From: Amphiscolops sp. MND2022
Lineage: Eukaryota
Length of the DNA: 64,000 nucleotides
NCBI GenBank assembly: GCA_964187785.1
Contig: OZ076409.1
Location: 28,956,001-29,020,000, forward strand
Reading direction: 5' to 3'
The notes below the pieces were generated by a model. The model saw nothing but the letters and a program-made list of their open reading frames with translations. It was not told where the DNA came from and did no database searches. The position numbers were made by a program, and so were the translations under genes. Shown in pieces: positions 1 to 64,000 of this stretch. How positions within the stretch are numbered: position 1 is the first letter of the stretch; each line of letters opens with the position of its first letter.

Positions 1-975
1 CTGTTTAAACGTTTTCAACATTCTACGTCACGAAGTCCATTGAAAAGTTGACAAAAAGTAGCATAAAAACGTAAAAATTGAAAAATTTGGAGTTTTTGTC
101 AGTTTCGGTCACTTGTTGCAGCCCTTTTCTTCTGAGAAACTGCGTATATTCCTTCAAAAAAGCGTATATTCCTTGTGGACATAAAATTTTTTCCATTCTG
201 ATCGTTTTTAACATTCTAAGCAACGAAGTCCATCAAAAGTTTGACAAAAATAAGCATAAAAACCTTGAAAACCGTAAAATTGAAAATTCTTGAAGTTTTT
301 GTCATTTTCGGTCTCAATTTGCCGCCTTTTTTCGATTAAAACACTGCATTTATTTCTTCAAAACAGCCTACTGGAGAATTTTTCCTTTTGGAACGTTTTG
401 GGAATTCTAAGGCACGAAGTCTGTCGAAAATATGAGAAAAATGGCATAAAAACGTAAACACTGGAAATTTTTTGGAATTTTTGTCTCTCTGGGGCAATTT
501 TTATTGAAACACTTCATTTGTTTCTTCAAAACAGCCTCCTGAACAAAGAATTTTTCCTGTTTAAACGTTTTCAACATTCTACGTCACGAAGTCCATTGAA
601 AAGTTGACAAAAAGTAGCATAAAAACGTAAAAATTGAAAAATTTTGCAGTTTTTGTCAGTTTCGGTCACTTGTTACAGCCCTTTTCTTCTGAGAAACTGC
701 GTATATTTCTTCAAAAAAGCCTCGTGGGCATAATGTTTTTCCATTCTGATCGTTTTTAACATTCTAAGCAACGATTTCCATCGAATGTGGGGGTAGTTTT
801 TGGGTCATTCGGAGTTCTTTGAGGTCAAGAGAAAAAGTCCCAAAATCTCTACAGAAACATATCGCATGAAACTAAATTTACGACAGTTGAATCCTATGGG
901 TGAAACCTTTTAACTTGAAAATAAATTTGGAATATGGGCGGAAAATAATCGAAGTTTGACTTTTCCTAGCCAAGG
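1..975 (+). repeat. ~180 bp-monomer satellite (3-monomer unit, ~556 bp period) followed by a conserved non-repetitive terminal segment
   Basis: The sequence at 1 (ctgtttaaacgttttcaacattctacgtcacgaagtcc) recurs at 557, with cgaagtc anchors about every 170-195 bp. Segment 790-975 is homologous to 61785-62023. Same family as 57440-61150. Confidence 0.85.
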
Positions 976-1090
976 GTACAAACTTTGTTGGTTTCTACCG
1001 TTCGCCATAAAACTTCCCAACCTTTCAATGGCTGAAGGAGCGAAACGTTTAATGGCGTTTTAATGCTTTGGCACGCATTTTGTGGTTTAG

Positions 1091-1186
1091 GTTGATGTGT
1101 GGTCGCTGGGTATCTTGGTGATAGAAATGATAGACACTAGCCCTCCGTACATGGATGACGAGTATTACGCCAGAGCACCTTTACAG
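1091..1186 (+). CDS. PAK/STE20-family Ser/Thr kinase, internal exon (subdomain IX-X)
   Basis: Boundaries tttag|GTT...CAG|gtatgc. Translates VDVWSLGILVIEMIDTSPPYMDDEYYARAPLQ, matching the PAK motif VDIWSLGIMVIEMxDGEPPY...PLQA. Phase 0 at both ends. Confidence 0.92.
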
Positions 1187-2128
1187 GTATGCGTTAGCTG
1201 GAAATATTGACCGCAGTCTGACTATAAATACTAGGATGAACTCTTTTCACGCTGAATTATCCTTTCAATTAAGTTATTTGAAATCTTTACTTTTACTGGA
1301 AATTTTTGAGTAGATTTTATCCTGAAAATTTGTTAAAATCATAATTTTAAAAACTTATTCGAAAATTTCAGGATTATGACTGAACCCAGAGGGGAAAGAT
1401 CTATATAAATTGAGAGTCCTTGCGTCTTCCTATATTTCTGATGATGACAGTGAATGTACCACGATTTTGACGAAAAAGAATTTGAATATATCATAGTCAT
1501 TTAATGCTTGTTCTCCTCTCCATGTCACTGGAAAAAGCGCTTATATTTTGCGCCCACGTTTTATTCAATGCACATTGCGAACTAGAGATTAACGTAATCT
1601 TTGTATTATATTTCTTATGTTTTGGCTATGACAAATTTTCCCCAAACATTGGACATGGTATTTTGGATGGAGTTTGATTACAACGAACCAGAAGTCCTGT
1701 TTTGCACGCATTTTTATGACCTTAGTTGACAAAATAATTTACGGTATGAATAATTTTATCTTATTCCAGGCTGAAAATTCTGTAGAGTTGGATTCAGGAA
1801 ATTACAGTTTCCAGATGAGTCAGAAATCAATGTATTCGTATATACTTCAATGAGATTTTCATTCAAATCCAGCTAATCATTTCAAATTTCAAAATTAGGG
1901 TCTACGACAGCCACAGGTAAGTCTTATGTTGTTATGGTTATTGCTGTAATTGGCATCAAATAAAATTCATGTCAGCTATTGGTTGAAAGTTATATTTTTA
2001 ATGGGGTGTCACATCCGCGCTTCTCCTGCTTAGTCCTAGATTACGAGTGTTTTTCACGAAAAAGTCTCAGATGTCGTTGTAAGTGTGGTCATTCAGTTGT
2101 CCTAGGTAGAAACTTTGCTTCATTTTAG

Positions 2129-2269
2129 GCTATCCAAGAAATAGCCAAGTTGACAGAGCCTCCTGAAATCAAACGTGGCAACAAAATTTCCAAGTCACTC
2201 ACCAGCTTCGTGAAGGAATCTTTAACAATTGATGCTTCCCATCGACCAGATGCGGCCACCATGCTTCAG
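2129..2269 (+). CDS. PAK/STE20-family kinase, penultimate exon
   Basis: Boundaries ttttag|GCT...CAG|gttagt. Translates AIQEIAKLTEPPEIKRGNKISKSLTSFVKESLTIDASHRPDAATMLQ, including the subdomain XI Arg. In frame with both neighbouring exons. Confidence 0.9.
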
Positions 2270-2311
2270 GTTAGTTTGCTTTTTCTTTATTTCTTCAAAA
2301 TCCCCTTCCAC

Positions 2312-2719
2312 CAGAGTCTGGACCAGTTAACCGATTAAGCGGCTAATTAATTCTTGATCGATTAAAATTTTTTAACCGATTAAAGCAAAAAAGTAGTCAA
2401 GAGTTAGACCTGCGCCCTATTGATGAACGGATTGTCTACACCTACAACGGTCTTAATATTAAACTGAAGAACGAATAAAGGCTACCACAGTTGGTTCAGC
2501 AGAATTTTTGAAAACTATCGGTCATATTTTAGGTCGAGTTCTAAATTGACAGAAGTTACTTTTTGTAATGAAAATTCGATTGAATTTCATTTTACCGGTT
2601 CATCAGATCAATTTTTTGTTCAAAATCACCTTTCTTCGGTGAACGAATGTGATGCCGGTTTACCGGATATCTTAAACTATTGATAAATTAAGCTAAAATA
2701 GTAACTGGTCCAGCCTCTA
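2312..2719. mobile_element. MITE with ~18 bp TIR (hAT-like ends), intronic
   Basis: Left agagtctggaccagtta versus right taactggtccagcctct (inverted, 1 mismatch). No intact TSD seen. Confidence 0.6.
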
Positions 2720-2949
2720 CATTAAGATAACAAAAAGCTGAATACACCCCAAATTGTCAGCCCAAGTTTTTGAAAATATTCATATGACAATTTCAGAATC
2801 GAAAATCCTTCGAATTTTATTCAGAAATTACCAGGGTATTTTTTTGCAATTACAAAAGTTATACAGCTTGGCATATTAGTGAATATGAACATTTTTTTTT
2901 TCGAAATACCATTGTGCGTTATTTCGCAAACAGTTGGTCATAACGAAAG

Positions 2950-3566
2950 ACGCCAGTTGAAAATTTTGTACCTTTTCATTCTGTAGCTTTTTCTGAAAAT
3001 GCTCCAAAAATTTTTTCGAAGAAAAATCGGACAGTACCGAAAAAATCGTATTGTTGAGAAAAGTCTCATCAGTTCAACATGACCAAAAAATACTCAATTA
3101 GATCACCCTTAGGACTCGGAAAACATGAAAAATCCGGAAATTGTTTCGAAAATGTTTCAAAAAATTCAACTTTAAATTCAATTTTTCACATATTCGGTAA
3201 GTGGCACTGTGCCGAAAAAACCTAAGGTGGCCCTCTATGCTCTCAAAACTTCGTTTCTAGTAAAATAAATCAAGGGGGGTACTTCGATAAAATCGAATTA
3301 GAAAAAAGTCCTTCAGTACCGAAAAACGCCGTTTTTTCAAAAAATAATTGGGTATAGCGCAATTTTTTTGATATAGCGCAACCTCCGCCTCCTTAGTGTA
3401 ACGCAACTTTCTTTGGATATAACATCAACAGTTCGAATATAGCGTGCTGGCTAGGCCAATTGGTCTTTACCATATGAATAATATTTGCTCCATCTGTTCT
3501 CCGTAAAAGTGAACGGACCAGAGCTACTGGATAAAAAAACTAATCACCGAAAACACCGACTAAAAA
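2950..3566 (-). mobile_element. Degenerate HINE-like repeat copy
   Basis: ccgactaaaaa 5' terminus near 3556-3566 and a reverse-complement core motif (cactgtgccgaaaaaa) near 3205. The left boundary is approximate. Confidence 0.5.
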
Positions 3567-3861
3567 CATGTAAACGTTCAAGCAGTTTCAATGCTAATGA
3601 TTTCAATTTTTTAAAAGTATATGCCAGTATCGAGTCAATGAGTCTCGAGATACCTAAATGAAAATCTACGGCAAAGAATTTGCAAACTCGTTCTGATTTT
3701 TTTCTGGTCGGGCGCTTCTCTTCATTTTAAGTCGACCATAGACGAATCAGTTGATGTACGAGTTCCGCTTCACTCCGCCGGGATGTTAGACTTTGGCGTA
3801 GATGTTTATCTCATACTACTGAATTCATGACCCTGCATAGCAGCCTTAATAAAGTATTATA

Positions 3862-4521
3862 CAGTAGTGATTCTAGAAGCAACATATCACGCGGAAAGAA
3901 AGCATATAAACAAATCTAATTGGCTAATAAAGGTCTCACGCGCTCATTTCATTGGTCGAAAGCGATTTCCAAAACATCGTTTTTTAGTTTTTTGAATTTT
4001 TGACCCACTTACAATTTTTTGATTTCAAAATAATTTTGACAGAAAAATTTTGATTTCAAAATAATTTTGACAGAAAAATTTCCCCAAACTTTTCGAATCT
4101 GACAATATAATGTTTTCATCGAAACTTATTGTTAAACTTCGAAATCGTATCTTAATACATGTATTTTCTAAAAAGTCTAATTTTACAGCGTATTTTTCTA
4201 CCATTTTAGGATGATTTCTAAATCAAAACATATCAAGGGCTCCAGTTAAATCAGGGGAGTTGATTGCATATAAAATTTCTCTAAAATTTCCAGCAAAAGT
4301 TGACTGAAAGTGAGAAAAACCTCAATTTTGCCCAAAATTTGGTCAAAAATGGCCTATATCAACTTCTACGATTTTCATCGCATATTCTTCAAACAAACAT
4401 ATTTGTGAACTAGATGAAAATCTAAGAAACTTTCACTTTTATCATTTTTCAAAAATCGCCGCTGTTTGAGATATTCGATTTTGAGATTTGCCTTTTGTTG
4501 CTTTCAGAAATATCACTAATG
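3862..4521. mobile_element. Tc1/mariner-type MITE (TA TSD)
   Basis: TA|cagtagtgat...agaagcaa and ttgctttc...atcactaatg|TA. The internal segment near 4400-4450 is the reverse complement of part of the MITE at 48050-48514. Confidence 0.65.
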
Positions 4522-4561
4522 TAGTGCCGTTTTTTGGGTTAATTTTTTATTTTTATGTTCA

Positions 4562-4790
4562 GAAAGTGTCAGAAAGCTACGCCGACGCGATAAGCTACAT
4601 TAAAACCAAGATAAGTTTTGCTCTTCTACGTAGTTCCGTCCTCTGTCTCAGAGGCTGCAGAGCGACACGCCGCCAACAAGCAATCGTAGAGTCATCTATT
4701 AGTGCTATAGTTCACGAGGGAGGGCTGTCATAAATCTGACAATCCCTCGGGTGCTTCCCATGAAACCATATAATTTCCGGCGATCAATAA
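4562..4790 (+). mobile_element. 3' fragment of a CRE-like (RLE) non-LTR retrotransposon
   Basis: Peptide SESYADAISYIKTKISFALLRSSVLCLRGCR resembles the C-terminal LSFALLRS.LLCLRG.R motif I recall from CRE-clade elements. Stop at 4733, aataaa near 4786. Confidence 0.6.
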
Positions 4791-5070
4791 ACTTTGAGAT
4801 ACATTGTCCTAATTTATAAATTGCCCTCCAGTTACCGATGCTTTTCTAATTTATATGGAGGCCCTGCAGTTTGCAGCGTATTGGCACCAAAACTCTTTTC
4901 ACTGACACACCCTCCATGTACTAAGGGCAAAAAATCCCATCTCTCTACACCATACCCCGGTTTCAGTACGCGCGGTCCTTATTATATATAATTTTATGTT
5001 CATGGGGCGACTAATCATGTATCCCTTTGAATGACATTTTACTGTGCTCATTACTTGTTTGTTGTTTCAG

Positions 5071-5151
5071 CACCAATTCCTCCGCAACAAATGCACGCAG
5101 GATAGTTTTTCGAGATACATCAAAAAGTTGGAGCTGGACGATGACTATTAG
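5071..5151 (+). CDS. PAK/STE20-family kinase, terminal coding exon
   Basis: Acceptor gtttcag|CAC. Translates HQFLRNKCTQDSFSRYIKKLELDDDY*, supplying the HPFL-like motif that closes the kinase domain. Phase 0. Confidence 0.85.
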   Translation, partial: HQFLRNKCTQDSFSRYIKKLELDDDY

Positions 5152-6649
5152 ACCTACATGCACACTCTCCATCCGCTGTTATGTTCTATCCGCCTTCTCT
5201 ACTCTAATTCTGTTCATAGACTCATCACCTGAACTTTCATGGCCTCTTTGGATATTTTGGTCTACTGGTTAGTTGGTTGGCTCCACTTAGCAATTGGCCT
5301 GTTAAGTTTAGTCACATCCCCAACACCTTCAATTTGAGGAATAATCAATAATGAACTTAATATGTAATTAAATGTCATTGATGTACTTGTCGTCTGCCAA
5401 TCTTGTGCCTGGCTGATTTGACGAGAAATGGGTTATTCTATTATTATTATTACTTCATTACATTACATTTTGCTGCTCAAGTTGCGGCATACGGAAGGTG
5501 CTATTCGTTATGCGTCGCTGGTCGCAATTGAAGGGAGTAGACTTCCATGCATCAAACCATACACTTCATGTGGCTATTCCATGCATGGAAAACTTGAACG
5601 ATAACGTACATTGCCACCATTCGAGTTAGTGGCATGGGTTAATGCATGGACCAAACCTCACTGTCTTTTGATGATTGGATCTCTCTTTATTGATATGATA
5701 CTGTCATGATGATGTCATGATTACATCATGACAAGCAAGCCTTGCCCAGACGAACTTGGATTCGAACAATCTATTAGCACATTTGTGTTTAAGGTGCTCA
5801 ATTATTTTCGGAAGGGCGGTGTATTTTGGGCACTGCCGCTGCCAATAATCAACTTTGATTTTACATAGATTAAATATTTTTCTCTACAAATTTATACACT
5901 ATAATTTCATCAATACACTAATTATTTACCGTGAAAGTTCTACTTTCCACCAATTTTTATTGATGCTTATTAATTTTTTAATTTATAGTTTTTCATCTGG
6001 ATTACATTTTGTCCTAAGTTAAATCATGTGGACTAAACTGCATTAATGTCAAGCATGGAGTTGTCGAAATATTATAATCAAGTGCTTCTCATACCGGGCT
6101 CTCCACTCATGGATTTAATTACGATTAAATATGAATGAATCATGAATAATTTCAGTCTCTGCTCTAACCGATCATTTCGTTGGTGAGTGAAAGCCCCCAA
6201 GAACCCTGCTTCTCGTTAAATTGTCAATATGTTGCGAATTATAGTTTAATATTTTTACCTGTTGTTTTGCACTTTTGAATCAGTCAATAAGGCCATGAAT
6301 CTGCAAAATTTGGAACTTTTTCCTTTTCCCCACACTTTTCTAGAGATAGTTTTAGCAATTAATTTTTGCAGCAAACCTCGAAATTGTTTCCATTGTAATT
6401 CTGAAATGACTCTTTACCTTGGAGAAAAAGAAGAAAAACCAACAGGATTGAGTCGATACGGAATGTTGCAAAATCAAAAAACAAAAAAAGACGGGGTACA
6501 TATAGAAGTATGGTTGACAGAAGTATTAGAAGAAATATTAAATGATATAGCCGAAGATAATCCTTTATGTTGATTTTTTTTCTTTGAAAGTGTGGGAAAA
6601 GGGAAAAGAGCCCAAGATTTAAGTTCTATTCTGTAGGGTTATGAATCTG

Positions 6650-7260
6650 CAAGGGTTGAGTCACATTAATGTTTTAATGATGAAGCGTATTTGTTTAGAC
6701 ATTCGTGTGCTAATCCTGGTTTCGTTTTTCAACTAGGAATTTAAGATTAGAAATCTGAATGTCCGTCCCCGCCCGTGTATTCAAGTTTGATTGGCATTGA
6801 GTTGGTAGTGTTTCGAGCATGTCACAATATTTTCACTACGATATTTTAATTTCCTTTGAATCTTGATATGCCGCGTTTCACAAATTGTCCTCGTCAACTC
6901 TTCAGGGCTACAAACGTTTCGGGAACATCGAAAAAGGTCCATCTGAAATTCACGGAAGATCGAAATGTAGCCAATTGTAATTGCTACCATGTTTCTCTGG
7001 ATTAACTGCAGTGTTTCTTTTGCCAAATATGAAAGAAGAAAACATTTATTTCCTATTCTCAACTTGACGTGATGTTTTACTCGATGCTTCGAAATGCGTT
7101 CTTCGAAATTCCTATATACCTTGAAATGGGGTTTTACTGATTTTGCACTATTCATCACTTTCTAGTGTCAAGAAAAGTTCGTCACAGAAAATAACAGTGT
7201 TGGATATATCTAAGCACTATAAATAAAGGTTGTGATCCAAAATTGTTCTGTATTTCTGGA
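6650..7260 (-). pseudogene. Highly degenerate Penelope-like RT C-terminal remnant
   Basis: Frameshifted peptides ITTFIYSA.DISN, FCDEL and FLLSYLAKETLQL resemble the Penelope TLxxRAxxIC / LPY motifs. Many lesions. Confidence 0.35.
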
Positions 7261-7284
7261 GGGTTCAAATCAGGGACTCCAAAT

Positions 7285-7684
7285 CAGGGTTGGCAAAAAA
7301 GTTTTTTATCATATTAATCAAACAAACAGTTTTTTATAGTGAAAAACATGTTTTTCGTTTTTTTGTTTTTTATCCGCCGATTTTTATGGCGATACAAAAA
7401 AGCCTGTTTTTCAGCTTTTTCGGGCTCCCGCTGGGCACGAAGTTTCCCGTAAGTTAGCCCTAAGCTTGAGAAGTTTCTTTCCAGGCCAGATGAGGATCCA
7501 ACTTCTGACATTAATGACTCCAACTTGCGACATCACAATGGATTCTGGAAAACTCCTCCTAAGCCCACTTTTCCACAAAAAATAACTAGTGAAAGAGGAA
7601 ATGTTTTAAAACGTTTTTTTAAATTGATGTTTTAAAACGTTCCTTGGCCTGTTTCAAAACAATGTTTTAAAATAGCCAACCCTG
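7285..7684. mobile_element. hAT-type MITE (400 bp)
   Basis: TIR CAGGGTTGGC / GCCAACCCTG. 8 bp TSD ctccaaat (7277-7284) versus cttcaaat (7685-7692), 1 mismatch. Confidence 0.85.
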
Positions 7685-7989
7685 CTTCAAATAGAACGTT
7701 TTTAATTCAACACCAAAAGCTCTAGCCTCATTAATTTCCAGATAGATAATGGATCCTCTGGTAGACAGACAGCTGAGGGCTGCCAAACTGCCGGTGCAGT
7801 CCAAGTTTATGTATTTGCTGAAAAACCCTTTCCTTCATTTAGCTTGGATCTCAGGTGCATAGTAAGTTGCATTCATTCATCAGTTATGGTATGGTTAGAT
7901 GCCCCTCCAGATTTTCACTCAGCGTTACATGAAATGTAATCGCTCTAAACACTTAGTTCTCTCATATGAAACGTACTAACTAATTTAGC

Positions 7990-8477
7990 AAATGGTCACT
8001 CGGCTTAAAGTCATCTGGCTTTATGCATTTGGTCACTTGGCTTAATTTTTTGAAGCCAAACGTCTTGGGTAAATGGTTACTTGGCTTAATACCATTTGGC
8101 TGAAAACGCGTGGCAGATTTTGTCGACATTATTTATAACGTAGTCAACTATGTTCACATACCCCTAGTGCCCTAAATGCAGGTGCGAAGCGAAGCGGAGC
8201 GACGTGCCATATGACCATGCCTCAATGTTAGTTGGCGAAGGGAGCAAAGCGACCGAGCGATACAACAATTATGCTAAACATTTCGTAACATTTTTCGTTT
8301 CTTAAACATTTCGTTAAAAATTCAATTCAGTTTTGGTCTCTAATAAGTTGTTTTTAGCCATTGCTCGAGTTGAAATGGACCTGGCTCAATTTTGTGGTCA
8401 TTTGGCCTAAAAATATTAAGCTAAATGACTTGAGGAAAAAATAGGCCAAATGACTTCAAGCCAAGTGACTTGTAACC
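7990..8477. mobile_element. MITE-like element with inverted arrays of short subterminal repeats around a shared core
   Basis: ggtcacttggct-type repeats on the left and agccaagtgac-type repeats on the right. Core 8140-8270 is shared with 29215-29345 and 30710-30840. Left terminus eroded. Confidence 0.6.
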
Positions 8478-8970
8478 ACTAATCAAGCGCTGATTACTTT
8501 TTAGTTAGGTTTACTTTTTAGCTTGTTTTTCGAAGACAAATGCATCAGATCAAAGATTCAGCAAAATGTCCGGCAAAACCAAGGCGAGATCTAGATTTTT
8601 TTTAACGTTTTGCCATCCGTTAATCGAAAATTTTTGAGACCATTTTGTGACCAATTTTTCCAGTTTTTATACCATGTGAGAATTATCCAAAGCTAAGATT
8701 TTGACTTTAATTACGAACAATTCTTATAATTGGTTCAAGGTAGTCATAATTTTTTTTTCGACAAGTTGGTGGATTGCAATACAAAATTGCCAATAAAATT
8801 GTCTTCAACGTTTGATGTCTTTTTCGGCTTTAAAATTGTACTGATTAAAAGCGTCGACGCTTGCCTTTGCGGGCTAGTGTATATGTCTCCAAACAAATCC
8901 AAGGCGCATGAATGCCAGTGCTCAGCAGCTATGTTTTTAATCTATCCGCTATAATTAAAAAGTCAGGTGG

Positions 8971-11900
8971 AAATCACTGATAAAAAGCACTGGAATAAGA
9001 TCTAAAATCACCGGAAAAACCACTGGAATAAGTCTAAAATTACCGAAAAACCACTGGAACAAGATCTAAAATTACGAAAAAACCACTGAAATGAGATATA
9101 AAATCACTGAGAAAAAGCACTGGAATAAGATCTAAAATCACCGGAAAAACCACTGGAATAAGTCTGAAATTACCGGAAAACCACTGGAACAATATCTAAA
9201 ATTACGGAAAAATCACTCAAATGAGATATAAAATCACTGATAAAAAGCACTGAAAGGAGATATGAAATCACTGATAAAAAGCACTGGAATAAGATCTAAA
9301 ATTACCGGAAAAACCACTGGAATAAGTCTAAAATTACCGAAAAACCACTGGAACAAGATCTAAAATTACGGAAAAATCACTGAAATGAGATATAAAATCA
9401 CTGATAAAAAGCACTGAAAGGAGATATGAAATCACTGATAAAAAGCACTGGAATAAGATCTAAAATCACCGGAAAAACCACTGGAATAAGTCTGAAATTA
9501 CCGGAAAACCACTGGAACAAGATCTAAAATCACGGAAAAATCACTGAAATGAGATATAAAATCACTGATAAAAAGCACTGAAAGGAGATATGAAATCACT
9601 GATAAAAAGCACTGGAATAAGATCTAAAATTACCGGAAAATCACTGGAATAAGTCTAAAATTACCAAAAAACCACTGGAACAAGATCTAAAATTACGGAA
9701 AAATCACTGAAATGAGATATAAAATCACTGATAAAAAGCACTGAAAGGAGATATGAAATCACTGATAAAAAGCACTGGAATAAGATCTAAAATCACCGGA
9801 AAAACCACTGGAATAAGTCTAAAATTACCGAAAAACCACTGGAACAAGATCTGAAATTACGGAAAAACCACTCAAATGAGATATAAAATCACTGAGAAAA
9901 AGCACTGGAATAAGATCTAAAATCACCAGAAAAACCACTGGAATAAGTCTGAAATTACCGGAAAACCACTGGAACAAGATCTAAAATTACGGAAAAATCA
10001 CTGAAATGAGATATAAAATCACTGATAAAAAGCACTGAAAGGAGATATGAAATCACTGATAAAAAGCACTGGAATAAGATCTAAAATTACCGGAAAAACC
10101 ACTGGAATAAGTCTAAAATTACCGGAAAATCACTGGAATAAGATCTAAAATTACCGGAAAATCACTGGAATAAGTCTAAAATTACCAAAAAACCACTGGA
10201 ACAAGATCTAAAATTACGGAAAAATCACTGAAATGAGATATAAAATCACTGATAAAAAGCACTGAAAGGAGATATGAAATCACTGATAAAAAGCACTGGA
10301 ATAAGATCTAAAATCACCGGAAAAACCACTGGAATAAGTCTAAAATTACCGAAAAACCACTGGAACAAGATCTGAAATTACGGAAAAACCACTCAAATGA
10401 GATATAAAATCACTGAGAAAAAGCACTGGAATAAGATCTAAAATCACCAGAAAAACCACTGGAATAAGTCTGAAATTACCGGAAAACCACTGGAACAAGA
10501 TCTAAAATTACGGAAAAATCACTGAAATGAGATATAAAATCACTGATAAAAAGCACTGAAAGGAGATATAAAATCACTGAGAAAAAGCACTGGAATAAGA
10601 TCTAAAATCACCGGAAAAACCACTGGAATAAGTCTGAAATTACCGGAAAACCACTGGAACAATATCTAAAATTACGGAAAAATCACTCAAATGAGATATA
10701 AAATCACTGATAAAAAGCACTGAAAGGAGATATGAAATCACTGATAAAAAGCACTGGAATAAGATCTAAAATTACCGGAAAAACCACTGGAATAAGTCTA
10801 AAATTACCGAAAAACCACTGGAACAAGATCTAAAATTACGGAAAAATCACTGAAATGAGATATAAAATCACTGATAAAAAGCACTGAAAGGAGATATGAA
10901 ATCACTGATAAAAAGCACTGGAATAAGATCTAAAATCACCGGAAAAACCACTGGAATAAGTCTGAAATTACCGGAAAACCACTGGAACAAGATCTAAAAT
11001 CACGGAAAAATCACTGAAATGAGATATAAAATCACTGATAAAAAGCACTGAAAGGAGATATGAAATCACTGATAAAAAGCACTGGAATAAGATCTAAAAT
11101 TACCGGAAAATCACTGGAATAAGTCTAAAATTACCAAAAAACCACTGGAACAAGATCTAAAATTACGGAAAAATCACTGAAATGAGATATAAAATCACTG
11201 ATAAAAAGCACTGAAAGGAGATATGAAATCACTGATAAAAAGCACTGGAATAAGATCTAAAATCACCGGAAAAACCACTGGAATAAGTCTAAAATTACCG
11301 AAAAACCACTGGAACAAGATCTGAAATTACGGAAAAACCACTCAAATGAGATATAAAATCACTGAGAAAAAGCACTGGAATAAGATCTAAAATCACCAGA
11401 AAAACCACTGGAATAAGTCTGAAATTACCGGAAAACCACTGGAACAAGATCTAAAATTACGGAAAAATCACTGAAATGAGATATAAAATCACTGATAAAA
11501 AGCACTGAAAGGAGATATGAAATCACTGATAAAAAGCACTGGAATAAGATCTAAAATTACCGGAAAAATCACTGGAATAAGTCTAAAATTACCGGAAAAC
11601 CACTGGAACAAGATCTAAAATTACGGAAAAATCACTGAAATCAGATATAAAATCACTGAGAAAAAGCACTGGAATAAGATCTAAAATCACCGGAAAAACC
11701 ACTGGAATAAGTCTGAAATTAGCGGAAAACCACTGGAACAAGATCTAAAATACGGAAAAATCACTGAAATGAGATATAAAATCACTGATAAAAACCACTG
11801 AAAGGAGATATGAAATCACTGATAAAAAGCACTGGAATAAGATCTAAAATTACCGGAAAAACCACTGGAATAAGTCTAAAATTACCGGAAAACCACTTGA

Positions 11901-14900
11901 ACAAGATCTAAAATCACGGAAAAACCACTTAAATGAGATATAAAATCACTGATACAAAGCACTGGAATAAGATCTAAAATCACCGGAAAAACCACTGGAA
12001 TAAGTCTGAAATTACCGGAAAACCACTGGAACAAGATCTAAAATTACGGAAAAATCACTGAGAAAAAGCACTGGAATAAGATCTAAAATCACCGGAAAAA
12101 CCACTGGAATAAGTCTGAAATTACCGGAAAACCACTGGAACAAGATCTAAAATTACGGAAAAATCACTGAATTGAGATATAAAATCACTGATAAAAAGCA
12201 CTGAAATGAGATATAAAATCACTGATACAAAGCACTGGAATAAGATCTAAAATCACCGGAAAAACCACTGGAATAAGTCTGAAATTACCGGAAAACCACT
12301 GGAACAAGATCTAAAATTACGGAAAAATCACTGAAATGAGAGATAAAATCACTGAGAAAAAGCACTGGAATAAGATCTAAAATCACCGGAAAAACCTTTG
12401 GAATAAGTCTGAAATTCCGAAAAACCACTGAAATGAGATATAAAATCACTGATAAAAAGCACTGAAAGGAGATATGAAATCACTGATAAAAAGCACTGGA
12501 ATAAGATCTAAAATTACCGGAAAAACCACTGGAATAAGTCTAAAATTACCGGAAAACCACTGGAACAAGATCTAAAATTACGGAAAAATCACTGAAATGA
12601 GATATAAAATCACTGAGAAAAAGCACTGGAATAAGATCTAAAATCACCGGAAAAACCACTGGAATAAGTCTGAAATTAGCGGAAAACCACTGGAACAAGA
12701 TCTAAAATACGGAAAAATCACTGAAATGAGATATAAAATCACTGATAAAAACCACTGAAAGGAGATATGAAATCACTGATAAAAAGCACTGGAATAAGAT
12801 CTAAAATTACCGGAAAAACCACTGGAATAAGTCTAAAATTACCGGAAAACCACTTGAACAAGATCTAAAATTACGGAAAAACCACTTAAATGAGATATAA
12901 AATCACTGATACAAAGCACTGGAATAAGATCTAAAATCACCGGAAAAACCACTGGAATAAGTCTGAAATTACCGGAAAACCACTGGAACAAGATCTAAAA
13001 TTACGAAAAAATCACTGAAATGAGATATAAAATCACTGAGAAAAAGCACTGGAATAAGATCTAAAATCACCGGAAAAACCACTGGAATAAGTCTGAAATT
13101 ACCGGAAAACCACTGGAACAAGATCTAAAATTACGGAAAAATCACTGAAATGAGATATAAAATCACTGATAAAAAGCACTGAAATGAGATATAAAATCAC
13201 TGATACAAAGCACTGGAATAAGATCTAAAATCACCGGAAAAACCACTGGAATAAGTCTGAAATTACCGGAAAACCACTGGAACAAGATCTAAAATTACGG
13301 AAAAATCACTGAAATGAGATATAAAATCACTGAGAAAAAGCACTGGAATAAGATCTAAAATCACCGGAAAAACCTTTGGAATAAGTCTGAATTTACCGGA
13401 AAACCACTGGAACAAGATCTAAAATACGGAAAAATCACTGAAACGAGATATAAAATCACTGATAAAAACCACTGAAAGGAGATATGAAATCACTGATAAA
13501 AAGCACTGGAATAAGATCTAAAATTACCGGAAAAACCACTGGAATAAGTCTAAAATTACCGGAAAACCACTTGAACAAGATCTAAAATTACGGAAAAACC
13601 ACTTAAATGAGATATAAAATCACTGATACAAAGCACTGGAATAAGATCTAAAATCACCGGAAAAACCACTGGAATAAGTCTGAAATTAGCGGAAAACCAC
13701 TGGAACAAGATCTAAAATACGGAAAAATCACTGAAATGAGATATAAAATCACTGATAAAAACCACTGAAAGGAGATATGAAATCACTGATAAAAAGCACT
13801 GGAATAAGATCTAAAATTACCGGAAAAACCACTGGAATAAGTCTAAAATTACCGGAAAACCACTTGAACAAGATCTAAAATTACGGAAAAACCACTTAAA
13901 TGAGATATAAAATCACTGATACAAAGCACTGGAATAAGATCTAAAATCACCGGAAAAACCACTGGAATAAGTCTGAAATTACCGGAAAACCACTGGAACA
14001 AGATCTAAAATTACGGAAAAATCACTGAAATGAGATATAAAATCACTGAGAAAAAGCACTGGAATAAGATCTAAAATCACCGGAAAAACCACTGGAATAA
14101 GTCTGAAATTACCGGAAAACCACTGGAACAAGATCTAAAATTACGGAAAAATCACTGAAATGAGATACAGTGGAATCCGGCTAATTTGTATCGCTAGCGA
14201 CGGAATAAAATGGTACGAATAGTGAGAAATACGAATTAACCGGATGATGTTACTTTGGTCGTCCCGAAATAGGGATCTCAGATGCGTACGAATTAAACGA
14301 AGATCCGAATTATCCGGGTACGAATTAACCGGATTTGACTGTATAAAATCACTGATAAAAAGCACTGGAATAAGATCTAAAATCACCGGAAAAACCACTG
14401 GAATAAGTCTAAAATTCCGAAAAACCACTGAAATGAGATATAAAATCACTGATAAAAAGCACTGAAATGAGATATGAAATCACTGAGAAAAAGCACTGGA
14501 ATAAGATCTAAAATCACCGGAAAAACCTTTGGAATAAGTCTGAAATTACCGGAAAACCACTGGAACAAGATCTAAAATACGGAAAAATCACTGAAACGAG
14601 ATATAAAATCACTGATAAAAACCACTGAAAGGAGATATGAAATCACTGATAAAAAGCACTGGAATAAGATCTAAAATTACCGGAAAAACCACTGGAATAA
14701 GTCTAAAATTACCGGAAAACCACTGGAATAAGATCTAAAATTACCGGAAAAACCACTGGAATAAGTCTAAAATTACCGGAAAACCACTTGAACAAGATCT
14801 AAAATTACGGAAAAACCACTTAAATGAGATATAAAATCACTGATACAAAGCACTGGAATAAGATCTAAAATCACCGGAAAAACCACTGGAATAAGTCTGA

Positions 14901-16332
14901 AATTACCGGAAAACCACTGGAACAAGATCTAAAATTACGAAAAAATCACTGAAATGAGATATAAAATCACTGAGAAAAAGCACTGGAATAAGATCTAAAA
15001 TCACCGGAAAAACCACTGGAATAAGTCTGAAATTACCGGAAAACCACTGGAACAAGATCTAAAATTACGGAAAAATCACTGAAATGAGATATAAAATCAC
15101 TGATAAAAAGCACTGAAATGAGATATAAAATCACTGATACAAAGCACTGGAATAAGATCTAAAATCACCGGAAAAACCACTGGAATAAGTCTGAAATTAC
15201 CGGAAAACCACTGGAACAAGATCTAAAATTACGGAAAAATCACTGAAATGAGATATAAAATCACTGAGAAAAAGCACTGGAATAAGATCTAAAATCACCG
15301 GAAAAACCTTTGGAATAAGTCTGAATTTACCGGAAAACCACTGGAACAAGATCTAAAATACGGAAAAATCACTGAAACGAGATATAAAATCACTGATAAA
15401 AACCACTGAAAGGAGATATGAAATCACTGATAAAAAGCACTGGAATAAGATCTAAAATTACCGGAAAAACCACTGGAATAAGTCTAAAATTACCGGAAAA
15501 CCACTTGAACAAGATCTAAAATTACGGAAAAACCACTTAAATGAGATATAAAATCACTGATACAAAGCACTGGAATAAGATCTAAAATCACCGGAAAAAC
15601 CACTGGAATAAGTCTGAAATTAGCGGAAAACCACTGGAACAAGATCTAAAATACGGAAAAATCACTGAAATGAGATATAAAATCACTGATAAAAACCACT
15701 GAAAGGAGATATGAAATCACTGATAAAAAGCACTGGAATAAGATCTAAAATTACCGGAAAAACCACTGGAATAAGTCTAAAATTACCGGAAAACCACTTG
15801 AACAAGATCTAAAATTACGGAAAAACCACTTAAATGAGATATAAAATCACTGATACAAAGCACTGGAATAAGATCTAAAATCACCGGAAAAACCACTGGA
15901 ATAAGTCTGAAATTACCGGAAAACCACTGGAACAAGATCTAAAATTACGGAAAAATCACTGAAATGAGATATAAAATCACTGAGAAAAAGCACTGGAATA
16001 AGATCTAAAATCACCGGAAAAACCACTGGAATAAGTCTGAAATTACCGGAAAACCACTGGAACAAGATCTAAAATTACGGAAAAATCACTGAAATGAGAT
16101 ATAAAATCACTGATAAAAAGCACTGGAATAAGATCTAAAATCACCGGAAAAACCACTGGAATAAGTCTAAAATTCCGAAAAACCACTGAAATGAGATATA
16201 AAATCACTGATAAAAAGCACTGAAATGAGATATGAAATCACTGATAAAAAGCACTGGAATAAGATCTAAAATTGCCGAAAAACCACTGGAATAAGTCTAA
16301 AATTACCCAAAAAACCACTGGAACAAGATCTA
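8971..16332 (+). repeat. 7.4 kb minisatellite array of 32-34 bp monomers in 4-mer (130 bp) and 5-mer (~164 bp) higher-order units
   Basis: Monomers include aaatcactgataaaaagcactggaataagatcta, aaatcaccggaaaaaccactggaataagtcta, aaattaccggaaaaccactggaacaagatcta and aaattacggaaaaatcactgaaatgagatata. The unit start recurs at 8971 and 9101. Confidence 0.98.
14168..14341. mobile_element. 174 bp Tc1/mariner(pogo)-type MITE inserted in the minisatellite
   Basis: TA|cagtggaatccggctaatttgta ... tacgaattaaccggatttgactg|TA (23 bp TIR, 4 mismatches). Removing it restores the monomer tgagatataaaatc. Confidence 0.93.
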
Positions 16333-18392
16333 ATTTTTTCCAGTATAACCAGTGGAAAATGTTTTTCGGACACGATCTGGAACTGTAAACAGGGTCTACA
16401 GAAACTTCAGAACCGGTCCTGATAATTTTCCCATTCTGTTTGGCTTTGATGCGTCTAAAGGTATTTCGTGTAGTGAATCTTCAGTTGCTAGAAATTTTGA
16501 ACGAAATTTTCATTTTCGAATTTTCCTCCGATGGTCCACCGGAGTTTCTATTTTCTTTGAGCCAGAACCTTTGAAGAAAGATTACACCTGCTTTGCAAGG
16601 ATTGAATAAGATGTGTTTTAGCTACGGCATTTTTCTCTTGGACAGAAGCCGCGATTACCGTCGAAAGTTGTATGAAAAAAGTCCTTTTGCTCTGTGGCTG
16701 TATTATCAGTTTCGGTTAGCCGTCAACCTTAAATATGAAAAAGGAGTGCACAGAGATTTGGAGGCTTGGGGTCTCACGGAAGCAGAACAGAATTACCTCT
16801 TGTTACTCTGGAAACGATGATACCATTTCTTCCACTGCCAGTCTAGATCATGAGTCTAGATGAAAATGTCAATCGATGGTTGATTGGAGTTGTCATCGCT
16901 ATCAGACCACGTTGCCGTTCCGTGATGAATACCTTTCCTTAAATTCGAAGCTTCGGTGTGAACTCAACATGACAGCTCCGAAAACCTATCATAAACTAGA
17001 TGAGTTTACAAATTATGAGTTGAATTTTTAACAGCGAAGGTCTTTTTCAAGCAAATAGTTGTAATGTTTATCAGTAGCCGCCGTCGAATTATCATTTATC
17101 TGATGGTGATGAAGGTGACGGATGTGTCTTTGCAAATGTATAGTAGTTGCGTCTGCTGCGCAGTGATGCAATTTCGTTGTAGATGCCACTTTTTAGACTG
17201 CTGACATGTTTGAAAACTATTTTGATTCATCTCAATGAGCAAATACACAAAACATGCTGAATCAGTGTCAGCAATTAGAACAATTTGATGATCTGTGTGT
17301 AAATTTCTTGAAATTGTGGTGTCTTGGCGTGGAACAGGTCTTGTTTGGTTTGATGCCTTCAAACATTATCATGGAGTTCCAAGGTAACATACCAGATGTT
17401 AATCAAGTTTTAAATGAAGATTCAAGTAACCTTTTTCAGAATTTCGAAAATTCAGAACATTTTTGAAACTAGTTGAATAAGTAGGTCTTCTTACAGTTTT
17501 ACGTATATTTCTGACTTCAAAGCATTTTTTGAAATTTCAGAGCTTTTTGAGAGGTAAACTTTCTCTTTGACACATACGAGGAGGTCATAGCTAATTGTTT
17601 CTTTGATAGTTTCTAAAGACTTTATTTGACATGGTGAAAAAACGTCCTATAAATTTTGATACCTCATAAATGTTGGAAAAACCCCCTTTCAAATTGGTTT
17701 TATATACATTTTTCCATAGAAGAATCCCACCCGAAATAATTCATCTATTTTCTCAATGAAACTCTTATAACCTATCTTGTTACATGCAATGCACTCCTTA
17801 TAGGCACCAAATGGCGTGTGCTTTTTCCAGTTTTGAACCATTTCGAAGTTGAGGCAGTTCAAATCATTAGACATTACAAGGGATCTCAGAGAAAAACAGG
17901 TTGAAAAATCCAAAAATTTTTGAACTTGTGAAGTTACATGGGTCGTAGAATTTGCAAACCAACATTTATGTAAACTAACTAATAATTCTTAAAAACTATT
18001 GTAGCTAACAATTTCTTGTATTTGTGACCATTTTGAAGATATTTCGATTTGAGTTTGCTTTTTGAAGCAATTATTTAGAACGCTACTGTACTATTAGCAC
18101 GCAATATTATTTGTGACAAGCTAACTCCGAAAAGTAGTTCACAAGTAGTCGTTGGAGTATGAATATTTGATGCCCGATGATGCAAAGTCATCTAACAGCC
18201 ATTCTCTCTTTTACTTGGAGCTCTGAAGTGGTCTCACAATTGGGCTCTTACCCTTTGGATGTTGAAAAAAAATTCACTTGTTGACCAATTTCCCAACCCA
18301 AGCAATGTTCTCTTTCGTGCTGTTTCGTCGAATAATTCGTGGTCAACGATCATATCATATGAATTTTCATCTTTGTTCATCAAAGTTTCCAA

Positions 18393-19140
18393 TCACCGGA
18401 GAGAGCCATTTTCTTGAATGAAATCTTGACTTGTCATTTTTTTGTGTTGAGTGACTGAGGTTGTTGAAGCTAGAAATATGTGTAGTATGAGTAATTGTTT
18501 CACGAAGCTACGCTGACCAGCAAAATCTTGAACAATGGAAACAGATAAAATCCTTCTGCCGGCATAAATTCTGAATTCTTGGGGGCATCGAATTAATCTT
18601 TTCACAAATTCTTGAGGAATGGACTCCCAAGCATCAAGAATAGCCCTGACCAATTCCATCAAATTATTGGGGCGACAGGATCGAACTGTCTTTTTGTAGC
18701 ATCCCACATATGCTCAATGCGATTAAGATCAGGAGAAAGGGCCGGCCATGGTAGATAGAAGACTCCATCTGACGAGAAAACTTCTGTGGTGAGCGAGCTG
18801 TATGGCATCGTGCATTGTCGTGTTGCAAAAGTTAAGCTTCTGGAAACGGTTGAAAGAAATCCAAAATTTCGGCTCGTAAGACTTGTATGATATAGCAATC
18901 TGCTGAAACGGAATTAACAGAACAAGCTTAGTGTTGGGATATGCCGATATGCCTCCCCATACCATCAGAGGTTGTGAACTGAACTGATCGGCGGAAAATC
19001 TGTTGGAGCGTTTCCACACTCGCAATCACTATCACTGTGCAAGCCAATTTTGCAATCGTCAGTCCTGAAGTTTGGACCATTTTTCTGGTTTTCATGACTT
19101 GTAATTTCGGCAAAAAATCAAGCGGCCTCGGCAATGTCTA
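18393..19140 (-). pseudogene. Tc1-like DDE transposase remnant
   Basis: Frameshifted peptides LMVWGGISAY, LPWPALSPDLNRIEHMWD and ELVRAILDAWESIPQEFVKRLI are hallmark Tc1 motifs. Confidence 0.9.
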
Positions 19141-19175
19141 GGAATCAAAATTGGTTCTGCAAGCCACTCCTTTTT

Positions 19176-19427
19176 AAAACAAAAAAAATTTGGTCAAGGG
19201 CGGGACTCGAACCCATGTCCTTCCGCTTGGCAGACCTCAAAAAGCCGTAACCTCTATGCCAGTGTGGTTTAGTGTTAGTGCCAGACAGTGTTAGTGCCAG
19301 ACAATGTTAGTGCCAGACAGCAGTGTTAGTGCTTACTTATAAAATTTATAAGATCTGTCAGTTCGTTGGTCTTAAAAAAAGTCACTACTATAGTCTGCGT
19401 TTTTCTTCGAAAAGCGCCGACTAAAAA
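19176..19427 (-). mobile_element. HINE-like 5' fragment carrying a tRNA-like module
   Basis: The minus strand starts tttttagtcggcgcttttcgaagaaaaacgcagacta. It then has three 15-18 bp repeats, an A-box tggcatagagg, a B-box ggttcgagtcc, ...gacca and a T-run. Confidence 0.75.
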
Positions 19428-21070
19428 TTCGTCGACATGTTTTCTTCGAAGTTCTGCCTGTCACTGCTGCATAAAGTAAGGGATTCGAGCAATGTTTCCA
19501 AGTTATCAACCGTTTTTCTCGTGGCGTAACGGTTTGAAGTCTTCCCTATCTTTTAATTGTAAGAAGACAGCCACAGAATGAAGAAATAAAGGAAAAGCCT
19601 TCTCCGGGAATTGACATTCCAATTGCAATTGAACGTTCATCTTGAGAAAGAGTGTCCATTTTTCTGCAGATATTTTTTCAAAAGTTGGAACAAATGCAAT
19701 GTTTAAAAATGTTTTCGCACCACTTCCCGTCAGTTCATCTTCTGATTTCAATCTTAATTTCATTTTCTGATATTTTACGTTTGTTGGTCAGTGAAATTTC
19801 GTCGTGTCGTTACTATTGGGCTCGTGTCTTCCGAGTGGAAATCCATTTGTTGAACATCTTTTATACCCAAGCTTCCTTCAATACTTACTGAAGCAACTTC
19901 TTATCTGAAGAAACTCGAGAAAAGAACCCTGAGAAAAAGGGAAGTAAGTGTATGAAAACTTTGTGCAGAAAATAGAGCGTTAGAAGTGAGAACTGCATAT
20001 AAATTTTTTTGCTGCAGAAAGAATTTATTCACTCTCATTTTGAACTACTGCTCTAATGCTGAAAAGAAATGTTTCACTGCAATTGAAATCTCGGCACTGA
20101 TGACATCGATACGGCTTTCTGAAGACCTTGTTAGTTTTAGCGTTTCCAAATACCTTTAGATACTAAAATTTTGTGATAGTGTTTTTCGTGCGAACTTTCA
20201 CGAGAACCAAGACTAGCCACTATGCACTGTCTTCAATACCCATGCATATGCATATGTTTCAATACCCACGATTTCCCTGCTAAAAATTGTCTCAAAATCT
20301 GTAGGCGTTATTGCATATCTGCGTTGGTCTGAGACAAATTCAACCCGAATAAAGGCAGTATTGTGAATTTTTTGTTTTTTAACAGGATTTTTTAAAGGAA
20401 AAAAGTTTTTTTGTTTATTAAGGATCATTTAAATCATTGCATAAGTATTCAACGCAAATCAAAACAGTATTAACGATCAAAATTGCAATTCGCTAGTACA
20501 TAAACATTAGAGTCTAATCTCAATATTATTTATAAGAATCGATTTTCCGTAAAGTATTAAGCCCTTGAAAATGCACTGTGATGTTTATGATAAAATACTG
20601 TAACTTGAACATTCTGAATACTAGCAGTAAATTTTGAAAAAAAAGATCGAGTTGGGGCAGATGCTAAATCTTCCACGCTCTCATCTCTATCGTCCGAGGT
20701 TCAATTCTCTTGGTACAGTTTCTTTTTATTTAAACTATTACAATTCATTTAAATGATTGTTCCTTTAGATGAATCGCTTTTGAAGGTTGGAAATTTATTT
20801 GATCATTTAAATGATCCTTTATATTACCTTTAATTGTACAACACTGATTAAAGAAGCGGTCAATCTTGTGGAAAGTTGGTTTGATAAATTTGAGGCACTG
20901 ATGAGATTGACTCGACTAGTATTTTCATGAAGATTTTGAAAACATTCGATATGTTTGTTCTCGGGAGTACGATTTTTTGGCTCTTGATGATTTCCACAAT
21001 GACTATCAGATTCTGGATGTGCAATGATGGATGCATTTTCTGCGATTTAGTTACCTAAATCCTCTGCTCA

Positions 21071-21698
21071 TTTTTAGTCGGCGCTTTTCCATTAAGGGAA
21101 AATGCCCGACTATAGCAGTGACTGTTTTTTTCTTCAGACTACAATCCTCACACTGATCGGTCCACTTTTTAGAAACAATCCTGAAACCACCTAAGGCGCC
21201 CAGTCCGGCAAAGGGGCCAAGGCAAACTTAGTGCAAAGGGTCCCCCCTTTCATTTTTTACTTTTTCAAGGTAACCTACGAAACCGGACGGGACTAAAGAG
21301 TCCCCCCTTTCGATTGTTTTTTTTCGGCACTGTGCGACTTTTTTTTCGAAAATTTTTTGTCTCCAAAGGGTCCCCCTTCCATTTTTACTTTTTACACGTA
21401 ACCTACGAAACCGGCCGAGGCTAAAGGGTCCCCCCTTTTGATTTTTTTCGGCACTGTGCGACTTTTTTCGAAAATTTTTTAATGTCCCCAAAGGGTCCCC
21501 CCTTTGAGTTTTTTGTTATTTTGCAACAGACTGCATGTTTGAAAATCAAAAAGGGTCCCATCTTTTACATTTTTCGGCACTGTACGACATTTTGCGAAAG
21601 CAAAATTTTTTCGAAAATTTCAAGTTTTTTCCAAAAAAAATGTTTTGCGCTTTTTGAGCCTTAGATATAGCGCCGACTTTAGACGTTCCCGTCTTGTT
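21071..21698 (+). mobile_element. Complete HINE/DINE-1-like non-autonomous Helentron
   Basis: 5' agtcggcgc with adjacent partial inverse gcccgact; internal tandem gggtccccc/ttttcggcactgtgcgac units; 3' subTIR gcgccgact then hairpin agacg-ttcc-cgtct. T-rich flanks, no TSD. Confidence 0.85.
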
Positions 21699-22107
21699 AT
21701 TATTTCTGCGATAGCAGGAATATTATTGAAATCTCAAGATATCTACTTTTTGCAGTAAAATTCTTCGCACGATTACTGAATAATTCAGATATTTTGTTCG
21801 GCAGTGACTATAAGCGTGAGAATTAAATTTTTCAAGCTGTCAGCTACATTTCAATGCTCGTGCGATGGAACGAGCGAGTGGTAATTATGCATTCATACGC
21901 TGACGTCATTGAGATGAAGCGAGCCAATGTTCGTAATTATGCGTTAATTATTCGTTCGTTGAGAGCTTCGCCTGCATTCAAATGCGAATGCGAAACTTCG
22001 TCTACGCTTAGTAGTTATATTTTCTTTAGTCCGAGAAGAATTGAAGGCGGTGTAAACTTGGATTACGTACCAAATAACATAAGAGCAAATAACATAATAA
22101 TGAAATT

Positions 22108-22188
22108 AGTTTCAAATAACATAAAAATGAAACCGAGTATCCGGTTACTAACCGGATATTCGGTTTCATTTTTATGTTATTTGAAACT
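22108..22188. repeat. 81 bp near-perfect palindrome
   Basis: agtttcaaataacataaaaatgaaaccgagtatccggtta-c-taaccggatattcggtttcatttttatgttatttgaaact, with a single G-T mismatch. Confidence 0.95.
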
Positions 22189-22193
22189 TAGGT

Positions 22194-22610
22194 CTTATTT
22201 TCAGTGGTTGCAAAAATTTCTGAGGGGTGGCTTATTTTCGGGGTAGGGCTTATTATCAGTAAACAATCGAACTCACGAATTCTTATTTGTCATACTTTTT
22301 CCAGTGAATTTTTTGAATTGTAAATTCTCGTAAACATTCTCGTAAACAAACTCCAGTAAAACATTCTCGAAAATAATTTTTATGTTTAGTGAAATTATAT
22401 TCATATTTATGTTATTTGGGAATTCACTGTAAACTTGTATAGTGATTAATTGTGCGCTAAATAATGATTAGATAGGAGTGTATTGGTATTCCAGATAGGA
22501 TTCTTCCGTGTTTACCCGATAATAAGCCCTACCCCGAAAATAAGCCACCCCCCAGAAATTTTTGCAACCATTGAAAATAAGCCCTACCCCTGAAATTAAG
22601 CCACCCCATA
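22194..22610. mobile_element. Two outward-facing terminal fragments of a pogo/Tigger-like element forming an inverted repeat
   Basis: 22194-22270 is the reverse complement of 22506-22582 (ccgtgtttacccgataataagccctaccccgaaaataagcc...). Confidence 0.65.
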
Positions 22611-22825
22611 AATGAACCAACGAGTCGTACTGCTTGATTGGTTTCATGAGAATAGATTAGCGTTCTTGCGCGTGTGAACAATCAATTCGCATTTTGTCAA
22701 AGAGATATGAGTGGAGTTTAATTAATCTGTGTTGCGTTTTTTTTCCAAATTCTGCCATCGACCTCACCTAGAATTACTTGACTATTTTACTTACTTGGCT
22801 ATTCTAGTTACTTAGTAAAATCTTG

Positions 22826-22942
22826 TCACCATGGCACAGTGTTAGTGCGTCTGCCTGGCAGACTAGGTCGTGGGTTCGAACCCGGACTGATGCGTTACAT
22901 TTTAAGCGGAGAATATCCCGGTGCTTAGCGGGCGTCTTGTTA
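22826..22942 (+). mobile_element. tRNA-derived segment followed by a HINE-like 3' end
   Basis: A-box tggcacagtg and B-box ggttcgaacc. Ends gcttagcgggcgtcttgtt; a close inverse of that end occurs at 57226-57245. Confidence 0.55.
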
Positions 22943-23059
22943 TTCCTAAATGTTTCTCCAATCACGAAATTAGTATAAATTGTGAACGATAGTAGCTGTT
23001 GTTGGAGGGTAGTTCCCGTATTTCCAGTTTCAGAATTTTTGTATCTAATATGTTTAGCA

Positions 23060-26000
23060 TGACAAACTGTTCCACCAAAAAAATTGAATGGAATTTATGT
23101 AAAAAATTTGAATTTTAAAAAGGCTAGATTGAAGATTTTGGATCTGTTTGGCTCTACCTTACTCGAGTTCAGTTACACGGTTGAAAGGAGACAGTAGACC
23201 ATTTCGGAAGTCATAAAAGTACAAAAACAGTCCTAGAAAACTCGTATCTCAGACCCCTGTTGTGCTAGTCTTTTCCAGCGGCTTCTGCACACCTAATGCC
23301 CGACATTACTGGCTTAGAAGACTTCGATGCTCACGGGAGCAAAAATATAGACCCCCAAGAACTCTAACACGGGATTTTTTTGCATCAGGTGGCAGAAGCA
23401 AATAGACTATGTTAGATTTCACACTCCATGGTTGACATCGATCGGAAATAGAACAAAGTTATTCATAGTTAACGATAAAGCCTCAGAATCATATGTACTT
23501 TCCGGGGCTCAAACATGACTTAGGATGTGTTATATAGAAGCACTTCTTACAAATATACATCGGCGATTAATTTCAAAAGAATCGTTCTAGTTGTGGATTT
23601 AACAATTGAATTCGCACTGTCTGAGGTCCCTAGGTTATCAGCAAACAGCTTCTGGTGTGTCGGAAAAAGTTTTAGTGCCACGAGTTTATGAGGAAAGTTT
23701 TTCTTCTGGGGGTCGAATTTTCACTTGCGGCTTGCATTCGAGTTGCTTTTGAATTGGTTTTGAGTTGGTTGAGTTCTTTCCTCACGCTTGGTGGTGCAAA
23801 TTTGATCAAGACGTGGAAATACAATTGTGTCAGCGAGAGTACTGTTTAATCAAGTCAGTTTCCTTGCTAGCATTTCGTTTCTTGAACAAAATAAATCTGA
23901 TCATTTTACGTTGGTGGACACTCTATTTATCTTAATTATAAAGAGTTTTTTCTTCTTAGAAAAGCAATCGATATGGTAAGACCGGTTTTACATAGAAGTT
24001 GTAATAATTGAATACCACATTCTTCGACACAGAATGTCCTACCCTAGCTACTACTCCGAAGTGTTTATCCGACTTTTTCGAAAGTTAATCCACATGTTCG
24101 TGAAGTTTTAGATTCCTATCAATCCACACTCCCAAATACTTGACTGTGCTCTTTACTTTGATCGTTTCGGATCCCATAGTGAAATCCTCGCACCTTGTTT
24201 TTTTCTTGAAGGGCATACAATGCGTCTTATCGAGATTGAGAGATTTATTAACTTTTAATCATCTGTCATTTCTTTTCAGCTCCATGTAATCGGAATCAGT
24301 GATAGCAGCTTTTTCCATAGAAATGAGATTTGATCGTCTGCAAACAATGTAGGCTGAATTTCATCACCGACAGATATCATATCATTGATGTATATTATGA
24401 ACAACAGAGTACCTAAAATTGATCCTTGATGGTTCCGTATTTGATATCACGCACCGGAGAGGAGGAACAGTCAGTTATCGATGCTACTTGAACTCTACAT
24501 TACCGGTAGGGTTGGAGCGAGAGCGAAGTTTTTCCTCATGCCAATATTGTGGTTTTTTTTGAAGGGTTGGGTCAAAAGCGAATGGTTTGGTCAAGTCAAG
24601 AAAGAAACAGGTATAACCGGTTTTGTGGGAGCCATGTCTTACTTTCTCCACAATCTGTGCAATTGCATCAACGCATGATCTTTTGGACCGAATACCAAAC
24701 TGGGAATAATTGAGCATGAGGAACGTCCCCATGAAGTCTATGATTCGCGAGTACATTTTTCGCTCGAAACCCTTGGATACTACAGATAGCAAGGAGATTG
24801 GTCGGTCATTATTCATGTCAGTCTTATCATTTACTTTGTTAATAGGTATGTTTCTGGCTCTTCCTAAGCAGCTCTGGGAATGTTCCTTGAGAATGAAAAA
24901 TTGATCAAATTTGTCAGGAGAGGGACAAAAGTATCGCAACAATTCTTGATGACAACCACGGAGTTCCATCTAAACCAGCTAATATATGTGCTTTCAAGTT
25001 ATCGATAACTTTCTTAACTTCGTGAATGTTATTGTGTTTTTAGGAACATGGAATTTTTATTTACCGGATACCTATCAGTACAATTCTTTTTTGTTGATTT
25101 GTGGTCTGTCCAATTCTTGAGAAGTACTCATTGAACTTCTCAGTAATCTCTGCAGTCTTTTCGTATTCATGTCATTTTTTGATTATCTTTTTTAAAGTGT
25201 ATTTGTGTCTTTTACTAGTGACACTGTTAAGATTACAGAAAAAGGCTCGCTTTTCATGGAGACAATTATTGAATAGGGTATCAAAGTGATACCGTTTTTC
25301 GAAGCTTGTGAAACATTTGTTTTATATAACCAAAATCCGTTATACGATACTGTAGGTGTTGAGGGCGTACTTCAAGTGAAGCTTTTTTCTTGAGATGGTT
25401 ATAATACCAAGACGGAGAATTCGATTTTCTTCTGGGTGCATCAATCTTCGAAATTTCATCAGTGATCAAGTTTAGATCAGGTATCAAGAAGCAGCACTTG
25501 CGCGCCAGGAGTTATCGGAAAAAGTTTTGACCTTACTCAGCAAAAGCCCTAACTCGGTCGGTTATCGCTGTGTTAATCACCGCTACTCACATATCACCGG
25601 TTCTTTTATAGTTGCGCATAACCGTTGATGATAGACAGGTGAGTCTTGTGAAAGATCGATGCTCATATCTCCCATAATGCAAGATAATTCTCAGTATTTC
25701 ATCAACTTGAGATATATTTGAAGGTTTTTGGTTTTTATTTAGGAAAAAGCTATCGATGTCATCGACTTGCTTACCGCAGGTCTCAGGTAAACAAATTGCC
25801 ACTGGTAGAACTTGAGATGCTACTAGTATCTGAAGCTCGAAGTGAATTTTTGAAGGATTCACTTCTAAGTGATTTTTTAATGATCTCACATTCATTTGGA
25901 AGACCCAACTGTTTCTTTCGCATGACCCAAGGAAACGTGCTTCATTGTTATGTTGTTCAGTTTTTGGTGGTATTTGTTGTGTAAACTCAATTGGTTTAGA

Positions 26001-28123
26001 CTCTAGTTATATGAAAGCAACATTGAACAGAAAGATCATACTCCAAAAAAGTGCTACCATTTAAGTTGTTAATGGTATATGTTCAAATATCGTCTTTCCA
26101 CACAGTAAATTTTACCGTCTCTCGTCCACAATTTACTGATTCGTACGTCGGATTTCTTTGAATTGAAGAAACGCACACGTGCTGTTGTTAGATCTTCAAA
26201 CACGCACACTGCTGATTTTTTGCTGTTTTTTTAAGGCGACGAGCGAAGCGAGGGGCCTTATTGTTTGCGTTTAGTTTTTACTTTTTCGCCAGAACGTGAC
26301 ATCCCTCTGCATTTGTAAAAGTTTCGGCTAGTTTTCTCCAAGCCTAATTCTCCGAGATTATTCAAAATTTCGAAAACAGATCCGCAACTGAATGCTCTTT
26401 CTGGCCATGTAAAAAGGTTCCTAAAATTTTCCGCCTGGGCGATTCTACTAGCTTCGAAAACACGATTTTCGCGAAAATTGGTAGGGTTTTTTTCCGATTT
26501 TGCGTAATTTCACTACTTGAACCATATCGAACCGTCTCCAAATAGATACCAACTGACGCATGAGAATCTTCTTCTTTAAGGTCGTGAAAGTTTCATTATC
26601 TTACAATTATTGGGCGTTGAGAAAATGGCTTTTAAAAATCGGAAATTTTTTGGGGTTTTTGCGCGAAAATTTTCTAAATGTAGATTTTGCTCAATTTTAC
26701 TACTTAAACGAACTTAAAGTTTTAAAAAAAGAACTGGAACTGAATGCCCTTTCTAGCAATTTTTTATAGCAAGGTTCCGACAATTTTTTGCCTGGGTGAT
26801 TTTATTAGCTTCGAAAACATGATTTTTGCGAAAATTTTTAGGGTTTTTTTTCCGATTTTAGGTAATTTTACCGCTTGAACCATTTCGAACCGGCTCAAAA
26901 TAGGTACCAACTGACGCAAGAAAATGTCTTCTTTAAGGCTGTGAAAGTTAACTTTTACAATTATTGAGCGTTCAGAAAATGGCGATTAAAAAGGAATTTT
27001 TTTGGGTTTTTTCGAAAAACATTTTCTAAATGTAGATATTGCTTAATTTTACTACTTAAACGAATCCAACCGGCTCATAATTAGTACCAACCGACGCAAG
27101 AGGATGTCTTCTCTAAGCTCATTAGAGAAAGTTTCATTATCCTACGGTCATTAGTCGTTGAGAAAATGGCGAATAAAAATCGAAATTTTATGGGTTTTTT
27201 TGCGAAGAAAGTATATTTTGACGTACCCCATGCAATTGGGGTTGCTTGGTCGCTTTTACGTAGAACCCATTGCTCCTGGGATCTCTCAAAGAGTCCGTTT
27301 GCTCGGAGCCGTCGCGCAATGGCAGTTGCGCCTATGTTTTTGTTTCTCAGCATGCTGATACGAGCAATCCCTCCTTACGATAATGTGTTTGGGTCCCGGT
27401 TTATTGACAGGTAGTCGATGAGCTTTAGAGATATCCGAGCTGGCCATAGTGACTTCATTCTTCTTCGCTACATCTAGAACCTTCGTTTCCGTAACCTCAT
27501 TCTGTTCGTATTTAGTTTCACACTTGATACCCACTACCCGCAAGTTGTCCTGTCGATTATAAGCTTCGAGGACTTTCAATAGGGGACAAAAAGGGGCTTG
27601 GACTCGAAATTTGAGTCCAGGTAATGATTGCTTCTCTAAGCCCCTTTCCGGTATTTGCAAATGCCTTGCGGTATATTGTAAAAACAACAGTGTGTTCCAA
27701 GATTTTTTTCGTCCTGGAGTTCAAGCAATATCGAAGCCATATTCAAAGCCAAATCCAAAAATTGATTGCATCCAAGATTCCGATAGAATTTGGGAAATTT
27801 CGGATATCTCAACTTCGACTGTTTTTGCATGTAATAAACTAGATTCTTTGACGATATTCAATGATGATTGGTATAGTCTATCGTCTCTTCATTGTCAACG
27901 AAACTAAAAAGGAGCCCACTCAAAATCCAATCTAACCAATCGTAAATTTTTTGTAATCTCGGATAATGTCCAAAAAGTGACTAAACTTCGAACTTTCGCT
28001 GACTTCAAATAGATAATTAGGATGGTCGCGTTTAATGTTCCGTAAGGTTTCCGTATCCGCGTTTGGAATCTTGTTTTCGGTGTTTACCGCATCTACATAT
28101 GAAATAGTTTGAGTCGTTGCCAT
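23060..28123 (-). mobile_element. Near full-length degenerate CR1/L2-group LINE (ORF1 + APE-RT)
   Basis: ORF1 motifs LEAYNRQDNLRVVGI, DISKAHRLP..PKHIIVR and VFEDLT...WTRDGKI. APE motifs NVRSLKNH and ICLPET. RT motifs RPISLLSVVSK.FER, SQFGIR and FLDLTK. Many stops and frameshifts. Confidence 0.88.
26226..27340 (+). mobile_element. Second HINE/Helitron-like family with ~180 bp internal tandem repeats, inserted in LINE ORF1
   Basis: 5' hairpin taaggc-gacgagcgaagcgaggg-gcctta. 3' gccgtcgc plus hairpin gcgcaa-tggcag-ttgcgc. Internal repeats at ~26520, 26880 and 27060. ORF1-like peptide is present on both sides. Confidence 0.75.
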
Positions 28124-28125
28124 GA

Positions 28126-28380
28126 TTTTTAGTCGACGTTTTCCTCAGAAAAGAGTCGACTATAGTCATGGCTTTTCGTCAGTGTTTTTCGTCCGCGTAA
28201 CATACAATACCGGGCAAGAATAAATGGTCCCCCCTTAGAGTTTTGTTCGGCATTGTGAGACTTTTTTTGAAAAAAAATTCAATAAAGGGTCCCCAATTCA
28301 CCAATACTTTGACACTTCGAAGTCCTTTTGCTATTTTCGAGCTCAAATATGGCGTCGACTTGGACCAGTCCGGTTTGTTT
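28126..28380 (+). mobile_element. Short HINE-like copy
   Basis: 5' tttttagtcgacg...gagtcgacta, core ggtcccccc/ttcggcattgtgagac, 3' gcgtcgact plus hairpin and ttgttt. Confidence 0.8.
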
Positions 28381-29004
28381 GAAATAAAATTTGGTAATAC
28401 CATGGTATAACATGATGGTTTGTGATGTATTGGATAGGCTTGTGATGTTTAATGGCTGACAGCGTTCACGTCACTCAATTTGTATGTTGTTGCTTTACAT
28501 CTAGTCCAATAAAATAGTTCACTTTTTTGCTATTGCACAATAAATGTGTTGGTCTCTTGCTATTAGTTATTGCGCTGGATGCGGCGATAACTTAATGCAT
28601 TTAACATAGTGCTTTTAATGAAATACACATTTCATTATTTCTGAGTTATCAGTAAGTGCAGGTTGCGACTAATAGTTACCATGCTGTAATAAATGAATTG
28701 GACGGACCTCTGATTGTAAAAGTTGATTTGGACTCGATTAAAAAAGACCAAAATCTTCTGAACAAAAATGTGTTTTTGACAACTGTGAAACTAAAAGTTC
28801 ATTAATGTTAGAGCATTCTAAGATCAATATACAAAAACTTAGGAACTATGCATTTTAATACTCAGTTTGTTTTTAACCTATTTTAGTTCAAATTTCGAAA
28901 GCCTTGAGAGTTGAAAAAAAATTCAAGAGTATCCACTGGAATAATTTTTTTTGCAAAACTTTGAAAAGAAACCGTCTTGAACGGGACTTGTATAACGGAC
29001 AATG

Positions 29005-29445
29005 GGTACTCCTGACTAAGTGTGGTCCCTGTAAAATTTATGCAGCCGGCCTGAAAACTCCGTGGTCCCTAGCAAATTTGGAATTAAATTAAAAACAAAA
29101 TTAAACGTAAAGCAAACATTACATGTAGTTCAAAACAGCAGAATTCAATTTACTAGCTTTTAGTGCTGTTACAGCCAATATTTATGGAACTTGATTTGAA
29201 GAGGTTAGCATATTTGTTGTATGGCTCGGTCGCTTCGCTCCCTTCGCCAAGTAGCAACATTGAGGCATGGCCATATGGCACCTCGCTCCGCTTCGCTCCT
29301 GCATTTAGGGCACTAGGGGTATGTGAACATAGCTGACTACGGTATAATAATTATTCCGACAAAATATGCAGGGACCACACCTACATTATAGGGACCACAC
29401 TTAGTAAGGAGACATCGCTTGGGACCACACTTAGTCAGGAGTACC
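29005..29445. mobile_element. MITE with GG-starting TIR and 8 bp TSD (Merlin/Mutator-like)
   Basis: Perfect 25 bp TIR ggtactcctgactaagtgtggtccc. TSD ggacaatg at 28997-29004 and 29446-29453. Confidence 0.9.
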
Positions 29446-30305
29446 GGACAATGTATTAAGATGTGACAAAAAAGGCAGTGAGAAACCCTTATATATTTAT
29501 AGTTTTTCTTGAATCTTCTGTAAACGTATTATCGTCATTAGTGGATGGATTAGTTTCTGTCAATAATACAAAATGACAGAACTGCGTCGAGCTAATTTAG
29601 TTTCAGTCCAAATCATTTTTTCACAATCAGGGGTGTCCAATTCATTATTACAGTATGGTACCTAACATCTAAATTTTGTCAGTGACTTTTGTTAGAGCAA
29701 GTACATGTACGAGCTCTAAAGACGCCGCTATGAAGTTATAGTTCGCATTTCTGAGAAAAATTTGCTATATACGTCAAGAGATCAATTCACACTTATGACT
29801 CAGTTAAGTTATGAGTAATTTCCATTTTAGTTATAAGTGTGGAGCAAGCATGTCAAAATTACTCGGAGCAAAATCCCTAAATTACTCGACTCGGTACAGG
29901 CTCGAATGTGGGCGGATTACTCAGTAAATTACTCGGAAAAAAACTATATTAACCACAAAAATTTTGAATTTTTCCGGCGTCGACATACAGAAACAGTAAC
30001 TTTAAGAGTTTCAGGAGCAAGTTTTTCTCGAACTTCAGATAAAACTTTGTTGAAATCAAAATACTCTCTCAACTGAGGCGGAAGATGGAACTATAAATCC
30101 GCTCATGTCATCGCTCATTTTTACCCACTGTCATACGCTCGTCTGATATCGGCATTATATTAACGCAATTTCTCAGAAATATGGGCAATTGCTTGGATGT
30201 ACAGGCTATTTCTCAGAAATACAGGCTTATTACGCGGTTTTACTTGCTAACCTGTAATTGGTCGGTTTACTCTGAAAATGACTCGGAAATACTCGGCGAA
30301 TATTA

Positions 30306-31178
30306 CAGTGTAGGACGTTGAAAATTTGCAAAACGACATTCAATTTTGTTTTGCAAAATCAGTCTGTTTTATCATTCTTGATTCCAATTGGCTAATTCCA
30401 AAAATTAGACAATCAATTTTAACAAAATAGACATTCAAATTTAGCGTACGCTACTATCATGCTACTAGAGAGGTAGAAAGAATGGGGGCTTCCCACGAAG
30501 CAGAATATTCACTAAGCCGAAAAAAACGAAAGTATTCACTAAGCCGAAAAAAACGAAAGTATTCACTAAGCCGAAAAAACGAAAGTATTCACTAAGTCGA
30601 AAATTACGTAGCACTGTAGAATTCTCTGCAATCTAATTGGCTGACGCGGGCGGACCGGAACGAAGTCCGTTCAGAAATTTTTTTAAAATGAAATTTTCAA
30701 TTTCCCCCAGTCAGCTATGTTCACATACTCCTAGTGCCCTAAATGCAGGAGCGAAGCGAAGCGGAGCGACGTGCCATGTGGCCATGCCTCAATGTTGCTA
30801 CCTAGCGAAGGCAGCGAAGCGACCGAGCCATACAACAAATATTCTAACCTATTCAAATAAATCAAGTTCCAAACATATTGGCTGTAACAGTACACATTTC
30901 ATTGTATTTTTCGGCTTAGTGAATACTTTCAATTTTTCGGCTTAGTGAATATTCTGCTTCGTGACACCCCACCGAAAGAATGAAGACTCTGCTTCGCATA
31001 GCTGCGCAAACTTTCAATCTTAATTACCAGCGGTATGCGAGCAGTGGTCTGCTAGGGGATTACTAAAATTGAATGTCGATTTGGGAAATTTGAATGTCTA
31101 TTTAGAAAATTTAATCTTTCATCTGATTGGTTCGGGAAATTTGAATGTCGTTTTGCAAATTTTCAGCGTCCTACACTG
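30306..31178. mobile_element. Tc1/mariner-type MITE (TA TSD), host of a nested MITE
   Basis: TA|cagtgtaggacgttgaaaatttgcaaaacgacattcaa versus its inverse at 31141-31178|TA (1 mismatch). Confidence 0.85.
30484..30973. mobile_element. MITE with GG-starting TIR, 8 bp TSD and ~24 bp subterminal tandem repeats
   Basis: TIR core cacgaagcagaatattcactaagccgaaaaa at both ends. TSD gaaagaat at 30476-30483 and 30974-30981. Confidence 0.88.
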
Positions 31179-32945
31179 TAATGACATGCTTGGTGTGGAG
31201 CGATCGATTCACGTTTCTCGGAAATGTATATTTTCCAAAGTGTGCATGTAAAGTTCAGTATGCATTTCTCGGAAATTGTAATTTCCGGCCTTTCTCCCTA
31301 ATATTCTTCCTAATAATCAACGATACTTGATGATTTCATCAGAGATTTTGCACACAATTCGGATAGTTCAGGATTTATTATTGGGTTTCGATGCTGTTTC
31401 CCAATAATACTGTAATAGCTTTCACGTTCTCGTCCATTGTGGGCTTTGTCAGCTCACACTCATACGCCGTGGTGCTGCCATGTCAAACTCTAAGTGAGTG
31501 ACCGGAGCTCTGGAATTTAGAAGCTACCGTGGTTGAAGTCTCTTGAGACGATGAATTGTATGACCACATTTCTTAGAAGCATAATTGGATATGACGCTTC
31601 GGAGATAACGTCAAGATTTTATACGAATTATATCAGTATTTACATTATGTTCTACAAGGTGCCATTTACCATATCGTTTTGCAATACGTTTATGTAACTT
31701 ACCATTAAAGTTCTTGTCATTTGGCTATTTGAATGTCATAATATATTATGACTTGTTTCTTCGGTTTTTTGTTAGTGCTATTGGTTCCAATGATGACTGC
31801 TATTTAGCTTGCAGAAAATTATACTACTCTCAAAATACTTGTTTCATTACTTGTACATTCAATTAAACAAAAAATTATTTCATCAGTTTTGAACATGTAT
31901 TGGTTTAACCTATTCGCTGATTGTATGTACTTAATCATTCACTCGTTTTGTAGGCATTGAATGCCCACTGGATGAATTAGCTGAAATGATACAAACTTCC
32001 GTGTACAAAACATCTCAACGCTGTCCCTGATTCTTTTCGCTCCTATTTTCTCGCAAAATGGTGTTACTCTGTCTGCCTTCAACAATAGTTTCACCATGTA
32101 TTCAGAGTTCTCTCCTTTTTCAAAGTATGCCACAAATTAGGACCTCTTCGGCGTTTTGAAGTTCCGGACGAAGTACTGGAATTATCAAGAACTTGATAGG
32201 TATTGCAAATGAACTTCTCAAGTGGTTCATATTTTTGTATTAAAATCACCTATTCTTTGAATGATCAAAGAATACTTCTATTCGTTTAAAACAGCGTTTG
32301 AGATCAAAGTTTTGATTCAAGTTCCGAACAAAATTTGGGTGCCTAATTTCACCAATCACAAGGAAATGGCAGTTTTCGAATTTTTTAAGGATTCATTTCA
32401 TCCCGAATCTCAGAATGCACGTGTCCAATGGAAGAAACCACCGGCTCAAAACTAACTCAAGCTGGAATAGTACTATAGTACCATAGACTGTATATAACCA
32501 TAGACAGTAGCTCTTCTGATGCTTTGTCCAGTTGTTTGGAGAATTTTCAAAACGTTGAGCTATGATGTTTGCAAGATAACTGTTTTAAAACATGCCAACC
32601 CTGATCTTGGAAGTTTAATTAGAATCTTTTCAGACCTAATGAACGCCTTATACTTCAAACTCGTAGGCAACAATGCATTAGGAGAAACTTGTCCGTGGTA
32701 CGGTCAATTGTATGATGGGAAATCGAAGGTGCTGTGATATTTCAGGTAATTATGTACCGAACCACTGCCACCAATGTAGCTCTTCTATTTCACTTCGCCG
32801 TCCACTGCGGTACACTATTTATTAGATGACTCTATATTCACAAATTAGTCTCTTCTTGCAACCATGAACATTTTTGGCAGCTTCATTTCAATTCTTCCAT
32901 CATCTCTTCGTTCATACCTCTGACAGGACAGGCCCATATATAACT

Positions 32946-33015
32946 ATGGATGAACATAGATCTCCATACAGAAGCACAACGACCATGCCGGCCACTGAAG
33001 TCATGTCTACCAAAG
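32946..33015 (+). CDS. Candidate first coding exon of the ferroportin gene
   Basis: Strong pyrimidine tract and cag acceptor at 32926; ATG at 32946. Translates MDEHRSPYRSTTTMPATEVMSTK, then a phase-1 donor aag|gttaca compatible with the phase-1 start of exon 44915. No homology support. Confidence 0.35.
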
Positions 33016-33558
33016 GTTACATCAGCTTTTGCTGGGTTTTTTGTTGCTTTTTTCAGTCATTTTGCAGTCGTTAACTGCTCTAGAAAAACACCACAATCAA
33101 AAAATCCTCTTTGATCTTTCTCCTCATAGTTTTTTCTAACAGAGGCCTTGAATTATTGAAAACAAACTAGGAAACTGTCGATTTTCACCAAATCAACTTT
33201 TTAGCAAACTGAATTGTCCTGGAATGCATGAAAGTAACTTTTGATTTACCAGATTCAGTGGCTTATCACTCGGAGTTCTTCAGACTGAAGTGTTTCATTT
33301 GGGTGCAGATGTTGCAAGGTTTATAAAAAACAACCCAGTCCCTGTAAAGTGAGAGCGAAAAGAACGATATTGTTCTACTCCTTGACCAGTGCAATTTTTG
33401 CAAGGGCCACTCCGTAACGCAAAAGGCCGCTTGTTGAAGCTTTTATTACATTTAGCTATTCTTCAATATTTTCAAGTTATCGTCTTAGCCTAACTTTGCA
33501 ATTTCTTGGCATCTTCTGATGAGAAACTGAAGGATGCTGATATATGTTCTCTTTTTAA

Positions 33559-34133
33559 CCTTAACTTGGCCAATGTGCCAAATTTGGCACATTTTGTTTC
33601 TGCAAATTCTTAACGCACCAGCTGATTGTATGGTAAAGCAAACCCTTTAATAAGAGTTTCAGACAATATTGCATAGCATTCGGCGCCTTTTCACGGAAAA
33701 TTGACGTGATGTCTCAAAAACCCAGAAAATGACGCAAAAAAATCAAAAGAAAAATAAGTGCAGATTTTCCGTTTTCCCAGTTTTCGTTTGTGCCCCTTTT
33801 ATCCCACTGGTATCAACATTGGGTCAAAGCGGCCCAAGCATGTTTTGAAACATGCTGGAAAGCAAGCAGAGACACGACGCGTGCAAAGTTCGGAGCCAGT
33901 GCGGCGAAGCCGCACGCCAGCGGAGAACTTCGCGCAAAAAACTGCGCGCAAGGGGCCCGCGCTAGGGGGCCCCAAGCCCAGCAGTTTAAAAATTGATTTG
34001 AAAGCCCCAATGCTCCTCTTTCGAACGCTGTATAAATCGTTTGTCGGACTTGTATAGTTCAGGAGATATTGCGGTTTAAAGTTGAAGCACCTGATTTTTG
34101 GACGCAACAAGATTTTTCCTGGCCAACTTAAGG
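33559..34133. mobile_element. piggyBac-type MITE (TTAA TSD), 575 bp
   Basis: TTAA|ccttaacttggcca ... tggccaacttaagg|TTAA. The interior is the inverted homologue of 61155-61732. Confidence 0.9.
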
Positions 34134-34652
34134 TTAAAACTTCCAAATCCAGTTGCCTTATAGCGCATCTGATTGCATGTCTTGGAGCGTTCATATACTT
34201 TCTTTTTTTGTAGTCGAATAGTTTTCGAAATCGAGACTATTTAGAAGCTTCAAGATATTACAAAGAAGCCCAGAGATGATAAAGTTTCCAACATATGATT
34301 TGAAGCTAGTGAAATAATGAAAACTCATTTTTGTACCACTTTTCGCAGCTTTTGATGGAAAGAGTGACTCACCGTCGATAAGCATCCATGGTGTCCTCCG
34401 TTTATTTTTTTTACCTATTTACTAAACTGATTGTCATTAAATAGCCTCTTTTGTGTTGATTTTAGGCATTTTGCAGCTTTTTTGAATGTTTTTGATTCGA
34501 GAAAAGTTACAATTCCAAAGTCTTCATTTTGGTTATTTTCGGCAATGTGATGATGTTTTTATTTTCTTGAACGCCGCCCTGGAGAATATTTCCCAGACTT
34601 GATGCTTTTTTTGGCATTTAGCGGAGCGTCGACTTTGGTCTTCCTTCTCTTT

Positions 34653-34900
34653 GGGGCATGACGTAGTGGTTAGAGCATTCGGCCTGTACTGGGCGGTATC
34701 AGGTTCGAATCTCTCTCAACTCAACCATTGTTGGTCCTTAAGCAAGTCCTTCATCCCTAGCTTAGTGGCATGGTCAATGACAAAAAATAACGCATTTGGC
34801 AAAACAAAAAGAGCAACAGTGAGCAGTCAAACCTTTGTGACCTTGAGCAAGTCACATTAAAATCACAGCTTCAAGTCCACCATTACTTGACCACTTGGCT
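34653..34900 (+). mobile_element. tRNA-derived SINE with CORE-like motifs
   Basis: A-box tgacgtagtgg and B-box ggttcgaatc, followed by gtccttaagcaagtcc and tgtgaccttgagcaagtcac, which resemble the CORE/MIR motif tgtgaccttgggcaagtcac. 3' end approximate. Confidence 0.65.
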
Positions 34901-35709
34901 GCAACTATGGTACCATAGCTTGCTATGGGGAGATAGTATCCGAAAGGGCGCCGACTTAGAAAAGCAGAACTGCTTATTCCGCGTCCACCCAGCGGTTATG
35001 AGGAAATTAACTTCTCTCTTGTTACACTTGCGTCTTCTCTACACCATTTTTTATTCTTTGTTTTTTTTTAGTCGACGCTTCGTGAAGTGAAACGCGACTA
35101 TAATAGTGACTTTTTTCCAATCCACCCGAACTCTGACCTAAATAGTTCTACAAAGTTCTACGAAACTTCGAGGATTGGGCCATTTGGCACAAGAAACTGA
35201 AATAAAAGTTGTTCCTTTTTTTCAGCATTAGATACAATACCGGGCGAGACTAAATGGTCCCCTTTCAGTTTTTTTGGCATTGTGAGACTTTCCGAAACTT
35301 TTTTCTCAAAGGCAAGGTTGGGTCTGTTTAAAACACCTGTTTTGAACTTTTTGAACCGTGCGAGAAAAACATCTCTAAAACACAATTTAAAAAACATTGT
35401 TTCTTATTTTCCCCGATCCATTTTTCCCAGTTTTTGATCTTATTGTTTGTTTAATCTGTGCCCCGTTTTCGATCCAATTGTTCAATCTACGCCCCGTTTT
35501 CGATCTAATTGTTCAATTTACGCCCTGTTTCTGATCTAATTGTTCAATCTAATCAGTTGACTGTTGATATTGTAGAAAGTCATGCCATATCAAAAAGAAG
35601 TGGCGAATGTAAAATATGTAAAGATAGCGTGATGGGTCTCGTATCGCGGTTAAAGACTCATTTTGAAGTGTTCAACGAAAAACCAATCTACGTCATTCGT
35701 GGATATAAA

Positions 35710-38395
35710 TTATTATTATTATGAATTCTGTGGTTTTCACCACACGGGGTTTAACCCCTTCCAGATATATCAAGTGGCACACAGCATAATGTATTATTGT
35801 ACAAATTTCAGTGCAAATTTTGAATTTTCAGTTAGAAGTTATCAAAGTCCAACTCTGTTTTGGAAGCAGTAGTCTGTTACAGAAGTACATTAGAGTCTCG
35901 TGTAGAAAAGTCAGGGTTTCAGTTGTTTATATATATATATATATATTACTCTAACGTACAAATAATCAAATTTGTAAGTAAGATGCCACTATTTGCTGGC
36001 CATGATATAAAAATAAAGATTAATTTATTCAGCGCTTAAAAAGTAGTGGTTGTAAGTTTTTTTGAACCCCGAGTTTCGTTCTGTTCCTCTGTTCTCTTAG
36101 GGCTCGAGCTCACACCCCAGCCCGGTGAAACTCAGTCCGTTCCCTCCACAAAATGCTGGGGCCCTCTGATGAAAAAAACATGTTTCAATTTGAACGGACT
36201 TTTTTTACGTTCCGAGGCGGACTTCTGTTTTTTTTTCTTGTTGATCTTGCATATCGCATCATCATCAGCAATGTCATCAGTTCCATCGTTTCACTTCATG
36301 AAGTGCGGATCTATTTTGCTTTGTCCAGGCGTCGCGAAAGCTCCACAAAACATAGAGTTGATTTCCAGTTCTCCCACTTACAGCTTTCTAACAATTCCTC
36401 CAATTTCTTGGGTGGTTCAAGGCGTCGTAGATTTGAATAAAAAGGACATCGGTAAAGGAAATGAGCAGTTGTTTCTTCTGCAATCAAACATGTGCACACT
36501 GGTGAGAAACATCTTCCTATCAAAAATTGGAAATAACCTAGGTTGCTATGCTCTGTCAGTAGTTGCACCATTCGTCTAGTATGAGCTTTACTCAAATGCT
36601 TGGGTAACACTCCTTCAATTTTGGCTTTTAATCCAGTGTTTCCAGACAGATTTAATATTCTAATTCGGTCGTTCCATCTTCTGTAAGTTAACTCCTTCAT
36701 TGATTCCTGACTGTAATACAGGGGTGAGCCAAACCTTCTGCTATCGGCAATTAACTTCTTGATGATGGGTGAGTTGCTGTTATTAAAAAGGCAGTAAACG
36801 CGATCGTCTTGGTTTTGCTGGCTCACTTTGATTGCGAATTTTGCCCCATGTGTTGCAATTTGATTATCAATGGGCACGTTATTTCCGATCAATTCTAATA
36901 GCTCCTTCTTCGGATTGTATGTCGAACAGGTTGAAAGGTTTACAATTTCTGCCCAGTTGGGAGTTTCGGAACTTTTCACGGTTACCCCAAATGAAGGCCA
37001 AATATGTCCATTTAGGAACAACTATGGATTGACATAGAGTCTTGAAAGTGTTGGGGCTAATCGATTTGTTGCTCAAATAACTTCTTTTGATGCTTTCGAA
37101 TGTTTGTATTGCTCCGTTGGTTGCTGCAGTGTATTGCTGGCCAAAGTTCAGTTTGTCATCGATGATGACTCCAAGTACCTTCATTGCATCGGTGATTTTT
37201 ATTTGGTGTCCTTCAAAGATCAGGCTGGCTTGGGTTTCAATTATGGTTGTCTTTTTGTCAAGAATCATTGCTGTAGTTTTGGTCAGAGACACTTGCATTC
37301 TCCAGTTATTCAGCCATGTAGCCAGAACTTCGATGTTTCCTTGCATTACTTCCAGAGACTGTGCGGCGTTGAGTCCAGATGAGAGGATGGTGAGATCGTC
37401 AGCGTATTTAAAACTTCGCCCATCTATGTTGCAGCACATATCAAATACAAAAATATTAAAAAGTACAGGAGAGAGAACTGACCCTTGTGGTGACCAATGA
37501 CTGATTTGAACTCAGCACTTCTGAAGCCTTCAATTCGAATGTAGAAAGTACGTTCTTCTAAGAAATTTTTTATTGGACTCCAAATGTTACCATTAATTCC
37601 GAGATAATGCATCTTCAAGAGCAATCCATGGATCCACACACTGTCGAATGCTTTCTCTAAATGCTTTCAGTTGTTTAATAGTCTGCAATTTTTTGTCACA
37701 CAGTCGCATTTCATTCTCCAAGTGCAAGTGTTCAGCTCATCAAAGGTGTCGTGAAAATCACGCCACATCCAGTAGAGTAGCTTCGGTTTTAGAGTATCAT
37801 ATTCACGAATGTCAATTGAAGATGGTAATTGCATGGCTAGACGTTTTGCTCGGAACCAAAAATTTTGTTCTGCAGTAGCGGGTTGAGGCCTGCTTTCTTG
37901 CAAGAAATGATAGGGTTCTAGTGGCGTGTGATAAGTATATTCGTTGTTCATTGAATAGTTAAATTTGTCAGAGAAATCATTGTTGATATTTTGTGTCAGT
38001 ATTTTCGAGAGATACAGGAGATCCAGCAGTTGAAAGTAAAACGTGACGGGTAGTATATTTAGTTTGATAAGGCAGTCCTTATAGCTACTATCTGGAATAA
38101 TCCATTTGCAGACTTTCTTCTGTACTCTTTCGAGGATTCTCATGCTTTCCACGTTCAATGGTAGTACGATCGATGAGTGTGTGAGAATTGGCAAGATCAT
38201 GCTCTTGTATAAATTCAGTTTGTGTTGGCTACTTAGGCTGAGAGAGTTTCTCTTGATCATGTAAAAGACTCTGTATGCCTTTTCGGTTCTCGACTTGAAA
38301 TGTGGAACCCAACTCCGGGATTTCGTGATAATTACACCAAGGTCTATCTCTTGTTCCTTCGATTGTAATGGAGCTCTGCCAAAAGTCAGCTGATC
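35710..38395 (-). mobile_element. 5'-truncated CR1-group LINE (38395-37665, then 3' UTR 35929-35710 with (TAA)n tail)
   Basis: DLGVII, LNLYKSMILPIL and LERVQKKVCKWI motifs; stop at 37667. The sequence resumes after the inner LINE and ends in an (ATT)n run at ~35710-35722. Confidence 0.8.
35930..37664 (-). mobile_element. 5'-truncated LINE (I/Jockey-group-like RT plus C-terminal CCHC), (TA)n tail, 13 bp TSD
   Basis: LEKAFDSVW, KYADDLTI, KVLGVIIDDKLNF and QLLTEH...CTC...ETTAHFLYRCP motifs. (TA)n at ~35929-35946. TSD tttcagttgttta at 35917-35929 and 37665-37677. Confidence 0.9.
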
Positions 38396-39714
38396 ATGGT
38401 TTTCGTTCTTGAAGCAACTACCAGCTTCAGTTCAAGTTATAAATGTCGAAGCAGGCTATACACCCCCACCCCCAAAGTACCAAGGCAAACAATTATTCCA
38501 TTCCAGCCTGCGAACAAACAAATGCAACATGAAGTGAACCTTCAAATCACAAGGCAAGTACAAACATTTAACTGTACTCGATAGGATGCATTGGCTTTTC
38601 AATGTGTTGATTGTTTCTCCGTTCATAAGCTTTACTCTGTTCAGGTGCCTATTGGCCACTGGAAGTCCATTTCGCATGATCGAAAACAATCAGTTCAACG
38701 CTCTCATACAAAAACTGAGGCCCGGCACAGAATTACCTTCTAGGAAGTACCTCAGCGAAGTACCAGAGAACGGCAGGATTTACCGATTTGTTGTGGGCAT
38801 TCAATTGGGACGAGGTGCTTCAGAAACCCGTGAAGTACTTCAGCAGAGAATAATCAGCAGAGCACTGGACCGGCTACAAAAAGACGACACGTCAGACTCC
38901 GCAGTTGCGCGCGTGTGTAAAAAATTGCTCAACAGTTGACCAGGTGCATTCAAAGAGTTCGTAAACAAACGGATGGACGATGCATTGTCTCTGCCACTCC
39001 TGGCCGGCAATTTACTGGACCACCGATTTCAAGGAACATCATTGACTCCTACAGAAACTGATGTCGCGCTTGAGTATATTCGGTCTTGCAGTAGTGAGGG
39101 TATCGTGCCCGATGTCTTGAAATTTCGTGCATACAATTTAAAACTTTCCATGATTTTTTGTCTTCATCTTTTTCTTGATGGAAACTTGGAATACGATTGG
39201 GATTTACACAAGAGTTTGTGAATTTTGCTGTCTATTTGCAATCTGCAGCTCTGCTGGCCTTGAACGACAGTTCTCGACAATGGGGGTTCACGTATGGCTC
39301 CCTAAGAACACAACTAGGTATGGAACGCGCTGGGAAACATTCTTTCTGTACCGCCAACTCAACAAATGATTTCATCTATTTTCTCGTATTTGATTTGTTG
39401 GAATAAAAACTTTTTAAAATTGGACTTTTTCTGAAGTGACAGTTTTTGCGGGAGAAAACATGTTTCTTTCGTTAAAAGCAGAAAAAACTGTATAATTCGA
39501 AAAAAAAATTATGTTGGAAACCCAACCTTGCCTAAAATGGTCCCCTGTTATTTTTTTTCTGATGTTTGCGACAGAAAGGATGTCGAAAATCAGCAAGGGT
39601 CCCCCTTCTATCGTGCCGGGGGTTCGCTTTTTCGTGAGTATTTAGCTTTTTTGTTGAGTTTGATACTTAGGTGTCCTTTTGCTCTGTTTGAGCCATAGAT
39701 ATGGCGCCGGCTTG

Positions 39715-40571
39715 TTTTTAGTCCGGCGCTTTTATAAATAAAAGAGCCCGACTATTACAGTCACTCGTTTTTTTAAGACAGACTCGAAGCGACGAACGTC
39801 AATTAACTACAGAACGGTAATTTACTACTAAACTACTGGACCGGTGAATGAACGGGGAGCGTATTTAAGATGGTGCAAAGGGTCCCCCTTTCAGTTACTC
39901 CATTCTTATCGTAAGATATAAAACCGGACGAGACTATAGGGTCCCCCCTTTGAGTTTTTCCGGCACTATGCGACTTTTCGAATTTTTTTTGTCTCCAAAG
40001 GGTCCCCCTTCAAGTTTTTTGATATTTTACAGCAAACTGAAGTTTGGAAAAGCTCAAAGGGTCTCCCCTTCCAAGTTTATCGGCACTCTGAGACTGGCTC
40101 AAAATTGTTGTTTTTCGATTTTTTTTCGAAATTTTTAATGTCTCGAAAGGGTCCTCCTTCAATTTTTTAAATATTTTGCAACATAATAGATATTTCACAA
40201 TCCCAAAGGGTCCCCAATTTTAGATTTTTCGGCACTATGAGACTGCTCAAAATTGTTATTTTTCGTCTAATTTTTCTCAGTATATATCTACCAATATTTT
40301 TTTCCAAAACTATCCGAAACTTGGACGTAATATCCTAAGTAAAGCGCTATATCCGGATTTTTGACGTTATATCCGAAATATATTCCGTTTTACCAAGGAG
40401 AGGCGGAGCTCCCATTTGGGCCAGCACGCTATATCCGAAGTTTGAGACGTTACACCCCGCACCATATTGGATTTTCAAAAAACCCAAAGGGTCCCCCCTT
40501 TTACAATTTCAAAACGTTTGGGCATTTTGAGCCTTAGATATGGTGCCGACTTTAGACGTTCCCGTCTTGTT
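39715..40571 (+). mobile_element. Complete HINE-like copy, head-to-tail with the preceding copy
   Basis: tttttagtccggcgc...gagcccgacta start, gggtcccc tandem core, gtgccgactttagacgttcccgtcttgtt end. Confidence 0.85.
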
Positions 40572-41134
40572 AATTTTTAGGACTAATTGTTTCAAAACTA
40601 TTGCATCTGGAGCTTCTAACCTCAATACCACGGTTGACATGTTTTGGAACAATGTTGTAAAGTGTTTCGACAAGAAATGGCGTTATTGATGCTAGGCACG
40701 CTGTGATCATCCTCGGATTTGGTTCATCTCCAAGGCAGTAGTCGCGAGAATAGTTTTTTGAATTGAAATACAATAATTTTAATTCATTTGGTCATACATA
40801 TTACTAACACGAATAGTATAGAAACAGAAATTTCTGACCAAATAAAACCTACCAAGGGCCAATGCCTGTTTGAAAGAGCTGGGGCGGGTTTTCGAGATAT
40901 GTATGGAATGATTTGATCTCACAGCCGGTAAAATGAGTCGTTTTTCTACTTTCAAATGTTCAACTGGTGTTCTCGTTCCGGTGCGATCCATGTTTTGAAA
41001 ATACACCCACCGTTTAGAAAATCCTAAAATCGTCCTGTGAAGGAGGCCTTCCTTAAAGCAGCTTGCTAGGTCACCGTTCTCACAATCGAAAATAACAAAA
41101 GACCAGAGTTTGAAGAAATTAAGCATTTCAAACA

Positions 41135-41684
41135 AACAAGCCGAGAACGGCCAAAGTCGGCGCTATATCGAAGGCTCAAAATTGTAAAAGGGGGGACCCT
41201 TCGGGCTTTGTGAAACTCCAGCTGGTTGCAAAATATGAAAAAAAATTGAAGGGGAGCCCTTTGGGGACTTGAAAAAATTCCCCAGAAAAAAATTTGAAAA
41301 TGAGATTTTTGAACAGTGTCACAGTGCAGAAAAATGTGAAAGGGGGGACCCTTTGGGTTTTTTTGACATCCATTGTGTTGCAAAATGTCGAAACAAAAGA
41401 AGGACGGACCCTTTGGTGCAATCCAAAAGTTTCAAAAGTTGCATAATGCGGAAAAAAATGTGGGGCTATGGTGGGATCCTTAGTGTGATTTCGAGGTTCT
41501 GGACGTCTGTTTTGTTTCTTCTTTTCGTTTTGGACGCGCTTTCGAGGTTGGAGTTGTTGAGGTTCGAAGTTGTTGAGGTTTGACGTTGTCGAACAAATGA
41601 ACAAAAAAGTGGACCTTACTCGTCTAAAAAAACTACGCACTGTAAGAGTCGGGCACATTGTCTACTAAAATGCGCCGACTAAAA
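41135..41684 (-). mobile_element. Complete HINE-like copy (inverted)
   Basis: Minus strand reads ttttagtcggcgc ... gatatagcgccgactttggccgttctcggcttgtt. Confidence 0.85.
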
Positions 41685-41859
41685 TTATACGACGCTGCAA
41701 CACCCGTTGCCGATTTTTGCATCGAAACTTTCCTGGTCATTATTAAGGGTTAGATAGGAAACTCGTTTTCATAACTTATTATCGTTTTCATAACAAAATG
41801 TCTCGAACCAATGGAATGAGGTTTACTGTTGAATATCCACAAAAAAAGAAAATATTCTC

Positions 41860-43400
41860 TTGATTTTTATGGATAGCACTGTAGGCTTGACAGCTTTACA
41901 AATACTAGGTCCACAAGTTCCTATCTTCAACAGGTGGCAACCAGTTCACAGAGCTGTAAGAATGTATAAAATATGGCGTTTTTTGACTGAAACTCGTATC
42001 TCACATCCTTGTTTGTTGATCAAGCGCTTCTGCGCAACTGATGCCCCCTTTACTGGTCCACTAGTCTTGGCCGACTTTACTAGGCCGACGGGGAGCATAG
42101 ATATAGACACCTTAGAACTCTGACGCAGGATTTCTTGCATCAGGTGGCGGAAGTGGATGGAGTGTGATCCATGCATCAACTATCATACTCCATAGTTCAG
42201 AGAAAGTACCTGTATAATCATTGCTAAACATCTTCAATTAAAAAAAATAGATGTTCGCAACGCAAAGGCTACATTATTGAGTTGGAGAAATGACTAGCAA
42301 CAGGGTGAAAAGCTGATTTAGCTAAAATTGAATGAGTAAATAACATATTACGATTGAGCAAGCAATCAGTATCGATAAAAATTGACAAGGGGACTGATTT
42401 TCAAGGTTGAATTAAATGAAAAGGGTGAGGTCGCGACTTGAACAACAACCCCTAAAAAAACTAGGCTCAGTATGAAAATCTTTGTCTTCCCTTCTCGTGT
42501 TTTATTGAGAACTATTTTTCTGAATGTGACCACGACACGGATCAAGTGCTCATTTGCGATTTTATAGCATTTGTAGAAGTCATGGCATAGAGCATTGCGC
42601 TTTTCGGTATCGAGCTTGGAAATTTATTGCTGGTCAAGTAGTTCGCGTCAGAAAAGCAGCAGATTGAACAAAGCCGAGATTCTTTTAGAAATGCAAGCTT
42701 CGTGATGTAGCCTTCTGAACCACATGACGGAAGTTGTACCCTTTCCGGACAGTTGCTTAGCTATATCGTTCAGTGGTTCAACGGAGTGATCCTCTCGGAT
42801 GCATGGAGCTTATATGTACAGAGGATTTTCCGTACTCAATCATCAAGTCTTCCTCTTGATAAGTAAATACTTTTGTTGAGCCTCCTCTGTAGAATCATGA
42901 TGTTGCAGTGACGAATAGTAAGCACATTCAAATAGAAGGACTCATGTTGGATGATGGGTCCGACATGAAGCCTATAGTATATTATTAGTTGGTCCTTTGT
43001 GAGCGAATGGCATGTGTGAATTTGCAACATAGCAGTTTTGATTTCATTTTAGCGATATGATCTTTGAATCATTAATGGTGACCTCCAAATACTTAATTTT
43101 CGTGTTAATATTCAACCCGAAATCTCTCATCTGACAGTTTACCGTGTTTTTGCTGAAACTGCTGATTTATCTAGGTTACGTTTCAGTTCATTGCCTCTCA
43201 TCCAATCATCAACATTGTCCAGTATGTCAGCCAACGATTGCATACTGGTGATCTCATTGTAAAAAATCGTATCGTCGGCAAAAAAAGTTATACAAGCCTT
43301 GATTTGTCGTGGGAGATCGGTATTGTACAACAAAATAAAGGCCCGAGTAGTGATCCTTGAAGTACACCGCATTTCACTGGGTGGCAAGATGATCTGTAGC
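41860..43400 (-). mobile_element. 5'-truncated degenerate CR1/L2-group LINE
   Basis: FILLYNTDLP..IKACITFFADDT...WMRGNELK.NLDKS RT motifs. The 3' region 41900-42170 is similar to 23140-23430. Confidence 0.75.
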
Positions 43401-43489
43401 TATTTAGTTTGGTAAGTTATTTCCTGTTGCTCAGACAGGATTTCAACAATGTAAGCACTCTGCTGCAGAAACAGAATTTTTTATCTTTG

Positions 43490-44059
43490 TTTTTAGTCGG
43501 CGCATTTTATCAAAATGAGCCCGACTATTACAGTGGCAAGTTTTTTTTTCGTCAGACCACAGAATGTATGCGTAGTGGACACTTTTTACAGAACTACTAA
43601 AAGTACGGAACCGGCAAGCGGAATCACATCTGAGTTACTGCAAAGGGTCCCCCCTTTCGTGTACTCAATTTTTAACGTAAGATACAAAACCACTACAGGG
43701 TCCCCCCTTTGAATTTTTTTCGGCACTGTGCGACTTTTTTTCGAATTTTCTTTTGTCGCCAAACGGTCCCCACTTCAAGTTTTTTGATATTTTGCAGCAA
43801 ACTGAAGTTTCAAAAAGCCCAAAGGGTCCCCCCTTTCTAGTTTTCGGCACTGTGAGACTGTTTCAAATTTTCGTTTTTTCGAAAGTTTTTTTCAAAAAAA
43901 AATTCCGAATTTTTTAATTGTCTCCTTCAATTTTTTCGATATTTTGCAACAGACTGGATTTTCAAAAAGCTGAAAGGGTCCCCCTTTTTACAAGTTTAAA
44001 AACTTAGCGCTTTTTTGAGCCTGAGATATAGCGCCGACTTTAGACGTTCCCGTCTTGTT
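43490..44059 (+). mobile_element. Complete HINE-like copy
   Basis: tttttagtcggcgc...gagcccgacta start and gcgccgactttagacgttcccgtcttgtt end. Confidence 0.85.
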
Positions 44060-44914
44060 ATATGCCTGTATGTTCATATTTTCTTCTTTATATTATTGTA
44101 CAGTTCCAAAATATTCTGTACGGCAAAGAAGTTTTAAAGAACAATAAATACAAAATAAATTAGCATTTGTCTCGGAACAGCAATGTCAGAATCGGGAAAA
44201 TGAGTCGATTACCACCAATAACTGCTTTTAGTCGGTCCGGAATGCTGTCCTGTAGTTTTTGTGTACTGTAGTGTACTTCAAATCAAAAAAGGGCCAGTGC
44301 TGAATACGGTGGGAGCTTTGCGCTAACCTTGTTAGCGCCTGCGTTTTCATGATTCCCGGACGATAGAAACAAGGCTTCCATTTATTCTGTATACAATCAC
44401 GCATTCTCGACATCTCATTGGACTGAGCAAGTAATACTGAGCCCCTGAGGGATCATTTTTAGTCGCAACATTTAGGTAACTAAAATTGCGAGACTATTGC
44501 AGTCACAGTTTTCTTCAAGACAACCACGAATGTGACGGAACGATACGAACGTGACGAAACGGATAGGCTTCTAGACGCAGAAGTAAAAATTGCTAACAGA
44601 GATTAACGGGTCCTCCTTTTGAATTTTCATTATTTTTATATCACCTATCAATCAAAAGTGCAAAAGGTGGCGCCTCTTCAGTATTTTGACATCTTGTCGG
44701 TACTGTTAGAGTTTTGCTGTGAACTTTTTAATTTCACATGAGGGTCCTCGTTTGTTTTTTTTGTTATTTTCAGTCAGAAAAGAGCCCTTTTTAACCCAAA
44801 AGGTGTTTTTCGGCAATTTGAGATTGAAATGATTTTGAAATACTTTTGAAGCATAATTGAAATATTTGATCGTTTCCAACTACTGTTCTTTGAAGAGCTC
44901 TCTTATTTGTTTAG

Positions 44915-44982
44915 ATCGCTTGATTTCGTGGTTGGGCAGCTTGAAAACACAGCTTTACATCAGCCATGCTTTGTCCGCTTGG
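44915..44982 (+). CDS. SLC40A1: Ferroportin exon (start of TM1)
   Basis: Boundaries tttag|AT...TGG|gtaagt. Translates RLISWLGSLKTQLYISHALSAW, matching ferroportin LYLGHSLSTW. 68 nt. Confidence 0.9.
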
Positions 44983-45109
44983 GTAAGTAGTTTTATTTAT
45001 ATATAGTTCATTTTTATTTTCATTTATTCTCTTATGAAGTATTTTGTGACTTATCATCATTTTCCTTCATATTCCTTTGTCAAACATTGACGTTGAATTT
45101 AATTTTCCA

Positions 45110-45661
45110 GTTCAATTCAGTAAGTGCCCGAGGGTTATAGTTGCTGGTTTTTTGTCAGAATACAGACCGCACACTTTTTGTACAGAATTGTACACTTTTG
45201 AGCAGAGTTTGTTCATGCCACTGGCCGTCACTTGGCCCAATGGTTAGGACGCGTGCTTCTCAAGCAGGACATGATGGGTTCGAACCCCGCCGAGGGCTGA
45301 AATTTGTTAATTTTCGCAAGTCTTGACGCAGTCAAAGTTTTTTCTACACTGTCACTTTTTATCTATTTCCATTCTACCAAAGGGTCCCCCTTTGGTATTA
45401 CATCTGTTTCAACTTGGAAAAAACGTTTTTGATTCTGAAGGATCTCCTCCTGTAATTTTTGGCACTGTGGAATTTTTGAGGTAAGTTTTTCCACTGTTTT
45501 CAGTTAAAAAAAAGCGTTTTTCGAAGCCACAGGGCGCCCCTTTGGATTGTTTTTGACGATGTGAAAATCATAAGAATTTCCTGGAAGCCACTCTGCATAT
45601 TTACTACACTTTTACTTTCTGAACCTTAGTCGGACGCCGACTTGAGAGTTCTCGTCTTGTT
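45110..45661 (+). mobile_element. Degenerate HINE-like copy with tRNA-like module at ~45225-45297
   Basis: tggcccaatgg A-box, ggttcgaaccc B-box, core aagggtccccc, 3' gacgccgacttgagagttctcgtcttgtt. 5' end eroded. Confidence 0.7.
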
Positions 45662-46125
45662 TTTTGAACTTTTGACCGGTAACGCCCTTTCGATTTCGAA
45701 ATAAGTTGAAAATTTTGAATCTGACATTGATTTTTTTCGGGAAATCTAATAGTATGAGCTGTTTAGATTTCAGATTTACCTATGTTGCTTTTTAATATCA
45801 CTACTGTACCAAAAAAAGTTAACTTGAAGGGTCATAATTGAAACGTGGCGGTGAAAATTTTCCATTTGGTCACAAGTCAAACTCGTCTAACTTTAAATGC
45901 TCTGTACTTTCAAGTAAAAACATCTGATATTGCTTCTCCCAAATTCAAACTAGATTGTCACTTTTTTGTATACAACTAAAAGGTTTGGATCCCACCAATG
46001 AATCAAAATTATGCCGATTTTGAAACGGTCCTAACTTCGGGAATACAGTTTGAAACACTCTGTATTATTTTCTGTTTTTACTGCGTTCAAGTGTGAACGA
46101 TCAAGAGGTGAAAGTGTGTTTGCAG

Positions 46126-46291
46126 GGTGATCGCTGGTGGACGTTCTCTATCGGTCTACTACTGGTGACGCTATCGCCCGTAGAAGGCTCCCTGAGGGTA
46201 ACTGCAATCAATAGTATCACCATTTCTGTCGCTCTCGTTCTCTTCTCTCATGTCATTGGCTATTGGATTGATCTCAGCCCACGTCTGCATG
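46126..46291 (+). CDS. SLC40A1: Ferroportin exon (GDR motif, TM1-TM2)
   Basis: Boundaries tgcag|GGT...CATG|gtatgg. Translates GDRWWTFSIGLLLVTL...IGYWIDLSPRLH. Confidence 0.93.
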
Positions 46292-46836
46292 GTATGGCTT
46301 TCTTGTCTCCATCTTGTACCATTCCTATCATTATCACGTATTTCTGGATTTTTGTATCTCCTTTACTTAGTGAGTTACTCTTTGATGTTATTCAGAGTTA
46401 TTGGGATCTTTTTTTTTAATAGGCTGTATTTCCTCAATTTTTCATACATTGCTTTCAAATCATCCTTCTGAAATAGCTGAAGAGAATCGGAATTAATTTT
46501 GTTGAAATTACAAATAGCATTGAAAGACTAAGTTTCAGCTTGGTAATAGCATTTTAATTCAGCCATCTGTCAATGAAAAAATAGATGCTCTAGAGACTGG
46601 GAATTCGGGCAGAATGCTCCCAACGCCTGTTTCAATGCCTTATCGCGATGATGAGATATGATATGATTTCTGTTGGGTCTTTCAGTTGGAATGTCACTGA
46701 AACGTATCTGCCTTTCTGATCGAAGCTTCGGATGTTCTCTCCAAAGTTTATCTTCGATTCTCATATTTTTGATACATTTAACATATCAGACGAATATCAA
46801 CACGCACCGAATGTGAAAAAAGTTGTTTGGTTTCAG

Positions 46837-47076
46837 TGATCCGAGTGTCGGTGTTATTCCAGAATGCGTGTGTGGTGGTTACCAACGTGCTGGTATATTT
46901 GGTGTTCGTTAACTACCACGCGCATCAGAGGATGAATGAGCCGGCGGTGGTACTGTACCTGGTCGTCATCATCTCCTTCTCCGTGCTCGGCAGACTGGCC
47001 AGTGTCGCCAACAAGATCGCTGTCACGAAGGACTGGATTGTCGTCATCGCACATGCCGGACATGTCGCTCTCACTG
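46837..47076 (+). CDS. SLC40A1: Ferroportin exon (TM3-TM4)
   Basis: Boundaries tttcag|TG...ACTG|gttagt. Translates VIRVSVLFQNACVV...LASVANKIAVTKDWIVVIA. Phase 1 at both ends. Confidence 0.93.
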
Positions 47077-47429
47077 GTTAGTAGTTTCCCAGGGAGAACA
47101 TTTCGATTCTCAAATTGGTTTCCTCTAAGTTTTGGCAAAGCAAGGGTGATACTCCGTTGTCTAACGACACCAAAAGTTCCGTATCATGGATATATATGAA
47201 ATCCATGGTTTCTACGTTTTTGTGTTTTCGCATTTTCGAAGCATTAGATTTGAAAAATTTGAAAGCGGCTTTAGTTGCAGCGTTGAGCAAATTTTTTGTT
47301 TTGAATTTTTGGAACAAAATTTGCGTAGTAAGATCGTTCCCGAGCAAAGATTCTTGCGGCGAATGATACACTGAAGCGAAGTCTAGCTTATTGTGGTAAA
47401 TTCTTGGTTTCAACTTTCACCAGACGCCG

Positions 47430-47586
47430 GTATCGCGCGGGTCCGTGAATTTTGAATGTTCTACATCTTATTTAAAGTTTTGTTCATTAAATAAGAAGCA
47501 TTTTCCCACCAAAATTTATGGATTTTTGAAAGAAATTGAATAATAAAACGTTTAATTTATTTTTTAAAAACTGGACCTTGGAGAGG
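47430..47586 (+). repeat. Dispersed repeat, second copy at ~55965-56125
   Basis: Shared gaatttt.aatgttctacatcttatttaa.gttttgt...agaagcat...caccaaaattta.ggattttt sequence. Confidence 0.75.
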
Positions 47587-47810
47587 CGTGAACAGAGATA
47601 AGCTTTTGTCTTAAAAGTGATTCACAATAGTAATGAGGAGGGTTTAAATTGGGATTAATATGAAAGGTTTCAAGATATTGTGATATCCTTTATTTAGTGT
47701 TTCTTTGTGGTGATCAGTACAATTCTTAATAATCATTCTTTATCATGTCAATTTCTTTCCGTCTTCCGACAGAGCTACAGTGCCTTCTCTTGATCTTGAT
47801 TTTTGTTCAG

Positions 47811-48014
47811 ATGCGAATGCGACGATGCGTAGAATAGACTTAGTGTGCAACATTGTGGCCCCCGTGTGCATAGGATTCCTCATGACTTGGGCCAGTCAAC
47901 AGTTCGCAGCTCTTTTCGTTGCAATCTGGAACGGGGTATCTGCCCTTGTGGAGTACACTCTTCTAGTCAGCATCTACACAGCCGAACCCATGCTCAGTGT
48001 CAAAGACGACGCAA
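47811..48014 (+). CDS. SLC40A1: Ferroportin exon (TM5-TM6)
   Basis: Acceptor gttcag|AT. Translates DANATMRRIDLVCNIVAP...IWNGVSALVEY...PMLSVKDD. The donor is either a|gttagc (48014) or the GC donor c|gcaagt (48010). Confidence 0.9.
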
Positions 48015-48049
48015 GTTAGCGACCAACCATTGTCAAATATGCAAAAGTA

Positions 48050-48514
48050 CAGTACTGTGATTAAGAAAACGTCCCCCGAGCGATTTTAGGCTCGATTTTC
48101 TCGAAATTGGTTGAGAATTTTGAAAAACATCAGATAAAAGTTTCTTAGAATTTCATCTAGTTTATATTAGTGTTTTTTAAATTTTTCTGGGACAAAAATT
48201 GAGAAAGTTACAAATGGCTGATTTTGAGCAAATTTGGTACTTTTTTCCGTTCTTATAATTTTTGACCGTTTTATCCACAGTTTTTTCGGCAAGTTTTATG
48301 CTCAAATAACTCCCTCAAATCTACTGAATAAATTGATGTATTTTGATTTCAAAATAGATCAACCGTTTCCGAATTATCAGGCTCAAAAGGTAAAATTTCC
48401 TAAATTTACGTGAAATTCACTTGATGCGCCAATCAGAATTGAAAGTGAGAGCAAATAAACAATTGTGATTGGCTGAAAACGTCATACGGGGACGATTTCT
48501 TAATCACAGTACTG
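48050..48514. mobile_element. Tc1/mariner-type MITE (TA TSD), 465 bp
   Basis: TA|cagtactgtgattaagaaaacgtcccc ... ggggacgatttcttaatcacagtactg|TA. Confidence 0.92.
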
Positions 48515-48685
48515 TACACTGGTTCAGTAATAAATGCATCATGAAAGATGCCGAAGACAGCTACTATTACTCTGGAAAAGAATCTGTGGCAAGCTTACCA
48601 TTCTTATTAAGTACACACGACTCGAGTCTTACGTAATTGAGTCCGTGGTGGGTACACTTTTTGGATGATCGTTTATGACAGCACT

Positions 48686-48927
48686 TGTTGTTGTTTGAAG
48701 AGTTGTTTTTATGAAATGATTGAATTAAATTTGATAATGACAAGACAGTTTTTATTCAGTGAGAAGAGTAGAACAAATTTGACTCTTGAAATAAAGTGGG
48801 AAAGTGTGAATAAACGTGGCAGAAAATCAACAGTTCAAACTTTTTCATACGTAATTTCATGTGTCGAATTCTGATTGGTTAATTCAAAAGTTAGCATCAC
48901 AAACGAATATTTTCAGAAGCATCAACA
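48686..48927 (-). repeat. 3' LTR
   Basis: Direct repeat of 53356-53597 with 3 substitutions counted by eye. Confidence 0.97.
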
Positions 48928-49322
48928 TATGTCGCCCGGGTTGAAGTCCTTCAATAAAAAGAGTTCCATTTTCATATACTTCATGGCACATTTTGTCGAT
49001 AACGACAGCTGATCAGCAATCATTTGTAGCTGCAAGAACGAAGTATATGCTATAAGTGCATCTTGTGATAAGTTGAAATGGTATATGAAGTAGTCAGTAG
49101 TCCAGTAGAGGGCATGCATTTCTGATCATAAGATAACAACGACTTGAATTAGGATAATGAATCGATAATTCCGATAAACTAGAGACTAATAGGGAGCGAA
49201 TAGGCTATTTCCCGCGGTCCGTATCCCAAACGGGTCATGAGGGGATACTTTTTGCGGCTGTGGGTTGACAGAAAAAACAAGATATAACGAAAATAACCAA
49301 AGTATTCTGTCACTTTCTTCCC

Positions 49323-52084
49323 TCAAGGACCACTGGGGATTCTGTCCACGATGGATTCAGCTAGCGGTAGCTTTCTGAGTTTAATTACAGGTCGATTGAA
49401 GGTTTTCTTTGACGTTTTGATCTCTGCTACCCTCGGAATTTCATCATTTCCTTTAAATAGTTTCGAGACTCTGGCAAGTTTCCACACAAGTGGGGCTTCG
49501 TTATCTTCAGCAACCAGTACAAGGTCGCCCACGTTTATACAAGGTCCAGTGCGAAACCATTTCTTCCGTATTTGAAGTTCCACAAGGTAGTCTCTGCTCC
49601 AAGACTTCCAGAAATCTTGTTGAATTCGTTGAAGGAGTTTTAGTCTCTGTCCTGCGGGTACATCTATGTCTTCTCTGGCTTTTGGCCTTGGAAGTTTCCT
49701 TCAGCTCACGTTTCTCTGGTAACACAGATGAGGATTGTACATCTAGTTGAGGCCAATAAGATTTTGGGTGTGGTAGCCATTCAGGGCCAGACCACCAAAG
49801 GCGAGAGTTAACGGTATCGTCAACTGAGATTCCCCTTGAGGCCAGATCCGCTGGGTTGTCATTTGTTGGAACATGATTCCAGCTATCTCTTTTGATAATT
49901 TTTTGTATGTAGGAAACTCTGTTCGCTACAAATGTGGTCCAAGTTCGCGGGAGTTGCGATAACCACTGGAGAAAGATGGTGGAGTCTGTCCATGCGTGGA
50001 AAGATTGTTTAAGACCAGTTGAAGAGTTGACATGGTAGCTTCAAGCAGTTTTGCGGCTAAGTGTGCACCACAAAGCTCAAGACGAGGCATTGAGACAACC
50101 TTCACTGGGGCAACCTTCGTTTTAGAAGTGATCAAATGCGAGCTCACATTTCCAAAGACATCAGTGGTACGCGCATAGATGACGGCAGCATATGCCTTCT
50201 CTGAGGCATCGCAGAAAACATGGAGTTGAAAGTCTTGAATTGCATTTTTTACAATTGCACGCGGCATTGTGATTTGAGACAACGTTTCCAGCTCAGAATA
50301 GTGCTGTAAAAACTGCTGCTTGATCGGTTCGGGAACGAGCTCGTCCCACTCGACTCCAGTCAACCAAATTTGTTGAAGTAGGATTTTGAACACGATGATG
50401 ATGGGAGACAGCCAACCCATTGGATCGTACAAGTTTGCTGTAGCTGACAATAGATTGCGTTTGGTGAGTACTGTCACAGCAGGTAGGTCCGTTTTGAAGC
50501 ATATGATGTCCAGGTTTGGTTTCCAAATGATTCCTAGAGCCTTCATTTTGTAGTCGTCATTTCACATTCGTTAGCTGTTTCTCGCAGCTCATCGGGTAGT
50601 TCCTTGATCAATGTAGAGCAGCTTGATACCCATTTACGCAGTGGGAATCCATATTTGAGGAGTTCGGAATGAAGGTCTGCAATCAATTTCCGTGCATCTT
50701 CAACAGAATTGGCTCCGCCAAAAAAATCATCCACATAGAAGGAGTGCTCCAAATGATGTTGGACATTTGGGTTGCAAGTTCGCTTGGAAACTTCTTTCAG
50801 ACATCTTGTGGAATGAAAGGATGATGATGCAATGCCGTATGTCACTCTTGTCATGCGAAAAATACGCACAGGTATGTCCTTTCTTTCACGCCAAATGATC
50901 CGATGAAAATCCTTGTCTGGTACATCTAAAGCAACCTGTCTGTACATTTTCTCTATATCAGCTGACAAAGCAACAGGTACCACTCGAAAGCGCATAATGA
51001 TGGAGTAAAGATCGTCCTGTACTGTTGGACCAACCATGAGAATGTCATTTAAAGACTTTCCAGTGGAAGTCTTTGCAGATCCATCGAAGACAACACGAAG
51101 TTTTGTAGTTTCTGAATCGTCTTTAAATACGCAATGGTGGGGTAGGTAGAAGCTTTTGCTGTCCTCGCTGCGTGTCTCGTTCGCTGGAACTTCCTCCATA
51201 TGCCCAGTTTCCACAAATTGATCGATGAATGACTTGTAGCGCGATTTGAGCTCCGGATCTGAGTCTAGACGTTTTTCAAGTGAGTTGAACCTTCTGTTTG
51301 CTTGATCTAAACTTTCTCCCAACTGACAATCTTGCTTGAAGGGTAATTTTACAGTGAAACGGTTGTCTTGATATTTTGTCGTGTTAACAAAATGTTGCTC
51401 ACAGGCTTCTTCTTCCTTGGAGAACTGACGACCCTTTGGAATTTCCTCCAACTCCCAAAATTGCTTTAAATCAAAGTCGACTGATGATTGGAAGGAACTA
51501 ACGCTTGTCACTGATTTGCCAGGTTTTGATCCACAGATTGTCCACCCGAATGCTGTTTTGCGTGCGTAGATACCATCACACACTTTGGTTCTTTCGTTTC
51601 CAATGACTTGTTCATAAAGATCAATTCCGATGATGATATCAATATTAGAAGGTTTTGCAAAGTTTGGATCAGAAAGCTTGATATTTGGAAACTTGATTTG
51701 CTCTGGTACTTTCAGCGGACTGGATGGAATAGCAGCTGTCAGTCGTGGTAAAATGAATGCTGAAACATCGTAGGAGATGGAATTTTCATCAACAATTGTC
51801 AGATCAGTCTTTCCACGGGTAGTTGATTTTGATGAACATCCAATGCCATTGATAATTATCTCGGATTTCAGTCGTTTCAGCTGCAAACGTTGTACACATT
51901 CCTCGCTAATAAATGTCAATTCCGATCCACTATCCAGAAGTGCTCGACACTTGTGAGCGATACCAGTTTTCGACATGACTGACACTTCCACTGTAGGTAG
52001 GATGTGTTTCGCAGAAAATATCCCCTCGTGACCCAAATGCGAATTGGCCACGGGGACCTGTTCAGTTTGCTCACCAGGGGTATG
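49323..52084 (-). pseudogene. BEL/Pao pol: protease, RT, RNase H and integrase C-terminal tail; integrase core absent
   Basis: ALLDSGSELTFI; KLRVVFDGS, ADIEKMYRQV, FYVDD; LHVFCDASEKAYAAVIY, PRLELCGA; WWSGPEWL; then FWKSWSRDYL..LQ.RKKW...VGDLVLV. Frameshifts near 50545, 49990 and 49690. Confidence 0.93.
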
Positions 52085-53280
52085 GAGCAGGGTATGGTGC
52101 AGTTTTTGACACTCTGACACCTTGACTTGGATTTGCAGGCCTTAGAATTGTGACCTGGTCGTAAACAATTGAAACACAACTTCTTGATTTTGATAAATTT
52201 CTGTTTGTCTTCATAACTCATAATCTTGAATTTATCGCACTGGTGTAGTTTGTGTCCCTCGGAGCAGTTGATGCAAGACACGCTAGCAGTAGAGCCTTGG
52301 TAACCTTGAACTTTGTTTGATTCTTGATTTTTCTTGACTAACTTGCTTGATGAGGCTGAGGCTTCAAGTGCTCGGGCTCTATCTTCAAGAAACCGCTTTA
52401 GGCTGTCCATGCTCTGAGCATCATCGCCCTTGCTGTGAAGTTCCCATTGTCTGCGGCTCTGGGTGTCCAACTTTTTTGCTATGATGTGAACCCAGATGAA
52501 ATCTGATGGTCCGACATCTAATCCCAATCCTTGTAGGGCCATCGTGTTTTCCATGAAATTGCTAATCAATTTCCTCAGCTGATCAGGCGATTCTTCTTTG
52601 ATCGGACGAAAATCAAAGATGGCTTCTAGATGAGTGTGAATTATCATTCGTTTGTTCGCATACCTGTCTTGGAGAAGTTTTTTGGCAACTTCGTAATTCG
52701 CACTGGAAGTAGGTAAATGCGATAGAAGACGAGCTGGCTCATCTTTCAGCGAAGACTCAAGATAGTGGAGTTTCTGAATGTTGCTAAGCGTACGATTGCT
52801 GTCCACAGTGCTGTTGAATGTGTCTGAGAATGGTGTCCACTCAGAGTATTTCCCAGTAAATGTAGGAAGACTGAGTTTCGGCAGCTTTAATCCAGAAGTG
52901 GATGTTTGTTGATTATCTTCAGTCACAGTTTGTGGTTGTCTCGGGGCGGCGTCAGCAGCCTGTTCGATCCGTTCTTCGGCCATTTCAAGCGCTTTGATCG
53001 TTGTTTTGATCCTGAGATCATTGTCATCAATTCTAGACCTTTCAGTTTCGATCTCTTCTGAGATTTTGTCACTTTCAGTCAATTCGTTGGTGATGCGTTC
53101 GTTTAATTCTTCAATCTTGGACACTTGTTCCCTGCACCTTTCAAGAGAACACTTGATCTTTGAGATTTCCAGCAGCGTTAGTGTGCTAGGTTCCTTCTCA
53201 AGGATTTCCTTCACTGAGTTTTCTGTCCTGGTAATTGTTCCGAGATGGCCAGATCTCGTTCTTTTCAAAGCTTCAGCCAT
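52085..53280 (-). pseudogene. BEL/Pao gag (DUF1759-like region and three Cys/His knuckles)
   Basis: LKLPKLSLPTFTG..SEW..F.DTF, CINCSEGHKLHQC, CFNCLRPGHNSKAC and C..CQKLHHTLLH. A 1 nt frameshift lies near 52113. Confidence 0.93.
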
Positions 53281-53344
53281 TTCAAATTTAATAATCCTTC
53301 TGTTCAATGTTGAATTTCCAAGTTTCGAAATTCCTGGGTAAGCG

Positions 53345-53352
53345 CGGCACCA
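53345..53352 (-). promoter_or_regulatory. Primer-binding site
   Basis: TGGTGCCG 3 nt inside the 5' LTR, complementary to the ...CGGCACCA 3' end typical of eukaryotic tRNA-His or tRNA-Phe. Confidence 0.8.
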
Positions 53353-53355
53353 AAA

Positions 53356-53597
53356 TGTTGTTGTTTGAAGAGTTGTTTTTATGAAATGATTGAATTAAAT
53401 TTGATAATGACAAGACAGTTTTTATTCAGTGAGAAGAGTAGAACGAACTTGACTCTTGAAATAAAGTGGGAAAGTGTGAATAAACGTGGCAGAAAATCAA
53501 CAGTTCAAACTTATTCATACGTAATTTCATGTGTCGAATTCTGATTGGTTAATTCAAAAGTTAGCATCACAAACGAATATTTTCAGAAGCATCAACA
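53356..53597 (-). repeat. 5' LTR
   Basis: Followed on the minus strand by tttTGGTGCCG (primer-binding site). Confidence 0.97.
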
Positions 53598-53778
53598 GCA
53601 CTGTTTCTTGTCCGCTTTGTTGTTGAGACAATGTTGAGTGATTATCTTTGAACATGGACCACCAGCCTGAAGTTTTCGTAGCCCAATTTAGCGTTTCAAT
53701 GTTCTTCGACAAGTTTTTGGACGCAGACCGCAAAAAAAATCTTTTGCAACAAAATCTTTCAACAAATTTGATGTTTAG

Positions 53779-53842
53779 GTGTACGACATGAAAAAAGCAA
53801 AAATGATGACGATACGAATTGCTCGAGTGACAATGTTCAAGG
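53779..53842 (+). CDS. Candidate ferroportin central-loop exon
   Basis: tttag|GT...GG|gtaagt with a strong donor. With the 48014 donor it reads SVRHEKSKNDDDTNCSSDNVQ (hydrophilic) and exits in phase 2. Confidence 0.5.
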
Positions 53843-54151
53843 GTAAGTTGATGAAGTGACTGGTTTTATCTTTAATAACAAAGACCTGAAATAAAGCGCT
53901 TGATGAATTTTTTCAATATCTTGAAAATGTGTGTTGATAAACTGTGATGCAGTGTTCAGTTGGTGCTCTTCTGAAAAATAGCTCACTATTGCTGTGACTA
54001 GTTTTTTCCGGCATTGAGATTTTTTCCGAAAAACACTTCCCGTTCCAAAATTACCACTTTTCAATATTTTGTATTTTTGGAACCATATATTTTTGGTCCG
54101 CATTTTTGATTACTTCGACACTGTGTGTTTATGAAATTTTTCAAACAGGTC

Positions 54152-54305
54152 AGTAGTAATATGAGAGCCGATCAAACAGCGGGTAGAGGAACCCATGTAT
54201 TAAGATAGGTCTTAGATCCAAGCGGGGTAGGGTCCTCCGAGTAGTGGGTTGATATAGAGGTGTGCTCTCATATCCCCCTGTCTGATCGGCTCTCATATTA
54301 CTACT
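54152..54305. mobile_element. 154 bp MITE with AGTAGT termini and 6 bp TSD (Maverick/Polinton-type ends)
   Basis: 28 bp TIR agtagtaatatgagagccgatca(a/g)acag (27/28 identical). TSD caggtc at 54146-54151 and 54306-54311. Confidence 0.85.
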
Positions 54306-54549
54306 CAGGTCCCGAATCAATTTGAAGGACTTTGGACCACTTCCTGAGCCTCCTCCAGCGGGCGCCGACTTGTTTTTGATTTGGAAATTTCTGCGACAAG
54401 GATGTAATTTGTCACGTCATATTTCTCGAAAGGGCGTATTCAATTTGATTTTTCAAAAAACAGAGCTTAAACTGAATCCAAAATTGATTCAAATTTGTCT
54501 AATATTGCATTTCATTTTCCAATAATGTATATACGTCTATAAAAATTAG

Positions 54550-54759
54550 CAAAGGAGCAGCGTACCCTAGCTCGGGATTGGCGATGATAAACAGTAAAAA
54601 ATCGCCCCTGAGTGGCGATTCTAGTCCCCCCGTGCGCCAGGGCCTGAGCTACGCGGGTGACCAGGGTAACGATGATTTGTATGACAACCCCATAGCAGCG
54701 GGGGAGAGTGGGCTGTTGGAGAGAACGACTCGCTTCGATCTATCCAACCTCACTGCCAG
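54550..54759 (+). CDS. Candidate ferroportin central-loop exon
   Basis: GC-rich open frame KGAAYPSSGLAMINSKKSPLSGDSSPPVRQG...RFDLSNLTA with donor cag|gtgaac. Acceptors at 54549 or 54570 are both phase 2, matching exon 53779-53842, but have weak pyrimidine tracts. Confidence 0.45.
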
Positions 54760-55062
54760 GTGAACTCATTCTCTCTGCTCTATGCTCCTCTGTCCGAGCA
54801 TCCTAGCTTCTCTCACTGCACTTGCATTTGTTGTGTCTGCTTAATTGTTTTGCCTGAGCTCCATTATTTTATGTTTGTAAAGCGCTCTACTAAAAGACGC
54901 ATGTGTGAAATGTTTTCACATGAAAGTGAATTGTTGCAAGCATCAAGGTAATGAATGCAACTGATGAGTTGTTGTACACTAAATGTTTTCTATGCGTCAT
55001 CCTGGAATATGCCTGGTATGTTCAAGTTGCTTATGTTGGGTGCACTTGTGTTAAGGGGTGTG

Positions 55063-55831
55063 TTTAGTCGCCGTTTTCGAAGAAAAAGCGCGACTCTTAC
55101 AGTGGCAAGTTTCTTCTTCAGTTCCACGCGATCGGTCCATTTTTTGTGCACTGTGTGGGTGCTTTTTTCCGCACGACAACACTCTCGTTTCAGCCAGAAA
55201 GTCGCAGTTCAGGCGTTCGTGGTCTAATGGTAAGATGCTTGCTTTTCAACCCAGAGGTTTCGTGCTCGAACCGGTGCGTATGCGCTAATTTTTCCGAAGT
55301 CCCCTTTCCCATTTTTGCAGCATTATGAGACGATCCCTCCCCCTTTTCGGCTGTGTGAAACTTTTTTTGAAAAATTTTCAATGTCTCCCCTTTCATATTT
55401 TTCCGTTTTATGGGACTGTCAAAAATTCTCAATACATATCCACCAATAATTTTTTCCAATACTATCCGAATTTTTTTAAGACCGGGGATTTTCCGGTACT
55501 ATGCGACCTTTTTCAAATTTGTTTTTATCGAAGCTCTTCGACTTTTACCAGAAACGAAACGTTTAGCGAGCATAGAAGACTTCTTAGGGTTTTCGGCACT
55601 ATGCGACTTAACCGGAGACACTTTTTGAAAAGTCTCATTTTTTCTCATTTTTTTTGTTTTTGAGAGGTTTTCAGTTGAGCACGATGGGTTTTTTGCTGTT
55701 TCCAGTTGGGGAAAAGTGAATATTCTAGTCTCGTGCAGTTTTGGCACTGAAACTGATGAAATTTCAAGAGTATTTACACTTTACTTTTTTGAACCTTGAG
55801 CGGGGCGTCGACTTGGGCAGTTTTCGGCTTG
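55063..55831 (+). mobile_element. HINE-like copy with tRNA-like module at ~55213-55285
   Basis: tttagtcgccg...gcgcgact start; gcgttcgtggtctaatggtaag...gtgctcgaacc module; 3' gcgtcgacttgggcagttttcggctt. Confidence 0.75.
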
Positions 55832-57070
55832 ATATTTATGAGCGTTCTGTGGGCTTCTTGGCTCTAAGAAATCATTTACAGTCTGTTTTACATATACGCA
55901 CCCTGTACTACATACCAGGAAATCGTGCAAAGGGAAGTGAAATTTTATAATCCGGAGTTTTCGGATCGTGCGCATCCATGAATTTTAAATGTTCTACATC
56001 TTATTTAATGTTTTGTCTACTATATTAGAAGCATCTCCGCACCAAAATTTAGGGATTTTTAAAAGGAATTGAATTACAAAATGTAATATCTTTTTTTTAA
56101 AAAAAAAAAACAGGACATTGGGGAGATAATTTCGAATTTTAAAGTTTATTGCATGCTTTTATTGCATTGCTTACAACTTGAAGTTCTGATATCAGGGTTT
56201 GGTACTAGCTTGCTCAGTGTCTTGTCCGATTCATTTTAGACATCCAATTGCTGCCTAACTGCAATGGTCTTTCATCTGAGTAGAATACTTCAGTAGAAAA
56301 TTCCAGCTCACCTTCTTGTGAAGTGGGCTTGTGTTAGCGTGTTTATGTTGGGTTAGTGTCTGTTGGCTCAATGTCTCACTGATGATGATGTAATCAAATC
56401 AAATGTACTACTATTGATGGCTTCGGGAATGCTTGAAAATCATGGAAATTGTAACTGGTATCATCGCAATTGGGTTAAGCTGCAATTCCTATGCAACCGC
56501 TTGCTTTCGATCACAACGTATAAAATAACACACAAAATGTTCAAGGGACTTTTTAGCCCCGTTTGCGTAGAAAACGGAATTTGTTTTCGTAAAACTAGGG
56601 AACTAGCACGAGATGCAGAAAGCTGTGAGCAAAAATCCGATGTGATATGTGCATATGGGAAAAGAAATTTACTGACTGAGCTGCTTTTTTCTCAAAATTT
56701 GCCATGTTTCAATGTCGTAGCCATATTGAAGGGGTTCGCACTTAGAATTCAACTGACATAAACTTGTTTCGTGTGATATGAATTTGTCGAGTTTTTGGAC
56801 TCTTTTGGTTGACCACAACAAAACCAAAAAAGTCCAAAAAATTCGAAAATTTTTCCGCTTTTAAGCGTTTTATGTATTTTTGTACAGTTTTAAATTGTTT
56901 TTGTGGGTTAGAAAATCCACAAAGTTTCAAGTCGAAAGAACCGGCAATACAAAATAGTTTTTTGAAAATCCGAAAATTTGAGTGAAAAGTGTTTCAGAAT
57001 GACCAATTTAAACCAAAAGAACCAGGTATCAAGGACACTTTTTCGAAGAGAAATCCAAACTGTTATGTTG

Positions 57071-57430
57071 AAGTGCCTCAAATTAACCACAAAAACATGG
57101 AATTTTTTCAAGTTTTCTAATTTTTAGGTGTTGGAAAAATTTTCGACTACTACAATCTTACTTTTTTCTCCCGACGTTTCAATGAAAATTTTAACTTTCT
57201 CAAAAACTGTCCATACGATTTTTATACAAGACGCCCGCTGAGCAGCGAGATATTTTCGGCCCCCGGGCGTCTAGTATAAAAATCATATGGACTGTTTTTG
57301 AGAAAGTTAAAACTTTCATTGAAACGTCGGGAGAAAAGTACGATTGTAGAAGTAGTCGAAAATTTTTCCAACACCTAAAAATTAGAAAACTTGAAAAAAT
57401 TCCATGTTTTGTGGTTAATTTGAGGCACTT
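57071..57430. repeat. Foldback inverted repeat (~165 bp arms, ~26 bp spacer)
   Basis: 57071-57237 (aagtgcctcaaattaaccac...agacgcccg) is the reverse complement of 57264-57430 with few differences. Confidence 0.95.
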
Positions 57431-57439
57431 TTCTTCAGA

Positions 57440-60400
57440 TCATGGTCAATTTGAGGCATTTTTCTTTTATAAATTGAACTTATTTCAAGACGAAAGCTCA
57501 CCGAAACAACCAGTTGGCCCATGTTTTAGGCCTTTAAACGTTCTAGTTGACGAAGTCCATTGATATTTTGACAAAAATTGTGCAAAAAGATTGAAATTAG
57601 GATAATTTTGAAATTTTGTCTGTTTCGATGTCAATTCCGGACAGTTTTCGTTTAAAAAACTGCATTTATCACTTTTCTAAGCTTACTGGACAATACAATT
57701 TTTCCTTGTTGACCCTTTTCAACGTTCCAGTTGACGAAGTCTGTCAAACATGTGGAAAAAATGCATAAATTTTGGGATTTTTGTCATTTTCGGTGTCAAT
57801 GTGAGATTTTTTCGTTCAGAACCTTGCAATTATCTCTTCATAAAATACCACTGGACGACCAACTTTTCCCTTGTTGACCCTCTAAAAGATTCCAATCCTC
57901 GAAATTTGTCGAAACTTCAACAAAAAAAGCATAAAAACTTTGAAAATTGGAAATTTTTGGGTTTTAGTCATCTTCGGTGTCAATTTGAGGCATTTTTTTA
58001 AAAATGCAATAAACTCTTCGAAAAGACTACTGGACAACCAACCCTTTCCTCGTTGACCCCTTAAAACATTCCAATCCACGAAGTCTGTCAAAAATCAGAC
58101 GAAAATGCGTAAAAACATGGAAAAAATTTTTGGATTTTTGTCAATTTGAGATTTTTTCATTTACCAAACAACAAATATCTTTTCGGAAAAGCCTACTGGA
58201 CAACCAATCTTTTCCTTTTCGAGTCTTTAAATCATTCCAATCCACGAAGTCTGTCGAAACTTTCACCAAAAATACATAAAATCTTCGAAAATTGGAAAAT
58301 TCTAGTATTTTTGCCATTTTCGGTGTCAATGTGGGACATTTTCGTTCAGAACCTTGCAATTATCTCTTCATAAAATACCACTGGACGACCAACTTTTCCC
58401 TTGTTGACCCTCTAAAAGATTCCAATCCTCGAAATTTGTCGAAACTTCAACAAAAAAAGCATAAAAACTTTGAAAATTGGAAAATTTTGGGTTTTTGTCA
58501 TCTTCGCTGTCAATTTGAGGCATTTTTTTAAAAAATGCAATAATCTCTTCGAAAAGACTACTGGACAACCAACCCTTTCCTCGTTGACCCCTTAAAACAT
58601 TCCAATCCACGAAGTCTGTCAAAAATTAGACGAAAATGCGTAAAAACATGGAAAAAATGGAAAATTTTTGGTTTTTTGTCAATTTGAGGTTTTTTCATTC
58701 ACAAAACAGCAAATATCTTTTCGGAAAAGCCTACTGGACAACCAATCTTTTCCTTTTCGAGTCTTTAAATCATTCCAATCCACGAAGTCTGTCGAAACTT
58801 TCACCAAAAATACATAAAATCTTCGAAAATTGGAAAATTCTAGTATTTTCGCCATTTTCGGTGTCAATGTGGGACATTTTCGTTCAGAACCTTGCAATTA
58901 TCTCTTCATAAAATACCACTGGACGACCAACTTTTCCCTTGTTGACCCTCTAAAAGATTCCAATCCTCGAAATTTGTCGAAACTTCAACAAAAAAAGCAT
59001 AAAAACTTTGAAAATTGGAAAATTTTGGGTTTTTGTCATCTTCGCTGTCAATTTGAGGCATTTTTTTTAAAAATGCAATAATCTCTTCGAAAAGACTACT
59101 GGACAACCAACCCTTTCCTCGTTGACCCCTTAAAACATTCCAATCCACGAAGTCTGTCAAAAATTAGACGAAAATGCGTAAAAACATGGAAAAAATGGAA
59201 AATTTTTGGTTTTTTGTCAATTTGAGATTTTTTCATTCACAAAACAGCAAATATCTTTTCGGAAAAGCCTACTGGACAACCAATCTTTTCCTTTTCGAGT
59301 CTTTAAATCATTCCAATCCACGAAGTCTGTCGAAACTTTCACCAAAAATACATAAAATCTTCGAAAATTGGAAAATTTTAATATTTTTGCCATTTTCGGT
59401 GTCAATGTGAGACATTTTCACAATGAAAACTGCAACGAACTCTTCGGAAAAGTCTACTGGACGACACATTCTTTCCTTGTTGACCCTTTTGAACGTTGTA
59501 GTTGACGAAGTCTGTCGAAAATTTGAAAGAATATGCATAAAAACTTTGAAAATTGGAAAATTTTGGGTTTTTGTCATCTTCGCTGTCAATTTAGGCATTT
59601 TTTTAAAAAATGCAATAAACTCTTCGAAAAGACTACTGGACAACCAACCCTTTCCTCGTTGACCCCTTAAAACATTCCAATCCACGAAGTCTGTCGAAAA
59701 TTAGACGAAAATGCGTAAAAAGATGGAAAAAATGGAAAATTTTTGGTTTTTTGTCAATTTGAGATTTTTTCATTTACAAAACAGCAAATATCTTTTCGGA
59801 AAAGCCTACTGGACAACCAATCTTTTCCTTTTCGAGTCTTTAAATCATTCCAATCCACGAAGTCTTTCGAAACTTTCACCAAAAATACATAAAATCTTCA
59901 AAAATTGGAAAATTTTAATATTTTTGCCATTTTCGGTGTCAATGTGAGACATTTTCGTTCAGAAGATGGCAATTATCTGTTCATAAAATACCACTGGATG
60001 ACCAACTTTTCCTTTGTTGACCCTTTAAAATCTTCCAATCCTCGAAATTTGTCGAAACTTCAACAAAAAAAGCATAAAAACTTTGAAAATTGGAAAATTT
60101 TGGGTTTTTGTCATCTTCGGTGTCAATTTGAGACATTTTCACTATGAAAACTGCAACGAACTCTTCGGAAAAGTCTACTGGACGACACATTCTTTCCTTG
60201 TTGACCCTTTTGAACGTTGCAGTTGACGAACTCTGTCGAAAATTTGGAAGAATATGCATAAAAACTTTGAAAATTGGAATTTTTTTGGGTTTTTGTCATC
60301 TTCGGTGTCAATTTGAGGCATTTTTTAAAAATGCAATAAACTCTTCGAAAAGACTACTGGTCAACCAACCCTTTCCTCGTTGACCCTTTAAATCATTTCA

Positions 60401-61150
60401 ATCCACGAAGTCTGTCGAAACTTTCACCAAAAATACATAAAATCTTCGAAAATTGGAAAATTTTAATATTTTTGTCATTTTCGGTGTCAATGTGAGACAT
60501 TTTCGTTCAGAACATTGCAATTATCTGTTCATAAAATACCACTGGACGACCAACTTTTCCCTTGTTGACCCTTGAAAAGATTCCAATCCTCGAAATTCGT
60601 CGAAACCTCAACAAAAAAGCATAAAAACTTTGAAAATTGGAAATTTTTGGGTTTTTGTCATCTTCGGTGTCAATTTGAGGCATTTTTTTAAAATGCAATA
60701 AACTCTTCGAAAAGACTACTGGACAACCAACCCTCTCCTGATTGACCCCTTAAAGCATTCCAATCCACGAAGTCTTTCAAAAGATTGACGAAAAATGCGT
60801 AAAACTATTGGAAAAATGGAAATTTTGGGATTTTTATTTTCGGTGTCAATTAGATTTTTTCATTCAAAAAACAGCAATTTTCTTTTCGGAAAAGCATGCT
60901 GGACAACGAATTAGTGCCATGTTGAGCGTTTTCTTTATTGTAATCCACGAAGTCTATCGAAAATTTGACAAATATTGCATGAAAACGTTAAAAGTCGGGA
61001 AAATTTTGGTTTGTCTTTTTTGGGTTTTTCTTTCCATAAAAACTGCATTTATCTCTTCATAAACGACTACTGGACAACCAATTTTTGCGTTGTTGAACTT
61101 TTTCATCATTCGAATACACGACATCTATCGAAAATTTGACAAAAATTGCA
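57440..61150 (+). repeat. Satellite of 173-185 bp monomers with a 538 bp trimer higher-order repeat
   Basis: ctggac anchors at 58381, 58561, 58734 and 58919 (180+173+185 = 538). The ORF track repeats at 58141/58679/59217. Confidence 0.95.
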
Positions 61151-61154
61151 TTAA

Positions 61155-61732
61155 CCTTAAATGGGCCAGGAACTTTCCGGATTCAATCAAAAATCTGGTT
61201 CTTAAATTTTGAACCGCAATATCCTAAACTATTCATGTCCGACAAACGGTTTATACAGCGTTGGAAAGAAGAGCACCAGGGCTTTCAAATCAATTTTTAA
61301 ACTGCTGGCCTGGGGCCCGCTAGCGTTAGGTCAAAGTGGCTCCAGCATATTTTGAAACATGCTGAAAAGCAATCAGACACACCACGCGTGCAAAGCCCGC
61401 AGTGGCTCCGGACTTTTGCGCCTAAAGTTTGCACGCGTGGTGTCTCTGATTTCAGCATGTTTCAAAATTTCATTTCAATGTTGATACCAGTAGGATAAAA
61501 GGGCCACAAACGAAAACGGGAAGTCTGCACTCAATTTTTTTTTATTTTTTTTGGGTCCCATTTTCATGATTTCGGAGACATCATGTCAATATTCCGTGAA
61601 ATGGTGTGCAATGCTATGCAAAATCGCCTGGAACTCTTATTCAAGAGTTTTCTTTACCATACAGTCAGCTGGTTGGTTCAGAAGTTTGCAAAAACTAGTT
61701 GGGACGTATACGTCCCAATGGTCCATTTAGGG
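61155..61732. mobile_element. piggyBac-type MITE (TTAA TSD), 578 bp, inserted in the last satellite monomer
   Basis: TTAA|ccttaaatgggcca ... tggtccatttaggg|TTAA. The empty site gcattaaaacgtaaaaa matches the monomer. Confidence 0.9.
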
Positions 61733-63405
61733 TTAAAACGTAAAAAATTGGAAATATTTGCAGTTTTTACTATTTTTGGTGTCATTTTTGGGTCATTGTG
61801 GGGTCCTTGGGGTCAACTAAAAATGTCCAGAAATCTCCACAGATACAAATCGCACGAAGCTAAATTAACGTGAGTTGAATTCTATGGGTAACACCCTTAA
61901 AGTTAGATATAAATTTGGTGCTTGGCAAATTTTGTAAAAAAAACCGTTTGATTTAAATATTTTCCTTTCCCATATGAAATATGGGCGGAAATATAAATTT
62001 TGCAGTCATTCTACACCCAAAGGTGCTCCTGCGTGTGCAATGACATCAAATTCGTATGACGGGAATCTGAGAAACAGCCAAAATTAGTCCAAGAATGACC
62101 AAATGACAAAAAATACGTAATTTGTTTTTCAATATTTTAATCTGTTTTCAGCTCATGGGGCTCTGGTTCATAGAGAAATCAAATCTTATTTGCGAGCCCT
62201 AAAAATTTGTTGAATTAATACAGGGCGGAAAACATCTCAGTGCTCAGCTTGTTTGAAAAAGCATCGGTTCCTATTGAAAAGAATAATGTTTGACACTGCA
62301 TTTTCAAAAAAGCCAGATTGTCAAACATCACAATGTATTGCTGATTTCATAATATTTTTGCGATTTCAAATTCTCTATAATTTCGCTGGATCCAACAATT
62401 AATTTGCTGAGCCACAGAGAAAGATTGTTCCATTTTCCAGGGAGGTGCATTTGGAGAGGTCTAAAACAAGAAACGATTCCTTCCGACAGACAACTATTTC
62501 GAAGCTGCTTTTCTTCTTCACTTCTTTCTACGACGGACTGCAAGTCTTCTGTTCTTACCATGTCAAGTACGCCAGTTTGGGTGAGTCACATTTAATGCAT
62601 CGCGATGTTTGTTTTTAATGAGATGAATAAGCACAAGGTTATGGAAAATACGTTAAATTTTAGTTTGTTTAATATTTGCTGAATGTTGCCTATATGACAA
62701 AAAATGCCTGGGAAAAGTCCAAACGCTTTCAATTCAAAAATTTCATTTGGAGATTGTTTTTCCTTTGTAAAGTAAATTCGCACGATCTTCCATGAAATTC
62801 ACTCCATGATGCAATCACGTTAAAAAACTTGATAACAAGGGAAAGCTAGCTTTATGCGAGTTCCGTTGACGGCCGGTGTGATTAGTTTCCAGTAGGAAAA
62901 TTAATTTTCGGCATTGCCGAAAACGATTAACTGAATGCCGAAAATCGGACAGATTTTGAGTAAATTGTTTGTTCCTGAAAATTTTAACCGAACAAATTTG
63001 TGTATTTTAAACGTATTTTTACAAACTTCCATATCTGAATTTGTACTGAACTGATCATCCTCGTGTTTTTCAGATTCGATATGGGTAAGAACAAAACCTC
63101 GCTGGTAACTTCGTGATCAAGTTTCCCAGCAAAAATTTCTGTCAGTTTTAAAAGCCTTGGATGCGGAGTCGATTTTAGTTCATTGTTCAATTTGGTTACA
63201 TGACATTTCGTCCTATGCAATTTTAACTGTTGCCTTTTCAACCGTTGACAATTTCAACATATTGCATTTTCAACCTTTAGCAATTTCGACCTATACTAAT
63301 TCTGGCTAATTACTCCTGATTTGTTTTAGTAATTATTTCAGTACAATAGTTGGTATGAAACCAAAGTGCTTCAATTATTGGTAATTATCCATGAAGAAGC
63401 CAAAA

Positions 63406-63966
63406 CGAATCAAAACTGGCGTAAAAATTAGCACATTCGAATTTACAAATGTATAAAAATGGAATCACTAATAAAAATTATATAACTAATTAAGATTCAT
63501 TAGCCAAAATTAGTGTAGGTCGAAATTGCGGAAGAAGTCAACGCTTTCATCAGTTTTGTTTAGACTAGCAGCCTTCTAATGAATTGCACCTGGAATGTGG
63601 TTGGTCTTGCTACAGTTGAACGACTTGGAACAAATTGAACGGTGTCAGAACATTTCGTCCTATGCAATTTCAACCTATACAATTTCAACCGTTGCTGTTT
63701 CAACCGTTGACAATTTCAACCTATTGCATTTTCAACCTAGGTAGTAAGACCAACCACATTCCAGACCATGACCATATTGCTGGTGCAATTCATTAGAAGG
63801 CTGCTAGTCTAAACAAAACTGATGAAAGCGTTGACTTCTTCCGCAATTTCGACCTACACTAATTTTGGCTAATGAATCTTAATTAGTTATATAATTTTTA
63901 TTAGTGATTCCATTTTTATACATTTGTAAATTCGAATGTGCTAATTTTTACGCCAGTTTTGATTCG
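63406..63966. repeat. Inverted duplication with 185 bp apparently identical arms
   Basis: 63406-63590 is the reverse complement of 63782-63966. An additional 23 bp inner pair lies at 63591-63613 and 63741-63763. Confidence 0.95.
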
Positions 63967-64000
63967 ATGTCTTTATTGGATGATTTCTCGAAGTTTCGTT

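What the first reader, a model, noticed from the sequence alone, without database searches (positions are those of the whole stretch)
19176..55831. Helentron-type (HINE) elements carrying tRNA-like Pol III modules
Seen: copies at 19176-19427(-), 45110-45661 and 55063-55831 each contain a ~70 bp tRNA-shaped module with A and B boxes, roughly 110-170 bp from the 5' end; 22826-22942 has one next to a HINE-like 3' end. The modules differ from each other (putative loops ctgccaa, ttctcaa, ttttcaa). The 19.2 kb one ends in ...CCA followed by a T-run. Other copies (21071, 39715, 41135, 43490) have unrelated sequence in this slot. Inference: a rolling-circle DNA element with a variable cassette slot that repeatedly holds a tRNA-derived promoter, i.e. 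a SINE-like head spread by a DNA transposon, possibly dispersing TFIIIC/Pol III sites.
Basis: partly seen in the sequence, partly recalled or inferred. Interest (0 to 1): 0.72.

Follow-up and report, generated by a model that had tools for sequence, protein, structure and literature searches.

The report
Rolling-circle transposons carrying decayed tRNA copies
In this animal DNA, 3 of 11 copies of a short DNA transposon with rolling-circle-type ends hold a decayed tRNA-like segment with RNA polymerase III promoter boxes at the same internal position, and they likely spread it as cargo; whether the boxes still work is untested.

Summary
The observation largely holds. The window has a family with DINE-1/HINE anatomy: 5' subTIR and hairpin, central repeats, 3' subTIR and hairpin, T-rich flanks. 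Perfect-B-box A/B pairs occur 3 times, against 0.02 in shuffles. Three of 11 HINE 5' ends have a sense-oriented module 136-166 bp downstream (p about 1e-5, window chosen afterwards), with no TSD or tail. New evidence: the 250-bp copy at 19178-19427 interrupts a decayed Tc1 transposase at one TT junction with the protein register kept, so its module lies inside the element's ends. Corrections: the modules are decayed (Rfam 15-25 bits, cut-off 29). They are no more alike than unrelated tRNAs. They add length instead of filling a fixed slot. The CCA and T-run carry no weight. The 22.8-kb case has no 5' end and an ambiguous 3' end. A fifth module at 34.65 kb heads a separate CORE-SINE-like element. 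No genome or reads were available, so multi-copy amplification, number of captures and TFIIIC binding are untested. Best reading: tRNA-derived cargo in HINE subfamilies from one or a few old captures; a new variant of a known kind.

The parts
19178..19427 (-). HINE copy, 250 bp: 5' subTIR and hairpin, 16-bp tandem repeat, tRNA-like module, T-run, ends TTGTT; no central repeats and no 3' subTIR
   Evidence: boundaries from the interrupted Tc1 relic
19189..19268 (-). tRNA-like module; A box 19251-19261 (1 mismatch), B box 19203-19213 (perfect)
   Evidence: leave-one-out E 0.002; no Rfam tRNA match
19271..19320 (.). 16-bp unit x3.1 directly upstream of the module; shares a 13-mer, inverted relative to its own module, with the D-arm region of the 22.8-kb module
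18588..19177 (-). C-terminal part of a decayed Tc1-like transposase (host sequence, 3' flank of the insert)
   Evidence: DDE_3 E 6.5e-5; Sleeping Beauty E 0.002; profile positions 117-318
19426..19668 (-). N-terminal part of the same Tc1-like relic (host sequence, 5' flank of the insert)
   Evidence: anchored profile score 6.0 against background mean -14.1, sd 4.2, 0 of 600 as high; not significant in free searches
45097..45661 (+). HINE copy with decayed 5' end, module, central repeats and full 3' end; lies in an inferred intron of a ferroportin gene
45223..45299 (+). tRNA-like module, Glu(CTC)-like loop; A box 45233-45243 and B box 45277-45287 both perfect
   Evidence: (15.3 bits)
55062..55832 (+). 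Complete HINE copy with module and central repeats
55213..55284 (+). tRNA-like module, Glu(TTC)-like loop, D stem 4/4, acceptor 6/7; B box damaged (3 mismatches)
   Evidence: (25.4 bits)
22825..22941 (+). tRNA-like module (A box 22832, perfect B box 22873) plus a 45-bp tail ending like a HINE; no 5' end found; membership uncertain
   Evidence: (17.1 bits)
34652..35000 (+). Fifth A/B module, head of a CORE-SINE-like element that follows a decayed HINE 3' end; the CORE-like part appears split by a 218-bp piece (34761-34978) ending in the family subTIR plus a hairpin
   Evidence: by-eye comparison with supplementary Fig. S10 of PMC4758252
21071..21699 (+). HINE copy without module
28126..28381 (+). 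Short HINE copy without module
39716..40572 (+). HINE copy without module, inserted directly after the 3' end of another copy
41135..41685 (-). HINE copy without module; 16-bp tandem repeat in the variable segment
43490..44059 (+). HINE copy without module
35065..35310 (+). HINE 5' part without module; closest 5' block to the 19427 copy
44456..44830 (+). Decayed HINE 5' part without module

Best explanation
These are short non-coding elements with HINE (Helentron-associated) ends, three of which hold a decayed tRNA-like A/B-box segment between the left flank and the central repeats, likely captured as DNA once or a few times long ago and likely copied since as passive cargo by rolling-circle transposition. 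Shown: the end structures, the boxes, the shared offset and orientation, the lack of TSD and tail, and one clean TT-site insert in a Tc1 relic. Inferred: mobilisation by a Helentron Rep/helicase in trans; capture by template switching in the slippage-prone segment after the 5' block, where short tandem duplications also occur. Also inferred: the 19.2-kb copy ended early at an internal TTGTT behind the module's T-arm hairpin (the 45.2-kb module is followed by a similar AAATTT..GTT). A Pol III transcript would start about 120-150 bp inside the element, so the whole element cannot move as a SINE. Any TFIIIC binding would be a by-product.
For: Boxes above chance, 3 against 0.023 in 300 shuffles; offsets 136-166 bp, P(at least 3 of 5) 1e-5 for a 100-bp window and 3e-4 for 300 bp. 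No TSD at any of 5 modules under exact or relaxed tests. No SINE body or tail follows the three slot modules; central repeats resume 12 and about 80 bp later in two of them. The Tc1 relic resumes at 19157 on one side and scores above all 600 background positions at 19426 on the other, while the insert itself scores as background. The two complete module copies both have Glu-type loops, and 45661 is the best 3'-end match of 55832. The variable segment between left flank and central repeats is a described HINE feature (PMC7492417, passages), and Helentrons capture host DNA (PMC4067079, passages).
Against: No second near-identical copy of any module-bearing type lies in the window, so amplification with the module is not shown. 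The modules resemble each other no more than they resemble 99 unrelated phage tRNAs, the spacers before them do not align (z 0-1), and the 5'-block tree rejects one clade (p-AU 0.029): a single capture is doubtful. The Tc1 junction shows that the module is inside the element's ends, not that it was there when the element moved. The N-terminal Tc1 half is significant only in the anchored test, which I designed after seeing the motifs. No autonomous Helentron was seen among the 13 window ORFs scanned.
Confidence: 0.55

Rival explanations
1. Repeated, independent capture of different tRNA genes or SINE heads at the same point, retained because a Pol III/TFIIIC site near the 5' end helps the element, for example by keeping the nicking site open or escaping silencing.
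For: Modules are as different as unrelated tRNAs. The 5'-block tree separates 19427 from 45097 and 55062, p-AU 0.029. B boxes are perfect in 2 of 3 slot modules, and at 22.8 kb, while stems have decayed.
Against: The B box of the 55213 module has 3 mismatches. The tree has no starred branch. Two modules share Glu-type loops, and two share an 8-mer and a 3' flank. Only 3 of 11 copies carry a module. There are no binding or expression data.
Confidence: 0.22
2. Each module retroposed on its own into an already resident HINE copy, as a tailless tRNA or SINE-head retropseudogene, helped by T-rich target sites.
For: LINE relics occur in the window (RVT_1 hits). HINE sense strands are T-rich. The modules differ from each other and add length to the element. 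Old TSDs could have decayed.
Against: No TSD in 5 of 5. The same orientation and an offset within 30 bp in three copies would need to be coincidence. No further module lies in the rest of the window. Tailless retropseudogenes are described as L1-dependent, 3'-truncated and TSD-flanked (PMC5322556, passages), whereas the 55213 module is full length.
Confidence: 0.13
3. The module is ancestral to the whole family and was lost or overwritten in the subfamilies that lack it.
For: Module copies are scattered on the 5'-block tree (3 changes) and include long branches. Counts of changes cannot tell gain from loss.
Against: No remnant is detected in 8 of 11 copies by the five-module profile. Module-free copies share a shorter left part, +98 to +204.
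Confidence: 0.1

Closest known systems
DINE-1 / HINE elements (Drosophila, mite, Culex; PMC2374699 and PMC4067079, passages read)
   Same: 5' subTIR with a partial inverted repeat, central tandem repeats, 3' subTIR followed by a hairpin, T-rich insertion site without TSD, no ORF, clustering of copies.
   Different: subTIR complementarity here is 8-10 nt against 12-15 described, and the 3' hairpin ends about 4 nt from the terminus. DINE-1 is stated to lack Pol III boxes and tRNA similarity; 'tRNA' occurs 0 times in the main text of the HINE paper.
Cg_HINE of the Pacific oyster (PMC7492417, passages)
   Same: A left flank separated from the central repeats by a highly variable 10-500 bp segment; related flanks carrying unrelated internal sequence.
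   Different: The cargo there is satellite-like repeats; 'tRNA', 'SINE' and 'polymerase III' occur 0 times in the main text.
MER6/MER6A MITE carrying the V-SINE domain (PMC6887750, abstract and outline only)
   Same: A piece of a SINE spread as cargo of a non-autonomous DNA transposon.
   Different: A cut-and-paste mariner MITE; the cargo is the central V domain, not a tRNA head with promoter boxes.
Arabidopsis chromosome 5 tRNA-Cys cluster overlapping annotated Helitrons (PMC10701932, passages)
   Same: tRNA sequence inside a putative rolling-circle element; the authors speculate that the tRNA structure acts as a termination signal.
   Different: Intact tandem tRNA genes at one locus, and three Helitron finders did not confirm the element. 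[quoted passage not shown] Here the copies are dispersed, decayed and within clear HINE ends.
Helibat Helitrons with captured promoters and retrotransposons (PMC4224331, passages)
   Same: Rolling-circle elements that amplify captured promoters and retroelement sequence.
   Different: Canonical Helitrons with Pol II promoters; 'tRNA' and 'SINE' occur 0 times in the main text.
tRNA-derived CORE-SINEs (Cgi_CORE_1; PMC4758252, passages and supplement file 4 part 4)
   Same: tRNA head with A/B boxes; the element at 34652 has CORE-like sequence right after the head (by eye).
   Different: The three slot modules have no CORE, body or tail, and lie 120-150 bp inside a DNA-element 5' end.

Membership tests
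HINE / DINE-1-like | Subterminal inverted repeats at 5' and 3' ends | tested here: met
   Perfect 8-10 nt in 4 of 7 complete copies, 7 of 8 in 55062, degraded in 39716 and 45097; shorter than the 12-15 nt described. Absent at the 3' end of 19427.
HINE / DINE-1-like | Inverted repeat forming a hairpin with the 5' subTIR | tested here: met
   86% of cells paired in 9 copies; covariation reached by 1 of 500 shuffles; slid controls 25-39%. The structure was drawn from these sequences.
HINE / DINE-1-like | Short palindrome after the 3' subTIR | tested here: met
   4-5 bp stems in 21699, 40572, 44059 and 41135; weaker or alternative folds in 28381, 45661 and 55832; missing in 39713 and 54372.
HINE / DINE-1-like | Insertion in a T-rich site without TSD or host loss | tested here: met
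   One inferred empty site: the Tc1 relic keeps its register across a TT junction. Flanks of 8 copies are T-rich with no TSD seen. No true paralogous empty site was available.
HINE / DINE-1-like | Central tandem repeats and no coding capacity | tested here: met
   128- and 149-bp units; repeat-unit profile hits in module and non-module copies.
HINE / DINE-1-like | Autonomous Helentron (Rep/helicase/endonuclease) sharing the ends | not testable with these tools
   No genome held; none among 13 window ORFs scanned.
tRNA gene | Cloverleaf scoring above the Rfam/ARAGORN cut-off | tested here: not met
   25.4, 17.1 and 15.3 bits against 29; no tRNA match for 2 of 5 modules; ARAGORN default 0.
Pol III type 2 promoter | A box and B box at tRNA spacing | tested here: met
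   41-48 bp start to start in 4 of 5 modules; above shuffles. The B box is damaged in 55213.
Pol III type 2 promoter | TFIIIC/Pol III occupancy or transcript | not testable with these tools
   No runs were listed.
tRNA-derived SINE (slot modules) | Body and 3' tail after the head | tested here: not met
   Central repeats or the element end follow directly.
tRNA-derived SINE (slot modules) | Target site duplication | tested here: not met
   None in 5 of 5; relaxed scores were reached by 868 to 2907 of 3000 background pairs. Decay could hide old TSDs.
CORE-SINE (34652 element) | CORE domain after the tRNA head | tested here: inconclusive
   By-eye match in two pieces to Cgi_CORE_1 in supplementary Fig. 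S10 of PMC4758252; no score computed.
Cargo-carrying subfamily | Multiple near-identical copies of flank plus module at different loci | not testable with these tools
   None in 64 kb; no genome; the one metagenome match is bacterial-looking sequence.

The most novel reading that the evidence does not exclude
A Helentron family has repeatedly recruited different tRNA-type promoters to one position behind its 5' hairpin and keeps the B box under selection. It would then seed very many TFIIIC sites across the genome by DNA transposition alone, and the tRNA T-arm hairpin can replace the normal 3' terminator to give new short elements such as the 250-bp copy.
Probability: 0.2. Interest if true: 0.75.

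Novelty: new variant of a known kind. Interest (0 to 1): 0.45.

Why it matters
Dispersed Pol III promoters are usually credited to SINE retroposition. If module-bearing HINE types are multi-copy, rolling-circle DNA elements are a second route for spreading TFIIIC sites, which can act as chromatin boundaries (established knowledge, recalled). A 2023 paper says non-coding RNA capture by a Helitron had not been shown (PMC10701932). Practically, such copies would be mis-annotated as tRNA pseudogenes or SINEs. If the modules are only decayed passengers, this is an ordinary case of transposon cargo.

Tried and rejected
No whole genome is held. No sequencing run was listed for 44300-49200, so no reads were laid; this says nothing about expression. 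The 5'-end pattern gave 0 loci in viral contigs and 1 in metagenome contigs, L001, whose surroundings look bacterial and which I dropped as chance. The organism was not identified: two ferroportin exon searches found no homolog, and the Atlas gave only the family. Four look-ups of earlier scan findings returned nothing. Routes to Tc1 homologs that failed or were unhelpful; the set used came (18 of 36 loci gave long enough ORFs). Free profile and pairwise searches did not make the N-terminal Tc1 half significant; only the anchored test did. My first hairpin structure was out of register and was replaced. Rejected: the T-run as evidence of a terminator; CCA as evidence of a mature tRNA (acceptor 2 of 7); intact tRNA genes; one shared SINE family behind all five modules; the idea that the 45661, 55832 and 34640 ends form a proven subfamily (open support). 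The phage tRNA control was selected for a perfect T-loop motif, which raises its scores. Literature searches that found no report of tRNA-like modules in HINEs; one search covered a window 14-mer and found nothing. The library lacks most subscription papers and Repbase Reports. The C. briggsae genome paper, which I recall as reporting a tRNA amplified inside a repeat family, could not be fetched, so that possible precedent is unverified recall. Supplements of PMC4067079 (subTIR table) were not read, and file 1 of the PMC4758252 supplement was not searchable.
Full report
Setting. The window is AT-rich animal-type DNA with two satellite arrays, LINE and BEL/Pao-type relics and a ferroportin gene near 45-48 kb. 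The organism was not identified. No genome is held and no sequencing run was listed, so all tests of the elements rest on 64 kb.

The element family. Profiles of the ends map 5' ends at 19427(-), 21071, 28126, 35065, 39716, 41685(-), 43490, 44456, 45097 (decayed) and 55062, plus 3566(-) by pattern. 3' ends map at 21699, 28381, about 34640, 39713, 40572, 41135(-), 44059, 45661, 54372 and 55832. The 5' subTIR pairs with a downstream inverted repeat in 86% of cells across 9 copies, with covariation reached by 1 of 500 shuffles. The 3' subTIR complements the 5' one over 8-10 nt in 4 of 7 complete copies and is followed by a short stem and TGTT. Central repeats of 128-149 bp lie between. All 13 exact matches to the subTIR core lie at mapped ends or at 34948. 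This is the DINE-1/HINE plan of PMC2374699 and PMC4067079 (passages), with shorter subTIRs. An autonomous partner could not be sought.

The modules are real but decayed. A boxes with at most one mismatch paired with a perfect B box occur 3 times (19261-, 22832+, 45233+), against a mean of 0.023 in 300 shuffles; allowing one B mismatch adds 34659+ (4 against 0.61 in 100). The 55213 module has a damaged B box but the best tRNA shape: 25.4 bits, D stem 4/4, acceptor 6/7. Leave-one-out profiles rank the omitted module first in 5 of 5 cases and find no sixth. None passes Rfam's cut-off or ARAGORN's default, and none folds better than shuffles. The 45.2 and 55.2 kb loops read as Glu CTC and TTC.

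Link to the element. Three of the five modules start 136-166 bp after a 5' end on the same strand. With 11 ends, the chance of at least 3 of 5 is 1e-5 for a 100-bp window and 3e-4 for 300 bp, the window being chosen afterwards. No TSD was found at any of the five, and no body or tail follows the three. In module copies the first central repeat lies at +235 and +283, against +98 to +204 in seven others, so the module is an addition at the flank/repeat boundary. In oyster HINEs this boundary is a described variable segment (PMC7492417, passages).

A natural boundary marker. The 19.2-kb copy lies in a decayed Tc1-like transposase. A profile from 18 Tc1-like ORFs (18 of 36 loci) matches from nucleotide 19157, about 20 bp beyond the module's T-run, through the DDE domain. 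The N-terminal half is not significant in free searches. When anchored just outside the HINE 5' end it scores 6.0, against a background of -14.1 (sd 4.2, 0 of 600 as high), while the insert scores as background. By eye, the residues on the two sides continue the profile without a gap and the junction is a run of Ts. The insert is therefore 19178-19427, enters a TT site without TSD or host loss, and ends in TTGTT like other copies, but lacks central repeats and the 3' subTIR. The module is inside the element's ends. Either a full copy lost its interior later, or replication stopped at an internal TTGTT behind the T-arm hairpin; the 45.2-kb module has a similar flank. The second reading is inference.

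One capture or several. For several: module pairs score no higher than modules against 99 unrelated phage tRNAs (best cases 3-7 of 99 as high, most far more), the spacers before them do not align, and the 5'-block tree rejects one clade at p-AU 0.029 with no starred branch. For few: the shared offset, two Glu-type loops, 45661 being the best 3' match of 55832, and an 8-mer and flank shared by the 19.2 and 45.2 kb modules. I favour one or a few old captures, with low resolution.

The other two modules. 22825-22941 has perfect D and T stems and a tail that fits a HINE 3' end (4 of 3000 background). It has no 5' end, and the tail matches the centre of a fold-back element at 57226-57260 best (86% over 35 nt), so its membership is uncertain. 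It is followed by sequence that resembles by eye the CORE domain of Cgi_CORE_1 (PMC4758252, supplement file 4 part 4), in two pieces separated by 218 bp that end in the family subTIR and a hairpin. It is most simply a SINE with a HINE-like piece inserted in it. Its head is not specially related to the slot modules.

Mechanism. Inferred: a Helentron Rep/helicase copies these elements in trans; a tRNA gene or SINE head was picked up as DNA in the slippage-prone segment after the 5' block, where short tandem repeats also arise (19271-19320, 41544-41589, 44526-44558), and decayed while riding along. SINE-type movement of the whole element is excluded, because an internal Pol III promoter would start transcription well inside the 5' end (established knowledge). 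Function of the boxes is untested.

Comparison and novelty. Cargo capture by rolling-circle elements is known (PMC4067079 and PMC4224331, passages), as is a SINE domain spread by a MITE (PMC6887750, abstract and outline). DINE-1 is stated to lack Pol III boxes. The nearest tRNA case, an Arabidopsis cluster, was not confirmed as a Helitron, and its authors say it would be the first non-coding RNA capture (PMC10701932, passages). PMC8010984 (passages) added nothing; PMC5322556 (passages) defines the tailless-retropseudogene rival. Nine searches (listings only unless named above) found no HINE with tRNA-like modules, but the library is partial and a recalled nematode precedent could not be fetched.

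Verdict. Observation partly confirmed; interpretation partly supported; new variant of a known kind; interest 0.45. It would rise to about 0.75 if genome-wide data show repeated capture with conserved, bound B boxes.

Noticed in passing
window 34652-35000 (+): CORE-SINE-like element whose CORE-like part appears split by a 218-bp piece ending in the HINE family subTIR and a hairpin; that piece holds a second CORE-like motif at 34834-34860 (resemblance recalled, not scored).
   Followed up: partly
window 19271-19320 and 22836-22848: The 16-bp tandem unit upstream of the 19.2-kb module shares an exact 13-mer, found only at these two places, with the D-arm region of the 22.8-kb module, in inverted orientation relative to its own module. 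Unexplained.
   Followed up: partly
window 57071-57430; also 22906-22940 and 62223-62249: Fold-back element with about 160-bp arms; its central 35 bp recur as the tail of the 22.8-kb unit and more weakly at 62.2 kb.
   Followed up: partly
window 18588-19668 (-): Decayed Tc1-like transposase gene interrupted by the 250-bp HINE copy.
   Followed up: yes
window 44938-48019 (+): Ferroportin (FPN1) exons; the 45097 HINE copy lies in the inferred intron 44983-46125.
   Followed up: partly
window 49300-53400 (-): BEL/Pao-type LTR retroelement with long open frames (DUF1759, protease, RT), in a ferroportin intron or just downstream of the gene.
   Followed up: no
window 39676-39716 and 54322-54372: HINE 3' ends lacking the hairpin, the subTIR running straight into TGTT, consistent with deletion between short direct repeats; the first abuts the next copy's 5' end.
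   Followed up: partly
window 8982-16333 and 58139-61006: Satellite arrays: about 34-bp subunits in 130/164/293-bp higher-order repeats, and a 185-bp unit also seen at 1-730.
   Followed up: no
window 54150-54307, 22106-22257/22518-22586, 29191-30861, 63406-63966: Several MITE-like or fold-back inverted repeats; the first sits inside a decayed HINE copy.
   Followed up: no
L001 616-660: A bacterial-looking intergenic hairpin matches the HINE 5'-end pattern exactly; taken as chance.
   Followed up: no

Follow-up and report, generated by a model that had tools for sequence, protein, structure and literature searches.

A gene-less insertion of 154 bp was found at positions 54152-54305 of the stretch of DNA analysed here (64 kb, referred to as the window), in which it has exact boundaries and is the sole copy. 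Its ends, its TIR, its target-site duplication (TSD), the lack of room for coding and its position in an older repeat were directly observed. Polinton-type integration, taking a mobile miniature family and a deletion scar together, is highly probable, which is our judgement and not a computed value. As to the nature of the insertion, we lean towards a MITE-sized non-autonomous Polinton/Maverick derivative, likely a member of a miniature family that is moved in trans. The features concerned are as follows, in window coordinates.

53955-54371, forward strand: host repeat in a decayed state, belonging to the HINE/DINE-1-like family of the window
53955-54008: degenerate 5′ subTIR region of the host repeat
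54146-54151, forward strand: left TSD, CAGGTC, the first five letters of which are a favoured vertebrate Maverick target
54152-54183, forward strand: left TIR with (AGT)2 at its start, perfect up to 54174 and matching at 30/32 positions up to 54183
54184-54273, no strand assigned: interior of 90 bp with 47% GC versus 33-36% in the flanks, leaving no room for a helper gene
54264-54273, reverse strand: second copy of the 10-bp motif found at TIR positions 8-17, lying immediately inward of the right TIR but not of the left one
54274-54305, reverse strand: right TIR with (ACT)2 at its finish
54306-54311, forward strand: right TSD, CAGGTC
54362-54371: 3′ subTIR of the host repeat, the 3′ hairpin of which is missing
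about 21073-21700, 39715-40580, 41110-41690 (reverse strand) and 43490-44061, plus fragments: copies of the HINE/DINE-1-like family

The first-pass annotation had placed a 154-bp element with an exact 6-bp TSD at this position, and its coordinates proved to be exact. The adjacent bases outside are not complementary to each other, demonstrating that the element ends exactly at AGTAGT and ACTACT. Shifting the boundaries gave no longer duplication but only substrings of the CAGGTC repeat or one 4-mer, which sets the TSD length at 6 bp. Both strands open with AGTAGT, and a terminal motif of the type (AGT)2 or (AG)3 is consequently present at both ends. A TIR of 28 bp beginning with AGTAGT had been proposed; the beginning was confirmed, and the length was refined to 23 bp of perfect match, extending to 27/28 and 30/32 before the match stops, the mismatches being located at positions 24 and 29 of the TIR. 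The spacing of roughly 100 bp between the TIRs also agreed with our measurement of 98 bp for a TIR of 28 bp, or 90 bp for a TIR of 32 bp.

Several chance levels were determined for these characters. When the window was shuffled 20 times under a Markov model, perfect inverted repeats reached a length of 15 bp at most. Outside tandem arrays, 7 × 10−4 of the positions have an exact flank repeat of ≥6 bp at the spacing of the element, and the frequency of AGTAGT in the window is 3.4 × 10−4 per site. Perfect inverted pairs with a length of ≥12 bp number 104 in the window, and only two of them are accompanied by a flank repeat of at least 4 bp, namely the 154-bp element and a MITE at 29005-29445. 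A chance origin of the combination of TIR, TSD and AGTAGT is excluded. The MITE at 29005-29445 has a size of 441 bp and carries a 25-bp perfect TIR starting with GG and an exact 8-bp TSD.

The two ends of the element are asymmetric beyond 32 bp, as the additional 10-bp motif is located inside the right arm only; an equally long match was obtained in 15 out of 2000 interior shuffles. Folding of the interior (54184-54273) was compared with shuffled sequences and was not significant for the forward strand (z −0.7) and marginal for the reverse strand (z −1.9, 9/200 shuffles). A central hairpin or snap-back origin was consequently rejected. The whole strand folds as a panhandle with −37.8 kcal/mol solely via the TIR, as any TIR element does. 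Two further candidates were discarded. The internal AGTAGT at 54240 is at chance level as it appears in 16% of the shuffles, and a solo LTR is not compatible with ends that form a long inverted repeat and are not TG..CA, the ends of LTRs. Dating of the insertion by CpG decay is unusable, since CpG depletion in the window is almost nil (0.93). The designation as a MITE holds with respect to the short length, the TIR, the TSD and the absence of coding capacity, while its multi-copy part is unconfirmed with one copy in 64 kb.

The element had further been described as lying inside an older HINE remnant, which our analysis of the flanks supported. The repeat family of the window has T-rich ends and is characterized by subTIRs, an internal inverted repeat on the 5′ side and a hairpin on the 3′ side; subTIRs and a 3′ palindrome in T-rich context were seen in all four copies used (4/4). 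In the copy at 41.1 kb, the sequence of the 3′ hairpin differs and the pairing is largely kept. Both ends of this family can be aligned with the flanks of the 154-bp element in the correct order, albeit weakly. An in-silico empty site, from which the element and one TSD were removed, scored 293 against the four family copies of the window, a value reached by none of 100 shuffles (z 5.1) and by none of 346 other window segments (maximum 274.5). The alignment of the flanks together with an empty-site score exceeding both shuffles and segments argues for insertion into an old HINE-like copy. The left flank (z 5.6) provides most of this support, and the right flank taken by itself is not significant, with 11/100 shuffles as good; the filled site yields a similar z (5.1), and the profile E-values are only 0.01-0.04.

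The most common end of vertebrate Mavericks is 5′-(AGT)2//(ACT)2-3′ combined with a TSD of 6 bp (PMC8097293). The first-pass annotation had read the ends and the TSD as those of a Polinton/Maverick, and this reading is supported by the published signature, by the match to a CAGGT target, a point absent from that annotation, and by the abundance of Mavericks in a convolutid acoel (PMC6451197). For the target comparison, part 1 of 43 of the supplementary table of PMC8097293, which comprises 1,345 TIR-bearing elements, was used together with term counts. AGTAGT occurs 713 times in this table, compared to the low per-site frequency in the window; the resulting share of 53% is inflated, as the table is restricted to vertebrates and was seeded with these end motifs. 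Cells starting with CAGGT were found 33 times, 31 of them in TSD columns and corresponding to at least 16 rows, versus approximately 2.6-3.5 cells expected under an assumed background. Among 30 of the 33 places, 13 rows showed the identical hexamer on both sides; two rows with inverted flanks are doubtful, and a single orthologous insertion may underlie two Amphiprion rows. The 15 one-change neighbours of CAGGT gave counts of 47, 21, 12, 11, 9, 9, 8, 7, 7, 5, 4, 1, 1, 0 and 0, so that 14 of the 15 are rarer than CAGGT and only CATGT (47) is more common, and six permutations of the same composition used as controls gave 0, 0, 2, 0, 4 and 0. The full hexamer CAGGTC is present in only four cells and never reversed, and two listed Mavericks carry exactly this TSD.

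From these counts a rough likelihood ratio of 6-8 was obtained for CAGGT as a Maverick target versus a random target (not versus hAT6), using the 1,345 elements and a background of 0.001-0.0013 that was assumed and not measured. CAGGTC thus appears to fit the preference of a Polinton integrase, a modest indication drawn from a vertebrate table, one insertion site and an assumed background. This evidence is independent of the AGTAGT end motif. Vertebrate Maverick TSDs in general look non-random and oriented, with CATGT (47), CAGGT (33) and GAGGT (21) contrasting with 0-4 for the six controls, and with CAGGT in reverse orientation in 10 cells versus 33 forward. The portion of PMC8097293 covered here contains no mention of a Maverick target preference.

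Concerning the host lineage, exons of ferroportin (SLC40A1) are present at 46054-48016 on the forward strand, the first of which is 75-76% identical to proteins of the acoels Symsagittifera and Convolutriloba; matches to this exon were obtained for only 3 out of 122 candidates, all of them from these two genera. Judging from this one exon, the host is probably a further convolutid or an acoel related to this group. In the annotated assembly of the convolutid acoel Praesagittifera naikaiensis, Mavericks account for 4.5% and hAT elements for 0.9% (PMC6451197), and the Maverick share makes a helper of the Polinton class plausible in the acoel lineage. A Pfam scan of 121 window frames (27 of at least 120 aa and 94 of 75-119 aa outside arrays) revealed no Polinton domain, i.e. 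no pPolB, integrase, ATPase, protease or capsids. Searches with words of the TIR yielded no match for the 18-mer and an inner-TIR 20-mer in the viral collection, for the 23-mer in the metagenome collection and for the 21-mer in prokaryote genomes. Shorter words matched at least 120 loci (viral 14-mer, in 27 of 64 parts), 20 loci (viral 16-mer) and 26 loci (metagenome 17-mer). These 166 loci were rejected as relatives, as they share at most 19 exact bases and at most 24/32 identity and none has an inverted partner, and they look like chance matches. No rve match was detected in four contigs with a short-word TIR match near the contig end, and one scan of the viral collection for Polinton integrase genes found none.

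The window contains a number of other repetitive features. A BEL/Pao LTR retrotransposon is located at 48686-53597 on the reverse strand, ending about 550 bp to the left of the 154-bp element; it has 242-bp LTRs of 98.8% identity, a 5-bp TSD and gag-pol distributed over several frames, without a detectable integrase-core domain. Long tandem arrays are present at 8970-16333, which shows a strong AT skew of 0.42-0.46, at 57531-61154 and at 1-790, the last with a resemblance of about 66-68% to the array at 57.5-61.1 kb. Elements of the fold-back or long inverted-repeat type were found at 56843-57430, 63406-63966, 29166-30890, 22189-22586 and 48047-48517, one with a perfect arm of 185 bp. Finally, a weakly matching piece of a DDE_3 transposase and several pieces of reverse transcriptases were observed at 18662-18913 (reverse strand), 24484-24969, 36879-37511 and 43142-43399 (reverse strand).

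Based on the ends, the TSD and the target, we propose that the retroviral-like integrase of a helper would bind the outer 23-32 bp of the miniature element, the second copy of the 10-bp motif near the right end being a candidate for a further binding site. The integrase would then make cuts staggered by 6 bp at a target site of the CA(G/T)GT type, and the gaps would presumably be filled by host repair. In the published Polinton model, which was itself derived from sequence analysis, single-strand excision is followed by folding into a racket, protein-primed copying and insertion by the integrase (PMC4196379). Analogously, though less securely, the excised strand of the 154-bp element might fold into a racket via its TIR, and the protein-primed polymerase of the helper might prime on the AGT repeat. 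Copying by the polymerase is the weakest step, as the AGT repeat would also persist in an element that uses the integrase only or in a scar. The perfect outer 23 bp and ends that differ beyond 32 bp are as expected of a family selected for its tips; no non-autonomous copies of Polintons turned up in a lizard survey, which counts against a miniature family. That the insertion is a true Polinton MITE, i.e. a multi-copy 154-bp satellite copied by the protein-primed polymerase of the helper and inserted by its integrase, is doubtful to us and put forward as a tentative extension. The ideas of a Polinton parasite and of a minimal cis sequence put forward in the first-pass annotation go a step further than the window, in which neither a second copy nor a helper with the same ends was found, and should be understood as inference.

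Alternatively, the insertion might be a one-off scar, left after a full-length or long non-autonomous Polinton had inserted and then lost nearly all of its interior in place. The deletion would probably have occurred at the hairpin base of long TIRs, retaining 32 bp of one end and 122 bp of the other, and the element would never have been mobile at 154 bp. Such a scar accounts equally well for the ends, the TSD and the target preference, predicts the single copy seen in the 64-kb window and is in line with the abrupt stop of complementarity past 32 bp, and 96% of vertebrate Maverick loci are eroded fossils (PMC8097293). On the other hand, an element of presumably ~15 kb would have needed to have both breakpoints no more than about 120 bp away from its tips. 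Moreover, the arms of a fresh insertion should be near-identical, whereas two mismatches are present among the 32 positions, both of them at the inner end, with the TSD and the outer 23 bp perfect; this argument is weak, as such a distribution arises in about 8% of cases by chance. Taken together, we regard a scar as unlikely, but serious enough to be kept in mind beside the miniature Polinton.

Ends of the hAT type typically combine a short TIR with a repeated subterminal motif, as present here, and a further MITE, the one with the 8-bp TSD, is located in the window. The insertion could accordingly be read as an ordinary cut-and-paste MITE with a 6-bp TSD, belonging to hAT6 or an unclassified DDE family, in which the AGTAGT tip is coincidental. 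Against this reading, one given hexamer is expected at the tip by chance with a frequency of only ~3 × 10−4, the target sequence fits the Maverick preference, and hAT ends usually start with CAG or TAG, so that we consider it quite improbable. It gains from the finding that hAT6 makes 6-bp TSDs (PMC12730594) and from the hAT share of the convolutid acoel genome mentioned above (PMC6451197). The list of TSD lengths of rival superfamilies in the first-pass annotation was therefore incomplete, as not only hAT6 but also IS3EU/GingerRoot generate 6-bp TSDs. IS3EU/GingerRoot is nevertheless excluded because these elements end in TA..TA or TG..CA (PMC10045372), whereas the 154-bp element ends in AG..CT.

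That the sequence is not an insertion at all but a fold-back formed locally, or a hairpin resembling a microRNA, that is flanked by a repeated hexamer by accident is barely credible: the Rfam microRNA-precursor matches are sub-threshold (33 bits versus a cut-off of 80), reflect any long stem and led us to reject a microRNA identity, while TIR, TSD and end motif each have a low chance level, the GC content jumps at the edges of the element (47% in the element as a whole) and the host repeat continues on both sides.

The literature examined does not state which portion of the long Polinton TIR is required in cis. A mobile 154-bp family, if it exists, would limit this requirement to about 23-32 bp at each end and, through its numerous insertion sites, reveal the target code of the integrase in an invertebrate; some short repeats in animal libraries that are kept as unclassified with a 6-bp TSD would then be Polinton parasites. 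If the family were in addition a multi-copy satellite copied by the polymerase, an end of 23-32 bp would represent a complete origin and integration site, and Polintons would breed MITEs like cut-and-paste transposons do. A single scar would merely record a past Polinton insertion, an ordinary event.

Non-autonomous Polintons as such are already known, and short-named 'Polinton-N' families are contained in Repbase/Dfam. The N in the name Polinton-1N1_DR presumably marks non-autonomy, and we assume that such families are kilobases long. Polinton-1N1_DR of zebrafish is named in PMC9341505, and Tlr1, at times regarded as a Polinton of the non-autonomous kind, carries genes and is assigned to the PLVs (PMC5499653). 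The 154-bp element would share with both the dependence on a helper and, presumably, Polinton-type ends; it differs from the gene-bearing Tlr1 in being MITE-sized and gene-less. No MITE-sized Polinton was found in the published literature searched; Repbase, Dfam and bioRxiv supplements, which were outside its scope, may hold one. With hAT6 the element has the 6-bp TSD and a short TIR in common, the difference being that hAT6 belongs to the hAT transposase family (PMC12730594); this comparison covers TSD and TIR length. The surrounding repeat family resembles HINE/DINE-1 elements, i.e. non-autonomous Helentrons of published anatomy (PMC4067079), as subTIRs and a 3′ palindrome in T-rich context were found in the window family; the host copy at 53955-54371 differs by its decay, having kept subTIR motifs and lost the 3′ hairpin. 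The likeness to autonomous vertebrate Polintons/Mavericks comprises the (AGT)2//(ACT)2 ends, the 6-bp TSD and the CA(G/T)GT start of the target (PMC8097293). These elements have a size of 12.7-24.6 kb compared to 154 bp (about one hundredth), TIR lengths of 46-1,447 bp among 134 intact vertebrate copies compared to 23-32 bp, and core genes for pPolB, retroviral-like integrase, ATPase, protease and capsids, none of which is present in the 154-bp element. With respect to size, genes and TIR length the insertion is thus not an autonomous Polinton, but an element of 154 bp that carries Polinton-like ends.
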